Source of the DNA: Candidatus Saccharimonadota bacterium
GTDB lineage: Bacteria > Patescibacteriota > Saccharimonadia > Saccharimonadales > Saccharimonadaceae
Direction of reading: 5' to 3'
Assembly (NCBI GenBank): GCA_039920285.1
Contig: JBDSDX010000001.1
Coordinates: 120,001-152,000 of the forward strand
DNA length: 32,000 nt
Made by a program: the position numbers and the translations under genes. Numbering within the stretch: position 1 is the first letter of the stretch; each line of letters begins with the position of its first letter. Below, one piece after another: positions 1 through 32,000 of this stretch. The notes below the pieces were generated by a model. That model was given only the letters and a program-made list of their open reading frames with translations, searched no databases and was not told where the DNA came from.

Positions 1-1
1 A

Positions 2-502
2 ATCGTCGTTGGTGGCGCTGGAGCGGGTACTACTATCAAGGCTGCGAATAATGCGCTTGATCAGTACAACAAAGATAACCAAACATTGATCGACGCAAAG
101 AAAGACTTCGCAAAGGGTTCAACAGCAACTCTTGGGCAATTCGAAGTGAAGATCAACTCTGTCCAACGTAACTATGTTCCTGAGAACAAATATCAGGCAG
201 CATCAGACGGTAAAGAGCTGATTGTCCTCAACATCACTGCTAAAAACGTCGGTTCCGAGAGCAAGTACTTGAGCTCATACGACTTGAAGATCAACGACGC
301 TGGTGTTGCGAACTCATCTTCATACCTAGACGTCACACCAAGCCTTACTTCAGGAGATATCTCTGCTGGTGCTTCAACCACCGGTAACGTCGTCTTCGAA
401 GTAGCGAAAGACGCGACTGGTTTAAAACTCCAATACGAACTTGTTGTCTATGACCTCAAGGGTGGAGAAGCGAAGACTTTGACTTACAGCCTTGCTGTTT
501 AG
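2..502 (+). CDS. DUF4352-like extracellular beta-sandwich domain protein (5' end outside window)
   Basis: Frame 2 is open from the window edge (IVVGGAGAGTTIKAANNALDQYNKDNQT...) and runs into the listed 86..502 ORF. The pattern GKELIVLNITAKNVG...SAGASTTGNVVFEV...LKLQYE resembles DUF4352 proteins. A strong terminator follows. Confidence 0.55.
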   Translation: MVVGGAGAGTTIKAANNALDQYNKDNQTLIDAKKDFAKGSTATLGQFEVKINSVQRNYVPENKYQAASDGKELIVLNITAKNVGSESKYLSSYDLKINDAGVANSSSYLDVTPSLTSGDISAGASTTGNVVFEVAKDATGLKLQYELVVYDLKGGEAKTLTYSLAV

Positions 503-516
503 TCTCCGTACATAAT

Positions 517-547
517 AAATAAAAGCCCCATAACGGGGCTTTTATTT
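517..547. terminator. Bidirectional rho-independent terminator between convergent genes
   Basis: 13-bp perfect stem aaataaaagcccc / ggggcttttattt with loop ataac. A/T runs flank it on both sides, and it lies between the stops at 502 (+) and 551 (-). Confidence 0.8.
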
Positions 548-550
548 ATT

Positions 551-1078
551 CTAGCGATTCAAATATTGCAGAAGTAATACCAGCGCTTCACGAAGGACAT
601 ACTTCGCAGGGTGCCCTTCATCGATACGCCTCATTACTTCACCAGGTGTCAGCCATTCACCACCGACGAAATCTTCAGAGTTTAAGCGAGGGGTATCATC
701 TTGGCGTAAAAGAAACGTCCTCATCTTGTAGCGAATTGCCTCAGAAGTCACATTCATAACTACTTCGAGTTCAATCTGGGAGAGATCCATACCTAACTCT
801 TCACGCGCTTCGCGAATAATACCCGCGAGGTAATCTTCACCTGTGACAACATGTCCCGCTGCAGCGAAATCATACCCATTTGGGGCAATTGTTTTATCTG
901 CCGTACGGATTGGAGTGAAAAGTTCACCCTTGCTGTTCAATATAAATAGCTGTGAAGCGCGGATATAGCCTTTTTTATTAACCATAAGGTCAGAATAGTT
1001 CTTTCGGTTGATCGTTCCGATCACTTCGTCATTTTCGTCCACTAAATCAACAACTTCATCATCCATAGGCTTCATCAT
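551..1078 (-). CDS. Nudix hydrolase
   Basis: 175-aa ORF with a Nudix box: GHVVTGEDYLAGIIREAREELGMD fits Gx5Ex7REUxEExGU. Confidence 0.8.
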   Translation of the reverse strand: MMKPMDDEVVDLVDENDEVIGTINRKNYSDLMVNKKGYIRASQLFILNSKGELFTPIRTADKTIAPNGYDFAAAGHVVTGEDYLAGIIREAREELGMDLSQIELEVVMNVTSEAIRYKMRTFLLRQDDTPRLNSEDFVGGEWLTPGEVMRRIDEGHPAKYVLREALVLLLQYLNR

Positions 1079-1093
1079 AGCAGATTTAAAGGG

Positions 1094-1513
1094 TTATTTC
1101 ACGAATCCAACGAAACGAAATAGGTCATGAAGCCCAAAAATAAGCGTGTCCATTGCATCGGCTTCATCGATCGTCATCCACTTGTATTCGGAGTGCGCGC
1201 TTTCCTCTAGGACAACGTCGTGAGGTTCTGTAATAACAACTCGATACGTGACATAAGTAAAAGGATTACCTTCGCTTGAGGTAAACTCATACTCGCCGAG
1301 TAGCTCAAATGCTTCATCGCTCGCCTGATACCCGGTCTCCTCGAATAATTCTCGACTTATTGCAGCGAGGTCGGTCTCGTCAGATTCGACTTTGCCACCA
1401 GGCAACCCCCAAGTACCCCCTTCAGGTTTGTGAAGGCGGCGATGCACGAGGACAAATGTGCCATCATGCTCAAGGAAACAACCAGCGACTCTCATCAGCT
1501 CATAATAAAACAA
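1094..1513 (-). CDS. Nudix hydrolase (second, tandem paralog)
   Basis: Nudix box GGKVESDETDLAAISRELFEETGY. The listed start at 1513 is a TTG inside the T-tract of the tRNA-Arg terminator; an in-frame ATG at 1495 (MRVAGCFLEHDG...) is an alternative start. Confidence 0.75.
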   Translation of the reverse strand: MFYYELMRVAGCFLEHDGTFVLVHRRLHKPEGGTWGLPGGKVESDETDLAAISRELFEETGYQASDEAFELLGEYEFTSSEGNPFTYVTYRVVITEPHDVVLEESAHSEYKWMTIDEADAMDTLIFGLHDLFRFVGFVK

Positions 1514-1537
1514 AAACTACCTCTATAGAAGAGGTAG
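1507..1537 (-). terminator. Rho-independent terminator downstream of tRNA-Arg
   Basis: Stem ctacctct (1517-1524) / agaggtag (1530-1537), loop ataga. On the minus strand it is followed by tttttgtttt. Confidence 0.7.
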
Positions 1538-1547
1538 TTAATAAATT

Positions 1548-1624
1548 TGGTACACCCGGCGCGATTCGAACGCACGACCTTCGGCTCCGCAAGCCGACGC
1601 TCTATCCAGCTGAGCTACGGGTGC
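1548..1624 (-). tRNA. tRNA-Arg (anticodon GCG), CCA encoded
   Basis: Reverse complement folds by hand as a 77-nt cloverleaf: GCACCCG TA GCTC AGCTGGATA GAGC G TCGGC TTGCGGA GCCGA AGGTC GTGCG TTCGAAT CGCGC CGGGTGC ACCA. The anticodon loop is TT-GCG-GA. Confidence 0.9.
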
Positions 1625-1748
1625 ATATATACAACCCGTTGTCTTAAGAACAACGGGCTATATTATTGTAACTAGAAGGTGCTTTCTACTCACTAGAAAG
1701 CGAGCGAACAAAGGCCATTGTACCATAGCGAGAAGGGAAAAACTACTC

Positions 1749-2375
1749 CTAGAGGCGGAGTTTACGGATGACAACATCGATAATGTCGAGTTTCAAATCT
1801 TCCATAGGAAGTCGCTGTCCGAGCATATCAACGATCTCTTCGCCCGCTTCGACAGGGAAGTACACTGAGACTCCCGGTGAGAAGCGTTTTCGAGGAATCA
1901 GCATAATTGAATTGTGTTCGCCGTCTCGGATAAGCCCAAAAGCCTTAAACTCATCGTAGTGATAGAGTTTTTCGCCGACGTATAGGCCTTGATTGCCACT
2001 GAGACCATAAGTAAGTGTCCGGGGTGGACGACGAGTGTAGATGATAAGAGCGACTGCCATGACTATAACTAACCCCGAGAATGTCCATGAGCGTAAGAGG
2101 AAGACATCAACTGCTATTAAGCCAAGGACAACTATCGCAAAAATAATAAACCATAGAGGACTCTTATCGATGTGAACGTACTCTTGAGCCGTCCATGTGA
2201 CTGGTGCTTGTACAGGAAGACCCGTTTCAGTTGAAGGAGTTTCCTCAGGAGATTCTTCAAAGGTTTCTTCTTCAGGCACAGCTTCTCCAGGAGCCTCTTC
2301 CGAAGTCACTTCTTCATCCGTTGGTTCGGTTGTTTGTGGATCTTCCCAATAGTTCTGATCTTCTTCAGGTTTCAT
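1749..2375 (-). CDS. Hypothetical membrane protein (acidic/Pro-rich N-terminus, two TM helices, compact C-terminal domain)
   Basis: 208-aa ORF. The N-terminal ~60 aa are E/P/T-rich, followed by two hydrophobic helices (LWFIIFAIVVLGLIAVDVFLL, FSGLVIVMAVALIIY). The C-terminal ~100 aa could be a bacterial PH-like domain, which is a guess. Confidence 0.5.
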   Translation of the reverse strand: MKPEEDQNYWEDPQTTEPTDEEVTSEEAPGEAVPEEETFEESPEETPSTETGLPVQAPVTWTAQEYVHIDKSPLWFIIFAIVVLGLIAVDVFLLRSWTFSGLVIVMAVALIIYTRRPPRTLTYGLSGNQGLYVGEKLYHYDEFKAFGLIRDGEHNSIMLIPRKRFSPGVSVYFPVEAGEEIVDMLGQRLPMEDLKLDIIDVVIRKLRL

Positions 2376-2451
2376 ATCTTACCCCAGTATAGCATGAGCA
2401 TCACCGAGGCTTAGCCAAAGAAAAAAGCCCTTATTCAGGACTTATTTCTTA

Positions 2452-2544
2452 TGGCGGAGGAGGAGAGATTCGAACTCTCGCTCCAGGTCTCCCCAGACTA
2501 ACGATTTAGCAAACCGTCCCCTTCAGCCGCTTGGGTACTCCTCC
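2452..2544 (-). tRNA. tRNA-Ser (anticodon GCU), long variable arm, CCA encoded
   Basis: 93-nt reverse complement: GGAGGAG TA ... ACGGT TTGCTAA ATCGT, a long variable arm, then GAGAG TTCGAAT CTCTC CTCCTCC G CCA. The anticodon loop is TT-GCT-AA. Confidence 0.9.
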
Positions 2545-2629
2545 ACACTGGAGGTTCACTTTTGAGGTGAACGACTTGACCGATTGTAGCATAAAACAGG
2601 GGTTGCGACTAGTATTTGAGGTCGTTATT

Positions 2630-2638
2630 TGCTATAAT
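2630..2638 (+). promoter_or_regulatory. Extended -10 promoter (TGcTATAAT) for pilin-like gene P1
   Basis: tgctataat lies 32 nt upstream of the ATG at 2671. GAGGA (2661-2665) serves as a Shine-Dalgarno sequence 5 nt before the ATG. Confidence 0.55.
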
Positions 2639-2670
2639 GTAAGTATAGTTATCTAATATTGAGGAACGAC

Positions 2671-3078
2671 ATGCGCAAGGTAATAAAAACAATTCAACCA
2701 ATTCTGTGGGCGATTGTTTTTGTGGCCGTTTCGGCACTTGGTATTAGTAGTAGCGTCTCTGCATACAGCATTCAAGAAGGAGTAAACGCCGCACGCGGTA
2801 CCAATCAACCGAGCGAACTCTTCGGTGCTGGTGGTGTTATCACTACTGTGACAAACACACTTTTGTTCATCGTTGGTGCCCTCAGCGTCATCATGATTAT
2901 TTTCGGCGGCCTCCGCTATGTTGTCTCTGGTGGTAACTCAACAGCCGTATCAGCCGCAAAAAACACTATCCTCTACGCGATTGTAGGGCTCGTTATCGCT
3001 TTCTTAGCTTTTGCCGCGGTGAACTTTATCCTTGGTAATCTTGAGCCCGGTACTGGCGCTGGATATACCAACATCTAA
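2671..3078 (+). CDS. T4SS pilin-like small membrane protein (VirB2/TrbC-type), paralog P1
   Basis: I prefer the ATG at 2671 preceded by GAGGA; the ORF track started at the TTG at 2659. It has a signal peptide ending SVSA|YS. Two C-terminal TM helices flank a short polar loop (LLFIVGALSVIMIIFGGLRYVVSGGNSTAVSAAKNTILYAIVGLVIAFLAFAAVNFILG). This architecture is shared with the five ORFs at 4610-6688. Confidence 0.7.
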   Translation: MRKVIKTIQPILWAIVFVAVSALGISSSVSAYSIQEGVNAARGTNQPSELFGAGGVITTVTNTLLFIVGALSVIMIIFGGLRYVVSGGNSTAVSAAKNTILYAIVGLVIAFLAFAAVNFILGNLEPGTGAGYTNI

Positions 3079-3099
3079 CATACCCTTGTCATAAAAAGA

Positions 3100-3124
3100 G
3101 GCGACCGTGAAGGTCGTCACTTTT
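3100..3124 (+). terminator. Rho-independent terminator after P1
   Basis: Stem ggcgacc / ggtcgtc (one G-U pair), loop gtgaa, followed by ac-tttt. Confidence 0.6.
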
Positions 3125-3127
3125 ATA

Positions 3128-3215
3128 TGGCGGAGGGGGAGAGATTCGAACTCTCGGTGAGTTGCCCCACTCCGGTTTTCAAGACCGGTGCACTAAACCA
3201 CTATGCGACCCCTCC
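3128..3215 (-). tRNA. tRNA-Ser (anticodon UGA), CCA encoded
   Basis: 88-nt reverse complement: GGAGGGG ... CCGGT CTTGAAA ACCGG, a long variable arm, then GAGAG TTCGAAT CTCTC CCCCTCC G CCA. The anticodon loop is CT-TGA-AA. Confidence 0.9.
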
Positions 3216-3256
3216 ATCGGGTCTACAACTTGGCTATTTTAACAGATGAGGGACAA

Positions 3257-3919
3257 TCAGTCGAGAGGTTGTCGAGCCAACGCTCCAATCCAAATCTGGC
3301 GCGCCCCAGCGTTATAGAGTAACCGACTCGCATGATCGATCGTTGATCCAGTCGTAATCACATCATCAATAATCAGATAGGGGAGGGTCGGATCAAGCCG
3401 TGAGGTTATGCGAAAAGCTGATTGTGCCTGCACGAGTCGTTTCGAACGACTCGCAAAGTGCTGTGTAGCCGTATTCCCTCGTTCTAAAACCCTTTGGATA
3501 GGAAAACCACTTATCAATGACAGTGATCGAGTAATTAACCCGATGTGATCATATCCTCGCTCCCGAATATGCGCTGGCGTCGTCGGAATTGGGACTAATA
3601 CCGTGTTCTTAGGAAGCGTGGGTAATCGGGCATAGAGAAGCTGGGCCAAATCTACCCCTGTTGCACGTTTATTTTGAAATTTAAAATCGTCAATCAACAC
3701 ACGTAACGGTCCGTGACGTATACCCACAATCCAGGCTTGTTCGTAGCGCATTTTATGGTCTAAACAGACGTTTTTTTCAGTAGCTCGTTGACAGAGAATA
3801 CATTCAGAAAACACCGTTTCTATGATGTCGTTTTTACAATCATTGCATACAGTCGTACCCATTTTAAGGCACCCAGAACAGAGGTGTGGAGCTATATACT
3901 CAAGCAGTTTATCAATCAT
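3257..3919 (-). CDS. comFC: ComF family protein (ComFC-type phosphoribosyltransferase-fold competence protein)
   Basis: N-terminal Cys clusters (CSGC...CNDCKND...CILC) and the C-terminal PRTase motif LIIDDVITTGST match typical ComFC architecture. Confidence 0.8.
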   Translation of the reverse strand: MIDKLLEYIAPHLCSGCLKMGTTVCNDCKNDIIETVFSECILCQRATEKNVCLDHKMRYEQAWIVGIRHGPLRVLIDDFKFQNKRATGVDLAQLLYARLPTLPKNTVLVPIPTTPAHIRERGYDHIGLITRSLSLISGFPIQRVLERGNTATQHFASRSKRLVQAQSAFRITSRLDPTLPYLIIDDVITTGSTIDHASRLLYNAGARQIWIGALARQPLD

Positions 3920-3950
3920 TGTGTTTTTTACGTTTCGGACCCCTATGTGG

Positions 3951-3979
3951 TTGATTATCGTTGAAGCGACCGTTATAAT
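3951..3979 (+). promoter_or_regulatory. Sigma70-type promoter for hsp20 (TTGATT-17-TATAAT)
   Basis: ttgatt at 3951-3956, a 17-nt spacer, and tataat at 3974-3979. GGAGG lies just upstream of the ATG at 4026. Confidence 0.65.
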
Positions 3980-4025
3980 ACGAGGGACTATTTGTCAAAT
4001 GAGCCTAGAGAAAGTGGAGGATATC

Positions 4026-4490
4026 ATGGCCCGCAAACAAAACGAAGATTTACTAATTGAAGATGAATTGGCTGCAGCTTTTTTGAGCGACGACGACCTT
4101 TCATCAACTGACGCACCCGCGCCAGTAACGACTGACGACAGTTGGGATGACAGCGAAGAAGAATTTCCTGGTCAACTCGCCGTTGACGTTTATGAAACCG
4201 ACGAAAAGCTCGTCGTTAAAGCTCGCACCGCAGGTGTGAACAAAGAAGAGCTCGACGTCAGCATCAGTGATGGCATCCTGACTATCAGCGGAACGCTGAG
4301 TAGCGGTGATGACACTGACGCAACCAACTGGCACATCCAAGAATGTTACTGGGGAGAGTTCAGCCGAACACTCGCACTTCCAGTCAGCGTTAGGGAAGAC
4401 GAAGTTGAAGCAGTCTTGAAAGATGGTGTCCTAACAGTCACTTTCACCAAGATCAAACAAGAACAAGCAAAGAAGATCCAAGTCCAATAA
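4026..4490 (+). CDS. Hsp20/alpha-crystallin family small heat-shock protein
   Basis: Alpha-crystallin domain pattern: QLAVDVYETDEKLVVKARTAGVNKEELDVSISDGILTISG...FSRTLALPVSVREDEVEAVLKDGVLTVTFTK. I chose the start at 4026 (MARKQNE...) because GTGGAGG precedes it. The listed 3822 start would overlap comFC and the promoter. Confidence 0.85.
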   Translation: MARKQNEDLLIEDELAAAFLSDDDLSSTDAPAPVTTDDSWDDSEEEFPGQLAVDVYETDEKLVVKARTAGVNKEELDVSISDGILTISGTLSSGDDTDATNWHIQECYWGEFSRTLALPVSVREDEVEAVLKDGVLTVTFTKIKQEQAKKIQVQ

Positions 4491-4509
4491 GACTTCCTTC
4501 TTAGTACAA

Positions 4510-4539
4510 AGAACCTCTCCTCACCGAGAGGTTCTTTTA
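4510..4539 (+). terminator. Rho-independent terminator after hsp20
   Basis: Stem agaacctctc / gagaggttct, loop ctcacc, followed by a T-run. Confidence 0.8.
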
Positions 4540-4552
4540 TTAGTGTACGCAT

Positions 4553-4590
4553 CAAAAATAAAATATCCCGGAACTAACCGGGATATTTTT
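4553..4590 (-). terminator. Rho-independent terminator after pilin-like gene P2
   Basis: Stem aaatatcccgg / ccgggatattt, loop aactaa, with T-runs on both strands. Confidence 0.75.
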
Positions 4591-4609
4591 ATACAAGAAA
4601 TTTCGTTTA

Positions 4610-5020
4610 CTATGCGCCTGGGGTGATAGCGCCGAGTACCCAGTTGACGATTGCGAAGGCCAAGAAGGCAACAACGAGACCAATCAATGCGTACATAATA
4701 GTGCTTTTCGCCGCAGTCACTGCTGTGCTGTCGCCAGCTGAGATAGTGTAGCGGATACCACCAACGATCAGCATAATAACGCTGATTGCACCGATAACGA
4801 ACAACAGTACGTTCACAACAGTGGTGAAGATTGAAGTCTCACCGAAGAGTGTGGTTGGTGTGTTGTTACCCTGGGCACAGTTCACACCGCTTCCAGCTGA
4901 TAAATCACTTGTGTTACACGCCGCACCTACTGCAGGGGCAAGAGGGCTCACCACAGCAACGAGTGCTAGGGCTGATCCGACGATCAGGGTCTTGATCGCG
5001 TTCTTTGTTACTATTTTCAT
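4610..5020 (-). CDS. T4SS pilin-like small membrane protein, paralog P2
   Basis: Signal peptide ending AVGA|AC, a Cys pair in the mature N-terminus, and a C-terminal core (LLFVIGAISVIMLIVGGIRYTISAGDSTAVTAAKSTIMYALIGLVVAFLAFAIVNWVLG) closely matching P1. Confidence 0.7.
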   Translation of the reverse strand: MKIVTKNAIKTLIVGSALALVAVVSPLAPAVGAACNTSDLSAGSGVNCAQGNNTPTTLFGETSIFTTVVNVLLFVIGAISVIMLIVGGIRYTISAGDSTAVTAAKSTIMYALIGLVVAFLAFAIVNWVLGAITPGA

Positions 5021-5056
5021 TTGGGTTAGTTTCCTTTCTTGTAGAATCTATCGTTA

Positions 5057-5085
5057 TTTATAGCAGATTAACGGTCATTTGTTAA
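5057..5085 (-). promoter_or_regulatory. Promoter for P2 (TTAACA-17-TGcTATAAA, minus strand)
   Basis: Minus strand reads ttaaca-aatgaccgttaatctgc-tataaa, with TG at the extended -10 position. AAGGAAA lies before the ATG at 5020. Confidence 0.55.
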
Positions 5086-5096
5086 GAGCTGATCCC

Positions 5097-5477
5097 TTAA
5101 ACAAACTGCGTGATGACCCAGTTGACGATTGCAAACGCCAGGAAGGCGATGACAAGCCCCGCAACAGCGTACGTCAGTGTATCTTTAGCTCGTTTAATAC
5201 GGCTCGAATCACCAGTCGACGTTGTATACATAATACCGGCAACGATAATCATAATGACCGACAGAGCACCGACAACAAAGAGAAGAACATTCACCACTTG
5301 TGTAATAGTGGTTGAGATATTATCATTTTTGTCTTTACAGACAGCTGATCCGGAGTTGTTTGCACACGCACCTTGTAGTGGGTCAACATTAATCGCGCTT
5401 GTCGCTGGAACAAGTGCCAGACTAAGCCCAAGGACGACCATGACGCCCATAATAAGTTGTTTTATACGTTGTTTCAT
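5097..5477 (-). CDS. T4SS pilin-like small membrane protein, paralog P3
   Basis: Signal peptide ending ATSA|IN, the Cys pair GACANNSGSAVC, and the core LLFVVGALSVIMIIVAGIMYTTSTGDSSRIKRAKDTLTYAVAGLVIAFLAFAIVNWV. Its start directly abuts the P4 stop. Confidence 0.7.
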   Translation of the reverse strand: MKQRIKQLIMGVMVVLGLSLALVPATSAINVDPLQGACANNSGSAVCKDKNDNISTTITQVVNVLLFVVGALSVIMIIVAGIMYTTSTGDSSRIKRAKDTLTYAVAGLVIAFLAFAIVNWVITQFV

Positions 5478-5780
5478 TTAAAATCTCCCAATCACGAAGT
5501 TAGTAATAGCAAATGCTGACAGAATAATAACTAAGCCTGCGATAGCGTAGAGTATTAGGCCCTTAGCTTTAGTGAGCTTGCCCGCATCACCTGCAGAAGT
5601 AGCGTACGAAATACCAGCAACGATAATGACAATCACCGCAATGGTACCGCCGACAAAATAGGCGAGATTAAGTCCATTTTGAAGGAGTTCGTCACCCGTG
5701 GTAGTAGGGAGGTTCTGAACATCTCCCGGTCCCGTACCCTGGGTAAGTTTTTGTGCAAATTGTACCAAAAAATAATACAT
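5478..5780 (-). CDS. T4SS pilin-like small membrane protein, paralog P4 (no obvious signal peptide)
   Basis: Core YFVGGTIAVIVIIVAGISYATSAGDAGKLTKAKGLILYAIAGLVIILSAFAITNFVIG is homologous to P1-P3. The N-terminus MYYFLVQFAQKLTQGTGPGD lacks a classical h-region and AxA site. Confidence 0.6.
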   Translation of the reverse strand: MYYFLVQFAQKLTQGTGPGDVQNLPTTTGDELLQNGLNLAYFVGGTIAVIVIIVAGISYATSAGDAGKLTKAKGLILYAIAGLVIILSAFAITNFVIGRF

Positions 5781-5784
5781 ATAG

Positions 5785-6261
5785 TTATCCGTTAATCAGC
5801 TTAAATATTAAGTTAGTCACACCAATTGCCGACATTGAAATTGCCAAGCCAATCACCGCATGAAGAATGGTGAGTCGAGCTTTTTCGATCTGCGCAGGAA
5901 CACTTCCGCCTGTGAGGTATTGGAAACCTCCAAACAATACGAAGAAGAGGGCAACATATCCCACCAAGAAGAGGGCGATCTCGATAACATTCAATACAAT
6001 ACGCCAAATGAAGGTGCTGAGACGCGCGCCCGAATCGGCACCGAGTCTTGGATCACTCGGTGACCATATCTCACAGCTAGCGCCTGCGCCATCTGTCAAA
6101 CCTCGATACCATACTGGCATACCAAGGATACGATTCTCACACCCAGGGGCGGCGGCAAACGTTGTCTGCGGAACAGCGACTGTCATCACTGGAGCAGCGA
6201 TGAAAACAGCAAATGCGAGAGTAATAAATAATTTTTTAAGTAATTTCGTTTTTATAATCAT
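5785..6261 (-). CDS. T4SS pilin-like small membrane protein, paralog P5 (divergent)
   Basis: I prefer the ATG at 6261 (MIIKTKLLKK...), 1 nt after the P6 stop; the track's 6273 start is a TTG. It has a signal peptide ending TFAAA|PGC and a Cys pair. The two-TM core is LFLVGYVALFFVLFGGFQYLTGGSVPAQIEKARLTILHAVIGLAISMSAIGVTNLIF. Confidence 0.6.
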   Translation of the reverse strand: MIIKTKLLKKLFITLAFAVFIAAPVMTVAVPQTTFAAAPGCENRILGMPVWYRGLTDGAGASCEIWSPSDPRLGADSGARLSTFIWRIVLNVIEIALFLVGYVALFFVLFGGFQYLTGGSVPAQIEKARLTILHAVIGLAISMSAIGVTNLIFKLING

Positions 6262-6262
6262 A

Positions 6263-6688
6263 TTAATTAGCAAATAGTCCGCCTGGTATTAAGAAGTTAA
6301 GCAACGAATACATCAACGCGTACGCAATAACACCAATTACTATATTAGTAATGATCTGCATAGCCTTCTTAACCTGTTCCGGACTGCCTCCTGCCGACGT
6401 ATACATAATAGACGCATAGACGATACCCGCAACCGTCACAATACCAACGCCAGCGGTTAGGATGTTGATAATAAGGAGTAAGATGCCCCAAGCACCAGTT
6501 CCCTCAACACCGCCCGTACCATCTTGAGTACAGCTAATGACCCCTGTTTCAACACCCCCACAACAGTTCGTCTGGGCTGAAGGAACACAGGTCGCGCCAA
6601 CACTCGCAGGGATAGCGATAAATGACGCCAATCCGATAATTAAAGTAGCGCCAACGATGAACTGTTTTACTTTTTGTTTTATGTTCAT
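6263..6688 (-). CDS. T4SS pilin-like small membrane protein, paralog P6 (divergent, 4 Cys)
   Basis: Signal peptide ending SVGA|TC, four Cys residues (TCVPSAQTNCCGGVETGVISC), and the core ILTAGVGIVTVAGIVYASIMYTSAGGSPEQVKKAMQIITNIVIGVIAYALMYSLLNFL. Confidence 0.6.
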   Translation of the reverse strand: MNIKQKVKQFIVGATLIIGLASFIAIPASVGATCVPSAQTNCCGGVETGVISCTQDGTGGVEGTGAWGILLLIINILTAGVGIVTVAGIVYASIMYTSAGGSPEQVKKAMQIITNIVIGVIAYALMYSLLNFLIPGGLFAN

Positions 6689-6752
6689 AACTATCTATAA
6701 GATACAACGAAGTCGACCAAGAGGCAAGTAGTATCTCACAAGCGTAAGGGTA

Positions 6753-6781
6753 TTGCATTTTATCACTTTTTGTGGTACAAT
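6753..6781 (+). promoter_or_regulatory. Sigma70-type promoter heading the plus-strand T4SS-like operon (TTGCAT-17-TGgTACAAT)
   Basis: ttgcat at 6753-6758, a 17-nt spacer, tacaat at 6776-6781, and TG at 6773-6774. This places the first two in-frame ATGs of the listed 6753 ORF inside the promoter. Confidence 0.6.
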
Positions 6782-6839
6782 GACATCAAACAATCAAAGA
6801 TGCCAATACTATTATTCCAAAGGATATATAACCATCACT

Positions 6840-7718
6840 ATGATCAACTCTGAAAAAACCAGTAATGAAGCTCTCGGAAACAACAAGAATATTCTTCGTT
6901 CTCTTATAAGTACCGTCCAAGCGGGTGAACTTATTTCAGCTATTAAATCAAAGGCTGAAGCAAGTAAGCACCTTGGTGTAAAAGTTGGTGTTGCTGGACT
7001 TGTTGTTGTCGGCCTTGCTGGTTGTACAACTCACGCTCCTGATGGCGACAACACTGTCTGGACACCAAGTCCAACTGAAAGTAGCGCTCCAACCACAAAT
7101 GCGACTCCTGATTTTTCACCAAAAGGCGAGATCCCTTCTCAGTACGCCAATCTCGCATCTGCAAACCCGACGGATCTTTCAGAACCTGACCAATTAATTT
7201 ATTCGAGTTGGCTCGAGCAAAACGCTGTTGCGTTTGATGCGCGATACGACCGTGTATTTGGTGGTGAAGCAACTCCTTTACCAACTGTTTCAGTCAATAA
7301 TACCGCCGTTGAAATCATAGCCCTTTATAATAACGACCTTCGTATGGCTGAGTCTTTTAGCAAAAACGGTGACGGTGTCACTCAAGATGATGATGCTACA
7401 ACAAAAGAGCTCTTAGCACTTCATGATTCTCCAAATGAATTTATGGACAAAATTGTCTCTGGTCTTGAAGACAACATGCTCGGTGATAGTAAGGCAATGA
7501 GTGTTGATCAACTTTCACTTGCAAACAAGTACCCAGACGTTTCTCAAAGCCAAATTACCTCAGAACACCTTACTACCAACTCTGATGGCAGTAAATCAAT
7601 GTACATAAACTACGTAGATAATGACGGAAACAAACAATACCGCGTATTTAACTTCAAGCAATCTGTTGACTTCAACGGTACAGCCGACGCTGGTGACAAG
7701 TGGGTTCGAGCTAACTAA
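6840..7718 (+). CDS. Hypothetical lipobox/membrane-anchored extracellular protein (first gene of T4SS-like operon)
   Basis: 6840 is the first in-frame start codon downstream of the predicted promoter. The hydrophobic stretch VGVAGLVVVGLAGC carries a lipobox-like LAGC (7014-7025). The remainder is polar, Ser/Thr/Asp-rich and has no motif I recognise. Confidence 0.55.
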   Translation: MINSEKTSNEALGNNKNILRSLISTVQAGELISAIKSKAEASKHLGVKVGVAGLVVVGLAGCTTHAPDGDNTVWTPSPTESSAPTTNATPDFSPKGEIPSQYANLASANPTDLSEPDQLIYSSWLEQNAVAFDARYDRVFGGEATPLPTVSVNNTAVEIIALYNNDLRMAESFSKNGDGVTQDDDATTKELLALHDSPNEFMDKIVSGLEDNMLGDSKAMSVDQLSLANKYPDVSQSQITSEHLTTNSDGSKSMYINYVDNDGNKQYRVFNFKQSVDFNGTADAGDKWVRAN

Positions 7719-7785
7719 AGAGCTTTTAACACCCCCATTACCACGCTTTTTAATTAACTCCTCTTATGCTTAAATAAGGGGAGTT

Positions 7786-10700
7786 ATGAATAGGCGGCTT
7801 TTAAAGAAATCGTTATTGCTCCGGCTTTTTGTTGCCCCTATGATTGTGGCGATGATTATTTCATCAGGTTTCATCGGTGCACTTAATCAAGCAAATGCCG
7901 CACTAAAAGCGACCGCGATGACTCCTGAGGAGAAAATCGAATCAGCACTCCTCTATAGATCAGTTGGTATTTGTTTGAAGAATGCTGGATTGAGAGACGG
8001 TGATGGCGTGTCTCTCTCTCGTATCAAAGAATCAAATGCTAAAATTGGTGCTTGGTTCAACGATCGTGCAAATGGCAAAGAGGGCGTCGCCCCTATTGGT
8101 GCTTATATGCGCGACACCGTCCAGAAACTACCAGGCGTTGGTGATGACTACAAACTTGACTGTGACCAACCGGAATTCATCCTTAAAGCCCTCAACTTAT
8201 GGAAACCTGGTGAAAATGGGGCGGACAATGGCCTGACACTCCTCTGTAATGCTGGCTTTGTTCGCACAAACCACAAAGATGATACACCCGCATCATGTAT
8301 TGCTGGGACGGGTGACCTCGAACGAAAGGCTGACTACAGTAACTTCAATACAGTGTACGGAGCACAGGGTAACGACAAGAGTGCTGGTCTATATGAGAGT
8401 TATATTGGAGGTCTCATTTACAACGCTGGTGGCTCAACCAACCCTATTGATGGCTGGAACTCGGTCGATTGGTACTGGTACTATACAAAGACATTCAACT
8501 GGAGCTGTGGCTACGGCAAAATGAAGAGCTCGCAAGCACTTAAATCCGAAGCTGAGGCAGGGGGAGGTGATAAAGCTTATAATATATGGAAAGCTCAGAA
8601 CGATGGAACAGTAACTAAGAGCCAATGGTATGTCGGCTTACTTGCCAAGACTGAGTCAGTTATTGTTCGGCCAAACGACGCAAGGACAAATCAAGACTAT
8701 ACAAAAACTTGTGAATTTATAGCTGGGCAAATAAATCGTTTTGCCCAAGATTATGCGACCTACAGTCTAAATAAAGTAGTGACCGCAAACTGTACAGCTA
8801 AGGGCTACAAAACACCCGACCTCGTGCCTTGTATCAATGGTGGTATCAACAGAAATAGTGACGGAACAATAAATGCACTGTACTGTGCAGACACCTACAA
8901 AACTGACCCTGCCTTAGCTGCCTGTAAAGCAGGTGCCACAACTAATGTTTCAGGCTCTGCCGAGGAAGCAGCCTCTACAACCGGTGTTGACAAGCCAGGC
9001 ACAGCCGACCAACCTTGTGAAATCGATGGAGCGTTGGGTTGGGTTATATGTCCGGCGATCCGATTCTTAGCAGGTGTCAGTGACGGGGTATTTACCTTCC
9101 TTGCTGATAGTCTTCTCAAGGTTGATCCAAAAATCTTAGCTAGCGGCACCGCTAACCCAACGTATAATGCCTGGATTATTATGCGCAATGTCGCTAACGT
9201 TGCCTTCGTTATTGTGTTCTTAATTATTATCTTCTCCCAATTGACCGGTGCAGGTATTACAAACTATGGTGTAAAGAAAATGCTGCCAAGGCTCGTCATT
9301 GCGGCCATATTAGTGAATCTGTCTTATTTTGTGTGTCAAATCGCAGTAGATCTTTCCAATATCTTAGGTTATTCCGTGAAAGGAGCCCTTGATGCGATAG
9401 GGGAAAATATCGCCAGTGTTAATGCGGTCGTAGGACAGACCAATGCTTCAAACCCCGACTTCGTTGGTATGACAAACAGTGCACTTGGACAGGCAGGTTC
9501 AGTGCTCCTGCTTCTCTCTATTCTCATACCAATCATGATAGCGGGGCTTATTGCAATTATTATCATCGTGTTTATGTTAATTGGACGACAAGCGATTCTT
9601 GTTATGCTAATCGTTATATCACCGCTTGCATTCGTCGCATTCCTATTACCAAACACACAAAACTTATTCACTCAGTGGCGTAAAATTTTTACGACGCTTC
9701 TCATGATGTTTCCGATTATATCGGCAGTGTTTGGTCTCTCAAGCTTAACGTCAACTATCCTTGCGGGTGCATTTACAGAAAACGCAGATGGGGGAGTTCC
9801 TGGTTTTATTAATCAAATCCTCGCAGCGGGCGTTCTCGTTCTACCACTCTTCCTTGTCCCAATGATCCTCAAAAAATCACTTGATGGTATTGGTTCGATT
9901 GGTGCCGCAATGAATGCCGCCGGCAACAAGGCTCGTAGTGGTGCAAACGCTGTAAAGGGTGCCGGAAAGAGCCTCGCAAAGACCGGAGCCAATGCTGGTC
10001 TCGGACGTTTAGCGAATACGAAGTTTGGTGCATCAAGAGGTGGGCGAATACTGGGTGGTATTGCTTCAGGTAAAGGTCGTCGTGGTTTTAGCGCAATGGG
10101 TGAGGCGCATGAAGCACAGACTAATAAAAATATTCAATCGCAATGGCAACGAGATGGCACCTATAACAACAGCGCAAAGCTTGAAAGTATCGCCAAAAGT
10201 AAGCCAAACTCGAGCGAAGGCCGAGCGGCTATGCACGCATTATCATCAAAGGGTGATGCGAACGAGCTTTCACGTGTTCGCCGCCATTTAGACTCAACGG
10301 GTAATACAGAAGGTATGAAAGCATTACAGCGTGCCACCGATTCAAACTTCTCAGCTCTTAAAGCCAAAAACCCGAGTGCGGTTCAGCCTATGAAACACAG
10401 CGACTGGGGCAATCTCAAAGCTGTTGAAACCTTTGGTATGAAGGATGAAGCAATTACTGAAGGTATCGCATCAAGCCCACAATTTGCACAAACCGTTAAG
10501 GCCGCGGCTCTTGATCCGCTCACTGCGAGAAACTACTCTGCCGATACTATTGCCTGGGCAAAGGGTGGCGTCCTTCCTGGTGGAGGTTCGACGAGTCCTG
10601 CTGGTCAAGCAAACCACAACGCCGCCGTTGCTGCTGGCATGAAATCGTCATCAGGCGGGCCTGCAAATATCCCAGGTGGAGGCAATCCTATTGTTACTCC

Positions 10701-11355
10701 TGGAGCTGGTGCAGCACCTGCACAACCAACACAGCCACTCGTTACTCCAGCTAGCGTTGCGGCAGCAACCGCTGCCTCAACCTCAACAAGTACAGTAGGG
10801 GATGGAAGTCGTCGTGTCGTCACCACACAAGGTGCACCAACGGCAGGTCCAACTATCGTCAATGGTATGCCGACTGGCGTCATGACGGCAACATCAACAG
10901 CCTCAGCACCTCCAACAACGACTGTTACTATGAACTCTTCAGGTGGTCGTCGGGTAACAACTTCATCGCCGAGCGCCGCTGCACCGACAACCGTAGCCGC
11001 ACCTGCAGCACAAGCTGAAAATATTGACCTACAAGTTACACACGATACCGCTCCAGCGGCTCCAGTTGCCTTTGGCTCTGGTGGTGCAAGTACGACACCT
11101 TCGAAACCTTCTCGACGAGTCCAAAGTACTGATGGCGCCTTTATTGTGAATGGTGGAGGAGAAACAACAGTTGCTATTAGACAAGCGCCCGTCGTTAGCG
11201 CTGCTGATTCTCAAGCTTCAGCTCGTGCCGCAGCCGTTGCAGCTGCAAAGAATGAACAATCGGGTGCCGGTGCCCGGGGGAGTAGTGCTGATAGTTCAGG
11301 CTTCCGTGCTCCAAATGGTGCCGGTGACGACTACCAAGACGGCATGAACAAATAG
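7786..11355 (+). CDS. Large polytopic membrane protein, VirB6/TrbL-like T4SS channel candidate, with Cys-rich N-terminal ectodomain and long low-complexity C-terminal tail
   Basis: 1189 aa. The signal peptide ends NQANA|AL and is followed by a ~400-aa Cys-containing soluble domain. A block of roughly 6-8 TM helices spans about nt 9040-9890 (VANVAFVIVFLIIIFSQL..., LVIAAILVNLSYFVCQIAV..., LLLLSILIPIMIAGLIAIIIIVFML..., ILVMLIVISPLAFVAFLL..., LLMMFPIISAVFGL..., AGVLVLPLFLVPMIL). The C-terminal ~490 aa end in an A/P/T/S/G-rich region. The VirB6 call rests on topology and operon position next to the PrgI/VirB4 genes. Confidence 0.5.
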   Translation: MNRRLLKKSLLLRLFVAPMIVAMIISSGFIGALNQANAALKATAMTPEEKIESALLYRSVGICLKNAGLRDGDGVSLSRIKESNAKIGAWFNDRANGKEGVAPIGAYMRDTVQKLPGVGDDYKLDCDQPEFILKALNLWKPGENGADNGLTLLCNAGFVRTNHKDDTPASCIAGTGDLERKADYSNFNTVYGAQGNDKSAGLYESYIGGLIYNAGGSTNPIDGWNSVDWYWYYTKTFNWSCGYGKMKSSQALKSEAEAGGGDKAYNIWKAQNDGTVTKSQWYVGLLAKTESVIVRPNDARTNQDYTKTCEFIAGQINRFAQDYATYSLNKVVTANCTAKGYKTPDLVPCINGGINRNSDGTINALYCADTYKTDPALAACKAGATTNVSGSAEEAASTTGVDKPGTADQPCEIDGALGWVICPAIRFLAGVSDGVFTFLADSLLKVDPKILASGTANPTYNAWIIMRNVANVAFVIVFLIIIFSQLTGAGITNYGVKKMLPRLVIAAILVNLSYFVCQIAVDLSNILGYSVKGALDAIGENIASVNAVVGQTNASNPDFVGMTNSALGQAGSVLLLLSILIPIMIAGLIAIIIIVFMLIGRQAILVMLIVISPLAFVAFLLPNTQNLFTQWRKIFTTLLMMFPIISAVFGLSSLTSTILAGAFTENADGGVPGFINQILAAGVLVLPLFLVPMILKKSLDGIGSIGAAMNAAGNKARSGANAVKGAGKSLAKTGANAGLGRLANTKFGASRGGRILGGIASGKGRRGFSAMGEAHEAQTNKNIQSQWQRDGTYNNSAKLESIAKSKPNSSEGRAAMHALSSKGDANELSRVRRHLDSTGNTEGMKALQRATDSNFSALKAKNPSAVQPMKHSDWGNLKAVETFGMKDEAITEGIASSPQFAQTVKAAALDPLTARNYSADTIAWAKGGVLPGGGSTSPAGQANHNAAVAAGMKSSSGGPANIPGGGNPIVTPGAGAAPAQPTQPLVTPASVAAATAASTSTSTVGDGSRRVVTTQGAPTAGPTIVNGMPTGVMTATSTASAPPTTTVTMNSSGGRRVTTSSPSAAAPTTVAAPAAQAENIDLQVTHDTAPAAPVAFGSGGASTTPSKPSRRVQSTDGAFIVNGGGETTVAIRQAPVVSAADSQASARAAAVAAAKNEQSGAGARGSSADSSGFRAPNGAGDDYQDGMNK

Positions 11356-11399
11356 CCACTCTTACCCTTTAATTCATATCTTGCTATACTATAAGCACT

Positions 11400-12329
11400 A
11401 TGGCAGAGTATAAGGTTCCGCAGGATGTCGAGGCGGATGACAAACTAATTGGACCGTTCAGTTTTCGGCAGTTTGTTTACCTTATCATCGTTGCGCTTGC
11501 TGGTGCTGCCGCGTGGGGATTAGGCCAGCTTTTTATTCCGTTAGCGATCATCCCACTCCCTGTTATTTTACTGTTTGGTGCGCTCGCCCTACCACTTCGA
11601 AAAGATCAACCGATGGAGATCTATCTTGCAGCAATGATTGCATTTTTCTTGAAACCACGTCGACGATTGTGGGATCCGGATGGCATCGAATCATTAATTG
11701 AAATCACGGTTCCAAAAGTTGTCGAAGCGCAACTGACGAAAGATATTACTCAAGCTGATGCCGACCAACGTTTTGGCTACCTTGCCAATCTTGTCGACAG
11801 TCAGGGCTGGGCTGTACGTGGACAGGGGATGCAAAACGGACCTATCAATAGCGACATCTACCTCGAGGCTCAAGGTGCAAATGATCTGCTCGACGGAAGC
11901 AACCCTATTTCACAGTCATTCAGTAATATGATGATAGATAGCGACGATCGTCGTCGTCAGGAAATGATTGATCGTATGCATCAACAGGCCGCTGCAGCTG
12001 CACAGCCAGTCACACCACCAACTCCTTCGACCTTTACGACACCTGACCCACCGACACCTATTTACAACCCGTACCCAACCGAGATTCAGCAAGCCGTCAT
12101 TCAGCCGATTAGTGCGGATCCGTTTGCGACACAACCAACACTGCCAGTTACCCCAGTTATTCCAGATGTTCCGATTCCTCAAACCACTAGCGATAACCCT
12201 GTATCTGCTGGTATAATGAATCTTGCAAACAATACCGATTTGTCGATTGAGACAATTGCGCACGAAGCAAACCGTATCCAGCAGCAACAAGATAATATGC
12301 AGGAAGAAGTGGTTATCTCTCTGCGATAA
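11400..12329 (+). CDS. PrgI family (VirB3-like) T4SS membrane protein with Pro-rich C-terminal extension
   Basis: The N-terminus MAEYKVPQDVEADDKLIGPFSFRQFVYLIIVALAGAAAWGL, followed by a second TM helix, matches the PrgI-family signature as I remember it (Y.VP.d.e.eDKi.g.ft.rQ). It lies immediately upstream of VirB4. The C-terminal half is P/T/Q-rich. Confidence 0.65.
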   Translation: MAEYKVPQDVEADDKLIGPFSFRQFVYLIIVALAGAAAWGLGQLFIPLAIIPLPVILLFGALALPLRKDQPMEIYLAAMIAFFLKPRRRLWDPDGIESLIEITVPKVVEAQLTKDITQADADQRFGYLANLVDSQGWAVRGQGMQNGPINSDIYLEAQGANDLLDGSNPISQSFSNMMIDSDDRRRQEMIDRMHQQAAAAAQPVTPPTPSTFTTPDPPTPIYNPYPTEIQQAVIQPISADPFATQPTLPVTPVIPDVPIPQTTSDNPVSAGIMNLANNTDLSIETIAHEANRIQQQQDNMQEEVVISLR

Positions 12330-12366
12330 GTCGGAGACTAACCAGGAGTGGGACGTTCCATAAGTT

Positions 12367-13257
12367 ATGCCGCCGAATAATCCATTTTTTACGACACCGT
12401 CCGCACCTCCAGGACAACCTCCGGCAGCGCCGTCTCCTTTTGGTACGCCGCCACAACCGGTTGCACCAATCGTAGCCGCTCCTGTCGCTGCTCCTCAAGC
12501 CGCTGGCTCGGGAGCGAACACTCCAACCAAGGCGACACCTCGTAACCCGAACTCAACTCAGAATACACTCCAGCTATCTGAAATCCGTGACAACATGGTC
12601 ATCATGGCTGATGGGACGTTCCGTGCCGTTGTCTCATGTCGTTCGATCAACTTCGATCTTATGAGTGAACGCGAGCGTGAAGGAGTGGAGTATAGCTACC
12701 AAAGCTTCCTTAACTCACTGACATTCCCTGTCCAAATCGTCATTCGCTCAGAACGGGTTGATATTGGTCCGTACATTGAACACCTTCTTTCATTACGTCG
12801 TGGCCAAGACAACATGCTTCTTGGCGTATTGATGGACGATTATATTAACTTTATCGACGTCCTGTCTCAAGAAGCGAATATCATGGAGAAATCTTTCTAC
12901 ATTACCGTCCCATTCTATCCACAAGGTGATATCTCTAGTATCGTCGAGCAGAGCAAGGGCTTCTTCGGCAAACTCATGTCAAAACCAAAAAATACCATTA
13001 CTAAGATTGATAAAGTCGCATACCAAAAAGCCAAAGATGAAATCAAGAATCGCATTGAAGTGGTTATCTCTGGTTTGGCTGCCATTGGTGTTCAAAGCGT
13101 TCAGCTCAATACAAAAGAGTTGGGTGAGCTGTATTACAACTTCTACAACCCCGATACCGCTGTTCGTCAGCCGCTAGGTAACTTTGATAATCTCACTAGT
13201 ATGTACACCAAAAAAGCTGATCCAAGCACTGCTCCAACCTCAGGAGGAATACTGTAA
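12367..13257 (+). CDS. VirB4 N-terminal-domain-like protein (putative split-off N-terminal module of the T4SS ATPase), Pro-rich N-terminus
   Basis: After ~65 P/A-rich residues it reads LQLSEIRDNMVIMADGTFRAVVSCRSINFDLMSEREREGVEYSYQSFLNSLTFPVQIVIRSERVDI. This resembles the extreme N-terminal region of Gram-positive-type VirB4 proteins (PrgJ/TrsE/Orf16-like). There is no Walker motif. Its stop overlaps the next start as TAATG at 13255-13259. Confidence 0.45.
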   Translation: MPPNNPFFTTPSAPPGQPPAAPSPFGTPPQPVAPIVAAPVAAPQAAGSGANTPTKATPRNPNSTQNTLQLSEIRDNMVIMADGTFRAVVSCRSINFDLMSEREREGVEYSYQSFLNSLTFPVQIVIRSERVDIGPYIEHLLSLRRGQDNMLLGVLMDDYINFIDVLSQEANIMEKSFYITVPFYPQGDISSIVEQSKGFFGKLMSKPKNTITKIDKVAYQKAKDEIKNRIEVVISGLAAIGVQSVQLNTKELGELYYNFYNPDTAVRQPLGNFDNLTSMYTKKADPSTAPTSGGIL

Positions 13258-15098
13258 TGGCACGAAAACCAACCGCAGCTGAAATTGCCAATCAACAACG
13301 CGCCAAAGAGCAAGCTGAAGTCGACCAAGCCTTTGCTAAGGGTGTCACCACTCTTCGTGATTTGATTGCACCAAGTAGTATTGAAATTACGAGTTCGTAT
13401 TTCCGCCTCGGAACCAAATATGGTCGTACGATTTATATCTACGGCTATCCTCGCCAGATTTACACTGGTTGGTTAAGTGGCCTCATTAATATTGATGAAG
13501 TTCTTGATGTCAGCATGTTCATCTATCCTGTCGACAGCCAAGTCGTCTTGAATAACTTGCGTAAAAAAGTAACGCAACTCGAAGCAAGCACGTCGATCAA
13601 TAACGAAAAAGGGAAGACCCGTGATCCTGGACTCGAAGCAGCTATTAACGATGCTGAAGAACTTCGTGACCAACTCCAAGTTGGCGCCGAGCGTTTCTTC
13701 CGTTACGGTCTGTATGTCACACTGTACGCCGATAGTGTTGAAGAGCTTGATTTCGTCCAACACAAAATTGAAACAATGTTCGGTCAGCAACTTGTCTTTA
13801 GCAAGGTAGCAAGTAGCCAACAGGAACAAGGCTTGAACAGTACTATTCCTCAAATGACTGATCAGCTTCAGATTCGTCGCAACATGAACACTGGCGCAAT
13901 CAGCACCAGCTTCCCATTCACGAGTGCCGACCTCACCCAAGATAAGGGAATTCTCTACGGCATCAACATGCACAACAATGGTCTGGTTATCTTCGACCGT
14001 TTTAGCCTCGAGAATGCCAATATGGTTGTCTTCGCGAAGTCTGGTGCAGGTAAATCATTTACTGTGAAGCTTGAAGCCCTCCGTAGCATGATGACTGGGA
14101 GTGAAGTGATCATCATTGACCCAGAAAATGAATACCAGAAGTTGTCTGATGCTGTCGGGGGAGCGTACATTCGCTTAAGTCTTAACTCGGCAACTCGTAT
14201 CAATCCATTTGATCTTCCTCGTGTGATTGATAATGATGAGGCTGACGACGCACTACGCGCCAACCTTGTGACACTACACGGACTATTCCGTCTCATGCTC
14301 GGTGGAACACAGGTTGCCAGTAATGGTGTCCCGATTTCATCACTCAATCCAGTTGAGGAAGCTGACCTCGACCAAGCTCTGATTGATACGTACGCACGTG
14401 TTGGTATTACCAGCGACCCACTGACACACAACTCGCCACCGCCAACCATTTCTGATCTTTACGATACCCTTCTTCATATGGGTGGAACTGGTCCTGGACT
14501 CGCACAGCGACTCCGTAAATATACGACAGGAACATTTGCTGGTATCTTTAGTCAACAATCAAATATCGACATTAATAACCCGATGGTTGTCTTTAATATT
14601 CGCGACCTTGAAGACGAACTGCGTCCAGTCGCAATGTATATTGTCTTGAGTCACATTTGGAACATTACCCGAACCGAGAAAAAGAAACGTATGCTGATCG
14701 TGGACGAGGCGTGGCAATTGATGAAATACGATGACTCGGCAAATTTCTTGTTTAGCCTCGCAAAGCGCGCTCGTAAATATTACCTTGGTCTCACCACCAT
14801 TACCCAAGACGTTGAAGACTTTATGGGAAGCAAAATGGGTCGTGCGATCGTTGCCAACAGTTCAATGCAACTTCTTTTGAAGCAATCTTCAAGTGCAGTT
14901 GATGTTCTGTCGGATGTCTTTAAACTCACTGAAGAAGAGAAAAAACGTCTGGCGAACTTCCCGGTCGGACAAGGACTCTTCTTCGCTGGACAAAACCATG
15001 TTCACATCCAAATCCAAGCCAGCCCAACCGAAGCACAGCTTATTACCACGAACCCCCAGATAGCAACTCAAAACCCCGACGGAACCTCGGGCGTATAG
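13257..15098 (+). CDS. virB4: VirB4-family T4SS ATPase (PrgJ/TrsE-like)
   Basis: Walker A AKSGAGKS (14034-14057) and Walker B MLIVDEA (14691-14711). Upstream is the VirB4-type region DLIAPSSIEI...GRTIYIYGYPRQIYTGWLSGL. Motifs IIDPENEY and TTITQDVEDF are typical of VirB4/TraC-class ATPases. Confidence 0.85.
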   Translation: MARKPTAAEIANQQRAKEQAEVDQAFAKGVTTLRDLIAPSSIEITSSYFRLGTKYGRTIYIYGYPRQIYTGWLSGLINIDEVLDVSMFIYPVDSQVVLNNLRKKVTQLEASTSINNEKGKTRDPGLEAAINDAEELRDQLQVGAERFFRYGLYVTLYADSVEELDFVQHKIETMFGQQLVFSKVASSQQEQGLNSTIPQMTDQLQIRRNMNTGAISTSFPFTSADLTQDKGILYGINMHNNGLVIFDRFSLENANMVVFAKSGAGKSFTVKLEALRSMMTGSEVIIIDPENEYQKLSDAVGGAYIRLSLNSATRINPFDLPRVIDNDEADDALRANLVTLHGLFRLMLGGTQVASNGVPISSLNPVEEADLDQALIDTYARVGITSDPLTHNSPPPTISDLYDTLLHMGGTGPGLAQRLRKYTTGTFAGIFSQQSNIDINNPMVVFNIRDLEDELRPVAMYIVLSHIWNITRTEKKKRMLIVDEAWQLMKYDDSANFLFSLAKRARKYYLGLTTITQDVEDFMGSKMGRAIVANSSMQLLLKQSSSAVDVLSDVFKLTEEEKKRLANFPVGQGLFFAGQNHVHIQIQASPTEAQLITTNPQIATQNPDGTSGV

Positions 15099-15117
15099 CG
15101 TATAATAGAGAGTAATT

Positions 15118-18100
15118 ATGGGGCCCCAAGACAACGACGAAAATAACCCAGGCCAACAAAATGCTGACAGAACGTTTGGCTCAGACTCGCGAGATCTTAG
15201 AGGTGCCGAGGATACCGGTAACTGGAAAACACGAGTAGGAGATACTGCAAGGGATGCTGCACAAGACGTCGCCAAAAAAGCTCTAAGAAAAACAGAAGGC
15301 GAAGTAGCGGAAAAGGTCGCGGCTAAAGCAGGAGCAAAAATGGCGACAAAACTGGCCGCTGGAGCAGCAACAGGGGTTGAAACGGCTGGTGTCGGAGCTG
15401 CTCTCGCTGTTGCTGATATTCTTCGAGATAAAGATACGCGCAATCTTCTTGCCAAAAAGATCCTCCCTGTTATTATTGGTCTCGTGATTCTCATAACCGG
15501 TGGTGCAATTGGCATTATTTTGACTGGTCTCCTCGCGCCAATTGCTTTTTTCGATACACTGTTTGATGATTTAAATGACCAAGTACCGGCGCTCGACATG
15601 CGTAATCAAGCAGCACTTAATAACATGGTACCGAACAACGTCAAGGCAGCAGCACTCGATACATGTAAGAGCTCTCCAGAATCAATCATCTGTCGTTCTA
15701 GGACGTTGTCTGAAACCCAAATCACACGACTTCAACGCGCCGGTATTGAGGTGAGTGGGGATAAATACGGAGATAGGCTATTACCAACATCATACACATT
15801 CAAAGATAAGTCGTACGATCCCAATGAATTTGCCAAAGCCGTTCAAAATGATGATACCTTACGACTCGCATACAAACGTGCTTTCAATATGAAGGTGTTG
15901 GGTTTTAGTGACGCTTCGTTTGTAGGCAACACGCTGACGCGTTTCGGTGGTTCAAAACAAGCACCAGATCTTCAGGGGAGTCATGAAGATAAAGTAAATC
16001 AACTTATTAACCGACAAAAGGCGAGTAACGCTGACGGATCTGCAACAGACAAAACTTCAACAATTCCTGCCGACGCTGTCTTTGTACCTGTAAAAACAAA
16101 TGATGACGGTACCCCGGCTGAAGGTACTACCTACACACTAAAAGGAAGTACGTCCGGTGAAGAGTTTACTCAGGCTGACGTCGATAAGGTTAATGCAGCT
16201 AAAACAACAACTCCTTCCGGTGACACTCCTCCGACTCAAATCGGCGATCTTATAATCGGAAGTGCCAGTGCTTTTGGTTACTGGGACCTTGCTTGCACAG
16301 TTAAAAGTATGGTGGCGGCGGCATCGTTGTCTGCAAAGGTCGCAAACCAATCGGCAATCGTGAATTATGTCCAACCAGTGGCGGCGCTCGCATATAAAGC
16401 AAAGGCAGGAGACATATCGGTGAGCGATAGTCAGGTACTCGCTGAATATTTCAACAAAACTGATAATCGAAAACAGATTGAGTCGCCGGCGGCGAGTTAT
16501 GAAAATGCGACTATTGATGGGACAACAATTAAACCGGAATCTGGAAGTAGTAAGCTGATCGATAACCCAAATTATGGGAAAACCGCACTGGATTCACCGT
16601 TATTTAAAATGTCTCTCAATGGTGGAAGTAACCCTGGTACGACCGTTGCTGATAGTCAGTATGGGCTCGGTGTCAGTGTGAAGTCATTATTTGGTGGCAC
16701 ATCGAGTGCCGCCTCGGATACGATTGATGCTCTCAATAACGTCGGAAGTACGATAGACGACGCAACCTGTGCGGTTGTGCAAAACCCTATTGTTCGAGGA
16801 GTTGGTCTTATCTTTGGTTTATCTGGTGGGTTAATTACAGGTGCCGGAACGCTCGCCATAAAACTTCCTGTCTTGATCAACCTCGCGAACGGTGCGGTGA
16901 CATTAAATAAAATTATTCAAAACGGCAAAGCTGGTGCGGTCATCCCAGATAACCTCAGTGATTCTCCAGCCGACCTCGGAACACTGAGTTGGAACTATGT
17001 CACTGCTGTGTCTGGTCAAGCAGCTCAAAATAGAGGCCTTACCGGTGGAAACGCTCAGGAAGTCTTGGCATACCAAAAACTTGGTGCACAAAGTAAATCA
17101 GATTATATCGCTATTGAACAACAAGACACCAGTCCGCTCGATGCAACAAGTAAATACTCATTCCTCGGATCCCTCCTTTTGACACTTTCAACTATGACAA
17201 CGTCGCAGTTTAGTGGAAGCTCTTCACTTCGCAATATAGCGGGTATTGTTGCAGGGAGTGCTGCCGCAATCGTAAAACCGGCGAATACGTATGCTGCCAC
17301 TATCGATCCGGGTCGATTCGAACACTGTGACGACGTTGCCTATTCAAATGTCGGCATCAGTCCAGATGTCGAATGTAATATTCGTTATGTTATGTCAGCA
17401 GAAGATCTCAACCTCGACACCTATGATGTTCAGAAGGCAATGGGAAGTAGTGCGTGTGGCGGAAATGCCTGTGTCGACACCCTCACCACAACGGGATATC
17501 CTGATGGGTACTCACCAGTCGACCCTACATCTGTTCAGAAGTTTGCTGATAGTTTTATAAAAGGAAGTGACCCAACACTCTATGCCGATCGATTGAGCTC
17601 TGGTGTATATGATAACGACTACGCCAAATTCCTTGATTTCTGTGCATACCGTGCGCTCCCATATGGACAAACCTATGACCTAACAGGCCTCGATGAGAAA
17701 TGGCAAACGGGTGAGATATGTAAAACTGCTGGTGCCCCCTACAGTTACTACCGTGTGTACACACTCGATAACACAGCTCTCGAAGCACGCGACAAAGTCT
17801 ATGATTTTGCATCATCTCCACAAGGTAGTTTAAGTACAGGACGCCCAGAAAATACTGATGACTATGGTAACGGCTGGATCCTCCGTAACGGTGTTGATTA
17901 CTCATCATTCCAGTGCGATCCTCGAACAACTGATGCTGGAAAATACACAAACCCCGATCGTGGCTATACGATTCGTGTTTGCGACACAAAAATAGCCGGA
18001 ATTAAAACGACAACCAACGCACTCGTTTCAACAAATTTCATGAATATGTATGAAGCGGCAAAGAAGGATGGTATTACATTCTTCCTAGCTGAAAGTCTTC

Positions 18101-18387
18101 GTAAAAATACAGATCAATATTACAGTGCTCAGTCGCGACACAGTATGGGTCTCGCGTTCGACCTTGGATCATCCCAAAACGGAAACGGAAGTTGGTGTTA
18201 TTCTGGTCCTGCTGGTGACCTTGGTGGGGCAATAGCTTGTCGTTCAAGGACTGGTGCGGCTGGTGATGCTGTTCGCTGGATGGATGCACATGCTGCCGAG
18301 TATGGATTCCAAAACCTCAACAACGAGCCATGGCACTGGTCAACTGGTGAATCTGGTGGTCAATTTAACACGAAGAAGTTGCAGTAA
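15118..18387 (+). CDS. Large membrane-anchored extracellular protein with C-terminal VanY/M15-type (LAS family) peptidoglycan peptidase domain
   Basis: 1089 aa. One TM helix lies near aa 115-150 (ILPVIIGLVILITGGAIGIILTGLLAPIAFF). The ~800-aa central region has no motif I recognise. The C-terminus carries SRHSMGLAFD (18133-18162; SxHxxGxAxD) and EPWHW (18325-18339; ExxH), which are the zinc ligand motifs of D-Ala-D-Ala carboxypeptidase VanY/M15 enzymes. Confidence 0.6.
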   Translation: MGPQDNDENNPGQQNADRTFGSDSRDLRGAEDTGNWKTRVGDTARDAAQDVAKKALRKTEGEVAEKVAAKAGAKMATKLAAGAATGVETAGVGAALAVADILRDKDTRNLLAKKILPVIIGLVILITGGAIGIILTGLLAPIAFFDTLFDDLNDQVPALDMRNQAALNNMVPNNVKAAALDTCKSSPESIICRSRTLSETQITRLQRAGIEVSGDKYGDRLLPTSYTFKDKSYDPNEFAKAVQNDDTLRLAYKRAFNMKVLGFSDASFVGNTLTRFGGSKQAPDLQGSHEDKVNQLINRQKASNADGSATDKTSTIPADAVFVPVKTNDDGTPAEGTTYTLKGSTSGEEFTQADVDKVNAAKTTTPSGDTPPTQIGDLIIGSASAFGYWDLACTVKSMVAAASLSAKVANQSAIVNYVQPVAALAYKAKAGDISVSDSQVLAEYFNKTDNRKQIESPAASYENATIDGTTIKPESGSSKLIDNPNYGKTALDSPLFKMSLNGGSNPGTTVADSQYGLGVSVKSLFGGTSSAASDTIDALNNVGSTIDDATCAVVQNPIVRGVGLIFGLSGGLITGAGTLAIKLPVLINLANGAVTLNKIIQNGKAGAVIPDNLSDSPADLGTLSWNYVTAVSGQAAQNRGLTGGNAQEVLAYQKLGAQSKSDYIAIEQQDTSPLDATSKYSFLGSLLLTLSTMTTSQFSGSSSLRNIAGIVAGSAAAIVKPANTYAATIDPGRFEHCDDVAYSNVGISPDVECNIRYVMSAEDLNLDTYDVQKAMGSSACGGNACVDTLTTTGYPDGYSPVDPTSVQKFADSFIKGSDPTLYADRLSSGVYDNDYAKFLDFCAYRALPYGQTYDLTGLDEKWQTGEICKTAGAPYSYYRVYTLDNTALEARDKVYDFASSPQGSLSTGRPENTDDYGNGWILRNGVDYSSFQCDPRTTDAGKYTNPDRGYTIRVCDTKIAGIKTTTNALVSTNFMNMYEAAKKDGITFFLAESLRKNTDQYYSAQSRHSMGLAFDLGSSQNGNGSWCYSGPAGDLGGAIACRSRTGAAGDAVRWMDAHAAEYGFQNLNNEPWHWSTGESGGQFNTKKLQ

Positions 18388-19622
18388 TGATATATCGTTC
18401 TACTTTTATTAAAAAGTCTATTAGTACTCGTGTCTTAGCGATTGCTATGATTTTCTTCGCATCGTTCATGAGCCAAAATGTTCCTGTCCAGGCTTTTGGT
18501 GAGTACGAAGACTACTACAGTCGTAATAATATTCTCTTGTACGATAAAAGTGCGCCAAGTTGTAGTGCTGGTGCAACAAAAACATCAGCGAGCACCGCTG
18601 GGACGACCAGTACAACTGAAGTGAAGGTAGAGAAGACCGCCAACACAGACACAATTTTTAAATTCCTTACCACAACCTCTTTTAGTTCTAACAATAGTAA
18701 ACCAATGTCCGATGCGCAGGCTGCAGCGGTTATGGGTAATATGAAAGCTGAGTCAGGGCTTCGTCCAGAAGCAGTTGAAGCAACCGATCGAGCTGATAAA
18801 GGCCACGGGCTTGTTCAGTGGACCTTCGGACGGTGGAACGGTGCTAATGGGTTATCACCATTCGCGAATTCAAAAGGTAAAGACTGGACTGATCTCACCA
18901 CGCAACTGCAATTCCTCCAAAAAGAACTTGAGAGTAGCGAAAAGAAAATTTTCAGTGATGCTGAGTGGAATGCAGCAAAAGAACCTTCCGTTGCTGCAGT
19001 TCGTTGGGAAGTTGTTTTCGAGCGCGCAAACCCAGATGTCGCACACAATGACGTTCGAGCTGGCGCTGCGGTGGCGTTTTATAAACTCTACGGTGGCACC
19101 TCGAGTGGTGCGGATTGTGCACCTTCAAGTGGTGTCGTCGCTGGGAGTCTCGTGAAGACAGCACTCTACTTCGCACTTGATGCTCCTGCCGATGATGGCA
19201 AATCAGAAAAAGCAGATGCTAAAATCACCTATCAAAATGAAAAGGCGACCTATAACCCAATTGGAGATTGGTCTGATTGTGGCGCCTACATTGCGACAGT
19301 TGTTATTGCGAGTGGTGTTGATAAAAATTATCCAAAACTTGGTGTCGGTAATCAGATTAATTACGTCCGCGCGCATCCTGAACTCTATCAGGTCGATGAA
19401 AATCCAACCGCTGAGAAATTGAAACCTGGTGATATTATGTATATTCCAGCCCACACTACTATGTACACTGGCGCTGACAAATATCCGTCAGCTGACGCCT
19501 CATGGCACGAACGCGTTCCGTCGGTACGAAGTTCAGGTAGCGCGCAGTGGATGATCTCAAACGGAGCAATTACGGCTCGATTTATTGGTAAAGTCGCTGG
19601 CGGTGGCGGAGGAGGTGTTTGA
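18387..19622 (+). CDS. Secreted bifunctional peptidoglycan hydrolase candidate (phage-tail-lysozyme-like domain plus NlpC/P60-like Cys/His domain); VirB1/PrgK analog
   Basis: The signal peptide ends VQA|FGE. AAAVMGNMKAESGLRPEAVE...GHGLVQWTFGRWNG...LTTQLQFLQKEL resembles the phage tail-tip lysozyme family. The C-terminal WSDCGAYIA (Cys codon 19278-19280) and PGDIMYIPAHTTMYTG (His codon 19452-19454) resemble NlpC/P60 DCSG and GD...H..Y.G motifs. The start overlaps the upstream stop as TAATG, and the protein ends in GGGGGGV. Confidence 0.6.
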   Translation: MIYRSTFIKKSISTRVLAIAMIFFASFMSQNVPVQAFGEYEDYYSRNNILLYDKSAPSCSAGATKTSASTAGTTSTTEVKVEKTANTDTIFKFLTTTSFSSNNSKPMSDAQAAAVMGNMKAESGLRPEAVEATDRADKGHGLVQWTFGRWNGANGLSPFANSKGKDWTDLTTQLQFLQKELESSEKKIFSDAEWNAAKEPSVAAVRWEVVFERANPDVAHNDVRAGAAVAFYKLYGGTSSGADCAPSSGVVAGSLVKTALYFALDAPADDGKSEKADAKITYQNEKATYNPIGDWSDCGAYIATVVIASGVDKNYPKLGVGNQINYVRAHPELYQVDENPTAEKLKPGDIMYIPAHTTMYTGADKYPSADASWHERVPSVRSSGSAQWMISNGAITARFIGKVAGGGGGGV

Positions 19623-19623
19623 T

Positions 19624-20247
19624 ATGGGACGACGTGGCATAATATTGATCATTCTAGCGTTTATTGTGGTAATTGTCGTTATCTCAGTAATTGCATTAAT
19701 TCCACGCGCGCATCTTGTGTTTTCGATTGCGCCGACCGAAGCAACAGTGTCTATCAATGGCAAGACTCAATCGGTGAAGAATCAGCAATCCATCACGGTT
19801 GCACCTGGAGAGTTAAAAATTATTGTTTCTCGTAACGATTTTGGTCCATACACAGAGACTGTCACAGTAAAAAATGGTCAAACTTACGAGGTTATTGGTG
19901 CACTTGATCCACAAACTGATGCGGCTAACAAACTCATGCAAACCCCAGAAGCAATGGAGGTACTTCAGCGTGTCACTGATAAAAAAATGCGGGCTGATAC
20001 TGGTAAAGTTACAAAAGAAAACCCACTTATCAATGATCTCCCAATCAATGATAAGTATTTCTCAATTATTGCTTGTGCTTCACGAAAATATCCAGATGAT
20101 CCACTCAAGATTGCTATTTGTATTAAGTTATATAACCCAGAAGCAAAACAATCAGCTCTGGATACAATTACAGGTCGTGGTTACAAACTAGCTGATTATG
20201 AAATTGTCATTATTGATTCAAGTTATCAACAAGAGAGTGGTGACTAG
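19624..20247 (+). CDS. Membrane-anchored PEGA-like domain protein (last gene of T4SS-like operon)
   Basis: I prefer the ATG at 19624 (MGRRGIILIILAFIVVIVVISVIAL...), 1 nt after the upstream TGA. The segment IAPTEATVSINGKTQ...VAPGELKIIVSRNDFGPYTETVTVKNGQTYEV resembles a PEGA domain. Confidence 0.5.
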   Translation: MGRRGIILIILAFIVVIVVISVIALIPRAHLVFSIAPTEATVSINGKTQSVKNQQSITVAPGELKIIVSRNDFGPYTETVTVKNGQTYEVIGALDPQTDAANKLMQTPEAMEVLQRVTDKKMRADTGKVTKENPLINDLPINDKYFSIIACASRKYPDDPLKIAICIKLYNPEAKQSALDTITGRGYKLADYEIVIIDSSYQQESGD

Positions 20248-21290
20248 CCAAGGTGAATGTGTTTGTACTGCGTACTATCTGAAAGTATGTGTGTGCTCGT
20301 AATAACAATTTGGTGAGATCGAACAGTGTCACTGAGAGATTTTTGACGCTCGAGATCTAATTCCGAGAAGACATCATCAAGTAAAATAAGTGGTTTTATT
20401 CCTGTTAGCTTTTCAATGATATCAACTTCTAGAAACTTTAGCGCTAAGACGATCGTACGAACCTCTCCACGCGATGCAACCGACAAAGCTGGCGAGTGAT
20501 TAAAGTTAAAGATAATATCATGACGGTGCGGCCCTACGGACGTATTACCAAGCAATCGATCTCGTTCACCGTGTGCCTGAAGTTCGGCAATTAATCTTTG
20601 TTTAACATCTCCGACAAAAGTATGTGAATAGTGAATTGATACTTCGTCACCAGAATGAGCAATATCTTGATATGCCTCATTGAGGCGATTGTTTATTTGT
20701 TCAATAAACGCAATGCGTTGCTCAATAATATATGATCCGTGTTCACTCAGCGCAATATCCCAAGCAAACAACTGATCGGCTGGTGTATTAAATCGTTTTA
20801 AAAGATTATTGCGTTGTCTCAGTGCTCGTTCATATTTTCGTAATGCCACCCCGTAGAGAGGGTTGAGTTGTGAAATAAAACGATCAATAAACTGACGGCG
20901 GCGAGATGGTGAACCGTGCAGAAGACGAAGATCCTCAGGTTCAAAGAGCACCACAGGGTATTTGTGCCGCGGCATCATACGATAGAGATTCTTACTATCT
21001 ATAACGAATTGTTTGCGACCACTTGTCCGAGAAGGGTCAAACTTAATTGTTCGTTTTTCTTGGTCGTCAAAAAGGATATCAATTTTCCACCACGGTTTGT
21101 CGTGCCGCAATACTTCATTATCACTACCTTTGAACGATGAGCCTTGGAGTGAAATATATAGTGATTCAAGGAGTGTTGTTTTTCCACTTCCGTTTGCACC
21201 AGTAATAACCGTTACTCCTGGGGAAAGTTCGACGTCAAAACGATCATGCGATCGTATATTTTGAACTGCTAACTTAGCAATTGTCGCCAT
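20244..21290 (-). CDS. recF: DNA replication and repair protein RecF
   Basis: N-terminal Walker A ITGANGSGKTTLLESL, C-terminal LLLDDVFSELD, and a position directly after dnaN. Confidence 0.9.
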   Translation of the reverse strand: MATIAKLAVQNIRSHDRFDVELSPGVTVITGANGSGKTTLLESLYISLQGSSFKGSDNEVLRHDKPWWKIDILFDDQEKRTIKFDPSRTSGRKQFVIDSKNLYRMMPRHKYPVVLFEPEDLRLLHGSPSRRRQFIDRFISQLNPLYGVALRKYERALRQRNNLLKRFNTPADQLFAWDIALSEHGSYIIEQRIAFIEQINNRLNEAYQDIAHSGDEVSIHYSHTFVGDVKQRLIAELQAHGERDRLLGNTSVGPHRHDIIFNFNHSPALSVASRGEVRTIVLALKFLEVDIIEKLTGIKPLILLDDVFSELDLERQKSLSDTVRSHQIVITSTHILSDSTQYKHIHLG

Positions 21291-21291
21291 A

Positions 21292-22392
21292 TTAGCTCTT
21301 CAAAGGCATAATCACGTGATAATAGTTGGTGTCTTTTTTAGTGGACTTTAAGATACAAGGAGAAAGTTTGCCACTAAACCCAAATTCAATTGTGTCATCA
21401 TCAATCACTGAGAGAGCTTCTGCAAGATATCGTGAATTAAGTGTTACCTGACCGTCACCGCTAACCTCAGCGGTAAGTTCGGAGGTATTTTCTCCCATTT
21501 CTGATGCAATAGAGTGGAGTGAGACTGATTTTTTATCACCGTCAACTGTCACGGTGACACTTCCGCCTGATTCACGAGCAAATAACCCAGCTATTTTCGT
21601 TACACGGACAAACTCTTGTTTTGCGACAACCGCACTCGTATCAGATTGTTTTGGAATAAGTTGGCGATAATCAGGGAAATTCCCATCAACAAGACGGCTA
21701 ATAATCTCAGCTTCATTAATTCGGAAGCGAACTTGAGTTTCGTCAAAGAGAATATCCACAGTGTCGGAATCATCGACAATTGTACGGAGGACTTCTTGGA
21801 GGGTTTGAACAGGGATAATCGCCGATACTTCACTAGTTGTTTCAACGAGACGACGTTCAGAGAGGCGGTACCCGTCGGTTGCTGCAAGATATAATTGTCC
21901 TTCGTGAGAATGCCAATACACTCCTGTTAACACTGGTCGGGTTGAGTCAGAACTAGCGGTGATAATTGTTTGTGAAACAGCTTGTTTAAAGTCTTCAATA
22001 TTAATTGTGTAACTAATTGATGATTTCTCATTAATAGTTGGTAGTTCAGGGAAGTCATCAGCAATAACTCCATTAATAACTGATGTGTAGTTACCAGATT
22101 TAAGATGAATGTTATTGTTCACAATTTTTATATCTATCGAATCTTTTGGAAGACTACCCACAAACTCAGAGATAAGACGAGCGGGGACAGTAATTGCACC
22201 TGGTTTTACTATTTTTGCACCAATATATTGGGTTGTGGCGATTTCGAGATTTGTTGCAGCGACAAGTAAACGATTACCGTCTGTTCGTAAAAGAATATTA
22301 CTCAGGATGGGAAGTTGTGTTTTTGTACTTGCGACACGTCCAACTGCTGATAAAGCTCGGGCGAAGTTTTCTTGAGTGACTGTAAGTTCCAT
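21292..22392 (-). CDS. dnaN: DNA polymerase III subunit beta (sliding clamp)
   Basis: 366 aa with typical clamp sequence (LPILSNILL..., TDGYRLS..., VDGNFPDYRQLIP). It lies between dnaA and recF. Confidence 0.9.
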   Translation of the reverse strand: MELTVTQENFARALSAVGRVASTKTQLPILSNILLRTDGNRLLVAATNLEIATTQYIGAKIVKPGAITVPARLISEFVGSLPKDSIDIKIVNNNIHLKSGNYTSVINGVIADDFPELPTINEKSSISYTINIEDFKQAVSQTIITASSDSTRPVLTGVYWHSHEGQLYLAATDGYRLSERRLVETTSEVSAIIPVQTLQEVLRTIVDDSDTVDILFDETQVRFRINEAEIISRLVDGNFPDYRQLIPKQSDTSAVVAKQEFVRVTKIAGLFARESGGSVTVTVDGDKKSVSLHSIASEMGENTSELTAEVSGDGQVTLNSRYLAEALSVIDDDTIEFGFSGKLSPCILKSTKKDTNYYHVIMPLKS

Positions 22393-22669
22393 TGTGTTAT
22401 TCCTTCCTTATCTTTCCTTTTTGTTCTTAATAATAGGGGCTGTGGAAACTGGGTATAAGTGATGTATTAACAGATCTAAAACGTGATTTTTTTGAGTGGA
22501 AAGGTGTGGAGATAAAACGGGGATAAGAGTTGGTAAGTAGGGTGAGTTATAGACAGTAAGAGATGTGTTGTGGGTGGAGATACTAGAAACAGGGGATAGA
22601 ACCACACTCTTTATACCCCCAAGTTTCCCATAGGTGTACACATTTTTTACCCAGGCAGTAAGTATAGTT
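22393..22669. other. Putative oriC segment 1 (dnaA-dnaN intergenic): DnaA-box-like repeats plus AT-rich stretch
   Basis: 277-bp non-coding gap. DnaA-box-like motifs: TGTGGAAAC (22441-22449), TGTGGAGAT (22505-22513), GGGGATAAG (22519-22527), GTGGAGATA (22574-22582), GGGGATAGA (22592-22600). An AT-rich tract lies at 22401-22436 and the palindrome TGTACACA at 22635-22642. Confidence 0.6.
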
Positions 22670-24037
22670 TTAGGCATATAATTTCTCCCGTATTGAGGCA
22701 ACCTGTTCACGAATAACAAAATCAAGTTTAATTGCTTTTTCAATCTTTTCAACAGAGTGAATTGCCGTTGTGTGGTCTTTACGACCCAACTCACCAGCAA
22801 TCTTCGGGAAACTTAAATGGAGTTCACTCCGGAGAAGGTACATGGCAATTTGACGAGGGGTGACAATGTGTTTATCACGCTTCTCACTACAAATCTCGTC
22901 AATACCAAGTTGGAAATGTTTTGCGGTACGATCGATAATTTGTTTACTTGTGAGGTGTTGTGGGCGAGAATGACGAACATTCCCTAGTAACCCCTCAGCG
23001 GTCGAAACATCAGGGCTAATACCGCGCATCTCTGCATAGGCAAGAAGTTGATTCAGTGCGCCTTCAAGCTCACGAACGTTTGTTTTGATGTTTGTCGCAA
23101 GATACTCAACTGTTTCACGGTTCAATTCGACACCGGACAAGGCTGCTTTTGCGGTTAAGATAGCACAACGGGTCTCAAAGTCTGGCATTTGAACATCAAT
23201 TGCCATACCCATTTCAAAACGAGTACGAAGACGCTCAGTAAGGGTTGGAATACTTCGTGGAGGTTTATCACTACTGATAATAATTTGTTTATTGTTCTGG
23301 TGAAGGAAGTTGAAAGTATGAAAGAACTCTTCTTGAGTCTTTTCTTTATTCGCAATAAACTGCATATCATCGACGATCAATACATCAACATTGCGATACT
23401 TGTCTGAAAAGCCCTTTTTCTTAAATCGAATGTAATCGAGGAATTCGTTCACGAACGTTTCAGAACTAATATATAAGACACGACTTTCGGGAGTATTCTT
23501 CATAATCTCATTACCGATTGCCTGCATAAGGTGAGTTTTACCGAGACCAACACCTCCATAGAAATAGATAGGGTTGTACTTTACACCAGGGTTGGCGGCA
23601 ACTGCTTGACTGACGTTGTACGCAAGGTCGTTACTAGAACCAACAATAAAGTTTTCGAAAGTATAACGAGGGTTAAGGTTGCCTCGAACCGATAGAGTTG
23701 ATGTCGGTTGGTTGAGAAGGGAGTTTGCCATGTCACTTCGAGCAGAAGAAGGTGTTGTTTCTGGGGTTGTCTCACGGTTGACGCGGGTTTTTTTACCAGC
23801 AACGATGATGGTGTATGAGATTCTCTTTGGAGTAACACCGTTGTTGGCGAGGACTTTTAGAAGCTGGTCATTAAACTTTACTTCGAATTGTTTTTTGGCA
23901 AAAATGTTTGGGACAGCGACGACAATTTCGTCCTCAGTTTGACTGACGAGCTCAGTGTTTTTATACCACGTCGTAAACGTCGCATGAGAGACCGTCAATT
24001 CGATCTCACCCAAAACACTTTGCCACAGCGCGTTCAT
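22670..24037 (-). CDS. dnaA: Chromosomal replication initiator protein DnaA
   Basis: AAA+ Walker A GGVGLGKTHL and Walker B LIVDDMQF. The C-terminal DNA-binding helix-turn-helix region reads IAMYLLRSELHLSFPKIAGELGRKDHTTAIHSVEKI. The start is either ATG 24037 (MNALWQSVL..., the usual DnaA N-terminus) or 24055. Confidence 0.92.
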   Translation of the reverse strand: MNALWQSVLGEIELTVSHATFTTWYKNTELVSQTEDEIVVAVPNIFAKKQFEVKFNDQLLKVLANNGVTPKRISYTIIVAGKKTRVNRETTPETTPSSARSDMANSLLNQPTSTLSVRGNLNPRYTFENFIVGSSNDLAYNVSQAVAANPGVKYNPIYFYGGVGLGKTHLMQAIGNEIMKNTPESRVLYISSETFVNEFLDYIRFKKKGFSDKYRNVDVLIVDDMQFIANKEKTQEEFFHTFNFLHQNNKQIIISSDKPPRSIPTLTERLRTRFEMGMAIDVQMPDFETRCAILTAKAALSGVELNRETVEYLATNIKTNVRELEGALNQLLAYAEMRGISPDVSTAEGLLGNVRHSRPQHLTSKQIIDRTAKHFQLGIDEICSEKRDKHIVTPRQIAMYLLRSELHLSFPKIAGELGRKDHTTAIHSVEKIEKAIKLDFVIREQVASIREKLYA

Positions 24038-24055
24038 GTGTCTGTATACTCCCAT

Positions 24056-24271
24056 ACATTTTCACTGCTATTACACTTTAGTATACGGTACCAACAGAGT
24101 TTTCCACAACCATAAATGACATAACAAAGTGAGAGGTCAAATAGAGGTACCAGTTGTACACAGTTGCGAGCTCCCTCTGTTAATGTGTGGAAAAGGGGAG
24201 CAATACTGGGGATAAGTTTATATATAAAGTAACGAATCTTCGAAAAATCAAACATAAGAGGGGCGGGGGAG
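24056..24271. other. Putative oriC segment 2 (upstream of dnaA): DnaA boxes plus AT-rich stretch
   Basis: TTTTCCACA (24100-24108) and its inverted copy TGTGGAAAA (24186-24194); TGGGGATAA (24207-24215, reverse complement TTATCCCCA). An AT-rich stretch lies at 24216-24258 and TGTACACA at 24155-24162. Confidence 0.6.
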
Positions 24272-24300
24272 TTGATTTATAGGGGTGAATACGGTAGAAT
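24272..24300 (+). promoter_or_regulatory. Sigma70-type promoter for rpmH (TTGATT-17-TAGAAT)
   Basis: ttgatt at 24272-24277, a 17-nt spacer, and tagaat at 24295-24300, 9 nt upstream of the rpmH ATG. Confidence 0.55.
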
Positions 24301-24309
24301 GGTTGAGAT

Positions 24310-24447
24310 ATGCCAAAACGAACTCACCAACCACATACACGTCACCGCGCCCGAGTGCACGGCTTTCGTGCACGTATTGCTTCTAAAGCTGGACGTGCTG
24401 TCTTGAAGCGTCGCCGAATTAAGGGCCGCGCTCGATTGACTGTATAA
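24310..24447 (+). CDS. rpmH: 50S ribosomal protein L34
   Basis: Not in the ORF track because it is under 60 aa. My translation is [45 protein letters not shown], a canonical L34 sequence. It sits upstream of rnpA. Confidence 0.92.
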
Positions 24448-24454
24448 ACATATT

Positions 24455-24487
24455 TCGCCGCTCATTTTCTGAAGCGGCGATTTTTTT
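24455..24487 (+). terminator. Rho-independent terminator after rpmH
   Basis: Stem tcgccgc (24455-24461) / gcggcga (24474-24480), followed by ttttttt. Confidence 0.7.
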
Positions 24488-24505
24488 ATCCTATAATATA
24501 ACTAT

Positions 24506-24865
24506 ATGATCCCTGCCCCATTCCGTTTTCACGGTCACAACAGTCTTCGTTATGTGTACGCCAACGGTAAGGCGGTTCGTTCGCAACCCATGACTATAAA
24601 GTGGGTAAAAAACACTCACCGATCGAAATCTCGTATTTCAACAGTGGTCAGTAAGAAGGTTATCAAAAGCGCCATTGGACGTAATCGTATTCGTCGACGT
24701 GTTTATGAGTACGTTCGCCTTCACCTCGATGCTATGAATGACACCTACGATATTGTGATCATTGTGACGTCGCCGGAGCTACGCGTTATGCCAGCTTCAG
24801 AGCTTTCAGGTCTCTTGGATCAACTTTTCCAGAGAGCAGAGCTATATAAAACCTCTCAAAACTGA
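24506..24865 (+). CDS. rnpA: Ribonuclease P protein component
   Basis: 119-aa basic protein (RNRIRRRVYE) in the conserved rpmH-rnpA-yidC position. Confidence 0.85.
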   Translation: MIPAPFRFHGHNSLRYVYANGKAVRSQPMTIKWVKNTHRSKSRISTVVSKKVIKSAIGRNRIRRRVYEYVRLHLDAMNDTYDIVIIVTSPELRVMPASELSGLLDQLFQRAELYKTSQN

Positions 24866-24911
24866 TATAATAACTATCAAGTAACCCCTCTTTAGAGGCC
24901 ACAAAACCATA

Positions 24912-25862
24912 ATGAATATTTTTGAAACGCTTATCGTTCAACCAATCTTTAACCTGTTGATGGGGCTTTATAGTATTATCCCGGGTCATGATTTTGGTAT
25001 CGCGCTTATTATCTTTACGATCTTGATTCGTTTTGCACTCTGGCCACTCGTGGTTCGCCAACTACACCAAGTAAAGGCAATGCGAAAACTGCAACCAGAA
25101 CTGACGAAGATTAAAAAGGCCACCAAGGGTAATCGTCAACTTGAAAGTATGCAAATGCTTGAGCTATATAAAAAGCACGATGTGAAACCGTTCCGCTCTA
25201 TTCTTATCCTGTTGATTCAACTCCCTATCTTCATCGCCCTTTACCAGGTGATTCAGATCTTTACGAGTCACCGCGACCAGCTCGGTAAGTTCACCTATGA
25301 CTTTATTGAGCACATTCAACCGATCCAAGCGTTGATTGCTCACCCGGAACAGTTTAATGAAAAACTTCTTGGACTCGTTGACCTTACCTCTCACGCTATT
25401 GGTCCAGATGGAGTAAATATATTCTTGGTTGTTCTGGCAATTATCGCTGCGGGTACCCAGTACATCATTTCTCGCCAAACCTCACCTCAAACAAGTACGA
25501 AGCGATTCCGTGATGTCATGGCTGAAGCTGCTGACGGCAAACAACCTGACCAATCAGAAATCAACGCAGTTATGATGAGCAAAATGGTTAAAATCCTTCC
25601 GTTCTTCATGCTCTTTATTATGTTAAGTCTTCCTGGCGCATTGGCACTGTACTACTCAACCTCAAACATCTTTGCTGCGATTCAACAACACTATCTTTTG
25701 AAGAAGGACGCAAAAGAGATGGATCAAATTGCCAGCGAAGTGATCCAACAACCGGGTAAAAAAGCGACTGCGAAAGCTCGTGAAAAAGTAGCTCGTGAAG
25801 GCAATGTTATCCGTATATCTGCTAAAGACACTCCTCGTAAGAATAATAAGGAGAACGTATAA
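24912..25862 (+). CDS. yidC: Membrane protein insertase YidC (short, Gram-positive/Oxa1-like form)
   Basis: ALIIFTILIRFALWPLVVRQLHQVKAMRKLQPELTKIKKA...MQMLELYKKHDVKPF, multiple TM helices and a basic C-terminal tail. Synteny supports the call. Confidence 0.88.
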   Translation: MNIFETLIVQPIFNLLMGLYSIIPGHDFGIALIIFTILIRFALWPLVVRQLHQVKAMRKLQPELTKIKKATKGNRQLESMQMLELYKKHDVKPFRSILILLIQLPIFIALYQVIQIFTSHRDQLGKFTYDFIEHIQPIQALIAHPEQFNEKLLGLVDLTSHAIGPDGVNIFLVVLAIIAAGTQYIISRQTSPQTSTKRFRDVMAEAADGKQPDQSEINAVMMSKMVKILPFFMLFIMLSLPGALALYYSTSNIFAAIQQHYLLKKDAKEMDQIASEVIQQPGKKATAKAREKVAREGNVIRISAKDTPRKNNKENV

Positions 25863-26323
25863 TGAACCAAGAACAATCAATGGAATTTGCTCGTACTTAC
25901 CTTGCTGATCTCTTGTCATTCTTCGGTGTGAACGTTGATGTTGTCGCCACGACTGAAGATGATGTGATTGAATTATCTGTTCCTTCAACTGATCTCAACA
26001 GCCTTTTGATCGGTCGCAATGCTGAAACACTCCGTAGTCTTCAGTACCTCGTCTCAACTGTTCTTCGAAATAAAGAAGCTGGTTTAACTCGTGTGAATAT
26101 TGATATCGCTGACTACAAAAAACAACGCGCTGAACGCGTGGCGAAAGAAGCTCGTGTATGGATTGAAGAAGTTCGTCGTACTGGTAGTTCACACGTTGCA
26201 AACCTCAACCCAGCTGATCGTCGTATTGTGCACCAAGTCGCAACTGAATATTCTGACATTCGCACCTTTTCAGAAGGTGAAGGTCACGAACGCCGTATTA
26301 CGATCGCCCAAACTAGCTCTTAG
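25862..26323 (+). CDS. jag: Jag/KhpB-type RNA-binding protein (KH plus R3H domains)
   Basis: R3H motif region NLNPADRRIVHQVATEYSDIRTFSEGEGHERRITI. There is a TAATG overlap with yidC, and the gene holds the conserved position after yidC. Confidence 0.8.
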   Translation: MNQEQSMEFARTYLADLLSFFGVNVDVVATTEDDVIELSVPSTDLNSLLIGRNAETLRSLQYLVSTVLRNKEAGLTRVNIDIADYKKQRAERVAKEARVWIEEVRRTGSSHVANLNPADRRIVHQVATEYSDIRTFSEGEGHERRITIAQTSS

Positions 26324-27413
26324 TTTTTTCTTTTAGAACTTTCATATAAATGGCGTGCGTCTGCATCGCCATTTTTTTCCATGAGTACTTCTTGATTTGA
26401 GAATACCCTTTAGCTGAAAGATCACGACGGATTTTATCACTTGATAAGACGTCGTCAATGGCGCGTGCCATCGACTCAACGTTCCTTGGGTCAAAGTAGT
26501 AGGCGGCATCGCCGTATACCTCTGGAAGGCAAGTAGCGTTGCTGCTGACGACAGGAAGGCCGTGACCCATCGCTTCAAGTGCAGGGAGACCAAAGCCTTC
26601 CATGAGCGACGGGAAGACGTAGGCGGTGGCATGAGAGTACACCCAACTCAGTTGGTCGTCTGGAAGGAAACCAGTGAAGAGGATGTTTTTGTAGTTTCTT
26701 TTTTTAAAGAAAACTTCATTACTAAGCGTGGCACTATTTTTAGCACCAACCAATACAAGCCCAAGGTCGGGGTATCGTTTCAATAACCTTTGATGAGCAT
26801 CACCGAGTCTTTTAATGTTTTTATAATCAGACTCATTTCCTACATATAACAAGAACTTCTTAAAGGGTAGCTTGATGCTGCGAGAAGACCCACTCGCAAT
26901 ATCACTCGCTTCATAAATAACCGTGACCTTCTCTTTCGGCACAGGGCTAAAGGCGATAAGCTCCTTTTTTGTAAACTTACTGATTGCAATAAGGTGGTCG
27001 TTTGATTGTATGAGACTACGAATAACGAATTTTCCAACAAACTGTTTTGCGTGATACACAAACCAGTTTTTGTCGGAGTTGTAAGTTTTTACCAACGTCA
27101 TATCATGGACGGTAGTTATTTTTTTACCTGGATAGAGAACGGGTTGCTGGATAATACCAAAGTGAACAAGATCAGGTTTCAGTTTTTTTAAGAATGAATT
27201 AAAACCAATTTGTTCAGCGAATGAAAATTGATCATACTCTGCAACAATAACTTTAAAATTATCATTGCGGGGTTTCCAAAATTTTTCATCTTTCGCACGG
27301 ACGAGGATTGAATAGTGATTCGTGTGATCGATGTCCTGTAAGTAGGTAACGAGCCGTTCAACATAACGACCGCTCGTCGAGTTGATAATACGAGCATCAA
27401 TGGCAATATGCAT
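26313..27413 (-). CDS. Glycosyltransferase family 1 (GT4-type)
   Basis: C-terminal GT1 signature: FPSLMEGFGLPALEAMGHGLPVVSSNATCLPEVYGDAAYYFDP. Confidence 0.8.
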   Translation of the reverse strand: MHIAIDARIINSTSGRYVERLVTYLQDIDHTNHYSILVRAKDEKFWKPRNDNFKVIVAEYDQFSFAEQIGFNSFLKKLKPDLVHFGIIQQPVLYPGKKITTVHDMTLVKTYNSDKNWFVYHAKQFVGKFVIRSLIQSNDHLIAISKFTKKELIAFSPVPKEKVTVIYEASDIASGSSRSIKLPFKKFLLYVGNESDYKNIKRLGDAHQRLLKRYPDLGLVLVGAKNSATLSNEVFFKKRNYKNILFTGFLPDDQLSWVYSHATAYVFPSLMEGFGLPALEAMGHGLPVVSSNATCLPEVYGDAAYYFDPRNVESMARAIDDVLSSDKIRRDLSAKGYSQIKKYSWKKMAMQTHAIYMKVLKEKTKS

Positions 27414-27844
27414 TACAGATCTCCTTCGGGAAGTTTCTTAAAGACGATACGAGAATAAAAGACGTAGTTCCAAATGAGTGAGGCGACAGTAGCGATAAGT
27501 TTCGCAATGAGCAAGATGAGTGCCGATGACCAACCTGTTGTCGCAAGAAGGTTACCAACCCCTGTGATAATAAGCGGTTGAATAATCCACAGGCCAATAA
27601 TGGTGACGATAATGAATAATCCAAACTGCTTTTTCACGTTCCCACCCTTTGTTTTGAAAGTGAAAGATTTGTTTACAAAGAAACTAAAGATAAATGCGCT
27701 ACCGGTTGAGAAAAAGTTGGCAACAATTTTATCAACACCAAGCGCGACGAGGATAAAGAGAATACCAAAGTCGATCGCGGTATTTGCGACGCCAACAACG
27801 CCGAAGCGCACTTTCTCAGCGTGTTTTTTTGCGAGTTCCCGCAT
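27413..27844 (-). CDS. GtrA family membrane protein
   Basis: MRELAKKHAEKVRFGVVGVANTAIDFGILFILV... with four TM helices and the pattern typical of GtrA-like flippase-associated proteins. I prefer the ATG at 27844 over the listed 27940, which would overlap the upstream GT2 by 125 nt. Confidence 0.7.
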   Translation of the reverse strand: MRELAKKHAEKVRFGVVGVANTAIDFGILFILVALGVDKIVANFFSTGSAFIFSFFVNKSFTFKTKGGNVKKQFGLFIIVTIIGLWIIQPLIITGVGNLLATTGWSSALILLIAKLIATVASLIWNYVFYSRIVFKKLPEGDL

Positions 27845-28763
27845 GATACTCCTGAACAAAATAGAGAGGTCGCTGTTTTGTTTCGTTAAAAATTCGCCCG
27901 ACATACTCACCGATAATACCGAGTGATAGGAGCTGAACACCGCCGAGGAATAAGATCACGGCCATGGTTGAAGGATAGCCCCCCAAGTCTGAGCCGAAGA
28001 AAATTGTTCGGATGACGAGGATGACAAGATAGATAAAAGCGATCAATGAAACGATAAACCCAAGAGCTGTCGAAAGTCGAAGAGGCGCTGTAGTAAATGA
28101 GGTGATACCGTCAACGGCAAGGTTGGCGAGTTTGAGGTAGTTAAATGAAGTTGTGCCGGCGGCGCGAGCATCACGGTCGTACATAATTTCTTTTTTATTG
28201 AACCCAACCCAACTGAACATTGCTTTGGTGTTTCGTTGTGATTCACGGAACTGTTTTAGTGCATCGACAACGCGGGCGTCGAGTAGGCGAAAGTCGCCAG
28301 TATCTTCTTGAATGGGAACATGACTCAACTTTTGAAGTGTCTGGTAGTACATCTTTGAGGTAAGTTTCTTTACCCATGATTCACCGGCACGACTGCGACG
28401 CTTTGCGTAGACGTCATCGTAGCCTTCTTCCCACAGTTTAATCATCTTGGGAATGAGCTCTGGAGGATCTTGAAGGTCGGCATCAATAATCACTGTTGCA
28501 TCGCCAGTGACATGGTCGAAGCCAGCAATCATAGCAATTTCTTTGCCAAAGTTTCGAGAGAAGCTGAGATAGGACACCCGCTCGTCTTGTTCGGCGTGTT
28601 CTTTGATAATATTTAAGGTTTTGTCACGGCTGCCATCATTTATAAATAAGAATTCGAATTCGTAATTCTTCACTTCATTGGCGAGAGTACCAAGTCGAAC
28701 AAAGAGCTTTTCTAAAACTGGCGCTTCGTTGTAGGCGGGGATCAAAATACTGATTTTTTTCAC
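27816..28763 (-). CDS. Glycosyltransferase family 2, polyprenyl-phosphate glycosyltransferase type (GtrB/DPM1-like)
   Basis: ILIPAYNEAPVLEKL..., INDGSRDKT, IIDADLQDPPE and two C-terminal TM helices. It has a GTG start and is paired with GtrA. Confidence 0.8.
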   Translation of the reverse strand: MKKISILIPAYNEAPVLEKLFVRLGTLANEVKNYEFEFLFINDGSRDKTLNIIKEHAEQDERVSYLSFSRNFGKEIAMIAGFDHVTGDATVIIDADLQDPPELIPKMIKLWEEGYDDVYAKRRSRAGESWVKKLTSKMYYQTLQKLSHVPIQEDTGDFRLLDARVVDALKQFRESQRNTKAMFSWVGFNKKEIMYDRDARAAGTTSFNYLKLANLAVDGITSFTTAPLRLSTALGFIVSLIAFIYLVILVIRTIFFGSDLGGYPSTMAVILFLGGVQLLSLGIIGEYVGRIFNETKQRPLYFVQEYHAGTRKKTR

Positions 28764-28799
28764 TGTTATAAGTATACCATTACAAGTGTTAAACGGGTG

Positions 28800-29663
28800 T
28801 TAGTATGACGATGCTACTTTTTCGATAAGATCGGTGAGTTGTGAGGCGACGAAGACGCCGTTATCCTTCAAGATCTGCGATTTGCTATTGGCTGATTCTT
28901 TTTCAGATCCTAATATTGCTCCGGCATGGCCAAGTTGAATGCCAGCTGGAGCATGGTGTCCGGCGATGTACGCATAGACCGGTTTTGTGACTGACGCCTT
29001 TATAAAGGCGGCTGCTTCGATTTCTTCTTGGCCACCGATCTCGCCGATAAGGACAATATGATCGACATCTGGATCATTTTGAAACAACTCAAGGCATTCG
29101 ATATACCCCATACCATGAACTTGGTCACCGCCGATACCAATGACATATTTTTGACCGACGCCCATTTGCGTGAGTCCAGCCATTGCTTCGTAGGTAAGGG
29201 TTCCGGATCGACTGACGATTGCAACTTTACCAAGCAGTGACATAGCTGCTGGAATAATACCAAGTTTGTTGATGTTGGGTAATAAGGCACCAGGTGAGTT
29301 TGGCCCCAGTAACGTCGATTGCGATGTCTTTAGGATTTTTTTGATAGTGAGCATATCGTGTATCGGAATTCCTTCAGTGATACAGACGATTAGTGGCACA
29401 TCAGCGGTGATTGCCTCGAGGATAGCGGCTTTGGCATAGGGAGCGGGGACGAAGATGATTGAAATATCGACGTTGGTGATTGCTTTGATAGCTTCGATTG
29501 AATCGTAGACCGGAACGCCTTCGACTTCTTGACCAGCTTTACCTGGCGAAGTTCCACCGACTATATGGGTACCGGCAGCGAGCATAGCTTTTGTCTGGAA
29601 ACTACCATGAGAACCAGTGATGCCCTGTACGATGACATTTTTACCAGTAAAGATATTAGTCAT
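28800..29663 (-). CDS. sucD: Succinate--CoA ligase (ADP-forming) subunit alpha-like
   Basis: VQGITGSHGSFQTKAMLAAGTHIVGGTSPGKAG, SRSGTLTYE, and the catalytic-His region QLGHAGAILG. Confidence 0.85.
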   Translation of the reverse strand: MTNIFTGKNVIVQGITGSHGSFQTKAMLAAGTHIVGGTSPGKAGQEVEGVPVYDSIEAIKAITNVDISIIFVPAPYAKAAILEAITADVPLIVCITEGIPIHDMLTIKKILKTSQSTLLGPNSPGALLPNINKLGIIPAAMSLLGKVAIVSRSGTLTYEAMAGLTQMGVGQKYVIGIGGDQVHGMGYIECLELFQNDPDVDHIVLIGEIGGQEEIEAAAFIKASVTKPVYAYIAGHHAPAGIQLGHAGAILGSEKESANSKSQILKDNGVFVASQLTDLIEKVASSY

Positions 29664-30723
29664 GAATCACCTCTTTAGCTGCGGTGAGGCAGGTGGCAAG
29701 ATCGGGCATGATCGTAATGCTCTTTTCTTTCAACAACGTCTCAGCGGCCTCGTAGTTGGTACCAGCGAGACGAATGAAGAGTGGTGGGAGGTGTTCAATC
29801 TGCTCTTTGGCGGCAATGATTGCCCTAGCAACCTCATCGGAGCGAGTAATACCTGCAAAAATATTAATAACAATTGCTTTAATATTTTCATATTCAACGA
29901 TTCGATTAAACGCTTTTAATAATGTCTCGGTGTTTGCCCCACCACCGATATCGAGAAAGTTGGCAGGGTGTAGTCCGGCTTCGAACACTGCATCAACTGT
30001 CGCCATAGCGAGACCGGCACCATTGGCGATTGTCGCCACATTCCCCTCTGGGTTGATAGTGACAAAGTTTGCCTCAGCTGGCGTTTCTTCAAATTTCCAG
30101 CTATGGCGAAAGGCGGCTGCATCATCGACCGTCATTTTACAGTCACCAGCAATGAGCTTCTCGTCGTTTGTGAGGACAAGGGGATTGATCTCAATAAGTG
30201 TTGCGTCATTTTTTACGAAACAACTATAGAGATTCTCCACTAAATCTTGGAGAACAAAGGTGTGGGTTGGTAATTCGAAATAATCTGCCAGTTCTTGACC
30301 AATCACTTCGGCATTGAAACCGACGTAGTCGATGGGCCAAGTTTTGAAGTCGGTATTGTCCTCAACTTCAACGCCGCCGTTTCGGTGAGCAACTAAGACA
30401 ATGCTCGAAAGCGCGCGGTCGATGAGGATACTGAGATAAAATTCCCTTTTGATCGACAGCTTTTCTTCAACGAGAATTGTTTTTGGTACGAAGTTTTTAA
30501 TAGAGAGGTTGAAGATTTTTTCGATAGCTTCATTACTGGCCTCTTTTGAATCGACAACAACAATGCCGCCCGCCTTGCCACGTCCGCCGATTGGCACTTG
30601 GGATTTTAATACGTAGGGAAGTGAATGAGAGGGTGACTCCCCTTTTTTGATTACCTCAGAATCGGGGATGGGGATTGATGCCTCGGCCAAAAGTTTCTTG
30701 GCCTCGTATTCTAGAAGTTTCAT
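29656..30723 (-). CDS. sucC: Succinate--CoA ligase subunit beta-like (ATP-grasp)
   Basis: MKLLEYEAKKLL..., VLKSQVPIGGRGKAGGI, IEINPL, IANGAGLAMATVD and NIFAGITRSDEVA. It overlaps the sucD start by 8 nt. Confidence 0.85.
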   Translation of the reverse strand: MKLLEYEAKKLLAEASIPIPDSEVIKKGESPSHSLPYVLKSQVPIGGRGKAGGIVVVDSKEASNEAIEKIFNLSIKNFVPKTILVEEKLSIKREFYLSILIDRALSSIVLVAHRNGGVEVEDNTDFKTWPIDYVGFNAEVIGQELADYFELPTHTFVLQDLVENLYSCFVKNDATLIEINPLVLTNDEKLIAGDCKMTVDDAAAFRHSWKFEETPAEANFVTINPEGNVATIANGAGLAMATVDAVFEAGLHPANFLDIGGGANTETLLKAFNRIVEYENIKAIVINIFAGITRSDEVARAIIAAKEQIEHLPPLFIRLAGTNYEAAETLLKEKSITIMPDLATCLTAAKEVIHD

Positions 30724-30725
30724 GG

Positions 30726-31730
30726 CTAAGCCTTGCCTGTGAAGAATTTGCGAAACTTTCGCATACCTGTCTGGTCGGGGGCAAGGTCATGTAAAATAAT
30801 AGAATTTATATAACTTGTCGGTACTTTTCGTTTGCTTTGAATGCCAATTCTTAGCCATAGACTTCGAATCCAAAAATAACCTATTGATGCCAACCATCCT
30901 TTTAATGCCGAAAAGCCGGTACCATTTTTCACAGCGTTCCCGAAAAACAAAATGTAGAGAACGAGTAAACGAAAGCCGATGGGAAGAAAGAGTCCTGCCG
31001 GGACATTTTTAATAAACAGGAGAGGGATGTTTTTAAATGTTTGATAGACGGTAAAGCCGGGTATTTTTTTACTTGTTGCACCTTGTTGATGATAGGCAAT
31101 AGCTCTATTGGTGAAGTAAACCTTGTGATCGGCAAGTTGAGCACGAAAACTAATGTCTGCATCCTCGAAATAAGCAAAGAAGCTCTCATCAAACAATCCG
31201 ATTTCTTTAAAAAGAGAGGTTTTATAAAGACTGGCGCCTCCTGTGGCTCCAAATACAAAATCAGACGGTTCTACTGACATGGCTGATCGGCCACGGCTTC
31301 TTGCAAACGAGGTTCCCCAGACAGAATAGTATTCGCCTGTGCTGTCGATCTTGTCACCCTTTGAATTCAAAAGAAGACCGGTGACGATTGATGCCTTACG
31401 AGTCTCTTTTGTAAGTTCACTCAACCACTCTTTGTCAGCTATGGCATCATTATTAATCAAGGCAACATTATCGAAACGGTTATTAATTGCGTAGGCGATT
31501 CCAGTATTAACACCGCCAGCGAAACCTTTGTTCTTTTTATTGTAAATGACAACTAAGTCTTCGTGTTTATTTGCGATTTCTTGGAGTTTGTCCTGTGACC
31601 CATCTATAGATCCATTATCAATAACAAGGATTTTGAAGTTCTGATATGTTTGGTTGAAGAGTGAATCAAGGCACTTTTCTGTGTCATTAATGCCATTCCA
31701 GTTCAGTACAACGATAAGGACGCTAGTCAT
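30726..31730 (-). CDS. Glycosyltransferase family 2
   Basis: VLIVVLNWNGINDTEKCLDSL..., VIDNGSIDGS and FEDADISFR match the GT2 DxD / rhamnosyltransferase-like pattern. Confidence 0.8.
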   Translation of the reverse strand: MTSVLIVVLNWNGINDTEKCLDSLFNQTYQNFKILVIDNGSIDGSQDKLQEIANKHEDLVVIYNKKNKGFAGGVNTGIAYAINNRFDNVALINNDAIADKEWLSELTKETRKASIVTGLLLNSKGDKIDSTGEYYSVWGTSFARSRGRSAMSVEPSDFVFGATGGASLYKTSLFKEIGLFDESFFAYFEDADISFRAQLADHKVYFTNRAIAYHQQGATSKKIPGFTVYQTFKNIPLLFIKNVPAGLFLPIGFRLLVLYILFFGNAVKNGTGFSALKGWLASIGYFWIRSLWLRIGIQSKRKVPTSYINSIILHDLAPDQTGMRKFRKFFTGKA

Positions 31731-31765
31731 AATATTGCTTCTATCTTATAATTAATCCTGAACTT

Positions 31766-32000
31766 ATGAAACTTTCAAATATTTTTCGAAAAAAGAACAG
31801 AGTCCTTTTAGGCGAACTTGTTCGAACAGAATTCAAGCTTAGATATCAAGACTCGGCACTTGGATTCCTGTGGTCTTTATTGAAACCATTACTTATGTTC
31901 GCGATTCTTTATTTTGTGTTCGGACATTTATTGAAAATCGGATCAAGTATTGAACATTATGCCGTCTATCTATTACTCGGAGTCGTTCTTTGGAACTTCT
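31766..32000 (+). CDS. ABC-2 type polysaccharide/teichoic-acid exporter permease (Wzm/TagG-like), 3' end outside window
   Basis: Not in the ORF track because there is no stop in the window. My translation is MKLSNIFRKKNRVLLGELVRTEFKLRYQDSALGFLWSLLKPLLMFAILYFVFGHLLKIG..., the characteristic N-terminus of ABC-2 permeases (F..RY..S.LG..W....P). Confidence 0.7.
   Translation, partial: MKLSNIFRKKNRVLLGELVRTEFKLRYQDSALGFLWSLLKPLLMFAILYFVFGHLLKIGSSIEHYAVYLLLGVVLWNF

Follow-up and report, generated by a model that had tools for sequence, protein, structure and literature searches.

The window, a 32,000-nucleotide stretch of Saccharibacteria DNA, very probably carries a type IV secretion system (T4SS) of the "Patescibacteria clade" that resides in the chromosome and is inherited vertically, and not a conjugative element, and this high confidence includes the mechanism proposed below. 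Profile searches and open reading frames (ORFs) placed every part named in a first-pass annotation of this DNA where it had been reported. The main operon is co-directional, spans 13.4 kb on the forward strand (6840-20247) and encodes, in this order, a lipoprotein, an extended VirB6, a PrgI/VirB3-like protein, a TrsD-like protein, VirB4, a 1089-aa VanY protein, a phage-tail-lysozyme protein and a PEGA protein, with junction gaps of 67, 44, 37, -1, 19, -1 and 1 nt. The three TAATG/1-nt junctions that had been counted turned out to be two true TAATG overlaps (at 13257 and 18387) and one 1-nt gap (TGAtATG at 19622/19624), which is close to the claim. TAATG junctions are commonly linked to translational coupling.

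The reported neighbours recF, dnaN, dnaA, three tRNA genes, hsp20 and comFC were all recovered, and rpmH, rnpA and yidC were found in addition. The 3′ end of the operon abuts recF-dnaN-dnaA, which is followed by the dnaA-rpmH intergenic region (together 20244..24309, reverse strand). From gene order, oriC is presumed to lie in that intergenic region, which contains three DnaA-box-like 9-mers (24100-24215); the DnaA-box count across the window was not significant (13 versus 8.05 +/- 2.9). The operon runs head-on relative to replication. On its other side, a divergent intergenic region (6689..6839) separates it from the pilin array and presumably contains both promoters. An extended -10-like motif, TGGTACAAT, is present at 6774-6782; because the promoter scan overall was not above chance, the promoters in this region are inferred.

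Conservation and genomic residency

All 41 full-length loci, which come from different species of Saccharibacteria, share the core order VirB6-PrgI-TrsD-VirB4, and dnaN/dnaA followed downstream of the locus in 40 of them. The median identity of VirB4 was 87.5%, compared with 76.5% for DnaA, 73.6% for DnaN and 65.9% for RecF; the surface parts of the locus had almost no detectable matches. The synteny in about 41 species and a VirB4 identity above that of DnaA therefore mark the locus as a core machine passed on vertically, not as a mobile element. It corresponds nearly gene for gene to SEML1_0003-0022 of the cultivated relative Southlakia epibionticum ML1, with nearly equal gene sizes, and is the orthologue of the ML1 cluster SEML1_0005-0019, almost all genes of which are essential for epibiotic growth according to Tn-seq (Wang 2023, PMC10633639). 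By this orthology, which reaches across to a different Saccharibacteria family, the organism would need the machine to grow on its host. The earlier proposal of a resident, non-conjugative T4SS-like machine in an epibiotic CPR bacterium was supported by the assignment of the organism to Saccharibacteria/Saccharimonadales, by the synteny, by the lack of mobility genes and att repeats described below and by the essential ML1 orthologues.

That the locus is instead an integrated or decaying conjugative element (ICE) whose relaxase and coupling protein (T4CP) were lost or lie just beyond the window is hardly credible and already close to refuted. Such an element would fit the three tRNA genes at the left edge, which are typical integration sites, a motor derived from conjugative MPF_FATA systems, and a 21-nt imperfect direct repeat at 3500 and 20016. 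However, this repeat falls within two coding sequences and is among many such pairs at chance level, about 41 species share the identical site beside recF-dnaN-dnaA, and the conservation of VirB4 exceeds that of DnaA. All ORFs in the window that encode 100 aa or more were scanned, and in agreement with the first-pass annotation no T4CP, relaxase, VirB11 or integrase was found among them, nor were att-like direct repeats found flanking the locus. A T4CP, a relaxase and att repeats immediately outside the window had been named as what would speak for an ordinary ICE; none was found in the short flanks that could be reached, and mobility genes were absent from the 6.4 kb past the right end of the window and from the left flank of one close relative. 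The flanks carry housekeeping and cell-surface polysaccharide genes, and their G+C content (0.38-0.47) is much like that of the locus (0.43-0.52). In addition, the surveyed Patescibacteria dataset contains only 109 relaxases in 103 genomes (PMC12102498).

VirD4-type homologues occur elsewhere in 2,918 Patescibacteria genomes, but near virB4 in only 148 of 5,713 cases (PMC12102498), and ML1 has a single one, which is distant from virB4 and non-essential. A T4CP may be encoded elsewhere in the present genome and would, if functionally linked, alter the picture of a minimal, VirB4-only system.

Motor proteins, VirB6 and lipoprotein

The assignment of a PrgI/VirB3-like protein (11400..12329, forward strand) was borne out by an above-threshold match to PF12666 (47.3 bits). 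The similar region comprises aa 5-90 with two TM helices and is followed by a 210-aa Pro/Gln-rich extension; over the first 100 aa, the median identity in 41 loci is 79%. The next gene encodes a TrsD-like protein of 296 aa (12367..13257, forward strand), a free-standing VirB4 N-terminal domain that matched positions 100-280 of the NCBIfam model VirB4_plasma (E 1.6e-6), the NCBIfam model TrsD (E 5.8e-6) and pGO1 TrsD itself (E 2e-5), and its counterparts in relatives carry PF26593 TraC-like. It overlaps by 1 nt (TAATG) with the gene for a short, TrsE-type VirB4 ATPase of 613 aa (13257..15098, forward strand), which exceeded the cut-off of NCBIfam NF045971 (CD1110 family; 378 versus 325 bits), also matched P-loop_TraG and AAA_10, and aligned with the VirB4 structure 4ag5 from the PDB with an E-value of 5e-50. 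Walker A (AKSGAGKS) and Walker B (MLIVDE) could be read from the translation. VirB4 had been described as apparently split, and this is apt, since the two ORFs cover successive parts of a full-length VirB4 model (positions 100-280 and 288-893, respectively). A frameshift as the source of the split was rejected, because the TrsD/TrsE arrangement is conserved, as in pGO1; one protein (P0248) is a natural fusion of both parts.

The extended VirB6 (1189 aa; 7786..11355, forward strand) begins with an N-terminal signal/TM segment and an ectodomain of 370 aa that contains 10 Cys (7882-8985); these are followed by a core with 5-6 TM segments (8983-10155) and a tail of 430 aa rich in Ala, Ser, Gly and Thr (10063-11355). 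The whole protein had zero Pfam matches. Its membrane core (aa 400-790) gave an E-value of 5.4e-5 with TrbL/VirB6 (23.5 bits, just below the cut-off of 25.9), its best PDB sequence match was TrwI/VirB6 of R388 (E 0.003), and TrwI/VirB6 chains took the first six places among the structural matches of a core model with a pLDDT of 78. These three signals are individually weak (E about 1e-2 to 5e-5), but they are concordant, and they favour the VirB6-like giant of the first-pass annotation.

The first operon gene encodes a hypervariable lipoprotein (6840..7718, forward strand; lipobox LAGC at aa 59-62) that matched no family in Pfam or NCBIfam. At the equivalent position 50 of 57 loci contain an ORF for a membrane-anchored protein or lipoprotein of 144-417 aa; 44 of these 50 belong to one BLASTP similarity cluster, and an iterative HMM search seeded with the lipoprotein of the window reached 26. 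Profile searches against the PDB and against PrgL yielded nothing specific, and the AF2 model was unusable (pLDDT 36). The lipoprotein sits where ML1 has the NTF2-like SEML1_0012, and by this positional equivalence it is a candidate VirB8-like component, which makes the lack of VirB8 stated in the first-pass annotation uncertain. Together with the VirB6 ectodomain it forms an allelic cassette.

Pilins

Six genes for VirB2-type pilins had been reported, and five of them exceeded the Pfam PF18895 T4SS_pilin cut-off of 26.6 bits. Pilin 1 (2659..3078, forward strand; 32.7 bits) is detached from the array and lies between two tRNA-Ser genes, a position repeated in seven relatives (L004, L005, L007, L023, L038, L087, L089); it has a signal peptide and two TM helices and is 49% identical to pilin 2. 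The others form an array on the reverse strand. Pilins 2 (4610..5020) and 3 (5097..5477) scored 38.5 and 48.2 bits, and the latter also exceeded the threshold of PF04956 TrbC/VirB2 (33.7 bits). Pilin 4 (5478..5780; 40.2 bits) is a short form of 100 aa with two TM segments only and no N-terminal signal peptide, and ML1 has a 312-bp gene at this position (Wang 2023, PMC10633639). Pilin 5 (5785..6273; 27.9 bits) has a long Cys-containing N-terminal insert. The pilin-like paralogue 6, the first in the array (6263..6688), remained below the threshold (E 1.4e-3, 19.1 bits); its topology matches the other pilins, and a conserved positional orthologue exists in about 30 of 41 related loci, the upstream flank being missing or diverged in the rest. 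The array was found in every related locus with a covered upstream flank. It ends at a terminator-like hairpin (4560..4589, reverse strand) that combines a 12-bp stem with a T-run and is a consensus match only; such terminators were in modest excess overall (25 versus 17.3 +/- 4.2 in shuffles).

The divergence among the six pilins and the hypervariability of the surface proteins would suit adhesion and host-range variation, and attachment is the main role of conjugative pili (PMC12857230). The pilus might thus be an attachment or sensing organelle without any cargo, and essentiality would reflect host adhesion. This is improbable, however, as type IV pili already serve adhesion and motility in Saccharibacteria (PMC12857230, PNAS perspective), an extremely conserved VirB4/VirB6 translocon with dedicated hydrolases exceeds the needs of an adhesin, and a hollow 8.6-nm conduit between cells was observed by cryo-ET in M. 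amalyticus.

Peptidoglycan hydrolases and the PEGA protein

At least two peptidoglycan hydrolases had been claimed, and both could be substantiated. The 1089-aa membrane-anchored protein (15118..18387, forward strand; TM at aa 118-136) ends with a VanY domain (M15-type peptidase; PF02557, 27.8 bits, aa 1004-1075) and is presumed from its sequence to be a wall hydrolase or an effector. It is fast-evolving, its identity falling from 69-75% in the closest relatives to about 24% in others. Position and length match it to SEML1_0007 (3342 bp). The secreted phage-tail-lysozyme protein (18387..19622, forward strand; PF18013 Phage_lysozyme2, 93.8 bits) shares its lysozyme domain with pCF10 PrgK (564-662, E 3e-4) and by sequence is assigned as a VirB1/PrgK-type peptidoglycan hydrolase; its orthologue is SEML1_0006. 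The last operon gene encodes a membrane-anchored PEGA-domain protein (19624..20247, forward strand; PF08308, 27.4 bits; TM at aa 6-24), the orthologue of SEML1_0005. All three ML1 genes were scored essential (Wang 2023, PMC10633639).

Two hydrolases with Sec-type N-termini and essential ML1 orthologues bring to mind an exporter whose cargo, either effectors or the wall hydrolases encoded in the locus, would end up in or on the host cell and open it or make it leaky; nutrients would then enter via ordinary transporters. Export is the usual direction of a T4SS, exporters without a T4CP are known (Ptl and Brucella VirB; PMC12102498, PMC12857230), the rapid evolution of the hydrolases and surface parts is what host-targeting factors would show, and effector delivery was favoured or mentioned by the authors of the ML1 study (PMC10633639) and in a PNAS perspective. 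However, an effector candidate, T4CP or secretion signal could not be identified, the hydrolases may be just VirB1/PrgK-type assembly factors, given the lysozyme domain common to PrgK, and the sequence does not discriminate between export and import. We regard export as possible but rather doubtful.

The embedded genes comFC and hsp20

The comFC gene (3257..3919, reverse strand; TIGR00201 comF, E 1e-24) lies inside the locus next to hsp20 (4029..4490, forward strand; PF00011, 69.8 bits), a conserved embedded neighbour with the same position in related loci and in ML1 (SEML1_0020, scored essential; Wang 2023, PMC10633639). On account of comFC, ComB-like DNA uptake had been proposed; the machine would then be a natural-competence system that works with this gene. 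ComB and Ced are indeed T4SS-derived importers without T4CP or relaxase, VirB4 weakly matched CedB and CedD, and T4SS loci of the ABY1 class co-localise with comF, recG and radA (PMC12102498). Yet the CedB match, at 45.6 bits, fell far short of the cut-off of 700, and transformation of ML1 needs comEC, competence being credited to type IV pili (PMC12857230). Deletion of comEC abolishes transformation but not viability, the T4SS is essential, and the comFC orthologue SEML1_0021 was non-essential in Tn-seq (Wang 2023, PMC10633639), which weakens the link. The hsp20-comFC-tRNA-Ser block is merely an opposite-strand neighbour conserved among related Saccharibacteria loci, and comFC is probably a conserved embedded neighbour and not a component of the machine. 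Competence is therefore a very unlikely function.

Proposed mechanism and comparison with known systems

The conserved motor, i.e., PrgI/VirB3, the TrsD-like VirB4 N-domain and the short VirB4, derives from pGO1-type monoderm MPF_FATA conjugation systems. In the proposed mechanism, a VirB4 hexamer would dock on the extended VirB6 platform via the TrsD-like domain and PrgI and would pull VirB2-type pilins out of the membrane, six divergent paralogues being supplied mainly by the divergently transcribed array. The extracted pilins would polymerise into a hollow pilus or conduit, which would cross openings made by the two downstream-encoded membrane-anchored or secreted hydrolases. The fast-evolving surface parts (lipoprotein, VirB6 ectodomain and tail, hydrolases, PEGA protein, pilins) would face the host, and they probably set host specificity. 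The gene composition fits either transport direction, as systems with VirB4 only are known both as exporters (Ptl, Brucella VirB) and as importers (ComB, Ced). As a committed guess, held at somewhat less than even confidence, the conduit takes up host macromolecules or nucleic-acid-derived nutrients.

In the Saccharibacterium M. amalyticus, cryo-ET revealed a tube 8.6 nm wide and 61 nm long from parasite to host, and a 2026 preprint on a cultivated Minisyncoccota/Patescibacteria parasite described tubular structures, maybe T4SS pili, and the acquisition of host RNA. In ML1, competence (comEC) is dispensable for growth and the T4SS is not (PMC12857230). A survey of the class reported the same composition, absence of relaxases and proximity to dnaA (Quinonero-Coronel 2025, PMC12102498). 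The finding is thus correct but not new, as origin proximity, relaxase absence and pilin arrays have been published (PMC10633639, PMC12102498, PMC12857230), and both functions proposed in the first-pass annotation are already published speculations; the allelic cassette and the head-on orientation are small additions. Among conjugation systems, pGO1 trsC-trsD-trsE has the same VirB3-TrsD-VirB4 order and short-VirB4 architecture, and the alignment of VirB4 with pGO1 TrsE runs from end to end; VirB4 also aligns with residues 223-772 of PrgJ. The order VirB6-VirB3-VirB4-lysozyme is collinear with prgH-prgK of pCF10.

Organization of the locus

The window was mapped using the ORF listing together with family scans. 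At its left edge a tRNA-Arg gene is followed by a 208-aa ORF and a tRNA-Ser gene, and then by the first pilin gene (2659-3078, plus strand), a second tRNA-Ser gene, comFC (3257-3919, minus strand) and hsp20 (4029-4490, plus strand). A five-gene pilin array runs on the minus strand from 6688 down to 4610, and a divergent intergenic region of 151 bp lies between it and eight co-directional genes on the plus strand (6840-20247). These encode, in this order, a lipoprotein (6840-7718), a protein of 1189 aa (7786-11355), PrgI (11400-12329), a protein of 296 aa (12367-13257), VirB4 (13257-15098), a giant of 1089 aa with a C-terminal VanY domain (M15-type peptidase; 15118-18387), a phage-tail-lysozyme protein (18387-19622) and a PEGA protein (19624-20247). 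The inter-gene distances are 67, 44, 37, -1, 19, -1 and 1 nt, with TAATG overlaps at 13257 and 18387. The operon converges on recF-dnaN-dnaA on the minus strand, after which rpmH-rnpA-yidC-jag follow on the plus strand, with a glycosyltransferase/polysaccharide cluster beyond. The parts, the single operon and the tight junctions listed in the first-pass annotation were thereby borne out almost to the letter.

Several further features of the window were recorded. The 208-aa ORF between the tRNA-Arg and tRNA-Ser genes (1749-2375, minus strand) belongs to no Pfam family, and its NCBIfam match is at chance level. The Rfam scan of the window yielded three tRNAs and nothing else. The two tRNA-Ser genes that flank the first pilin gene share a stretch of 36 nt (2445-2480 and 3121-3156, 92% identical), which covers the 3′ end of each gene and the bases just downstream; it was considered as an att site and rejected, as it reflects tRNA paralogy. 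A promoter scan did not rise above chance (23 found versus 26.8 expected). Near the right end, a succinyl-CoA-ligase-like gene pair (28800-30723, minus strand; ATP-grasp_2/Ligase_CoA and CoA_binding/Ligase_CoA) sits among glycosyltransferase and GtrA genes, with O-antigen-type ABC transporter genes just past the window, which is an unusual context for a sucCD-like pair in an organism expected to be devoid of a TCA cycle.

Three DnaA-box 9-mers with one mismatch each were found within 116 bp of the dnaA-rpmH intergenic region (24100-24215). The number of DnaA boxes in the whole window is not significant (13 versus 8.05 +/- 2.9); the clustering of these three is consistent with an oriC here. Transcription of the 13.4-kb operon runs toward dnaA and the presumed oriC (about 24100-24300). 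Judged from gene order, the operon would be oriented head-on to the replication fork departing from the origin, with the GC skew of the 32 kb too noisy to confirm this, and by the same reasoning the pilin array and dnaA-dnaN-recF would be co-directional with that fork. According to the published gene tables, the operon, the pilins and dnaA have the same relative orientations in Southlakia epibionticum ML1.

The pilins and the motor proteins

Five of the six pilins passed the Pfam threshold of T4SS_pilin, and one of these five also passed that of TrbC/VirB2. The sixth stayed below the threshold; it has the same layout of a signal peptide and two helices, and its positional orthologue is conserved. 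The six proteins are divergent, with pairwise identities of 20-56% (mean 31%). BLASTP of the third pilin against TrsB of plasmid pGO1 gave no signal. The fourth paralogue (5478-5780, minus strand) differs from the other five in having only 100 aa and no signal peptide at its N-terminus. A longer ORF would not fit here, and ML1 has a pilin gene of 312 bp at the same position.

PrgI scored above the Pfam threshold, while BLASTP against PrgI of plasmid pCF10 gave no signal. The VirB4 protein of 613 aa passed the NCBIfam model NF045971 (CD1110 family) with 378 bits at a cut-off of 325, matched the solved VirB4 ATPase domain 4ag5 with an E value of 5e-50, and has intact Walker A and Walker B motifs. 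It aligned to residues 223-772 of pCF10 PrgJ (27% identical over 578 aa) and thus is devoid of the first approximately 190 residues of PrgJ. With pGO1 TrsE it aligned end to end (35-595 versus 36-626, 24% identical). The NF045971 match and the full-length alignments with PrgJ and TrsE place this VirB4 close to the MPF_FATA subclass, as judged by sequence comparison.

The first-pass annotation had described VirB4 as apparently split. The split is real, and its origin could be specified: it represents the ancestral TrsD/TrsE arrangement, as indicated by model coverage, by pGO1 and by the relatives. The 296-aa protein aligns to positions 100-280 of the full-length VirB4_plasma model and to 2-119 of the CD1110 model, the 613-aa protein to positions 288-893 and 172-735, respectively. 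The 296-aa protein matched pGO1 TrsD (E value 2e-5), while BLASTP of this TrsD-like protein against PrgJ revealed nothing. Its relationship to the N-terminal part of VirB4 is visible only via the profiles, pGO1 TrsD and a fusion protein from the representative library (P0248, 898 aa), which combines a TrsD-like domain (aa 11-236) with a CD1110-type VirB4 (aa 315-864) in one chain. This fusion is the natural unsplit counterpart of the two genes. A search of 1.84 billion representatives with the 296-aa protein retrieved 2,142 relatives, and among the matches listed nearly all were free-standing. The two-gene arrangement with its 1-nt TAATG overlap is conserved in related loci. Taken together, the split is not due to a frameshift or decay.

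A putative extended VirB6 protein

The giant of 1189 aa as a whole matched no family. It is composed of a signal/TM segment, an ectodomain of 370 aa with 10 cysteines, a core of 5-6 TM helices and a tail of 430 aa rich in Ala, Ser, Gly and Thr. The membrane core (aa 400-790) matched TrbL/VirB6 with an E value of 5.4e-5 and 23.5 bits, which is under the cut-off of 25.9. When the PDB was searched with the single sequence and with a profile of 40 species, the best and only plausible match was TrwI, the VirB6 protein of R388 (E value 0.003-0.004), and homologues of the core bear precomputed TrbL-type Pfam hits. An AlphaFold model of the core (pLDDT 78) was also used, and the top six structural matches in the PDB were TrwI/VirB6 chains, with a probability of 1.0 for four of the six and target-normalised TM values of 0.41-0.49. 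The core profile gave no signal with the single PrgH sequence of pCF10. Because the sequence and structure signals are concordant, although each is weak or below threshold, the protein was accepted as a putative extended VirB6. The profile searches of the window ORFs thus upheld the earlier pilin, PrgI and VirB4 assignments, and, weakly, that of VirB6.

A Pfam scan by segment revealed no match for the VirB6 ectodomain and tail, the middle of the VanY giant, the PrgI tail, or the C-termini of the PEGA and lysozyme proteins.

A resident machine of the core genome

In a VirB4 scan of species-representative genomes more than 550 relatives were found, and the best 80 of these, which are 84-96% identical, stem almost exclusively from Saccharibacteria/Saccharimonadales MAGs. 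An identical protein, P0121 (also ABIP50_00710), comes from a "Candidatus Saccharimonadales bacterium" MAG. For 41 loci the full flanks could be compared. The core order VirB6-PrgI-TrsD-VirB4 is kept in every one of them, dnaN/dnaA lie downstream of the core in 40, and the pilin array is upstream in every locus whose flank reaches that far. The median identities to the window are 87.5% for VirB4, 79% for the N-terminal domain of PrgI, 76.5% for DnaA (encoded at 22670-24055), 73.6% for DnaN and 65.9% for RecF. As the ATPase VirB4 exceeds even the replication initiator DnaA in conservation, the T4SS is part of the core genome. Conservation is unequally distributed along the locus: the VirB4/PrgI/TrsD core is ultra-conserved, while the lipoprotein, the VirB6 ectodomain and tail, and the hydrolases are hypervariable.

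The reading of the locus as an integrative and conjugative element would require DNA-processing genes and boundaries. No ORF of the window matched an integrase, relaxase, T4CP or VirB11 family, and the T4CP models (VirD4/TcpA) gave only cross-matches to VirB4 itself at E values above 0.01. No inverted repeats resembling an oriT stood out in the window. Its repeats are confined to pilin and tRNA paralogy and to short pairs at chance level, without flanking att repeats beyond chance. One direct repeat of 21 nt (3500-3520 and 20016-20036, 19 of 21 positions identical) brackets most of the T4SS locus and was considered as an att candidate; it was judged to be due to chance, because its copies lie inside comFC and the PEGA gene and equally good pairs occur elsewhere. 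The G+C content is much alike across the locus (0.43-0.52) and in the flanks (0.38-0.47). The 6.4 kb past the right end encode an O-antigen-type ABC transporter and sugar-modification genes, and the left flank of a close relative encodes DUF4352, a GDSL lipase and hypothetical proteins. With no integrase, no att repeats and the same dnaN/dnaA site in 40 of 41 loci, an integrative element is effectively excluded within the window and the reachable flanks. The vertical conservation and the lack of DNA-processing genes nearby support the view, already taken in the first-pass annotation, of a resident, non-conjugative T4SS-like machine.

A variable cassette across a gene boundary

The nucleotide similarity between the window and the closest species genome (L001) is continuous over the pilins, the VirB6 core and PrgI-TrsD-VirB4. 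It is lost over 6800-9011, which comprises the lipoprotein gene and the VirB6 ectodomain, and again over 10115-11125, the VirB6 tail. This genome and two further relatives (L087 and L089) were compared with the window at the protein level. In all three, the identities to the window are 96-97% for VirB4, 80-82% for the VirB6 membrane core and 36-39% for the C-terminal tail of VirB6. The lipoprotein and the ectodomain are 58-59% and 68-69% identical to those of the window in two of the three close relatives, and only about 29% and 23% in the third. Based on these identities, the lipoprotein and the ectodomain (6840-8985) have the appearance of an allelic cassette extending across a gene boundary, and the fact that the identity break crosses this boundary suggests co-evolution of the two parts, or recombination that moves them together. 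No mention of such a pattern was found in the published descriptions of Patescibacteria T4SSs that were consulted, and the observation represents a modest lead. Targets for host-range and structural experiments could be chosen with the help of the conservation map.

The lipoprotein is one of a positional family of membrane-anchored proteins that diverges fast. Its topology and position are those of a VirB8-like bitopic protein (PrgL/TraM/TcpC), and its positional equivalent in ML1 is an NTF2-like protein; on these grounds it may be a candidate VirB8-like subunit. AlphaFold2 with three homologues yielded an unusable model (pLDDT 36). The PDB matches of the family profile (an SLT-domain protein, LpqN and others) run via the signal/linker region and are regarded as compositional, and hhalign of the family against pCF10 PrgL revealed nothing.

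Possible mechanism and direction of transport

The observed parts list, gene order, conservation pattern and lack of DNA-processing genes nearby were combined with what is established for T4SSs from the R388 structure, from pilin dislocation that depends on VirB4, and from hydrolases of the VirB1/PrgK type. A membrane-associated motor would be formed on a VirB6 platform by PrgI, the TrsD-like domain and VirB4. This motor would polymerise the VirB2-type pilins into a hollow filament, which would cross the wall through openings cut by the two hydrolases. Circumstantially, an 8.6-nm tube bridging to the host has been visualized by cryo-ET in another Saccharibacterium, and a 2026 preprint on a cultivated Patescibacteria (Minisyncoccota) parasite describes possible T4SS pili and the acquisition of host RNA.

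These organisms cannot make nucleotides, and the VirB4-only relatives include dedicated importers. In ML1, competence runs through ComEC, and this ComEC-dependent competence is dispensable, whereas the T4SS is not (PMC12857230). For these three reasons we lean, tentatively, toward uptake as the function of the system. Import is one of the published hypotheses for Patescibacteria T4SSs (PMC12102498; PMC11665869). The export of effectors, in line with the suggestion of Wang et al. (2023) that the ML1 system serves protein export or another role (PMC10633639), appears somewhat less likely. A pilus for adhesion only is judged unlikely. Under uptake, the cassette could be exchangeable and set the host specificity of a pilus conduit that imports host macromolecules into the epibiont, which is a speculative extension that we consider doubtful.

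Comparison with known systems

The trs region of the staphylococcal plasmids pGO1/pSK41 (MPF_FATA subclass) shares with the window the order VirB3 (TrsC)-TrsD-short VirB4 (TrsE) and a wall hydrolase downstream. Unlike the window, pGO1 is a plasmid with a T4CP (TrsK), a relaxase, a topoisomerase and an SSB; its VirB6 (TrsL) is small, it is devoid of a six-gene pilin array, and its identities to the window are about 24%. In pCF10 of Enterococcus faecalis the core prgH (VirB6)-prgI-prgJ (VirB4, CD1110 family)-prgK-prgL is collinear with the window, and prgK encodes a phage-tail-lysozyme hydrolase, a domain also present in the window. PrgJ is unsplit, in contrast to the VirB4 of the window with its two genes. 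Furthermore, pCF10 has the T4CP PcfC and a relaxase following this core, carries LPXTG adhesins and is devoid of VirB2 pilins, while the window has no DNA-processing half, no detectable LPXTG adhesin and six VirB2-type pilins instead. Of the hallmarks of conjugative MPF_FATA systems, the window shows no T4CP, no relaxase or oriT, and no pilin-less apparatus with adhesins.

The VirB6 core is nearest to TrwI by sequence and by fold, and the pilins match the TrbC/VirB2 and T4SS_pilin families; both resemble diderm VirB6/VirB2 more than anything in pCF10, a likeness also remarked by a 2025 survey (PMC12102498). Different from the diderm VirB/Trw systems, the cell is monoderm and VirB6 has large extra domains, and VirB5, VirB7, VirB9, VirB10 and VirB11 were not detected by family scans of the window. 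The ComB (H. pylori) and Ced (archaeal) importers have a VirB4-type ATPase without T4CP, relaxase or VirB11, as has the window. An outer-membrane core of the ComB7/9/10 type is a feature of ComB that the window does not share, and the VirB4 protein of the window stayed far below the cut-offs of the CedB (45.6 versus 700 bits) and CedD (28.6 versus 600 bits) models.

The closest counterpart is the "apparent T4SS (SEML1_0006-0019)" described for the Saccharibacterium ML1 by Wang et al. (2023, Cell; PMC10633639), which resembles Gram-positive conjugative systems, has essential pilin genes and is devoid of a recognisable coupling protein or relaxase. The published ML1 tables list dnaA, dnaN, recF, an extra gene, PEGA, phage-tail lysozyme, a 3342-bp gene, VirB4 (1839 bp), an 882-bp gene, PrgI, two VirB6-like giants flanking an NTF2-like exported protein, six pilins, hsp20, comFC and tRNA-Ser; nearly all genes of the cluster scored as essential, with comFC and the NTF2-like protein as non-essential (PMC10633639). 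Compared via these published tables only, gene order and sizes of SEML1_0005-0019 are nearly those of the window: VirB4 has 612 versus 613 aa, the TrsD-like protein about 293 versus 296 aa and PrgI 300 versus 309 aa. Both clusters have a giant of about 1100 aa, a VirB6-like giant, a small exported protein, six pilins including one of about 100 aa, and hsp20-comFC-tRNA-Ser after the pilins, and no recognisable T4CP or relaxase. The differences are that ML1 has two VirB6-like giants (0011 and 0013) around the NTF2-like protein, while a single giant, with the lipoprotein in front of it, is present in the window; that recF and the PEGA gene are separated by an extra gene (0004) in ML1; and that the six ML1 pilin genes are contiguous, while one pilin gene of the window lies past comFC and a tRNA-Ser gene. 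By orthology with ML1 and its Tn-seq results, the T4SS of the window would be required for epibiotic growth. Few machines are known to be essential to the epibiotic lifestyle of this very large, poorly understood bacterial radiation, and the Saccharibacteria/CPR T4SS is among them.

Quinonero-Coronel et al. (2025; PMC12102498) characterized the T4SSs of Patescibacteria as a class. VirB4 is related to MPF_FATA, TrsD is widespread and PrgI/VirB3 is present, while VirB6 is detected mainly by a diderm profile, better than by PrgH. VirB2 arrays comprise 2-11 genes with identities of 25% on average and 54% at maximum. Hydrolases lie downstream of virB4 in ML1, relaxases are near-absent, T4CP homologues are mostly far from virB4, and dnaA, dnaN, rnpA and rpmH are close by; a gene-dosage effect and a possible import of DNA or other macromolecules were argued for. 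The same points are made again in a 2025 FEMS review, which also mentions the six divergent pilins (PMC12857230), and a 2024 PNAS perspective calls the role of the T4SS "completely unknown" and mentions effector delivery and ComB-like uptake (PMC11665869). The interpretation in the first-pass annotation, including delivery of effectors and ComB-like uptake as candidate functions, is therefore supported, yet already published, and the T4SS of the window is an already known one, i.e., an orthologue of the ML1 cluster and a member of the Patescibacteria class. The organism that carries it belongs to Patescibacteria/Saccharimonadia, and the locus is chromosomal and dnaA-proximal, without a relaxase or T4CP near virB4 in the window and the 6.4 kb to its right. 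A TrsD homologue adjoins virB4, and homologues of PrgI/VirB3 and, via weak or sub-threshold signals, VirB6 lie near it, as does an array of divergent VirB2-like pilins, whose mean and maximal identities of 31% and 56% compare with 25% and 54% in the class. The window thus adds one well-assembled member, and the finding stays within the literature of 2023-2025. Without a difference of substance from the Patescibacteria clade, it represents a further example from a soil or freshwater-type Saccharimonadales MAG.

Follow-up and report, generated by a model that had tools for sequence, protein, structure and literature searches.

Known pilin arrays and their counterpart in the window

The closest described counterpart of the locus analysed here is the pilin array of Southlakia epibionticum ML1 (Se ML1), in which SEML1_0014-0019 encode six PF18895 pilins, each essential by Tn-seq (Wang 2023, Cell). 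Past these genes lie Hsp20, ComFC, tRNA-Ser, one more gene and then, on the opposite strand, the non-essential pilin SEML1_0024 (Wang 2023). The array was first noticed, as signal-peptide proteins in TM7x, by McLean 2018; Quinonero-Coronel 2025 counts 441 patescibacterial VirB2 arrays of 2-11 genes each in 383 assemblies, with a mean identity of 25% and a maximum of 54%. The same Saccharibacteria array also appears in a 2025 T4SS review, so the novelty implied by an earlier note on this DNA is not supported in view of these four publications.

Our window is a stretch of 32,000 nucleotides from an uncultured environmental Saccharimonadales MAG. It carries a set of six pilin genes, P1 singly on the plus strand and the others in a minus-strand operon in the order P6-P5-P4-P3-P2. 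Judged by gene order, sizes and table annotations rather than aligned sequences, this locus is orthologous to the Se ML1 pilin array. Both have tandem PF18895 pilins of similar sizes, the third being ~100 aa long and devoid of a signal peptide, an orientation divergent from the VirB6-like, PrgI, TrsD and VirB4 genes, and dnaA nearby; in both, the array is followed by Hsp20, ComFC, tRNA-Ser and an extra pilin on the opposite strand (with one further gene between in Se ML1), which makes P1 syntenic with the non-essential SEML1_0024. The two loci differ in that the array has six genes in Se ML1 and five in the window, and in the second VirB6-like gene beside the Se ML1 array, SEML1_0013, which is absent in the window. 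The essentiality data are those of Se ML1, whereas the window comes from a MAG. With the arrays of Quinonero-Coronel 2025 and McLean 2018 the window shares a tandem layout of strongly diverged VirB2-like genes close to virB4, a nearby replication origin and a cluster without relaxase; the window paralogs are 23-56% identical to one another.

Three other systems invite comparison. Canonical VirB2/TrbC/TraA pilins of diderm T4SSs are likewise small, with a leader peptide and two hydrophobic helices linked by a short basic loop, and are also co-encoded with VirB3, VirB4 and VirB6. However, canonical systems have one gene, a homopolymer and usually a VirB5 tip, whereas here five to six obligatory paralogs occur in a monoderm with no VirB5, and a sequence profile search of the PDB matched the window pilins to no solved pilin. 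The VirB2 families of Anaplasma phagocytophilum and Bartonella likewise belong to host-dependent bacteria and comprise several diverged virB2 genes in tandem, but those copies are read as antigenic or host-interaction variants, whereas here most positions are one-to-one and individually essential in the model species. Five of the six pilins have as their best NCBIfam match NF045849, the Mbov_0395 family of pilin-like conjugal transfer proteins from Mycoplasma ICEs, with every score below the curated cut-off of 40 (the highest is 36.2). This family too is VirB2-like, small and two-helical and belongs to a monoderm T4SS, but its Mycoplasma gene is single-copy and part of a conjugative mobile element.

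Six divergent type IV secretion pilins

The six open reading frames between 2671 and 6688, P1 on the plus strand and P2-P6 all on the minus strand, lie where the earlier note had placed them:

2671..3078, plus strand: P1, 135 aa, outlying P1/2-class pilin (ABIP50_00665), PF18895 32.8 bits
4610..5020, minus strand: P2, 136 aa, final gene of the array (ABIP50_00685), PF18895 38.5 bits
5097..5477, minus strand: P3, 126 aa pilin, PF18895 48.2 bits
5478..5780, minus strand: P4, 100 aa minimal pilin, PF18895 40.2 bits
5785..6261, minus strand: P5, 158 aa from ATG 6261, PF18895 27.9 bits
6263..6688, minus strand: P6, 141 aa, first gene of the array, PF18895 19.1 bits, below threshold

These small genes are genuine and encode diverged versions of one type IV secretion pilin. 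All six match the Pfam T4SS_pilin profile PF18895, only P6 falling under its threshold of 26.6 bits, and P6 is tied to the family by BLASTP against P3 (E=1e-14, full length; P5 against P6, E=6e-05), which bears out the homology that the earlier note had read by eye. P3 additionally matches TrbC/VirB2 PF04956 (33.7 bits, threshold 27.9) and is annotated as 'pilin' in the source record. The profiles thus identify the set as VirB2-like T4SS pilins, adjoining PrgI/VirB3, TrsD-like and VirB4 genes, and revealed no match to a holin or stress-protein family, an outcome that the earlier note had named as fatal to its reading. P1 and P2 are 50% identical, and inter-copy DNA similarity is merely 62-72% across ~75 nt of the core, in keeping with the claim that no recent duplication is involved. 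An HMM built from the six and run on window ORFs of 50 aa or more found no additional copy. Structure comparison with Foldseek yielded nothing at E<=0.001, the hairpin not being separable from other helical hairpins.

Two TM helices are present in all six proteins, and the cysteine counts claimed earlier (0, 2, 2, 0, 2 and 4 for P1-P6) are correct; the signal peptide ascribed to every member holds for P1, P2, P3, P5 and P6 and fails for P4. By hydropathy analysis, P1 has a signal peptide with a predicted cleavage between VSA and Y, and P2 has a signal peptide and a 2-Cys ectodomain. P3 carries a conserved Cys pair, while P6, the most divergent of the six, has a 4-Cys ectodomain. The ectodomain of P5 is the largest of the set, with a WYRGL motif and a Cys pair that is invariant. 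The longest P5 ORF begins at TTG 6273 (span 5785-6273); the start is most likely ATG 6261, which gives the 158-aa form identical to the database protein ABIP50_00700 and abolishes the P5/P6 overlap.

P4 starts 4 nt past the P5 stop and has just two hydrophobic segments. Its short N-terminus is common to 43 aligned P4 homologs, and P4 homologs in general almost all measure 94-105 aa. A conserved N-terminal MxYFLLQFAQK segment precedes the two-helix hairpin, which the AF2 model places at residues 29-60 and 66-97 (pLDDT 79.5). P5 and P4 are fused in frame at 6/26 loci and in 24 of 120 P5-homolog clusters, with two pilin domains in each. The fused forms are scattered over a VirB4 neighbour-joining tree, a pattern that may reflect repeated fusion events, though the tree is itself not robust. 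Such a fusion is topologically consistent and suggests that P5 and P4 sit next to each other in the assembled structure.

The surrounding type IV secretion locus

The following genes lie on the other side of the array, with dnaA, dnaN and recF ~1-4 kb past the cluster:

7786..11355, plus strand: polytopic membrane protein, 1189 aa, putative VirB6-like platform
11400..12329, plus strand: PrgI-family (VirB3-like) protein, PF12666 47.3 bits
12367..13257, plus strand: TrsD-like protein, similar to the N-terminal part of VirB4 (NCBIfam hits to TrsD and to the VirB4 N-terminus, both under curated cut-offs)
13257..15098, plus strand: VirB4-type ATPase, NCBIfam CD1110 family 378 bits (cut-off 325), Pfam TraG P-loop and AAA_10
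15118..18387, plus strand: large protein whose C-terminal domain is a VanY-type peptidoglycan peptidase, PF02557 27.8 bits
18387..19622, plus strand: secreted lysozyme-like cell-wall hydrolase, VirB1 analogue, PF18013 Phage_lysozyme2 93.8 bits

The polytopic protein has zero Pfam or NCBIfam matches; its position and size match SEML1_0011, a 'Type IV secretion system protein' by structure search (Wang 2023, Table S2), and it is on this basis the putative VirB6-like platform. The TrsD-like and VanY-type proteins are the counterparts of SEML1_0009 and SEML1_0007, both essential in Se ML1.

Conservation across related genomes

Gene order and divergence were compared across 80 related Saccharimonadales loci. 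Among the 26 with complete arrays, 23 show the order P6-P5-P4-P3-(P1/2)n by best hit, and the remaining three have proteins of the expected length at each position. Array positions are one-to-one orthologs between related genomes, P6, P5, P4 and P3 being single-copy, and copy number varies in the P1/2 class only (1-5 copies within the array). Pilin orthologs are 35-88% identical, against 84-96% for VirB4 in the same 80 genomes, and identity is 0.30-0.43 in the ectodomain against 0.50-0.70 in the core. The comparison of copy number and N-termini suggested earlier thus shows variation in P1/2 copies alone and ectodomains diverging faster than cores. Ectodomain cysteines are conserved: the P3 pair is present in 23-24/24 orthologs, the P5 pair in 33/33, and C43 and C53 of P6 in 33 and 30 of 37. 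Linkage of the pilins with VirB4, PrgI and TrsD is kept in dozens of genomes.

Predicted promoters of the P1/2 class

Expression signals read from the sequence are as follows:

2630..2638, plus strand: extended -10 promoter element TGCTATAAT upstream of P1
2661-2666, plus strand: Shine-Dalgarno GAGGAA of P1
3100..3118, plus strand: terminator-like hairpin downstream of P1
4560..4589, minus strand: strong intrinsic-terminator-like hairpin (12-bp stem and T run), closing the pilin operon past P2
5057..5085, minus strand: predicted internal promoter TTAACA-N17-TGcTATAAA in the 76-nt P3-P2 spacer
6757..6786, minus strand: promoter-like site with extended -10 upstream of P6, consensus match only

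The internal promoter is followed by the P2 Shine-Dalgarno GAAAGGAA, and the element upstream of P1 has the same TGnTATAA. The internal promoter motif matches once in the window, against 0.02 matches expected by chance, and is kept in 16 aligned spacers. In 2.74 Mb of related loci it has 35 matches; 24 precede a P1/2-class gene by 30-75 nt, and none lies upstream of P3-P6. From this motif, a conserved dedicated promoter with a Shine-Dalgarno is predicted for the P1/2 class alone; the site upstream of P6 is a candidate operon promoter.

A heteromeric assembly and its alternatives

Given the established family membership, locus context, operon layout and one-to-one orthology per array position, we lean towards the view that the six are the VirB2-like pilin set of a chromosomal, origin-proximal, monoderm-type (MPF-FATA-derived) Saccharimonadales T4SS, orthologous to the Se ML1 array, and act as non-redundant subunits of one heteromeric assembly. 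The tightly coupled P6-P5-P4-P3 operon would supply single-copy specialised subunits, and P2 and the separately encoded P1, each with its own conserved promoter and a strong ribosome-binding site, would provide the bulk. P1, P2, P3, P5 and P6 would enter the membrane via Sec signal peptides and adopt a topology of N-terminus outside, TM1, short basic cytoplasmic loop, TM2 and C-terminus outside, while P4 would insert by itself or, where it is fused to P5 (roughly one relative in five), as the C-terminal half of the joint P5~P4 protein. A VirB4, PrgI and VirB6-like machine, aided by the two cell-wall hydrolases, may then extract the subunits into a heteromeric pilus-like conduit, whose surface would present disulfide-stabilised, fast-evolving N-terminal ectodomains to the host bacterium. 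We propose the P2 type as the bulk ('major') subunit, by analogy; as a counterpoint, P3 scores highest against the pilin profiles. The earlier note had offered either a major subunit with specialised minor ones or alternative filaments; from the fixed one-to-one order, the P5~P4 fusion, the P1/2-only promoter and Se ML1 essentiality, all comparative data, we infer the former over the latter.

The proteins may instead be T4SS parts without an extended pilus, forming a short channel or stalk across the membrane and cell wall like the Mycoplasma ICE pilin-like proteins. Pili are generally absent from monoderm T4SSs (Wang 2023; Quinonero-Coronel 2025), and no T4SS pilus of such proteins has been observed in Patescibacteria, reviews naming it as a possibility and none being reported in Saccharibacteria. 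A fixed set of several single-copy subunits would fit such a defined complex, and the best NCBIfam relative comes from wall-less Mycoplasma. The sub-threshold scores to that family, however, together with the strong predicted promoters and copy expansion of P1/2, which suggest a bulk subunit, and the disulfide-containing, fast-evolving ectodomains, which suggest exposure to a partner cell, render this reading unlikely.

It is more doubtful still that the paralogs are interchangeable variants that give the same filament different surfaces, and hence host-range breadth or antigenic variation, as put forward for Patescibacteria by Quinonero-Coronel 2025 with precedent in the Anaplasma and Bartonella arrays. 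The faster divergence of ectodomains, the changing P1/2 copy number and the dispensability of the outlying P1-type gene in Se ML1 are in its favour. Against it, P6, P5, P4 and P3 are single-copy one-to-one orthologs in fixed order across species-level genomes, the P5~P4 fusions imply co-assembly, and no DNA repeats able to drive cassette exchange among copies were found; moreover, each of the six Se ML1 array genes is essential, which is unexpected of redundant copies and indicates that they are not redundant variants.

That they are merely pilin-like holins, stress proteins or other small membrane proteins with no part in type IV secretion, as the common two-TM hairpin that Foldseek could not separate might allow, is effectively refuted by the specific T4SS_pilin and TrbC/VirB2 matches with no significant holin or stress-family match, the conserved linkage, and the essentiality phenotype that the Se ML1 counterparts share with T4SS genes.

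The window is another example of a known system, since the same array is already published for Saccharibacteria as essential for growth on host bacteria. The available texts of Quinonero-Coronel 2025 and McLean 2018 make no mention of fixed positional orthology, P5~P4 fusions, a signal-peptide-less member or a class-specific promoter. The new detail from the 80 related loci is the fixed order with one-to-one orthologs, the copy variation and predicted promoters confined to P1/2, and the P5~P4 fusions.

The six genes and their family

Each of the six ORFs that an earlier note had called, from sequence alone, as two-TM pilin-like paralogs (P1-P6) was found exactly where it had been placed, P1 alone on the forward strand and the other five as a P6-P5-P4-P3-P2 array on the reverse strand.

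Pilin-like ORFs of the window
P1: 2671-3078, plus strand, ORF
P2: 4610-5020, minus strand, ORF
P3: 5097-5477, minus strand, ORF
P4: 5478-5780, minus strand, ORF
P5: 5785-6273 (longest ORF), minus strand, ORF
P6: 6263-6688, minus strand, ORF

The true start of P5 is most likely the ATG at 6261, which gives a 158-aa product with an identical counterpart in the database. P1, P2, P3, P4, P6 and the 158-aa P5 are identical to the MAG proteins ABIP50_00665 to ABIP50_00705, and among these records of the six only that of P3 is annotated as a pilin.

Searches against the T4SS_pilin profile (PF18895, gathering score 26.6 bits) returned 32.8 bits for P1, 38.5 for P2, 48.2 for P3, 40.2 for P4, 27.9 for P5 and 19.1 for P6, placing P1-P5 over the threshold and P6 under it; P6 matched P3 over its full length in BLASTP (E = 1e-14), and P5 matched P6 (E = 6e-05). 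With the TrbC/VirB2 profile (PF04956, gathering score 27.9 bits), P3 passed at 33.7 bits, P4 stayed below the threshold at 24.0 bits, and P1, P2, P5 and P6 gave no match. The proposed VirB2-like family was thus right, five proteins passing the T4SS_pilin threshold and P3 that of TrbC/VirB2 as well. For the other homes that the earlier note had named as counting against it (holins, stress proteins, other small-membrane families), Pfam returned only insignificant matches (E > 0.001). None of the six reached the cut-off of the Mbov_0395 family (NF045849, 40 bits), P3 coming closest with 36.2 bits and the other paralogs scoring 18.6-32.1 bits or not matching. P1-P6 are VirB2-family proteins of a monoderm-type T4SS.

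VirB2-type pilins carry a cleavable N-terminal leader and two hydrophobic helices separated by a short, positively charged loop. Hydropathy analysis revealed this layout, a leader-like segment followed by two TM segments, in P1, P2, P3, P5 and P6; the signal peptide once ascribed to every copy therefore stands for these five and falls for P4, which has two hydrophobic segments only. P4 starts 4 nt past the P5 stop codon, and its short N-terminus is common to 43 aligned P4 homologs, nearly all of which are 94-105 aa long. AF2 models P4 as a helical hairpin (pLDDT 79.5), for which Foldseek found nothing in the PDB at E <= 0.001, returning generic helical hairpins only; when a profile of the six aligned paralogs was searched against PDB sequences, only a chance match to SecY (E = 2.3) came up.

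The six paralogs share 23-56% pairwise identity, and an HMM built from them detected no seventh copy in the window. On recount, P1-P6 carry 0, 2, 2, 0, 2 and 4 cysteines, as the earlier note had stated. Recent duplication and cassette recombination, which the earlier note had already discounted, were rejected, as a DNA repeat search for gene-conversion tracts returned only 62-72% similarity over a core of ~75 nt.

The locus around the array

Other features of the locus
1548-1624, minus strand, tRNA-Arg(GCG)
2452-2544, minus strand, tRNA-Ser(GCT)
3128-3215, minus strand, tRNA-Ser(TGA)
3257-3919, minus strand, ComFC-like phosphoribosyltransferase
3822-4490, plus strand, Hsp20 (longest ORF)
7786-11355, plus strand, 1189-aa polytopic protein with no Pfam or NCBIfam match
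20244-24055, minus strand, recF, dnaN, dnaA
24506-26323, plus strand, rnpA, yidC, Jag-like KH/R3H gene

The array is divergent from a plus-strand T4SS cluster encoding, in order, the 1189-aa protein, a PrgI/VirB3-like protein, a TrsD-like protein, VirB4, a 1089-aa protein with a VanY peptidase domain at its C-terminus, a lysozyme-like hydrolase and a PEGA-domain protein, after which come recF, dnaN and dnaA. VirB4 belongs to the CD1110 family (378 bits, cut-off 325) and the PrgI/VirB3 protein scored 47.3 bits, both lying at most 8 kb from the pilins; the five tandem pilin genes are 6.6 kb from virB4, and dnaA is 7.6 kb past it. No relaxase or coupling protein (T4CP) family had an above-threshold match among the cluster ORFs scanned. 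Only position and synteny point to the 1189-aa protein as a VirB6-like component; its N-terminal part is Cys-rich, and it ends in a low-complexity tail of ~300 aa rich in Ala, Thr, Pro and Gly. The succession of recF-dnaN-dnaA and then rnpA, yidC and the Jag-like gene indicates that the T4SS adjoins the replication origin, and origin-proximal T4SSs have been reported in many Patescibacteria.

On its other flank the array is followed by the Hsp20 gene, the ComFC-like gene, tRNA-Ser and then P1, which is flanked by two of the three tRNAs. Rfam detected these three tRNAs only, the P3-P2 spacer and the rest of the window yielding no other structured RNA. The Hsp20 domain spans only residues 123-222 of the longest ORF, so that the true start is probably near 4030 and the overlap with the ComFC-like gene artificial. 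The ORF at 6753-7718 (plus strand), divergent from P6, has no family match; in its product a hydrophobic stretch precedes a lipobox-like LAGC. The left edge of the window carries two adjacent NUDIX hydrolase genes (551-1078 and 1094-1513, minus strand) and a gene for a DUF4352 protein (86-502, plus strand). Farther right, a SucD/SucC-like CoA ligase pair (28800-30723, minus strand; CoA_binding, Ligase_CoA and ATP-grasp_2 domains) sits in a reduced genome expected to lack the TCA cycle and may be an ADP-forming acyl-CoA synthetase for substrate-level ATP synthesis.

Relation to published systems

The phenomenon has already been published and experimentally tested in a close relative, and the window is another instance of it. 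By Tn-seq, the T4SS of Southlakia epibionticum ML1 (SEML1_0006-0019) was found essential for epibiotic growth (Wang et al. 2023); the tables of that study list SEML1_0014-0019 as six PF18895 proteins, each individually essential, followed by Hsp20, ComFC (K02242), tRNA-Ser, a hypothetical gene and, on the opposite strand, a non-essential 'pilin', SEML1_0024. It is for strain ML1 only that this requirement for array genes has been shown, again by Tn-seq. Compared by gene table, the window has the same gene order with P1 in place of SEML1_0024; like ML1, it carries a tandem set of PF18895 genes (five here) by virB4 and near dnaA, no relaxase or coupling protein being detected in the cluster, and it shares the flanking synteny of array, Hsp20, ComFC, tRNA-Ser and opposite-strand pilin. 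Unlike the window, ML1 has a hypothetical gene of 1392 nt (SEML1_0023) before SEML1_0024 and an extra VirB6-like gene (SEML1_0013) at the position of the ORF at 6753-7718, which itself appears to correspond to the non-essential SEML1_0012. The accessible text of Quinonero-Coronel et al. (2025) reports 441 arrays of 2-11 genes from 383 Patescibacteria assemblies, in which identity averages 25% and reaches 54% at most, with dnaA nearby and relaxases lacking.

Positional orthologs in related loci

VirB4 relatives with 84-96% identity were collected from 80 species-level Saccharimonadales genomes, their VirB4-upstream flanks were searched with the six-paralog HMM, and the matches were classed by their best match to P1-P6. 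All 26 complete arrays, the window included, read P6-P5-P4-P3 followed by one to five genes matching P1 or P2 best (the P1/2 class), although in 3 of the 26 loci one protein of the expected length scored marginally better against P2. This fixed order indicates that the paralogs are older than the radiation of these genomes and that each position holds one-to-one orthologs. We are highly confident of both the family assignment and the orthology of the array.

Pilin orthologs are only 35-88% identical, far below the conservation of VirB4; the closest genome shows 96% identity for VirB4 and 67-88% for the pilins. Identity is 0.30-0.43 in the ectodomains versus 0.50-0.70 in the core, and P3, P5 and P6 each keep a nearly invariant Cys pair. 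In the comparison of copy number and N-terminal variability that had been suggested, only the P1/2 class varies in number, and the ectodomains diverge faster than the cores. Two related loci hold 8 and 7 pilin genes (L073, 690-4091; L076, 701-3978), the extra copies all being of the P1/2 class and at the distal end of the operon.

Fusion of P5 and P4

In 6 of the 26 loci, P5 and P4 are joined in frame into a single ORF that carries two pilin domains.

Loci with fused P5-P4
L003, 2692-3408
L007, 2767-3477
L023, 3187-3918
L024, 2632-3438
L038, 2971-3672
L057, 2694-3386

The fused form also accounts for 24 (within P0109-P0213) of the 120 listed P5-homolog clusters, which derive from independent metagenomes. 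Two-domain pilins of 224-268 aa thus occur in about a fifth of the relatives. PF04956 matched 11 of the 24 fused homologs at E <= 0.001. The fusions lack the N-terminal MxYFLLQFAQK segment conserved in free P4. An AF2 model of one fused homolog shows a signal helix, a small beta-hairpin round the Cys pair and two hairpins (pLDDT 69.9). In a VirB4 neighbour-joining tree, which is not robust, fused forms are scattered among split forms, a pattern that suggests repeated fusion or fission. No mention of the fusion was found in the accessible portions of the literature on saccharibacterial T4SSs.

Operon structure and a class-specific promoter

The minus-strand array looks like one operon, with a promoter-like site upstream of P6 and a strong terminator hairpin directly after P2 (4589-4560); P1 has a terminator of its own. 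In related loci the genes from P6 through P3 follow one another closely, with gaps of -4 to +8 nt, and a spacer of 53-140 nt precedes every P1/2-class gene. Alignment of 16 such spacers (L001-L053) revealed a conserved promoter motif, TTAACA-N17-TGnTATAA, together with a GAAAGGAA Shine-Dalgarno sequence. The motif occurs once in the window (5057-5085, minus strand; 0.02 expected by chance) and 35 times in 2.74 Mb of related loci, where 24 occurrences precede a P1/2-class gene by 30-75 nt and none of the 35 lies upstream of P3-P6. The P2 promoter was found by alignment of orthologous spacers only, a generic promoter scan having missed it because its -10 hexamer ends in A. A TGCTATAAT element is situated 32 nt upstream of the P1 start.

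Discussion

A promoter specific to the P1/2 class, a P4 that lacks a signal peptide and the repeated fusion of P5 with P4 add modest new details to a known type of locus, and they make a 'major plus minor subunits' reading testable. P1, P2, P3, P5 and P6 would enter through Sec, with the N-terminus outside, the basic loop inside and the C-terminus outside, and P4 would come after P5, either fused to it or on its own; a fusion is consistent with this topology, as the P5 C-terminus and the P4 N-terminus would both lie outside. Assembly into a heteromeric pilus-like conduit would then fall to the VirB4, PrgI and VirB6-like machine together with the two wall hydrolases; in this conduit the P2 type may be the bulk subunit, P6, P5+P4 and P3 single-copy specialised subunits, and the variable, disulfide-stabilised ectodomains may be directed toward the host cell. 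We put such a division of labour between bulk P2 and specialised subunits at slightly under an even chance, and an extended filament lower than that; the parts of the literature available to us treat an extracellular filament of saccharibacterial pilins as a possibility.

More tentatively, the array may encode an obligately heteromeric VirB2-type structure in a monoderm, with specialised P6, P5+P4 and P3 and a P2/P1 shaft. The P6 protein, the P5+P4 pair and P3 would serve as initiator, tip or adaptor subunits, replacing the missing VirB5 and forming a defined complex, while the separately promoted, copy-variable P2/P1 class would polymerise as the shaft and bear the host-specific surface. We did not find this division of labour stated in the accessible portions of the literature on saccharibacterial T4SS pilins. 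If it is true, the recurrent P5-P4 fusion would provide 'Rosetta-stone' evidence, the first of its kind, that VirB2 paralogs contact one another as ordered neighbours.

That the proteins line a short channel instead of building a pilus seems unlikely to us, even though pili are usually absent from monoderm T4SSs and a Mycoplasma ICE pilin-like protein is the nearest NCBIfam relative, every match lying below the cut-off. We regard as less probable again the suggestion of Quinonero-Coronel et al. (2025) that such paralogs are interchangeable variant pilins, which agrees with the P1/2 class but not with positions P3-P6, fixed and individually essential as these are; arrays of the Anaplasma/Bartonella type consist of interchangeable paralogs that turn over, whereas P3-P6 are single-copy and in fixed order. 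The profile matches, together with the conserved linkage, refute the reading of the six as unrelated small membrane proteins.

The window adds no new kind of system. To our knowledge, the saccharibacterial T4SS is the only T4SS essential for the growth of its bearer, and what stands out most in it, for a monoderm system, is the pilin array. A 2024 perspective called the role of this T4SS 'completely unknown'. The positional orthologs, the signal-peptide-less P4, the P5-P4 fusion and the P1/2 promoter yield testable predictions on the bulk subunit and on which subunits are neighbours, and these could help to direct genetic, cryo-ET and proteomic work on two cultivable models, TM7x and S. epibionticum.

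Follow-up and report, generated by a model that had tools for sequence, protein, structure and literature searches.

What does a 1089-aa protein with a predicted enzyme at its tail do in the T4SS of a Saccharibacteria epibiont, and on whose wall does it act? The question is raised by an ORF behind a VirB4 gene in the window, the whole 32,000-nucleotide stretch of Candidatus Saccharimonadota DNA that was analysed. The first-pass annotation described this ORF as a membrane-anchored, wall-cutting T4SS protein ending in a VanY/M15-type peptidase. Its coordinates and length were reproduced exactly (Table 1).

Table 1. Features of the ORF and its two neighbours, with positions counted from the first letter of the window
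Feature	Residues (aa)	Coordinates	Strand	Remarks
VirB4 ATPase (context)		13257..15098	+	conju_CD1110 family, 378 bits; ends 19 nt before ORF
Whole ORF	1-1089	15118..18387	+	ATG start, stop included in coordinates; Saccharibacteria T4SS protein directly 3' of VirB4
Charged segment	1-110	15118..15447	+	17 K/R, 18 D/E (32% charged); poorly conserved, low-confidence helical
TM helix	about 113-139	15454..15534	+	window KD 2.64; family mean 2.14
APIAFFDTLFDDLNDQ	140-155	15535..15582	+	most conserved motif of the family
Predicted ectodomain, part 1	150-552	15565..16773	+	mostly helical, small beta units, 45-residue helix (385-429)
Hydrophobic helix-turn-helix	553-606	16774..16935	+	conserved across family; turn (566-580) pLDDT <50
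Predicted ectodomain, part 2	607-885	16936..17772	+	helical, high pLDDT; ends in junction motif
YRVYTLD junction motif	878-884	17749..17769	+	family consensus FRxYTxD; homology between different-tailed members stops just after
Variable linker	886-912	17773..17853	+	pLDDT <50 at 899-907
Predicted M15B/VanY-type LAS-fold zinc peptidase domain	913-1078	17854..18351	+	Pfam, profile, AF2/Foldseek
Arg995	995	18100..18102	+	invariant; equivalent to conserved Arg of VanY/LdcB 'SGxR' motif
SRHSMGLAFD	1006-1015	18133..18162	+	SxHxxGxAxD motif; His1008 and Asp1015 are putative zinc ligands
EPWHW	1070-1074	18325..18339	+	ExxH motif; Glu1070 putative catalytic base, His1073 putative third zinc ligand
Downstream partner, 411 aa (context)		18387..19622	+	start overlaps ORF stop (TAATG)

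The gene order is PrgI-TrsD-VirB4-ORF-lysozyme-PEGA, beside dnaA. The family gene lies directly after VirB4 in 21/23 Saccharibacteria loci, and in the window its stop overlaps the start of the lysozyme gene, which bears out its assignment to the T4SS. Physical association of the protein with the T4SS is probable. The downstream partner contains Phage_lysozyme2 and a cysteine-peptidase-like domain, the latter homologous to the tail of another family member, P0127 (E=6e-20). The next gene downstream encodes the lysozyme partner in 15/23 loci and a PEGA protein directly in a few, independent of tail type. Pfam found no glycosidase domain in the ORF itself, the lysozyme domain being on the coupled downstream ORF; in a few relatives, P0040 among them, one chain also holds a glucosaminidase domain. 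A VirB6/ConG/PrgH-type channel subunit was considered and rejected, the protein having one strong TM helix and a possible hairpin against the five or more TM helices of that type. ConG and Orf15 are VirB6-like, polytopic and devoid of any enzyme domain, whereas the protein here has at most 3 hydrophobic helices. The locus offers a better VirB6-like candidate in a 1189-aa ORF upstream, with its 6 strong hydrophobic segments.

The protein begins, as described earlier, with a charged segment of about 110 aa followed by a strong hydrophobic helix. K/R residues precede this helix and acidic residues follow it, so the first 110 residues are probably cytoplasmic. The description of a single TM helix held in part: the strong helix is present at about aa 113-145, but a further hydrophobic element, a helix-turn-helix kept across the family, makes "single" doubtful. 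In this second element (aa ~553-606) the family median 17-residue Kyte-Doolittle maxima are 1.74 and 1.90, with about 2 charged residues in 47, and it could be a membrane hairpin. Hydropathy, charge and Cys content together give a layout of N-terminal segment, TM anchor and predicted extracellular catalytic domain, as in Gram-positive T4SS hydrolases. An extracytoplasmic C-terminus is likely in this topology. Of the 14 Cys in the ORF, eight conserved residues in the N-terminal module (Cys183, Cys192, Cys393 and Cys551 in part 1 of the predicted ectodomain; Cys737, Cys753, Cys842 and Cys868 in part 2) and the pairs in the LAS domain argue for an extracytoplasmic location.

The ~790-aa N-terminal module (N-module) resembles nothing that we could find. 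Sequence searches with residues ~100-900 found nothing in Pfam (E<=10), NCBIfam or the PDB, and Foldseek returned no structural relative among PDB or BFVD entries, the phage proteins of BFVD included. The first-pass annotation had likewise seen about 800 aa of Cys-containing sequence with no recognisable motif. When 72,556 plasmids were searched with the N-module by tblastn, no match appeared, and among named loci the module is confined to Saccharibacteria, where the family comprises 487 cluster representatives at E<=1e-30. Within APIAFFDTLFDDLNDQ, DLNDQ is invariant in 21 species and serves as a search pattern for family members; a variable low-confidence insert occupies aa 300-350. The N-module, its eight conserved Cys and its conserved hydrophobic hairpin are new here. 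As no structural relative was found, a role as scaffold or spacer is a guess.

The C-terminal domain is better defined. It was first outlined as the last ~130 aa; the C-terminal position was right, but the domain extends over ~165 aa (aa ~913-1078). Pfam VanY (PF02557) matched aa 1004-1075 at E=2.4e-6 (27.8 bits, cut-off 25), and the same model matched 9/21 species orthologues (best E=2.5e-19). A profile of eight orthologous tails matched solved VanY/LdcB/Ply500/VanXY chains at E=2e-13 to 3e-6, among them VanY 5hnm, LdcB 4ox3/4ox5/4mph and Ply500 2vo9 (E 2e-13 to 8e-10). The AF2 model of the whole protein had pLDDT 79 and pTM 0.75, with aa 920-1020 and 1040-1078 mostly at pLDDT 80-97. Its top Foldseek matches in the PDB, of which the first ten had probability 1.00, were LdcB and VanY followed by VanX and Hedgehog-N; in BFVD they were phage M15B proteins. 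TM-scores against LdcB/VanY were moderate (0.39-0.47), being those of a predicted structure and of matches whose query range is not in the output. Both motifs named by the first-pass annotation lie where it placed them, and the catalytic motifs are kept across orthologues: across 8 orthologues of 26-88% identity, R995, S1006, H1008, G1011, A1013, D1015, E1070, W1072, H1073 and W1074 never vary, and the five predicted catalytic and metal-binding residues (R995, H1008, D1015, E1070 and H1073) hold even in those at 26-39%. The C-terminus is thus a predicted M15B/VanY zinc-peptidase domain of LAS fold with a complete predicted catalytic set, much as first proposed, and it would be expected to use metal catalysis to cleave a peptide bond.

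The domain shares the Arg, SxHxxGxAxD and ExxH motifs of the M15B/C proteins VanY, LdcB, VanXY and Ply500. The proteins of that group are enzymes of ~180-280 aa or modules of endolysins; the domain described here instead forms the C-terminal cassette of a T4SS protein of 1089 aa. Unlike VanY and LdcB, it has a Cys-bracketed loop insertion at aa ~1020-1045 (Cys1027/Cys1041), and a usual segment of ~20 residues is missing, which makes the Arg995-Ser1006 stretch in this clade much shorter and could change or weaken activity. A further Cys pair is Cys933/Cys955. As carboxypeptidases, VanY and LdcB shorten stem peptides and neither cut cross-links nor open the wall, so the term "wall-cutting" goes a step beyond the domain match. 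The one thing that suggests an endopeptidase role is the tail's positional equivalence with the M23, CHAP and NlpC/P60 cassettes described below. Nor does a domain match prove catalysis, because the LytM domain of PrgK looks peptidase-like yet is degenerate and inactive (PMC11323569).

Several Gram-positive conjugation systems offer comparisons. Pfam and NCBIfam searches of the ORF gave no match to PrgK/TrsG/CD419-type families. In the prgH-prgL gene order prgK comes after the gene for PrgJ, the VirB4-type ATPase, and TraG (pIP501) and TrsG (pGO1) are TM-anchored 'VirB1-like' hydrolases with PrgK-equivalent properties. In ICEBs1 and Tn916 the muramidase plus NlpC/P60 hydrolases CwlT and Orf14 are encoded downstream of conE-conG. 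The conE-conG-cwlT order of VirB4, large membrane protein and lysozyme/cysteine-peptidase protein is repeated here, with the downstream ORF as the CwlT-like partner. The earlier view that this architecture is unusual for a T4SS hydrolase found no support: PrgK and other Gram-positive T4SS hydrolases are large multidomain proteins anchored by a TM helix, with a LytM metallopeptidase domain among their parts (PMC11323569), and in Saccharibacteria, with their 487 cluster representatives, the architecture is the rule. PrgK (pCF10) resembles our protein in having its N-terminus in the cytoplasm, one TM helix and hydrolase domains outside the cell (PMC11323569), and also carries a LAS-superfamily (LytM/M23) domain. 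PrgK differs in combining LytM, SLT and CHAP in one chain with LytM degenerate, whereas here one apparently intact M15B domain stands behind an orphan ectodomain of ~790 aa, and a second, coupled gene encodes the glycosidase. No sequence similarity to PrgK, TraG or TrsG was detected.

The closest counterpart comes from a cultured relative. The T4SS layout matches Southlakia epibionticum SEML1_0004-0013 gene for gene, adjoining dnaA/dnaN/recF. SEML1_0007 of Ca. Southlakia epibionticum ML1 lies between the VirB4 SEML1_0008 and the lysozyme protein SEML1_0006, followed by PEGA and recF-dnaN-dnaA, and has 1113 aa against 1089 aa here. It is the positional orthologue, an orthology drawn from synteny, size and annotation rather than from sequence alignment. 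SEML1_0007 was annotated 'Hedgehog/DD-peptidase' at aa 951-1105 with the rest unannotated (Wang et al. 2023, Cell; PMC10633639), and in Tn-seq it was essential for epibiotic growth, scored GD/ES/ES (PMC10633639 supplementary tables; PMC12102498). The core finding is for this reason not new; no biochemical or structural study of SEML1_0007 was found in the literature. Its Foldseek neighbours were annotated as both 'M15B' and 'M23' domain proteins (PMC10633639), labels that fit cassette swapping.

Such swapping is evident in the family. The 144 tails surveyed, from cluster representatives and close homologues in the family, fell into M23 (56), EEP+M23 (15), an HxH motif class (23), M15B (20), CHAP(+EEP) (8), NlpC/P60 (4), glucosaminidase+M23 (3) and others. 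At least ten tail types occur, with non-peptidoglycan enzymes included (EEP in ~17% of tails, alginate lyase), while 6/144 tails are short and without a detectable domain. P0079 (M23) and P0075 (M15B) are 67% identical over 815 aa, their homology running to ...FRxYTIDKSISDAMDDE, and are unrelated past the junction motif. The nearest N-module neighbour had the same tail class in only 60/135 cases, and the enzyme class was replaced repeatedly between N-modules 55-69% identical. Thus the C-terminal enzyme is a swappable cassette with a sharp breakpoint after FRxYTxD, which is new here. Also new is the much faster divergence of the N-module (28-68% identity) than of VirB4 (84-96%); the lysozyme partner ranges from 27 to 64%. 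Carrier and lysozyme pairs are tandemly duplicated in one locus, L014.

We read the protein as an integral T4SS accessory subunit that carries a peptidoglycan peptidase to the site where the wall is crossed, with a probability of roughly 0.6. The N-terminal ~110 aa would lie in the cytoplasm and the TM helix would anchor the protein. The ectodomain of ~790 aa, mostly helical and presumably disulfide-stabilised, may act as scaffold or spacer, and its hydrophobic hairpin may re-enter the membrane. In the tail, His1008, Asp1015 and His1073 would bind Zn, Glu1070 would act as general base and Arg995 would stabilise the intermediate, so that the VanY/LdcB-type domain hydrolyses one peptide bond of a peptidoglycan stem peptide. 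The tail and the translationally coupled lysozyme/cysteine-peptidase partner would between them supply peptide-cutting and glycan-cutting activities, split between two genes but otherwise like those of PrgK, TraG and CwlT. The tail is exchangeable across the family, and the enzyme is therefore taken as matched to the wall being breached; most plausibly it would act both on the epibiont's own wall and, where the two cells meet, on that of the actinobacterial host. More tentatively, the orphan ectodomain might present host-envelope-degrading cassettes at the epibiont-host interface as a specialised effector, with swapping tuning it to the host wall chemotype. Cassette polymorphism and fast divergence fit host-wall cutting without proving it; polymorphism alone does not establish a host target, because ordinary conjugative T4SSs that cross only the donor wall also have modular hydrolases.

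That last point bears on a possible alternative, in which the protein is a pure VirB1/PrgK analogue loosening only the epibiont's own peptidoglycan for the channel and a VirB2-like pilus. Its operon position after VirB4 and its order of parts are those of PrgK, Gram-positive T4SS hydrolases are modular too (PMC11323569), and 'peptidase and lysozyme homologues' have been suggested to fill the VirB1 role (PMC12102498). A helper for the own wall, however, gives little reason for replacing enzyme classes between N-modules 55-69% identical or for the faster divergence of the extracellular parts, tails such as alginate lyase and EEP are hard to explain, and a ~790-aa ectodomain far exceeds what is needed to reach the own wall. 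The diversity of cassettes and the fast divergence, with the sharp breakpoint, the variable linker and the tandem pairs of L014, recall toxins delivered by an apparatus. In Rhs, CdiA, LXG, evolved VgrG/PAAR toxins and phage tail lysins or tape-measure proteins (M23/M15), an enzyme rides on a penetrating apparatus. Like polymorphic toxins, the family combines a conserved long N-terminal module, a junction motif and unrelated interchangeable C-terminal enzymes. Yet we doubt that the N-module delivers or anchors a released or tip-exposed weapon against the host envelope or competitors. No co-varying, cassette-specific immunity gene was found downstream across 23 loci, in which small ORFs were covered less than exhaustively, and what follows is the conserved lysozyme partner. 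Residues 101-900 matched no trafficking or pre-toxin Pfam family at E<=10 (LXG, Rhs/YD, PAAR, VENN, PT-TG), no known self-cleavage domain or autoproteolysis motif is present, and the TM anchor makes release unlikely unless the protein is processed. No recognisable coupling protein was reported for the Se T4SS locus (PMC10633639), and nearly all cassettes are wall hydrolases, equally compatible with a built-in breaching tool.

Two further alternatives concern the tail itself. In both sequence and structure it is matched best by two carboxypeptidases, VanY and LdcB, and it could simply trim stem peptides, by taking off terminal D-Ala or by L,D-trimming, for wall maturation or nutrient salvage, its place in the T4SS operon being coincidental; Saccharibacteria do not make amino acids themselves (PMC10633639), and D-Ala or other residues set free in this way could be recovered. 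We consider this improbable given the conserved place after VirB4, the translational coupling to the lysozyme gene and the interchange with M23, CHAP and NlpC/P60 endopeptidase/amidase domains; the solved LdcB/VanY enzymes also have no ~800-aa extension. Least probable of all is a non-catalytic peptidoglycan-binding or regulatory module that leaves hydrolysis to the downstream lysozyme protein. The LytM domain of PrgK has no metal and only modulates the muramidase (PMC11323569), and the shortened segment before the SxH motif and the six domainless tails would agree with such a role, but all five canonical catalytic/metal residues are invariant down to 26% identity, the opposite of the degenerate PrgK site.

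As an accessory subunit that brings a peptidase to the wall, the protein would be one of the essential uncharacterised parts of this T4SS, essentiality being taken from the positional orthologue SEML1_0007. Its N-module is a good target for structural biology because the family is large and has no solved or annotated relative. If the tail is active and its type is exchanged between lineages, a testable hypothesis follows for how an ultrasmall epibiont crosses a thick actinobacterial wall and for its host range, and it specifies both the residues for mutagenesis and the cassettes for exchange in a genetically tractable species. Should the exchangeable-effector reading be true, the family would be a determinant of host range, and polymorphic enzyme carriers borne by a T4SS would form a new class.

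The protein under study, hereafter the carrier, is encoded directly after VirB4, and its gene is part of a monoderm-type T4SS operon. The reading frame proposed in the first-pass annotation was confirmed; it starts at an ATG with a weak Shine-Dalgarno sequence (GAGAG) ahead of it. Gene order in the locus is that of SEML1_0004-0020 of Ca. Southlakia epibionticum ML1, except that two ORFs flanking an NTF2-like gene (SEML1_0011 and SEML1_0013) are replaced in the window by one large ORF of 1189 aa. This ORF had no Pfam or NCBIfam match and is likely an 'extended VirB6'-type channel subunit. VirB2-like pilin arrays have been described before for Saccharibacteria and are unusual in a monoderm T4SS.

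Features of the T4SS locus and its flank
Feature	Position	Strand	Remarks
VirB2-like pilin array	4610-6688	-	five short ORFs in tandem (100-162 aa); 2 tested, both match T4SS_pilin PF18895
321-aa ORF			between the pilin array and the 1189-aa ORF
VirB6-like candidate, 1189 aa	7786-11355	+	six strong hydrophobic segments (aa ~14, 464, 503, 579, 634, 677)
PrgI/VirB3	11400-12329
TrsD-like, 296 aa	12367-13257	+	similar to VirB4 models over their N-terminal portion and to TrsD/TraD (E about 1e-6)
VirB4	13257-15098	+	conju_CD1110, 378 bits
Carrier, 1089 aa	15118-18387	+
Downstream partner, 411 aa	18387-19622	+	Phage_lysozyme2 (aa 104-235); ATG overlaps carrier stop (TAATG)
PEGA protein			next after the 411-aa partner
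recF, dnaN, dnaA	within 20244-24505	-	directly beyond the T4SS operon

The TrsD-like and VirB4 ORFs share one base. A split VirB4 was considered for this pair and rejected, because the first ORF is a TrsD-like protein, with a known resemblance to the VirB4 N-terminus; the arrangement involves no frameshift. The TrsD-like protein is the commonest T4SS component in Patescibacteria (PMC12102498). Outside the operon, the intergenic region upstream of dnaA, probably oriC, has three DnaA boxes at 24100-24215, each one mismatch away from the consensus; across the whole window such boxes number 13 against 8 expected, which is not significant. Three tRNA genes (Arg-GCG, Ser-GCT, Ser-TGA) lie at 1548-3215 on the minus strand, and no other Rfam family reached its gathering score in the window.

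On sequence and modelled fold, the C-terminal domain of the carrier is a member of M15B/VanY, with predicted peptidase activity. Both motifs noticed at first pass lie at the coordinates given there: SRHSMGLAFD spans aa 1006-1015 (nt 18133-18162), EPWHW spans aa 1070-1074 (nt 18325-18339), and Pfam VanY (PF02557) matched aa 1004-1075 with 27.8 bits (E=2.4e-6; curated cut-off 25 bits). The last 170 aa were aligned with the corresponding tails of seven orthologues in other Saccharibacteria species, which are 26-88% identical. R995, S1006, H1008, G1011, A1013, D1015, F1064, E1070, W1072, H1073 and W1074 are invariant in all eight. The alignment profile matched solved structures of VanY-B (5hnm, 6a6a, 5zhf; E about 2-4e-13), the LdcB L,D-carboxypeptidases (4ox3, 4mph, 4jid, 4ox5; E 1e-12 to 4e-11), the Listeria phage L-Ala-D-Glu peptidase Ply500 (2vo9; E 8e-10), LysB4, and VanXY (4mur, 4f78).

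The full-length carrier was modelled using AlphaFold2 with an 82-sequence alignment (mean pLDDT 79.1, pTM 0.75). In the C-terminal blocks pLDDT is mostly 80-97, falling to 57-76 in the Cys1027-Cys1041 loop insertion. Foldseek matches in the PDB were confined to the proteins that jointly define the LAS fold (LdcB, VanY, VanX and the N-terminal domain of Hedgehog). The top ten all score probability 1.00, with TM of 0.39-0.47 normalised to the target. BFVD returned phage M15B/VanY proteins only. The first-pass annotation would have abandoned its proposal for a domain of another fold or for motifs that vary among orthologues; since the matches are to LAS-fold proteins and the motif residues are invariant, both objections fall away.

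Between the Arg and the SxH motif, canonical VanY/LdcB enzymes have a segment of ~20 residues that is missing in the window's clade. Its spacer is ~10 residues (SLR995 to the motif; aa 993-1015, nt 18094-18162), whereas solved VanY/LdcB and more distant M15B-tailed orthologues have ~25-30 residues there (the 'YEEQ...PG' segment). The shortened spacer could alter the substrate cleft. A query with the C-terminal domain alone matched one protein, P0162; this starts in the junction/linker region and so is probably a partial carrier-family sequence. No phage, host or CPR source of the M15B cassette emerged from that query. Re-searching a 5.8-billion-protein set with the profile of a 14-sequence family alignment gave nothing new.

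The rest of the predicted ectodomain is an orphan of ~790 aa, the N-module. The first-pass annotation described a charged N-terminus, a single TM helix and a long region with no recognisable motif. The first and last descriptions hold: aa 1-110 are 32% charged, and aa ~100-900 matched nothing in Pfam, NCBIfam or PDB sequences, the N-module failing to match Pfam even at E<=10. The TM helix at aa 113-139 is strongly hydrophobic (Kyte-Doolittle 2.64). That it is the only one is uncertain, since a hydrophobic helix-turn-helix at aa 553-606, with about two charged residues in 47, is kept across the family. Median best 17-residue hydropathy windows there are 1.74 and 1.90, and the value is above 1.6 in 72-82% of members. 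It could be a membrane hairpin, in which case both flanks are outside the cell, or a buried core.

In an alignment of 21 species, DLNDQ just outside the TM helix is invariant, as are Cys183, Cys192, Cys393, Cys551, Cys842 and Cys868; Cys737 and Cys753 are nearly so. These four conserved Cys pairs, together with two further pairs in the LAS domain, suggest that the ectodomain is extracytoplasmic and disulfide-bonded. Helices, one of them 45 residues long (385-429), make up most of the N-module model, beside small beta units; confidence is good outside a variable insert at 300-350. Foldseek found nothing above noise in the PDB and BFVD (probability <=0.03), and tblastn found no match among 72,556 plasmids. 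Three identities for the N-module were dropped as unsupported by any of these searches: a VirB6/ConG homologue, an adhesin of known fold and a phage tape-measure relative. Nor is the whole carrier a VirB6/ConG protein, having one strong TM helix and a possible hairpin.

Searched with hmmsearch against 1.84 billion cluster representatives, the carrier-family profile matched 487 proteins at E<=1e-30. Lengths are mainly 950-1100 aa, with a subset of 1200-1590 aa, and the matches cover profile positions ~1-755 or ~1-865. Scanning a single genome from each GTDB species identified 23 carrier loci, 22/23 from genomes named Saccharibacteria/Saccharimonadales and one from a 'bacterium'. The carrier gene directly follows PrgI-TrsD-VirB4 in 21/23. 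One of the two exceptions, L014 (CP011211.1, Ca. Saccharibacteria GW2011_GWC2_44_17, 232-10610), has two tandem carrier+lysozyme pairs adjoining PEGA-recF-dnaN, in the order 852-aa M23 protein, lysozyme, 573-aa ORF without assignment, 989-aa M23 carrier, lysozyme, PEGA. The two carriers share 23% identity (E=1e-44), and by sequence the pairs are a paralogue expansion of the hydrolase module.

Divergence was measured as global identity to the window proteins (operon 13257-19622) across loci L001-L023. VirB4 is 84-96% identical, TrsD 59-86%, PrgI 50-80%, the carrier N-module 28-68% and the lysozyme partner 27-64%. Evolution of the exposed components thus outpaces that of the motor several-fold.

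Homology within the family stops just past a conserved junction, FRxYTxD (YRVYTLD in the window, aa 878-884), beyond which the tails differ. Pfam assigned VanY to 9, Peptidase_M23 to 8 and CHAP to 2 of 21 species proteins, with an extra Exo_endo_phos domain in 2. Single representatives carry NlpC/P60, Peptidase_C39_2, Glucosaminidase+M23, Exo_endo_phos alone or Alginate_lyase2 (E=7e-39). Tails from cluster representatives and close homologues, 144 in all, were then classified using locally built HMMs seeded on Pfam-checked examples. These comprised M23 (56/144), a motif-only 'HxH' class (23), M15B (20), EEP (Endonuclease/Exonuclease/Phosphatase, PF03372) plus M23 (15), CHAP with or without EEP (8), short tails with no domain (6), NlpC/P60 (4), glucosaminidase+M23 (3), EEP alone (2), and alginate lyase, C39-like and another cysteine peptidase (1 each); 4 were unclassified. 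EEP occurs in 24/144 tails (about 17%), between the N-module and M23 or CHAP, or standing alone. The related proteins L012, L015/L016, P0045, P0108 and P0040, outside the window, are examples of tails with EEP, Alginate_lyase2 (one tail) or glucosaminidase (some).

The 'HxH' tails (P0010, P0014/L008, P0020, P0025, P0031, P0034 and others) have an SxH-x2-G-x-[AS]-x-D-like motif and a C-terminal CNHxH. They have no match in Pfam (E<=0.01) or PDB sequences (E<=10) and are LAS-like by motif only, so we do not claim them as peptidases; they may be an undescribed LAS subfamily.

Tails are exchanged within the family. P0079 (M23) and P0075 (M15B) are 67% identical over 815 residues to ...FRxYTIDKSISDAMDDE, then have no similarity, and tail class is shared with the closest N-module neighbour in only 60/135 cases. 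The C-terminal cysteine-peptidase-like domain of the lysozyme partner (aa 238-407), which has no Pfam match, is homologous to the tail of the family member P0127 (35% identity, E=6e-20); cassettes therefore also move between the two adjacent genes.

The best-supported reading, to which we give a probability of about 0.6, is that the carrier is a T4SS-anchored bearer of a wall-breaching enzyme. Its N-terminus would be cytoplasmic, near VirB4, TrsD and PrgI, with the TM helix as anchor and the orphan ectodomain as scaffold or spacer. The distal Zn-dependent M15B peptidase would cut peptidoglycan stem peptides alongside the coupled lysozyme/cysteine-peptidase protein. In this proposed role it would functionally resemble PrgK, TraG and CwlT, the peptidoglycan hydrolases of Gram-positive conjugation systems (PMC11323569). 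Those enzymes have a glycosidase in the same chain, unlike the carrier, and no homology to them was detectable in Pfam, NCBIfam or the plasmid search with the N-module. That the host wall is at least one substrate is more tentative, a little short of an even chance; the tilt towards it comes from exchanged and non-peptidoglycan cassettes, duplicated paralogues and rapid divergence.

A purely self-directed role in assembly would suit the gene's place in the operon and sits less easily with that tilt; we felt it unlikely. Less likely again is a released polymorphic effector: the carrier has the architecture of one, without an immunity gene or known trafficking domain. A trimming carboxypeptidase is improbable. 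The best-matching solved enzymes are carboxypeptidases, and resemblance to them does not identify the bond that is cut. Least probable is a non-catalytic module, for which the altered spacer might speak and against which stand the invariant motif residues. The readings overlap, and their probabilities are not meant to sum to one.

The T4SS of S. epibionticum (SEML1_0006-0019) is essential for epibiotic growth (Wang et al. 2023, PMC10633639). Its positional orthologue of the carrier gene, SEML1_0007, is 3342 bp, lies directly after VirB4 and is scored GD/ES/ES in the supplementary tables. Its Foldseek neighbours are annotated as 'Peptidase M15B' and 'Peptidase M23' domain proteins, and aa 951-1105 are a DPAM 'Hedgehog/DD-peptidase' domain, the first 950 aa being without assignment (PMC10633639). 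The peptidase and its lysozyme partner have been suggested to take the place of VirB1 (PMC12102498), and the VirB1-like label was repeated in a 2025 review. The core of the first-pass proposal was correct and already in the literature: the window carrier is a new member of a family noted in S. epibionticum and, relative to characterised systems, a new variant on the T4SS wall-hydrolase theme. A non-exhaustive literature search found no published description of the N-module family, hairpin, divergence rate or tail polymorphism. The orphan module, the hairpin and cassette swapping, including EEP and alginate-lyase tails, provide a testable handle on the role of this essential T4SS.
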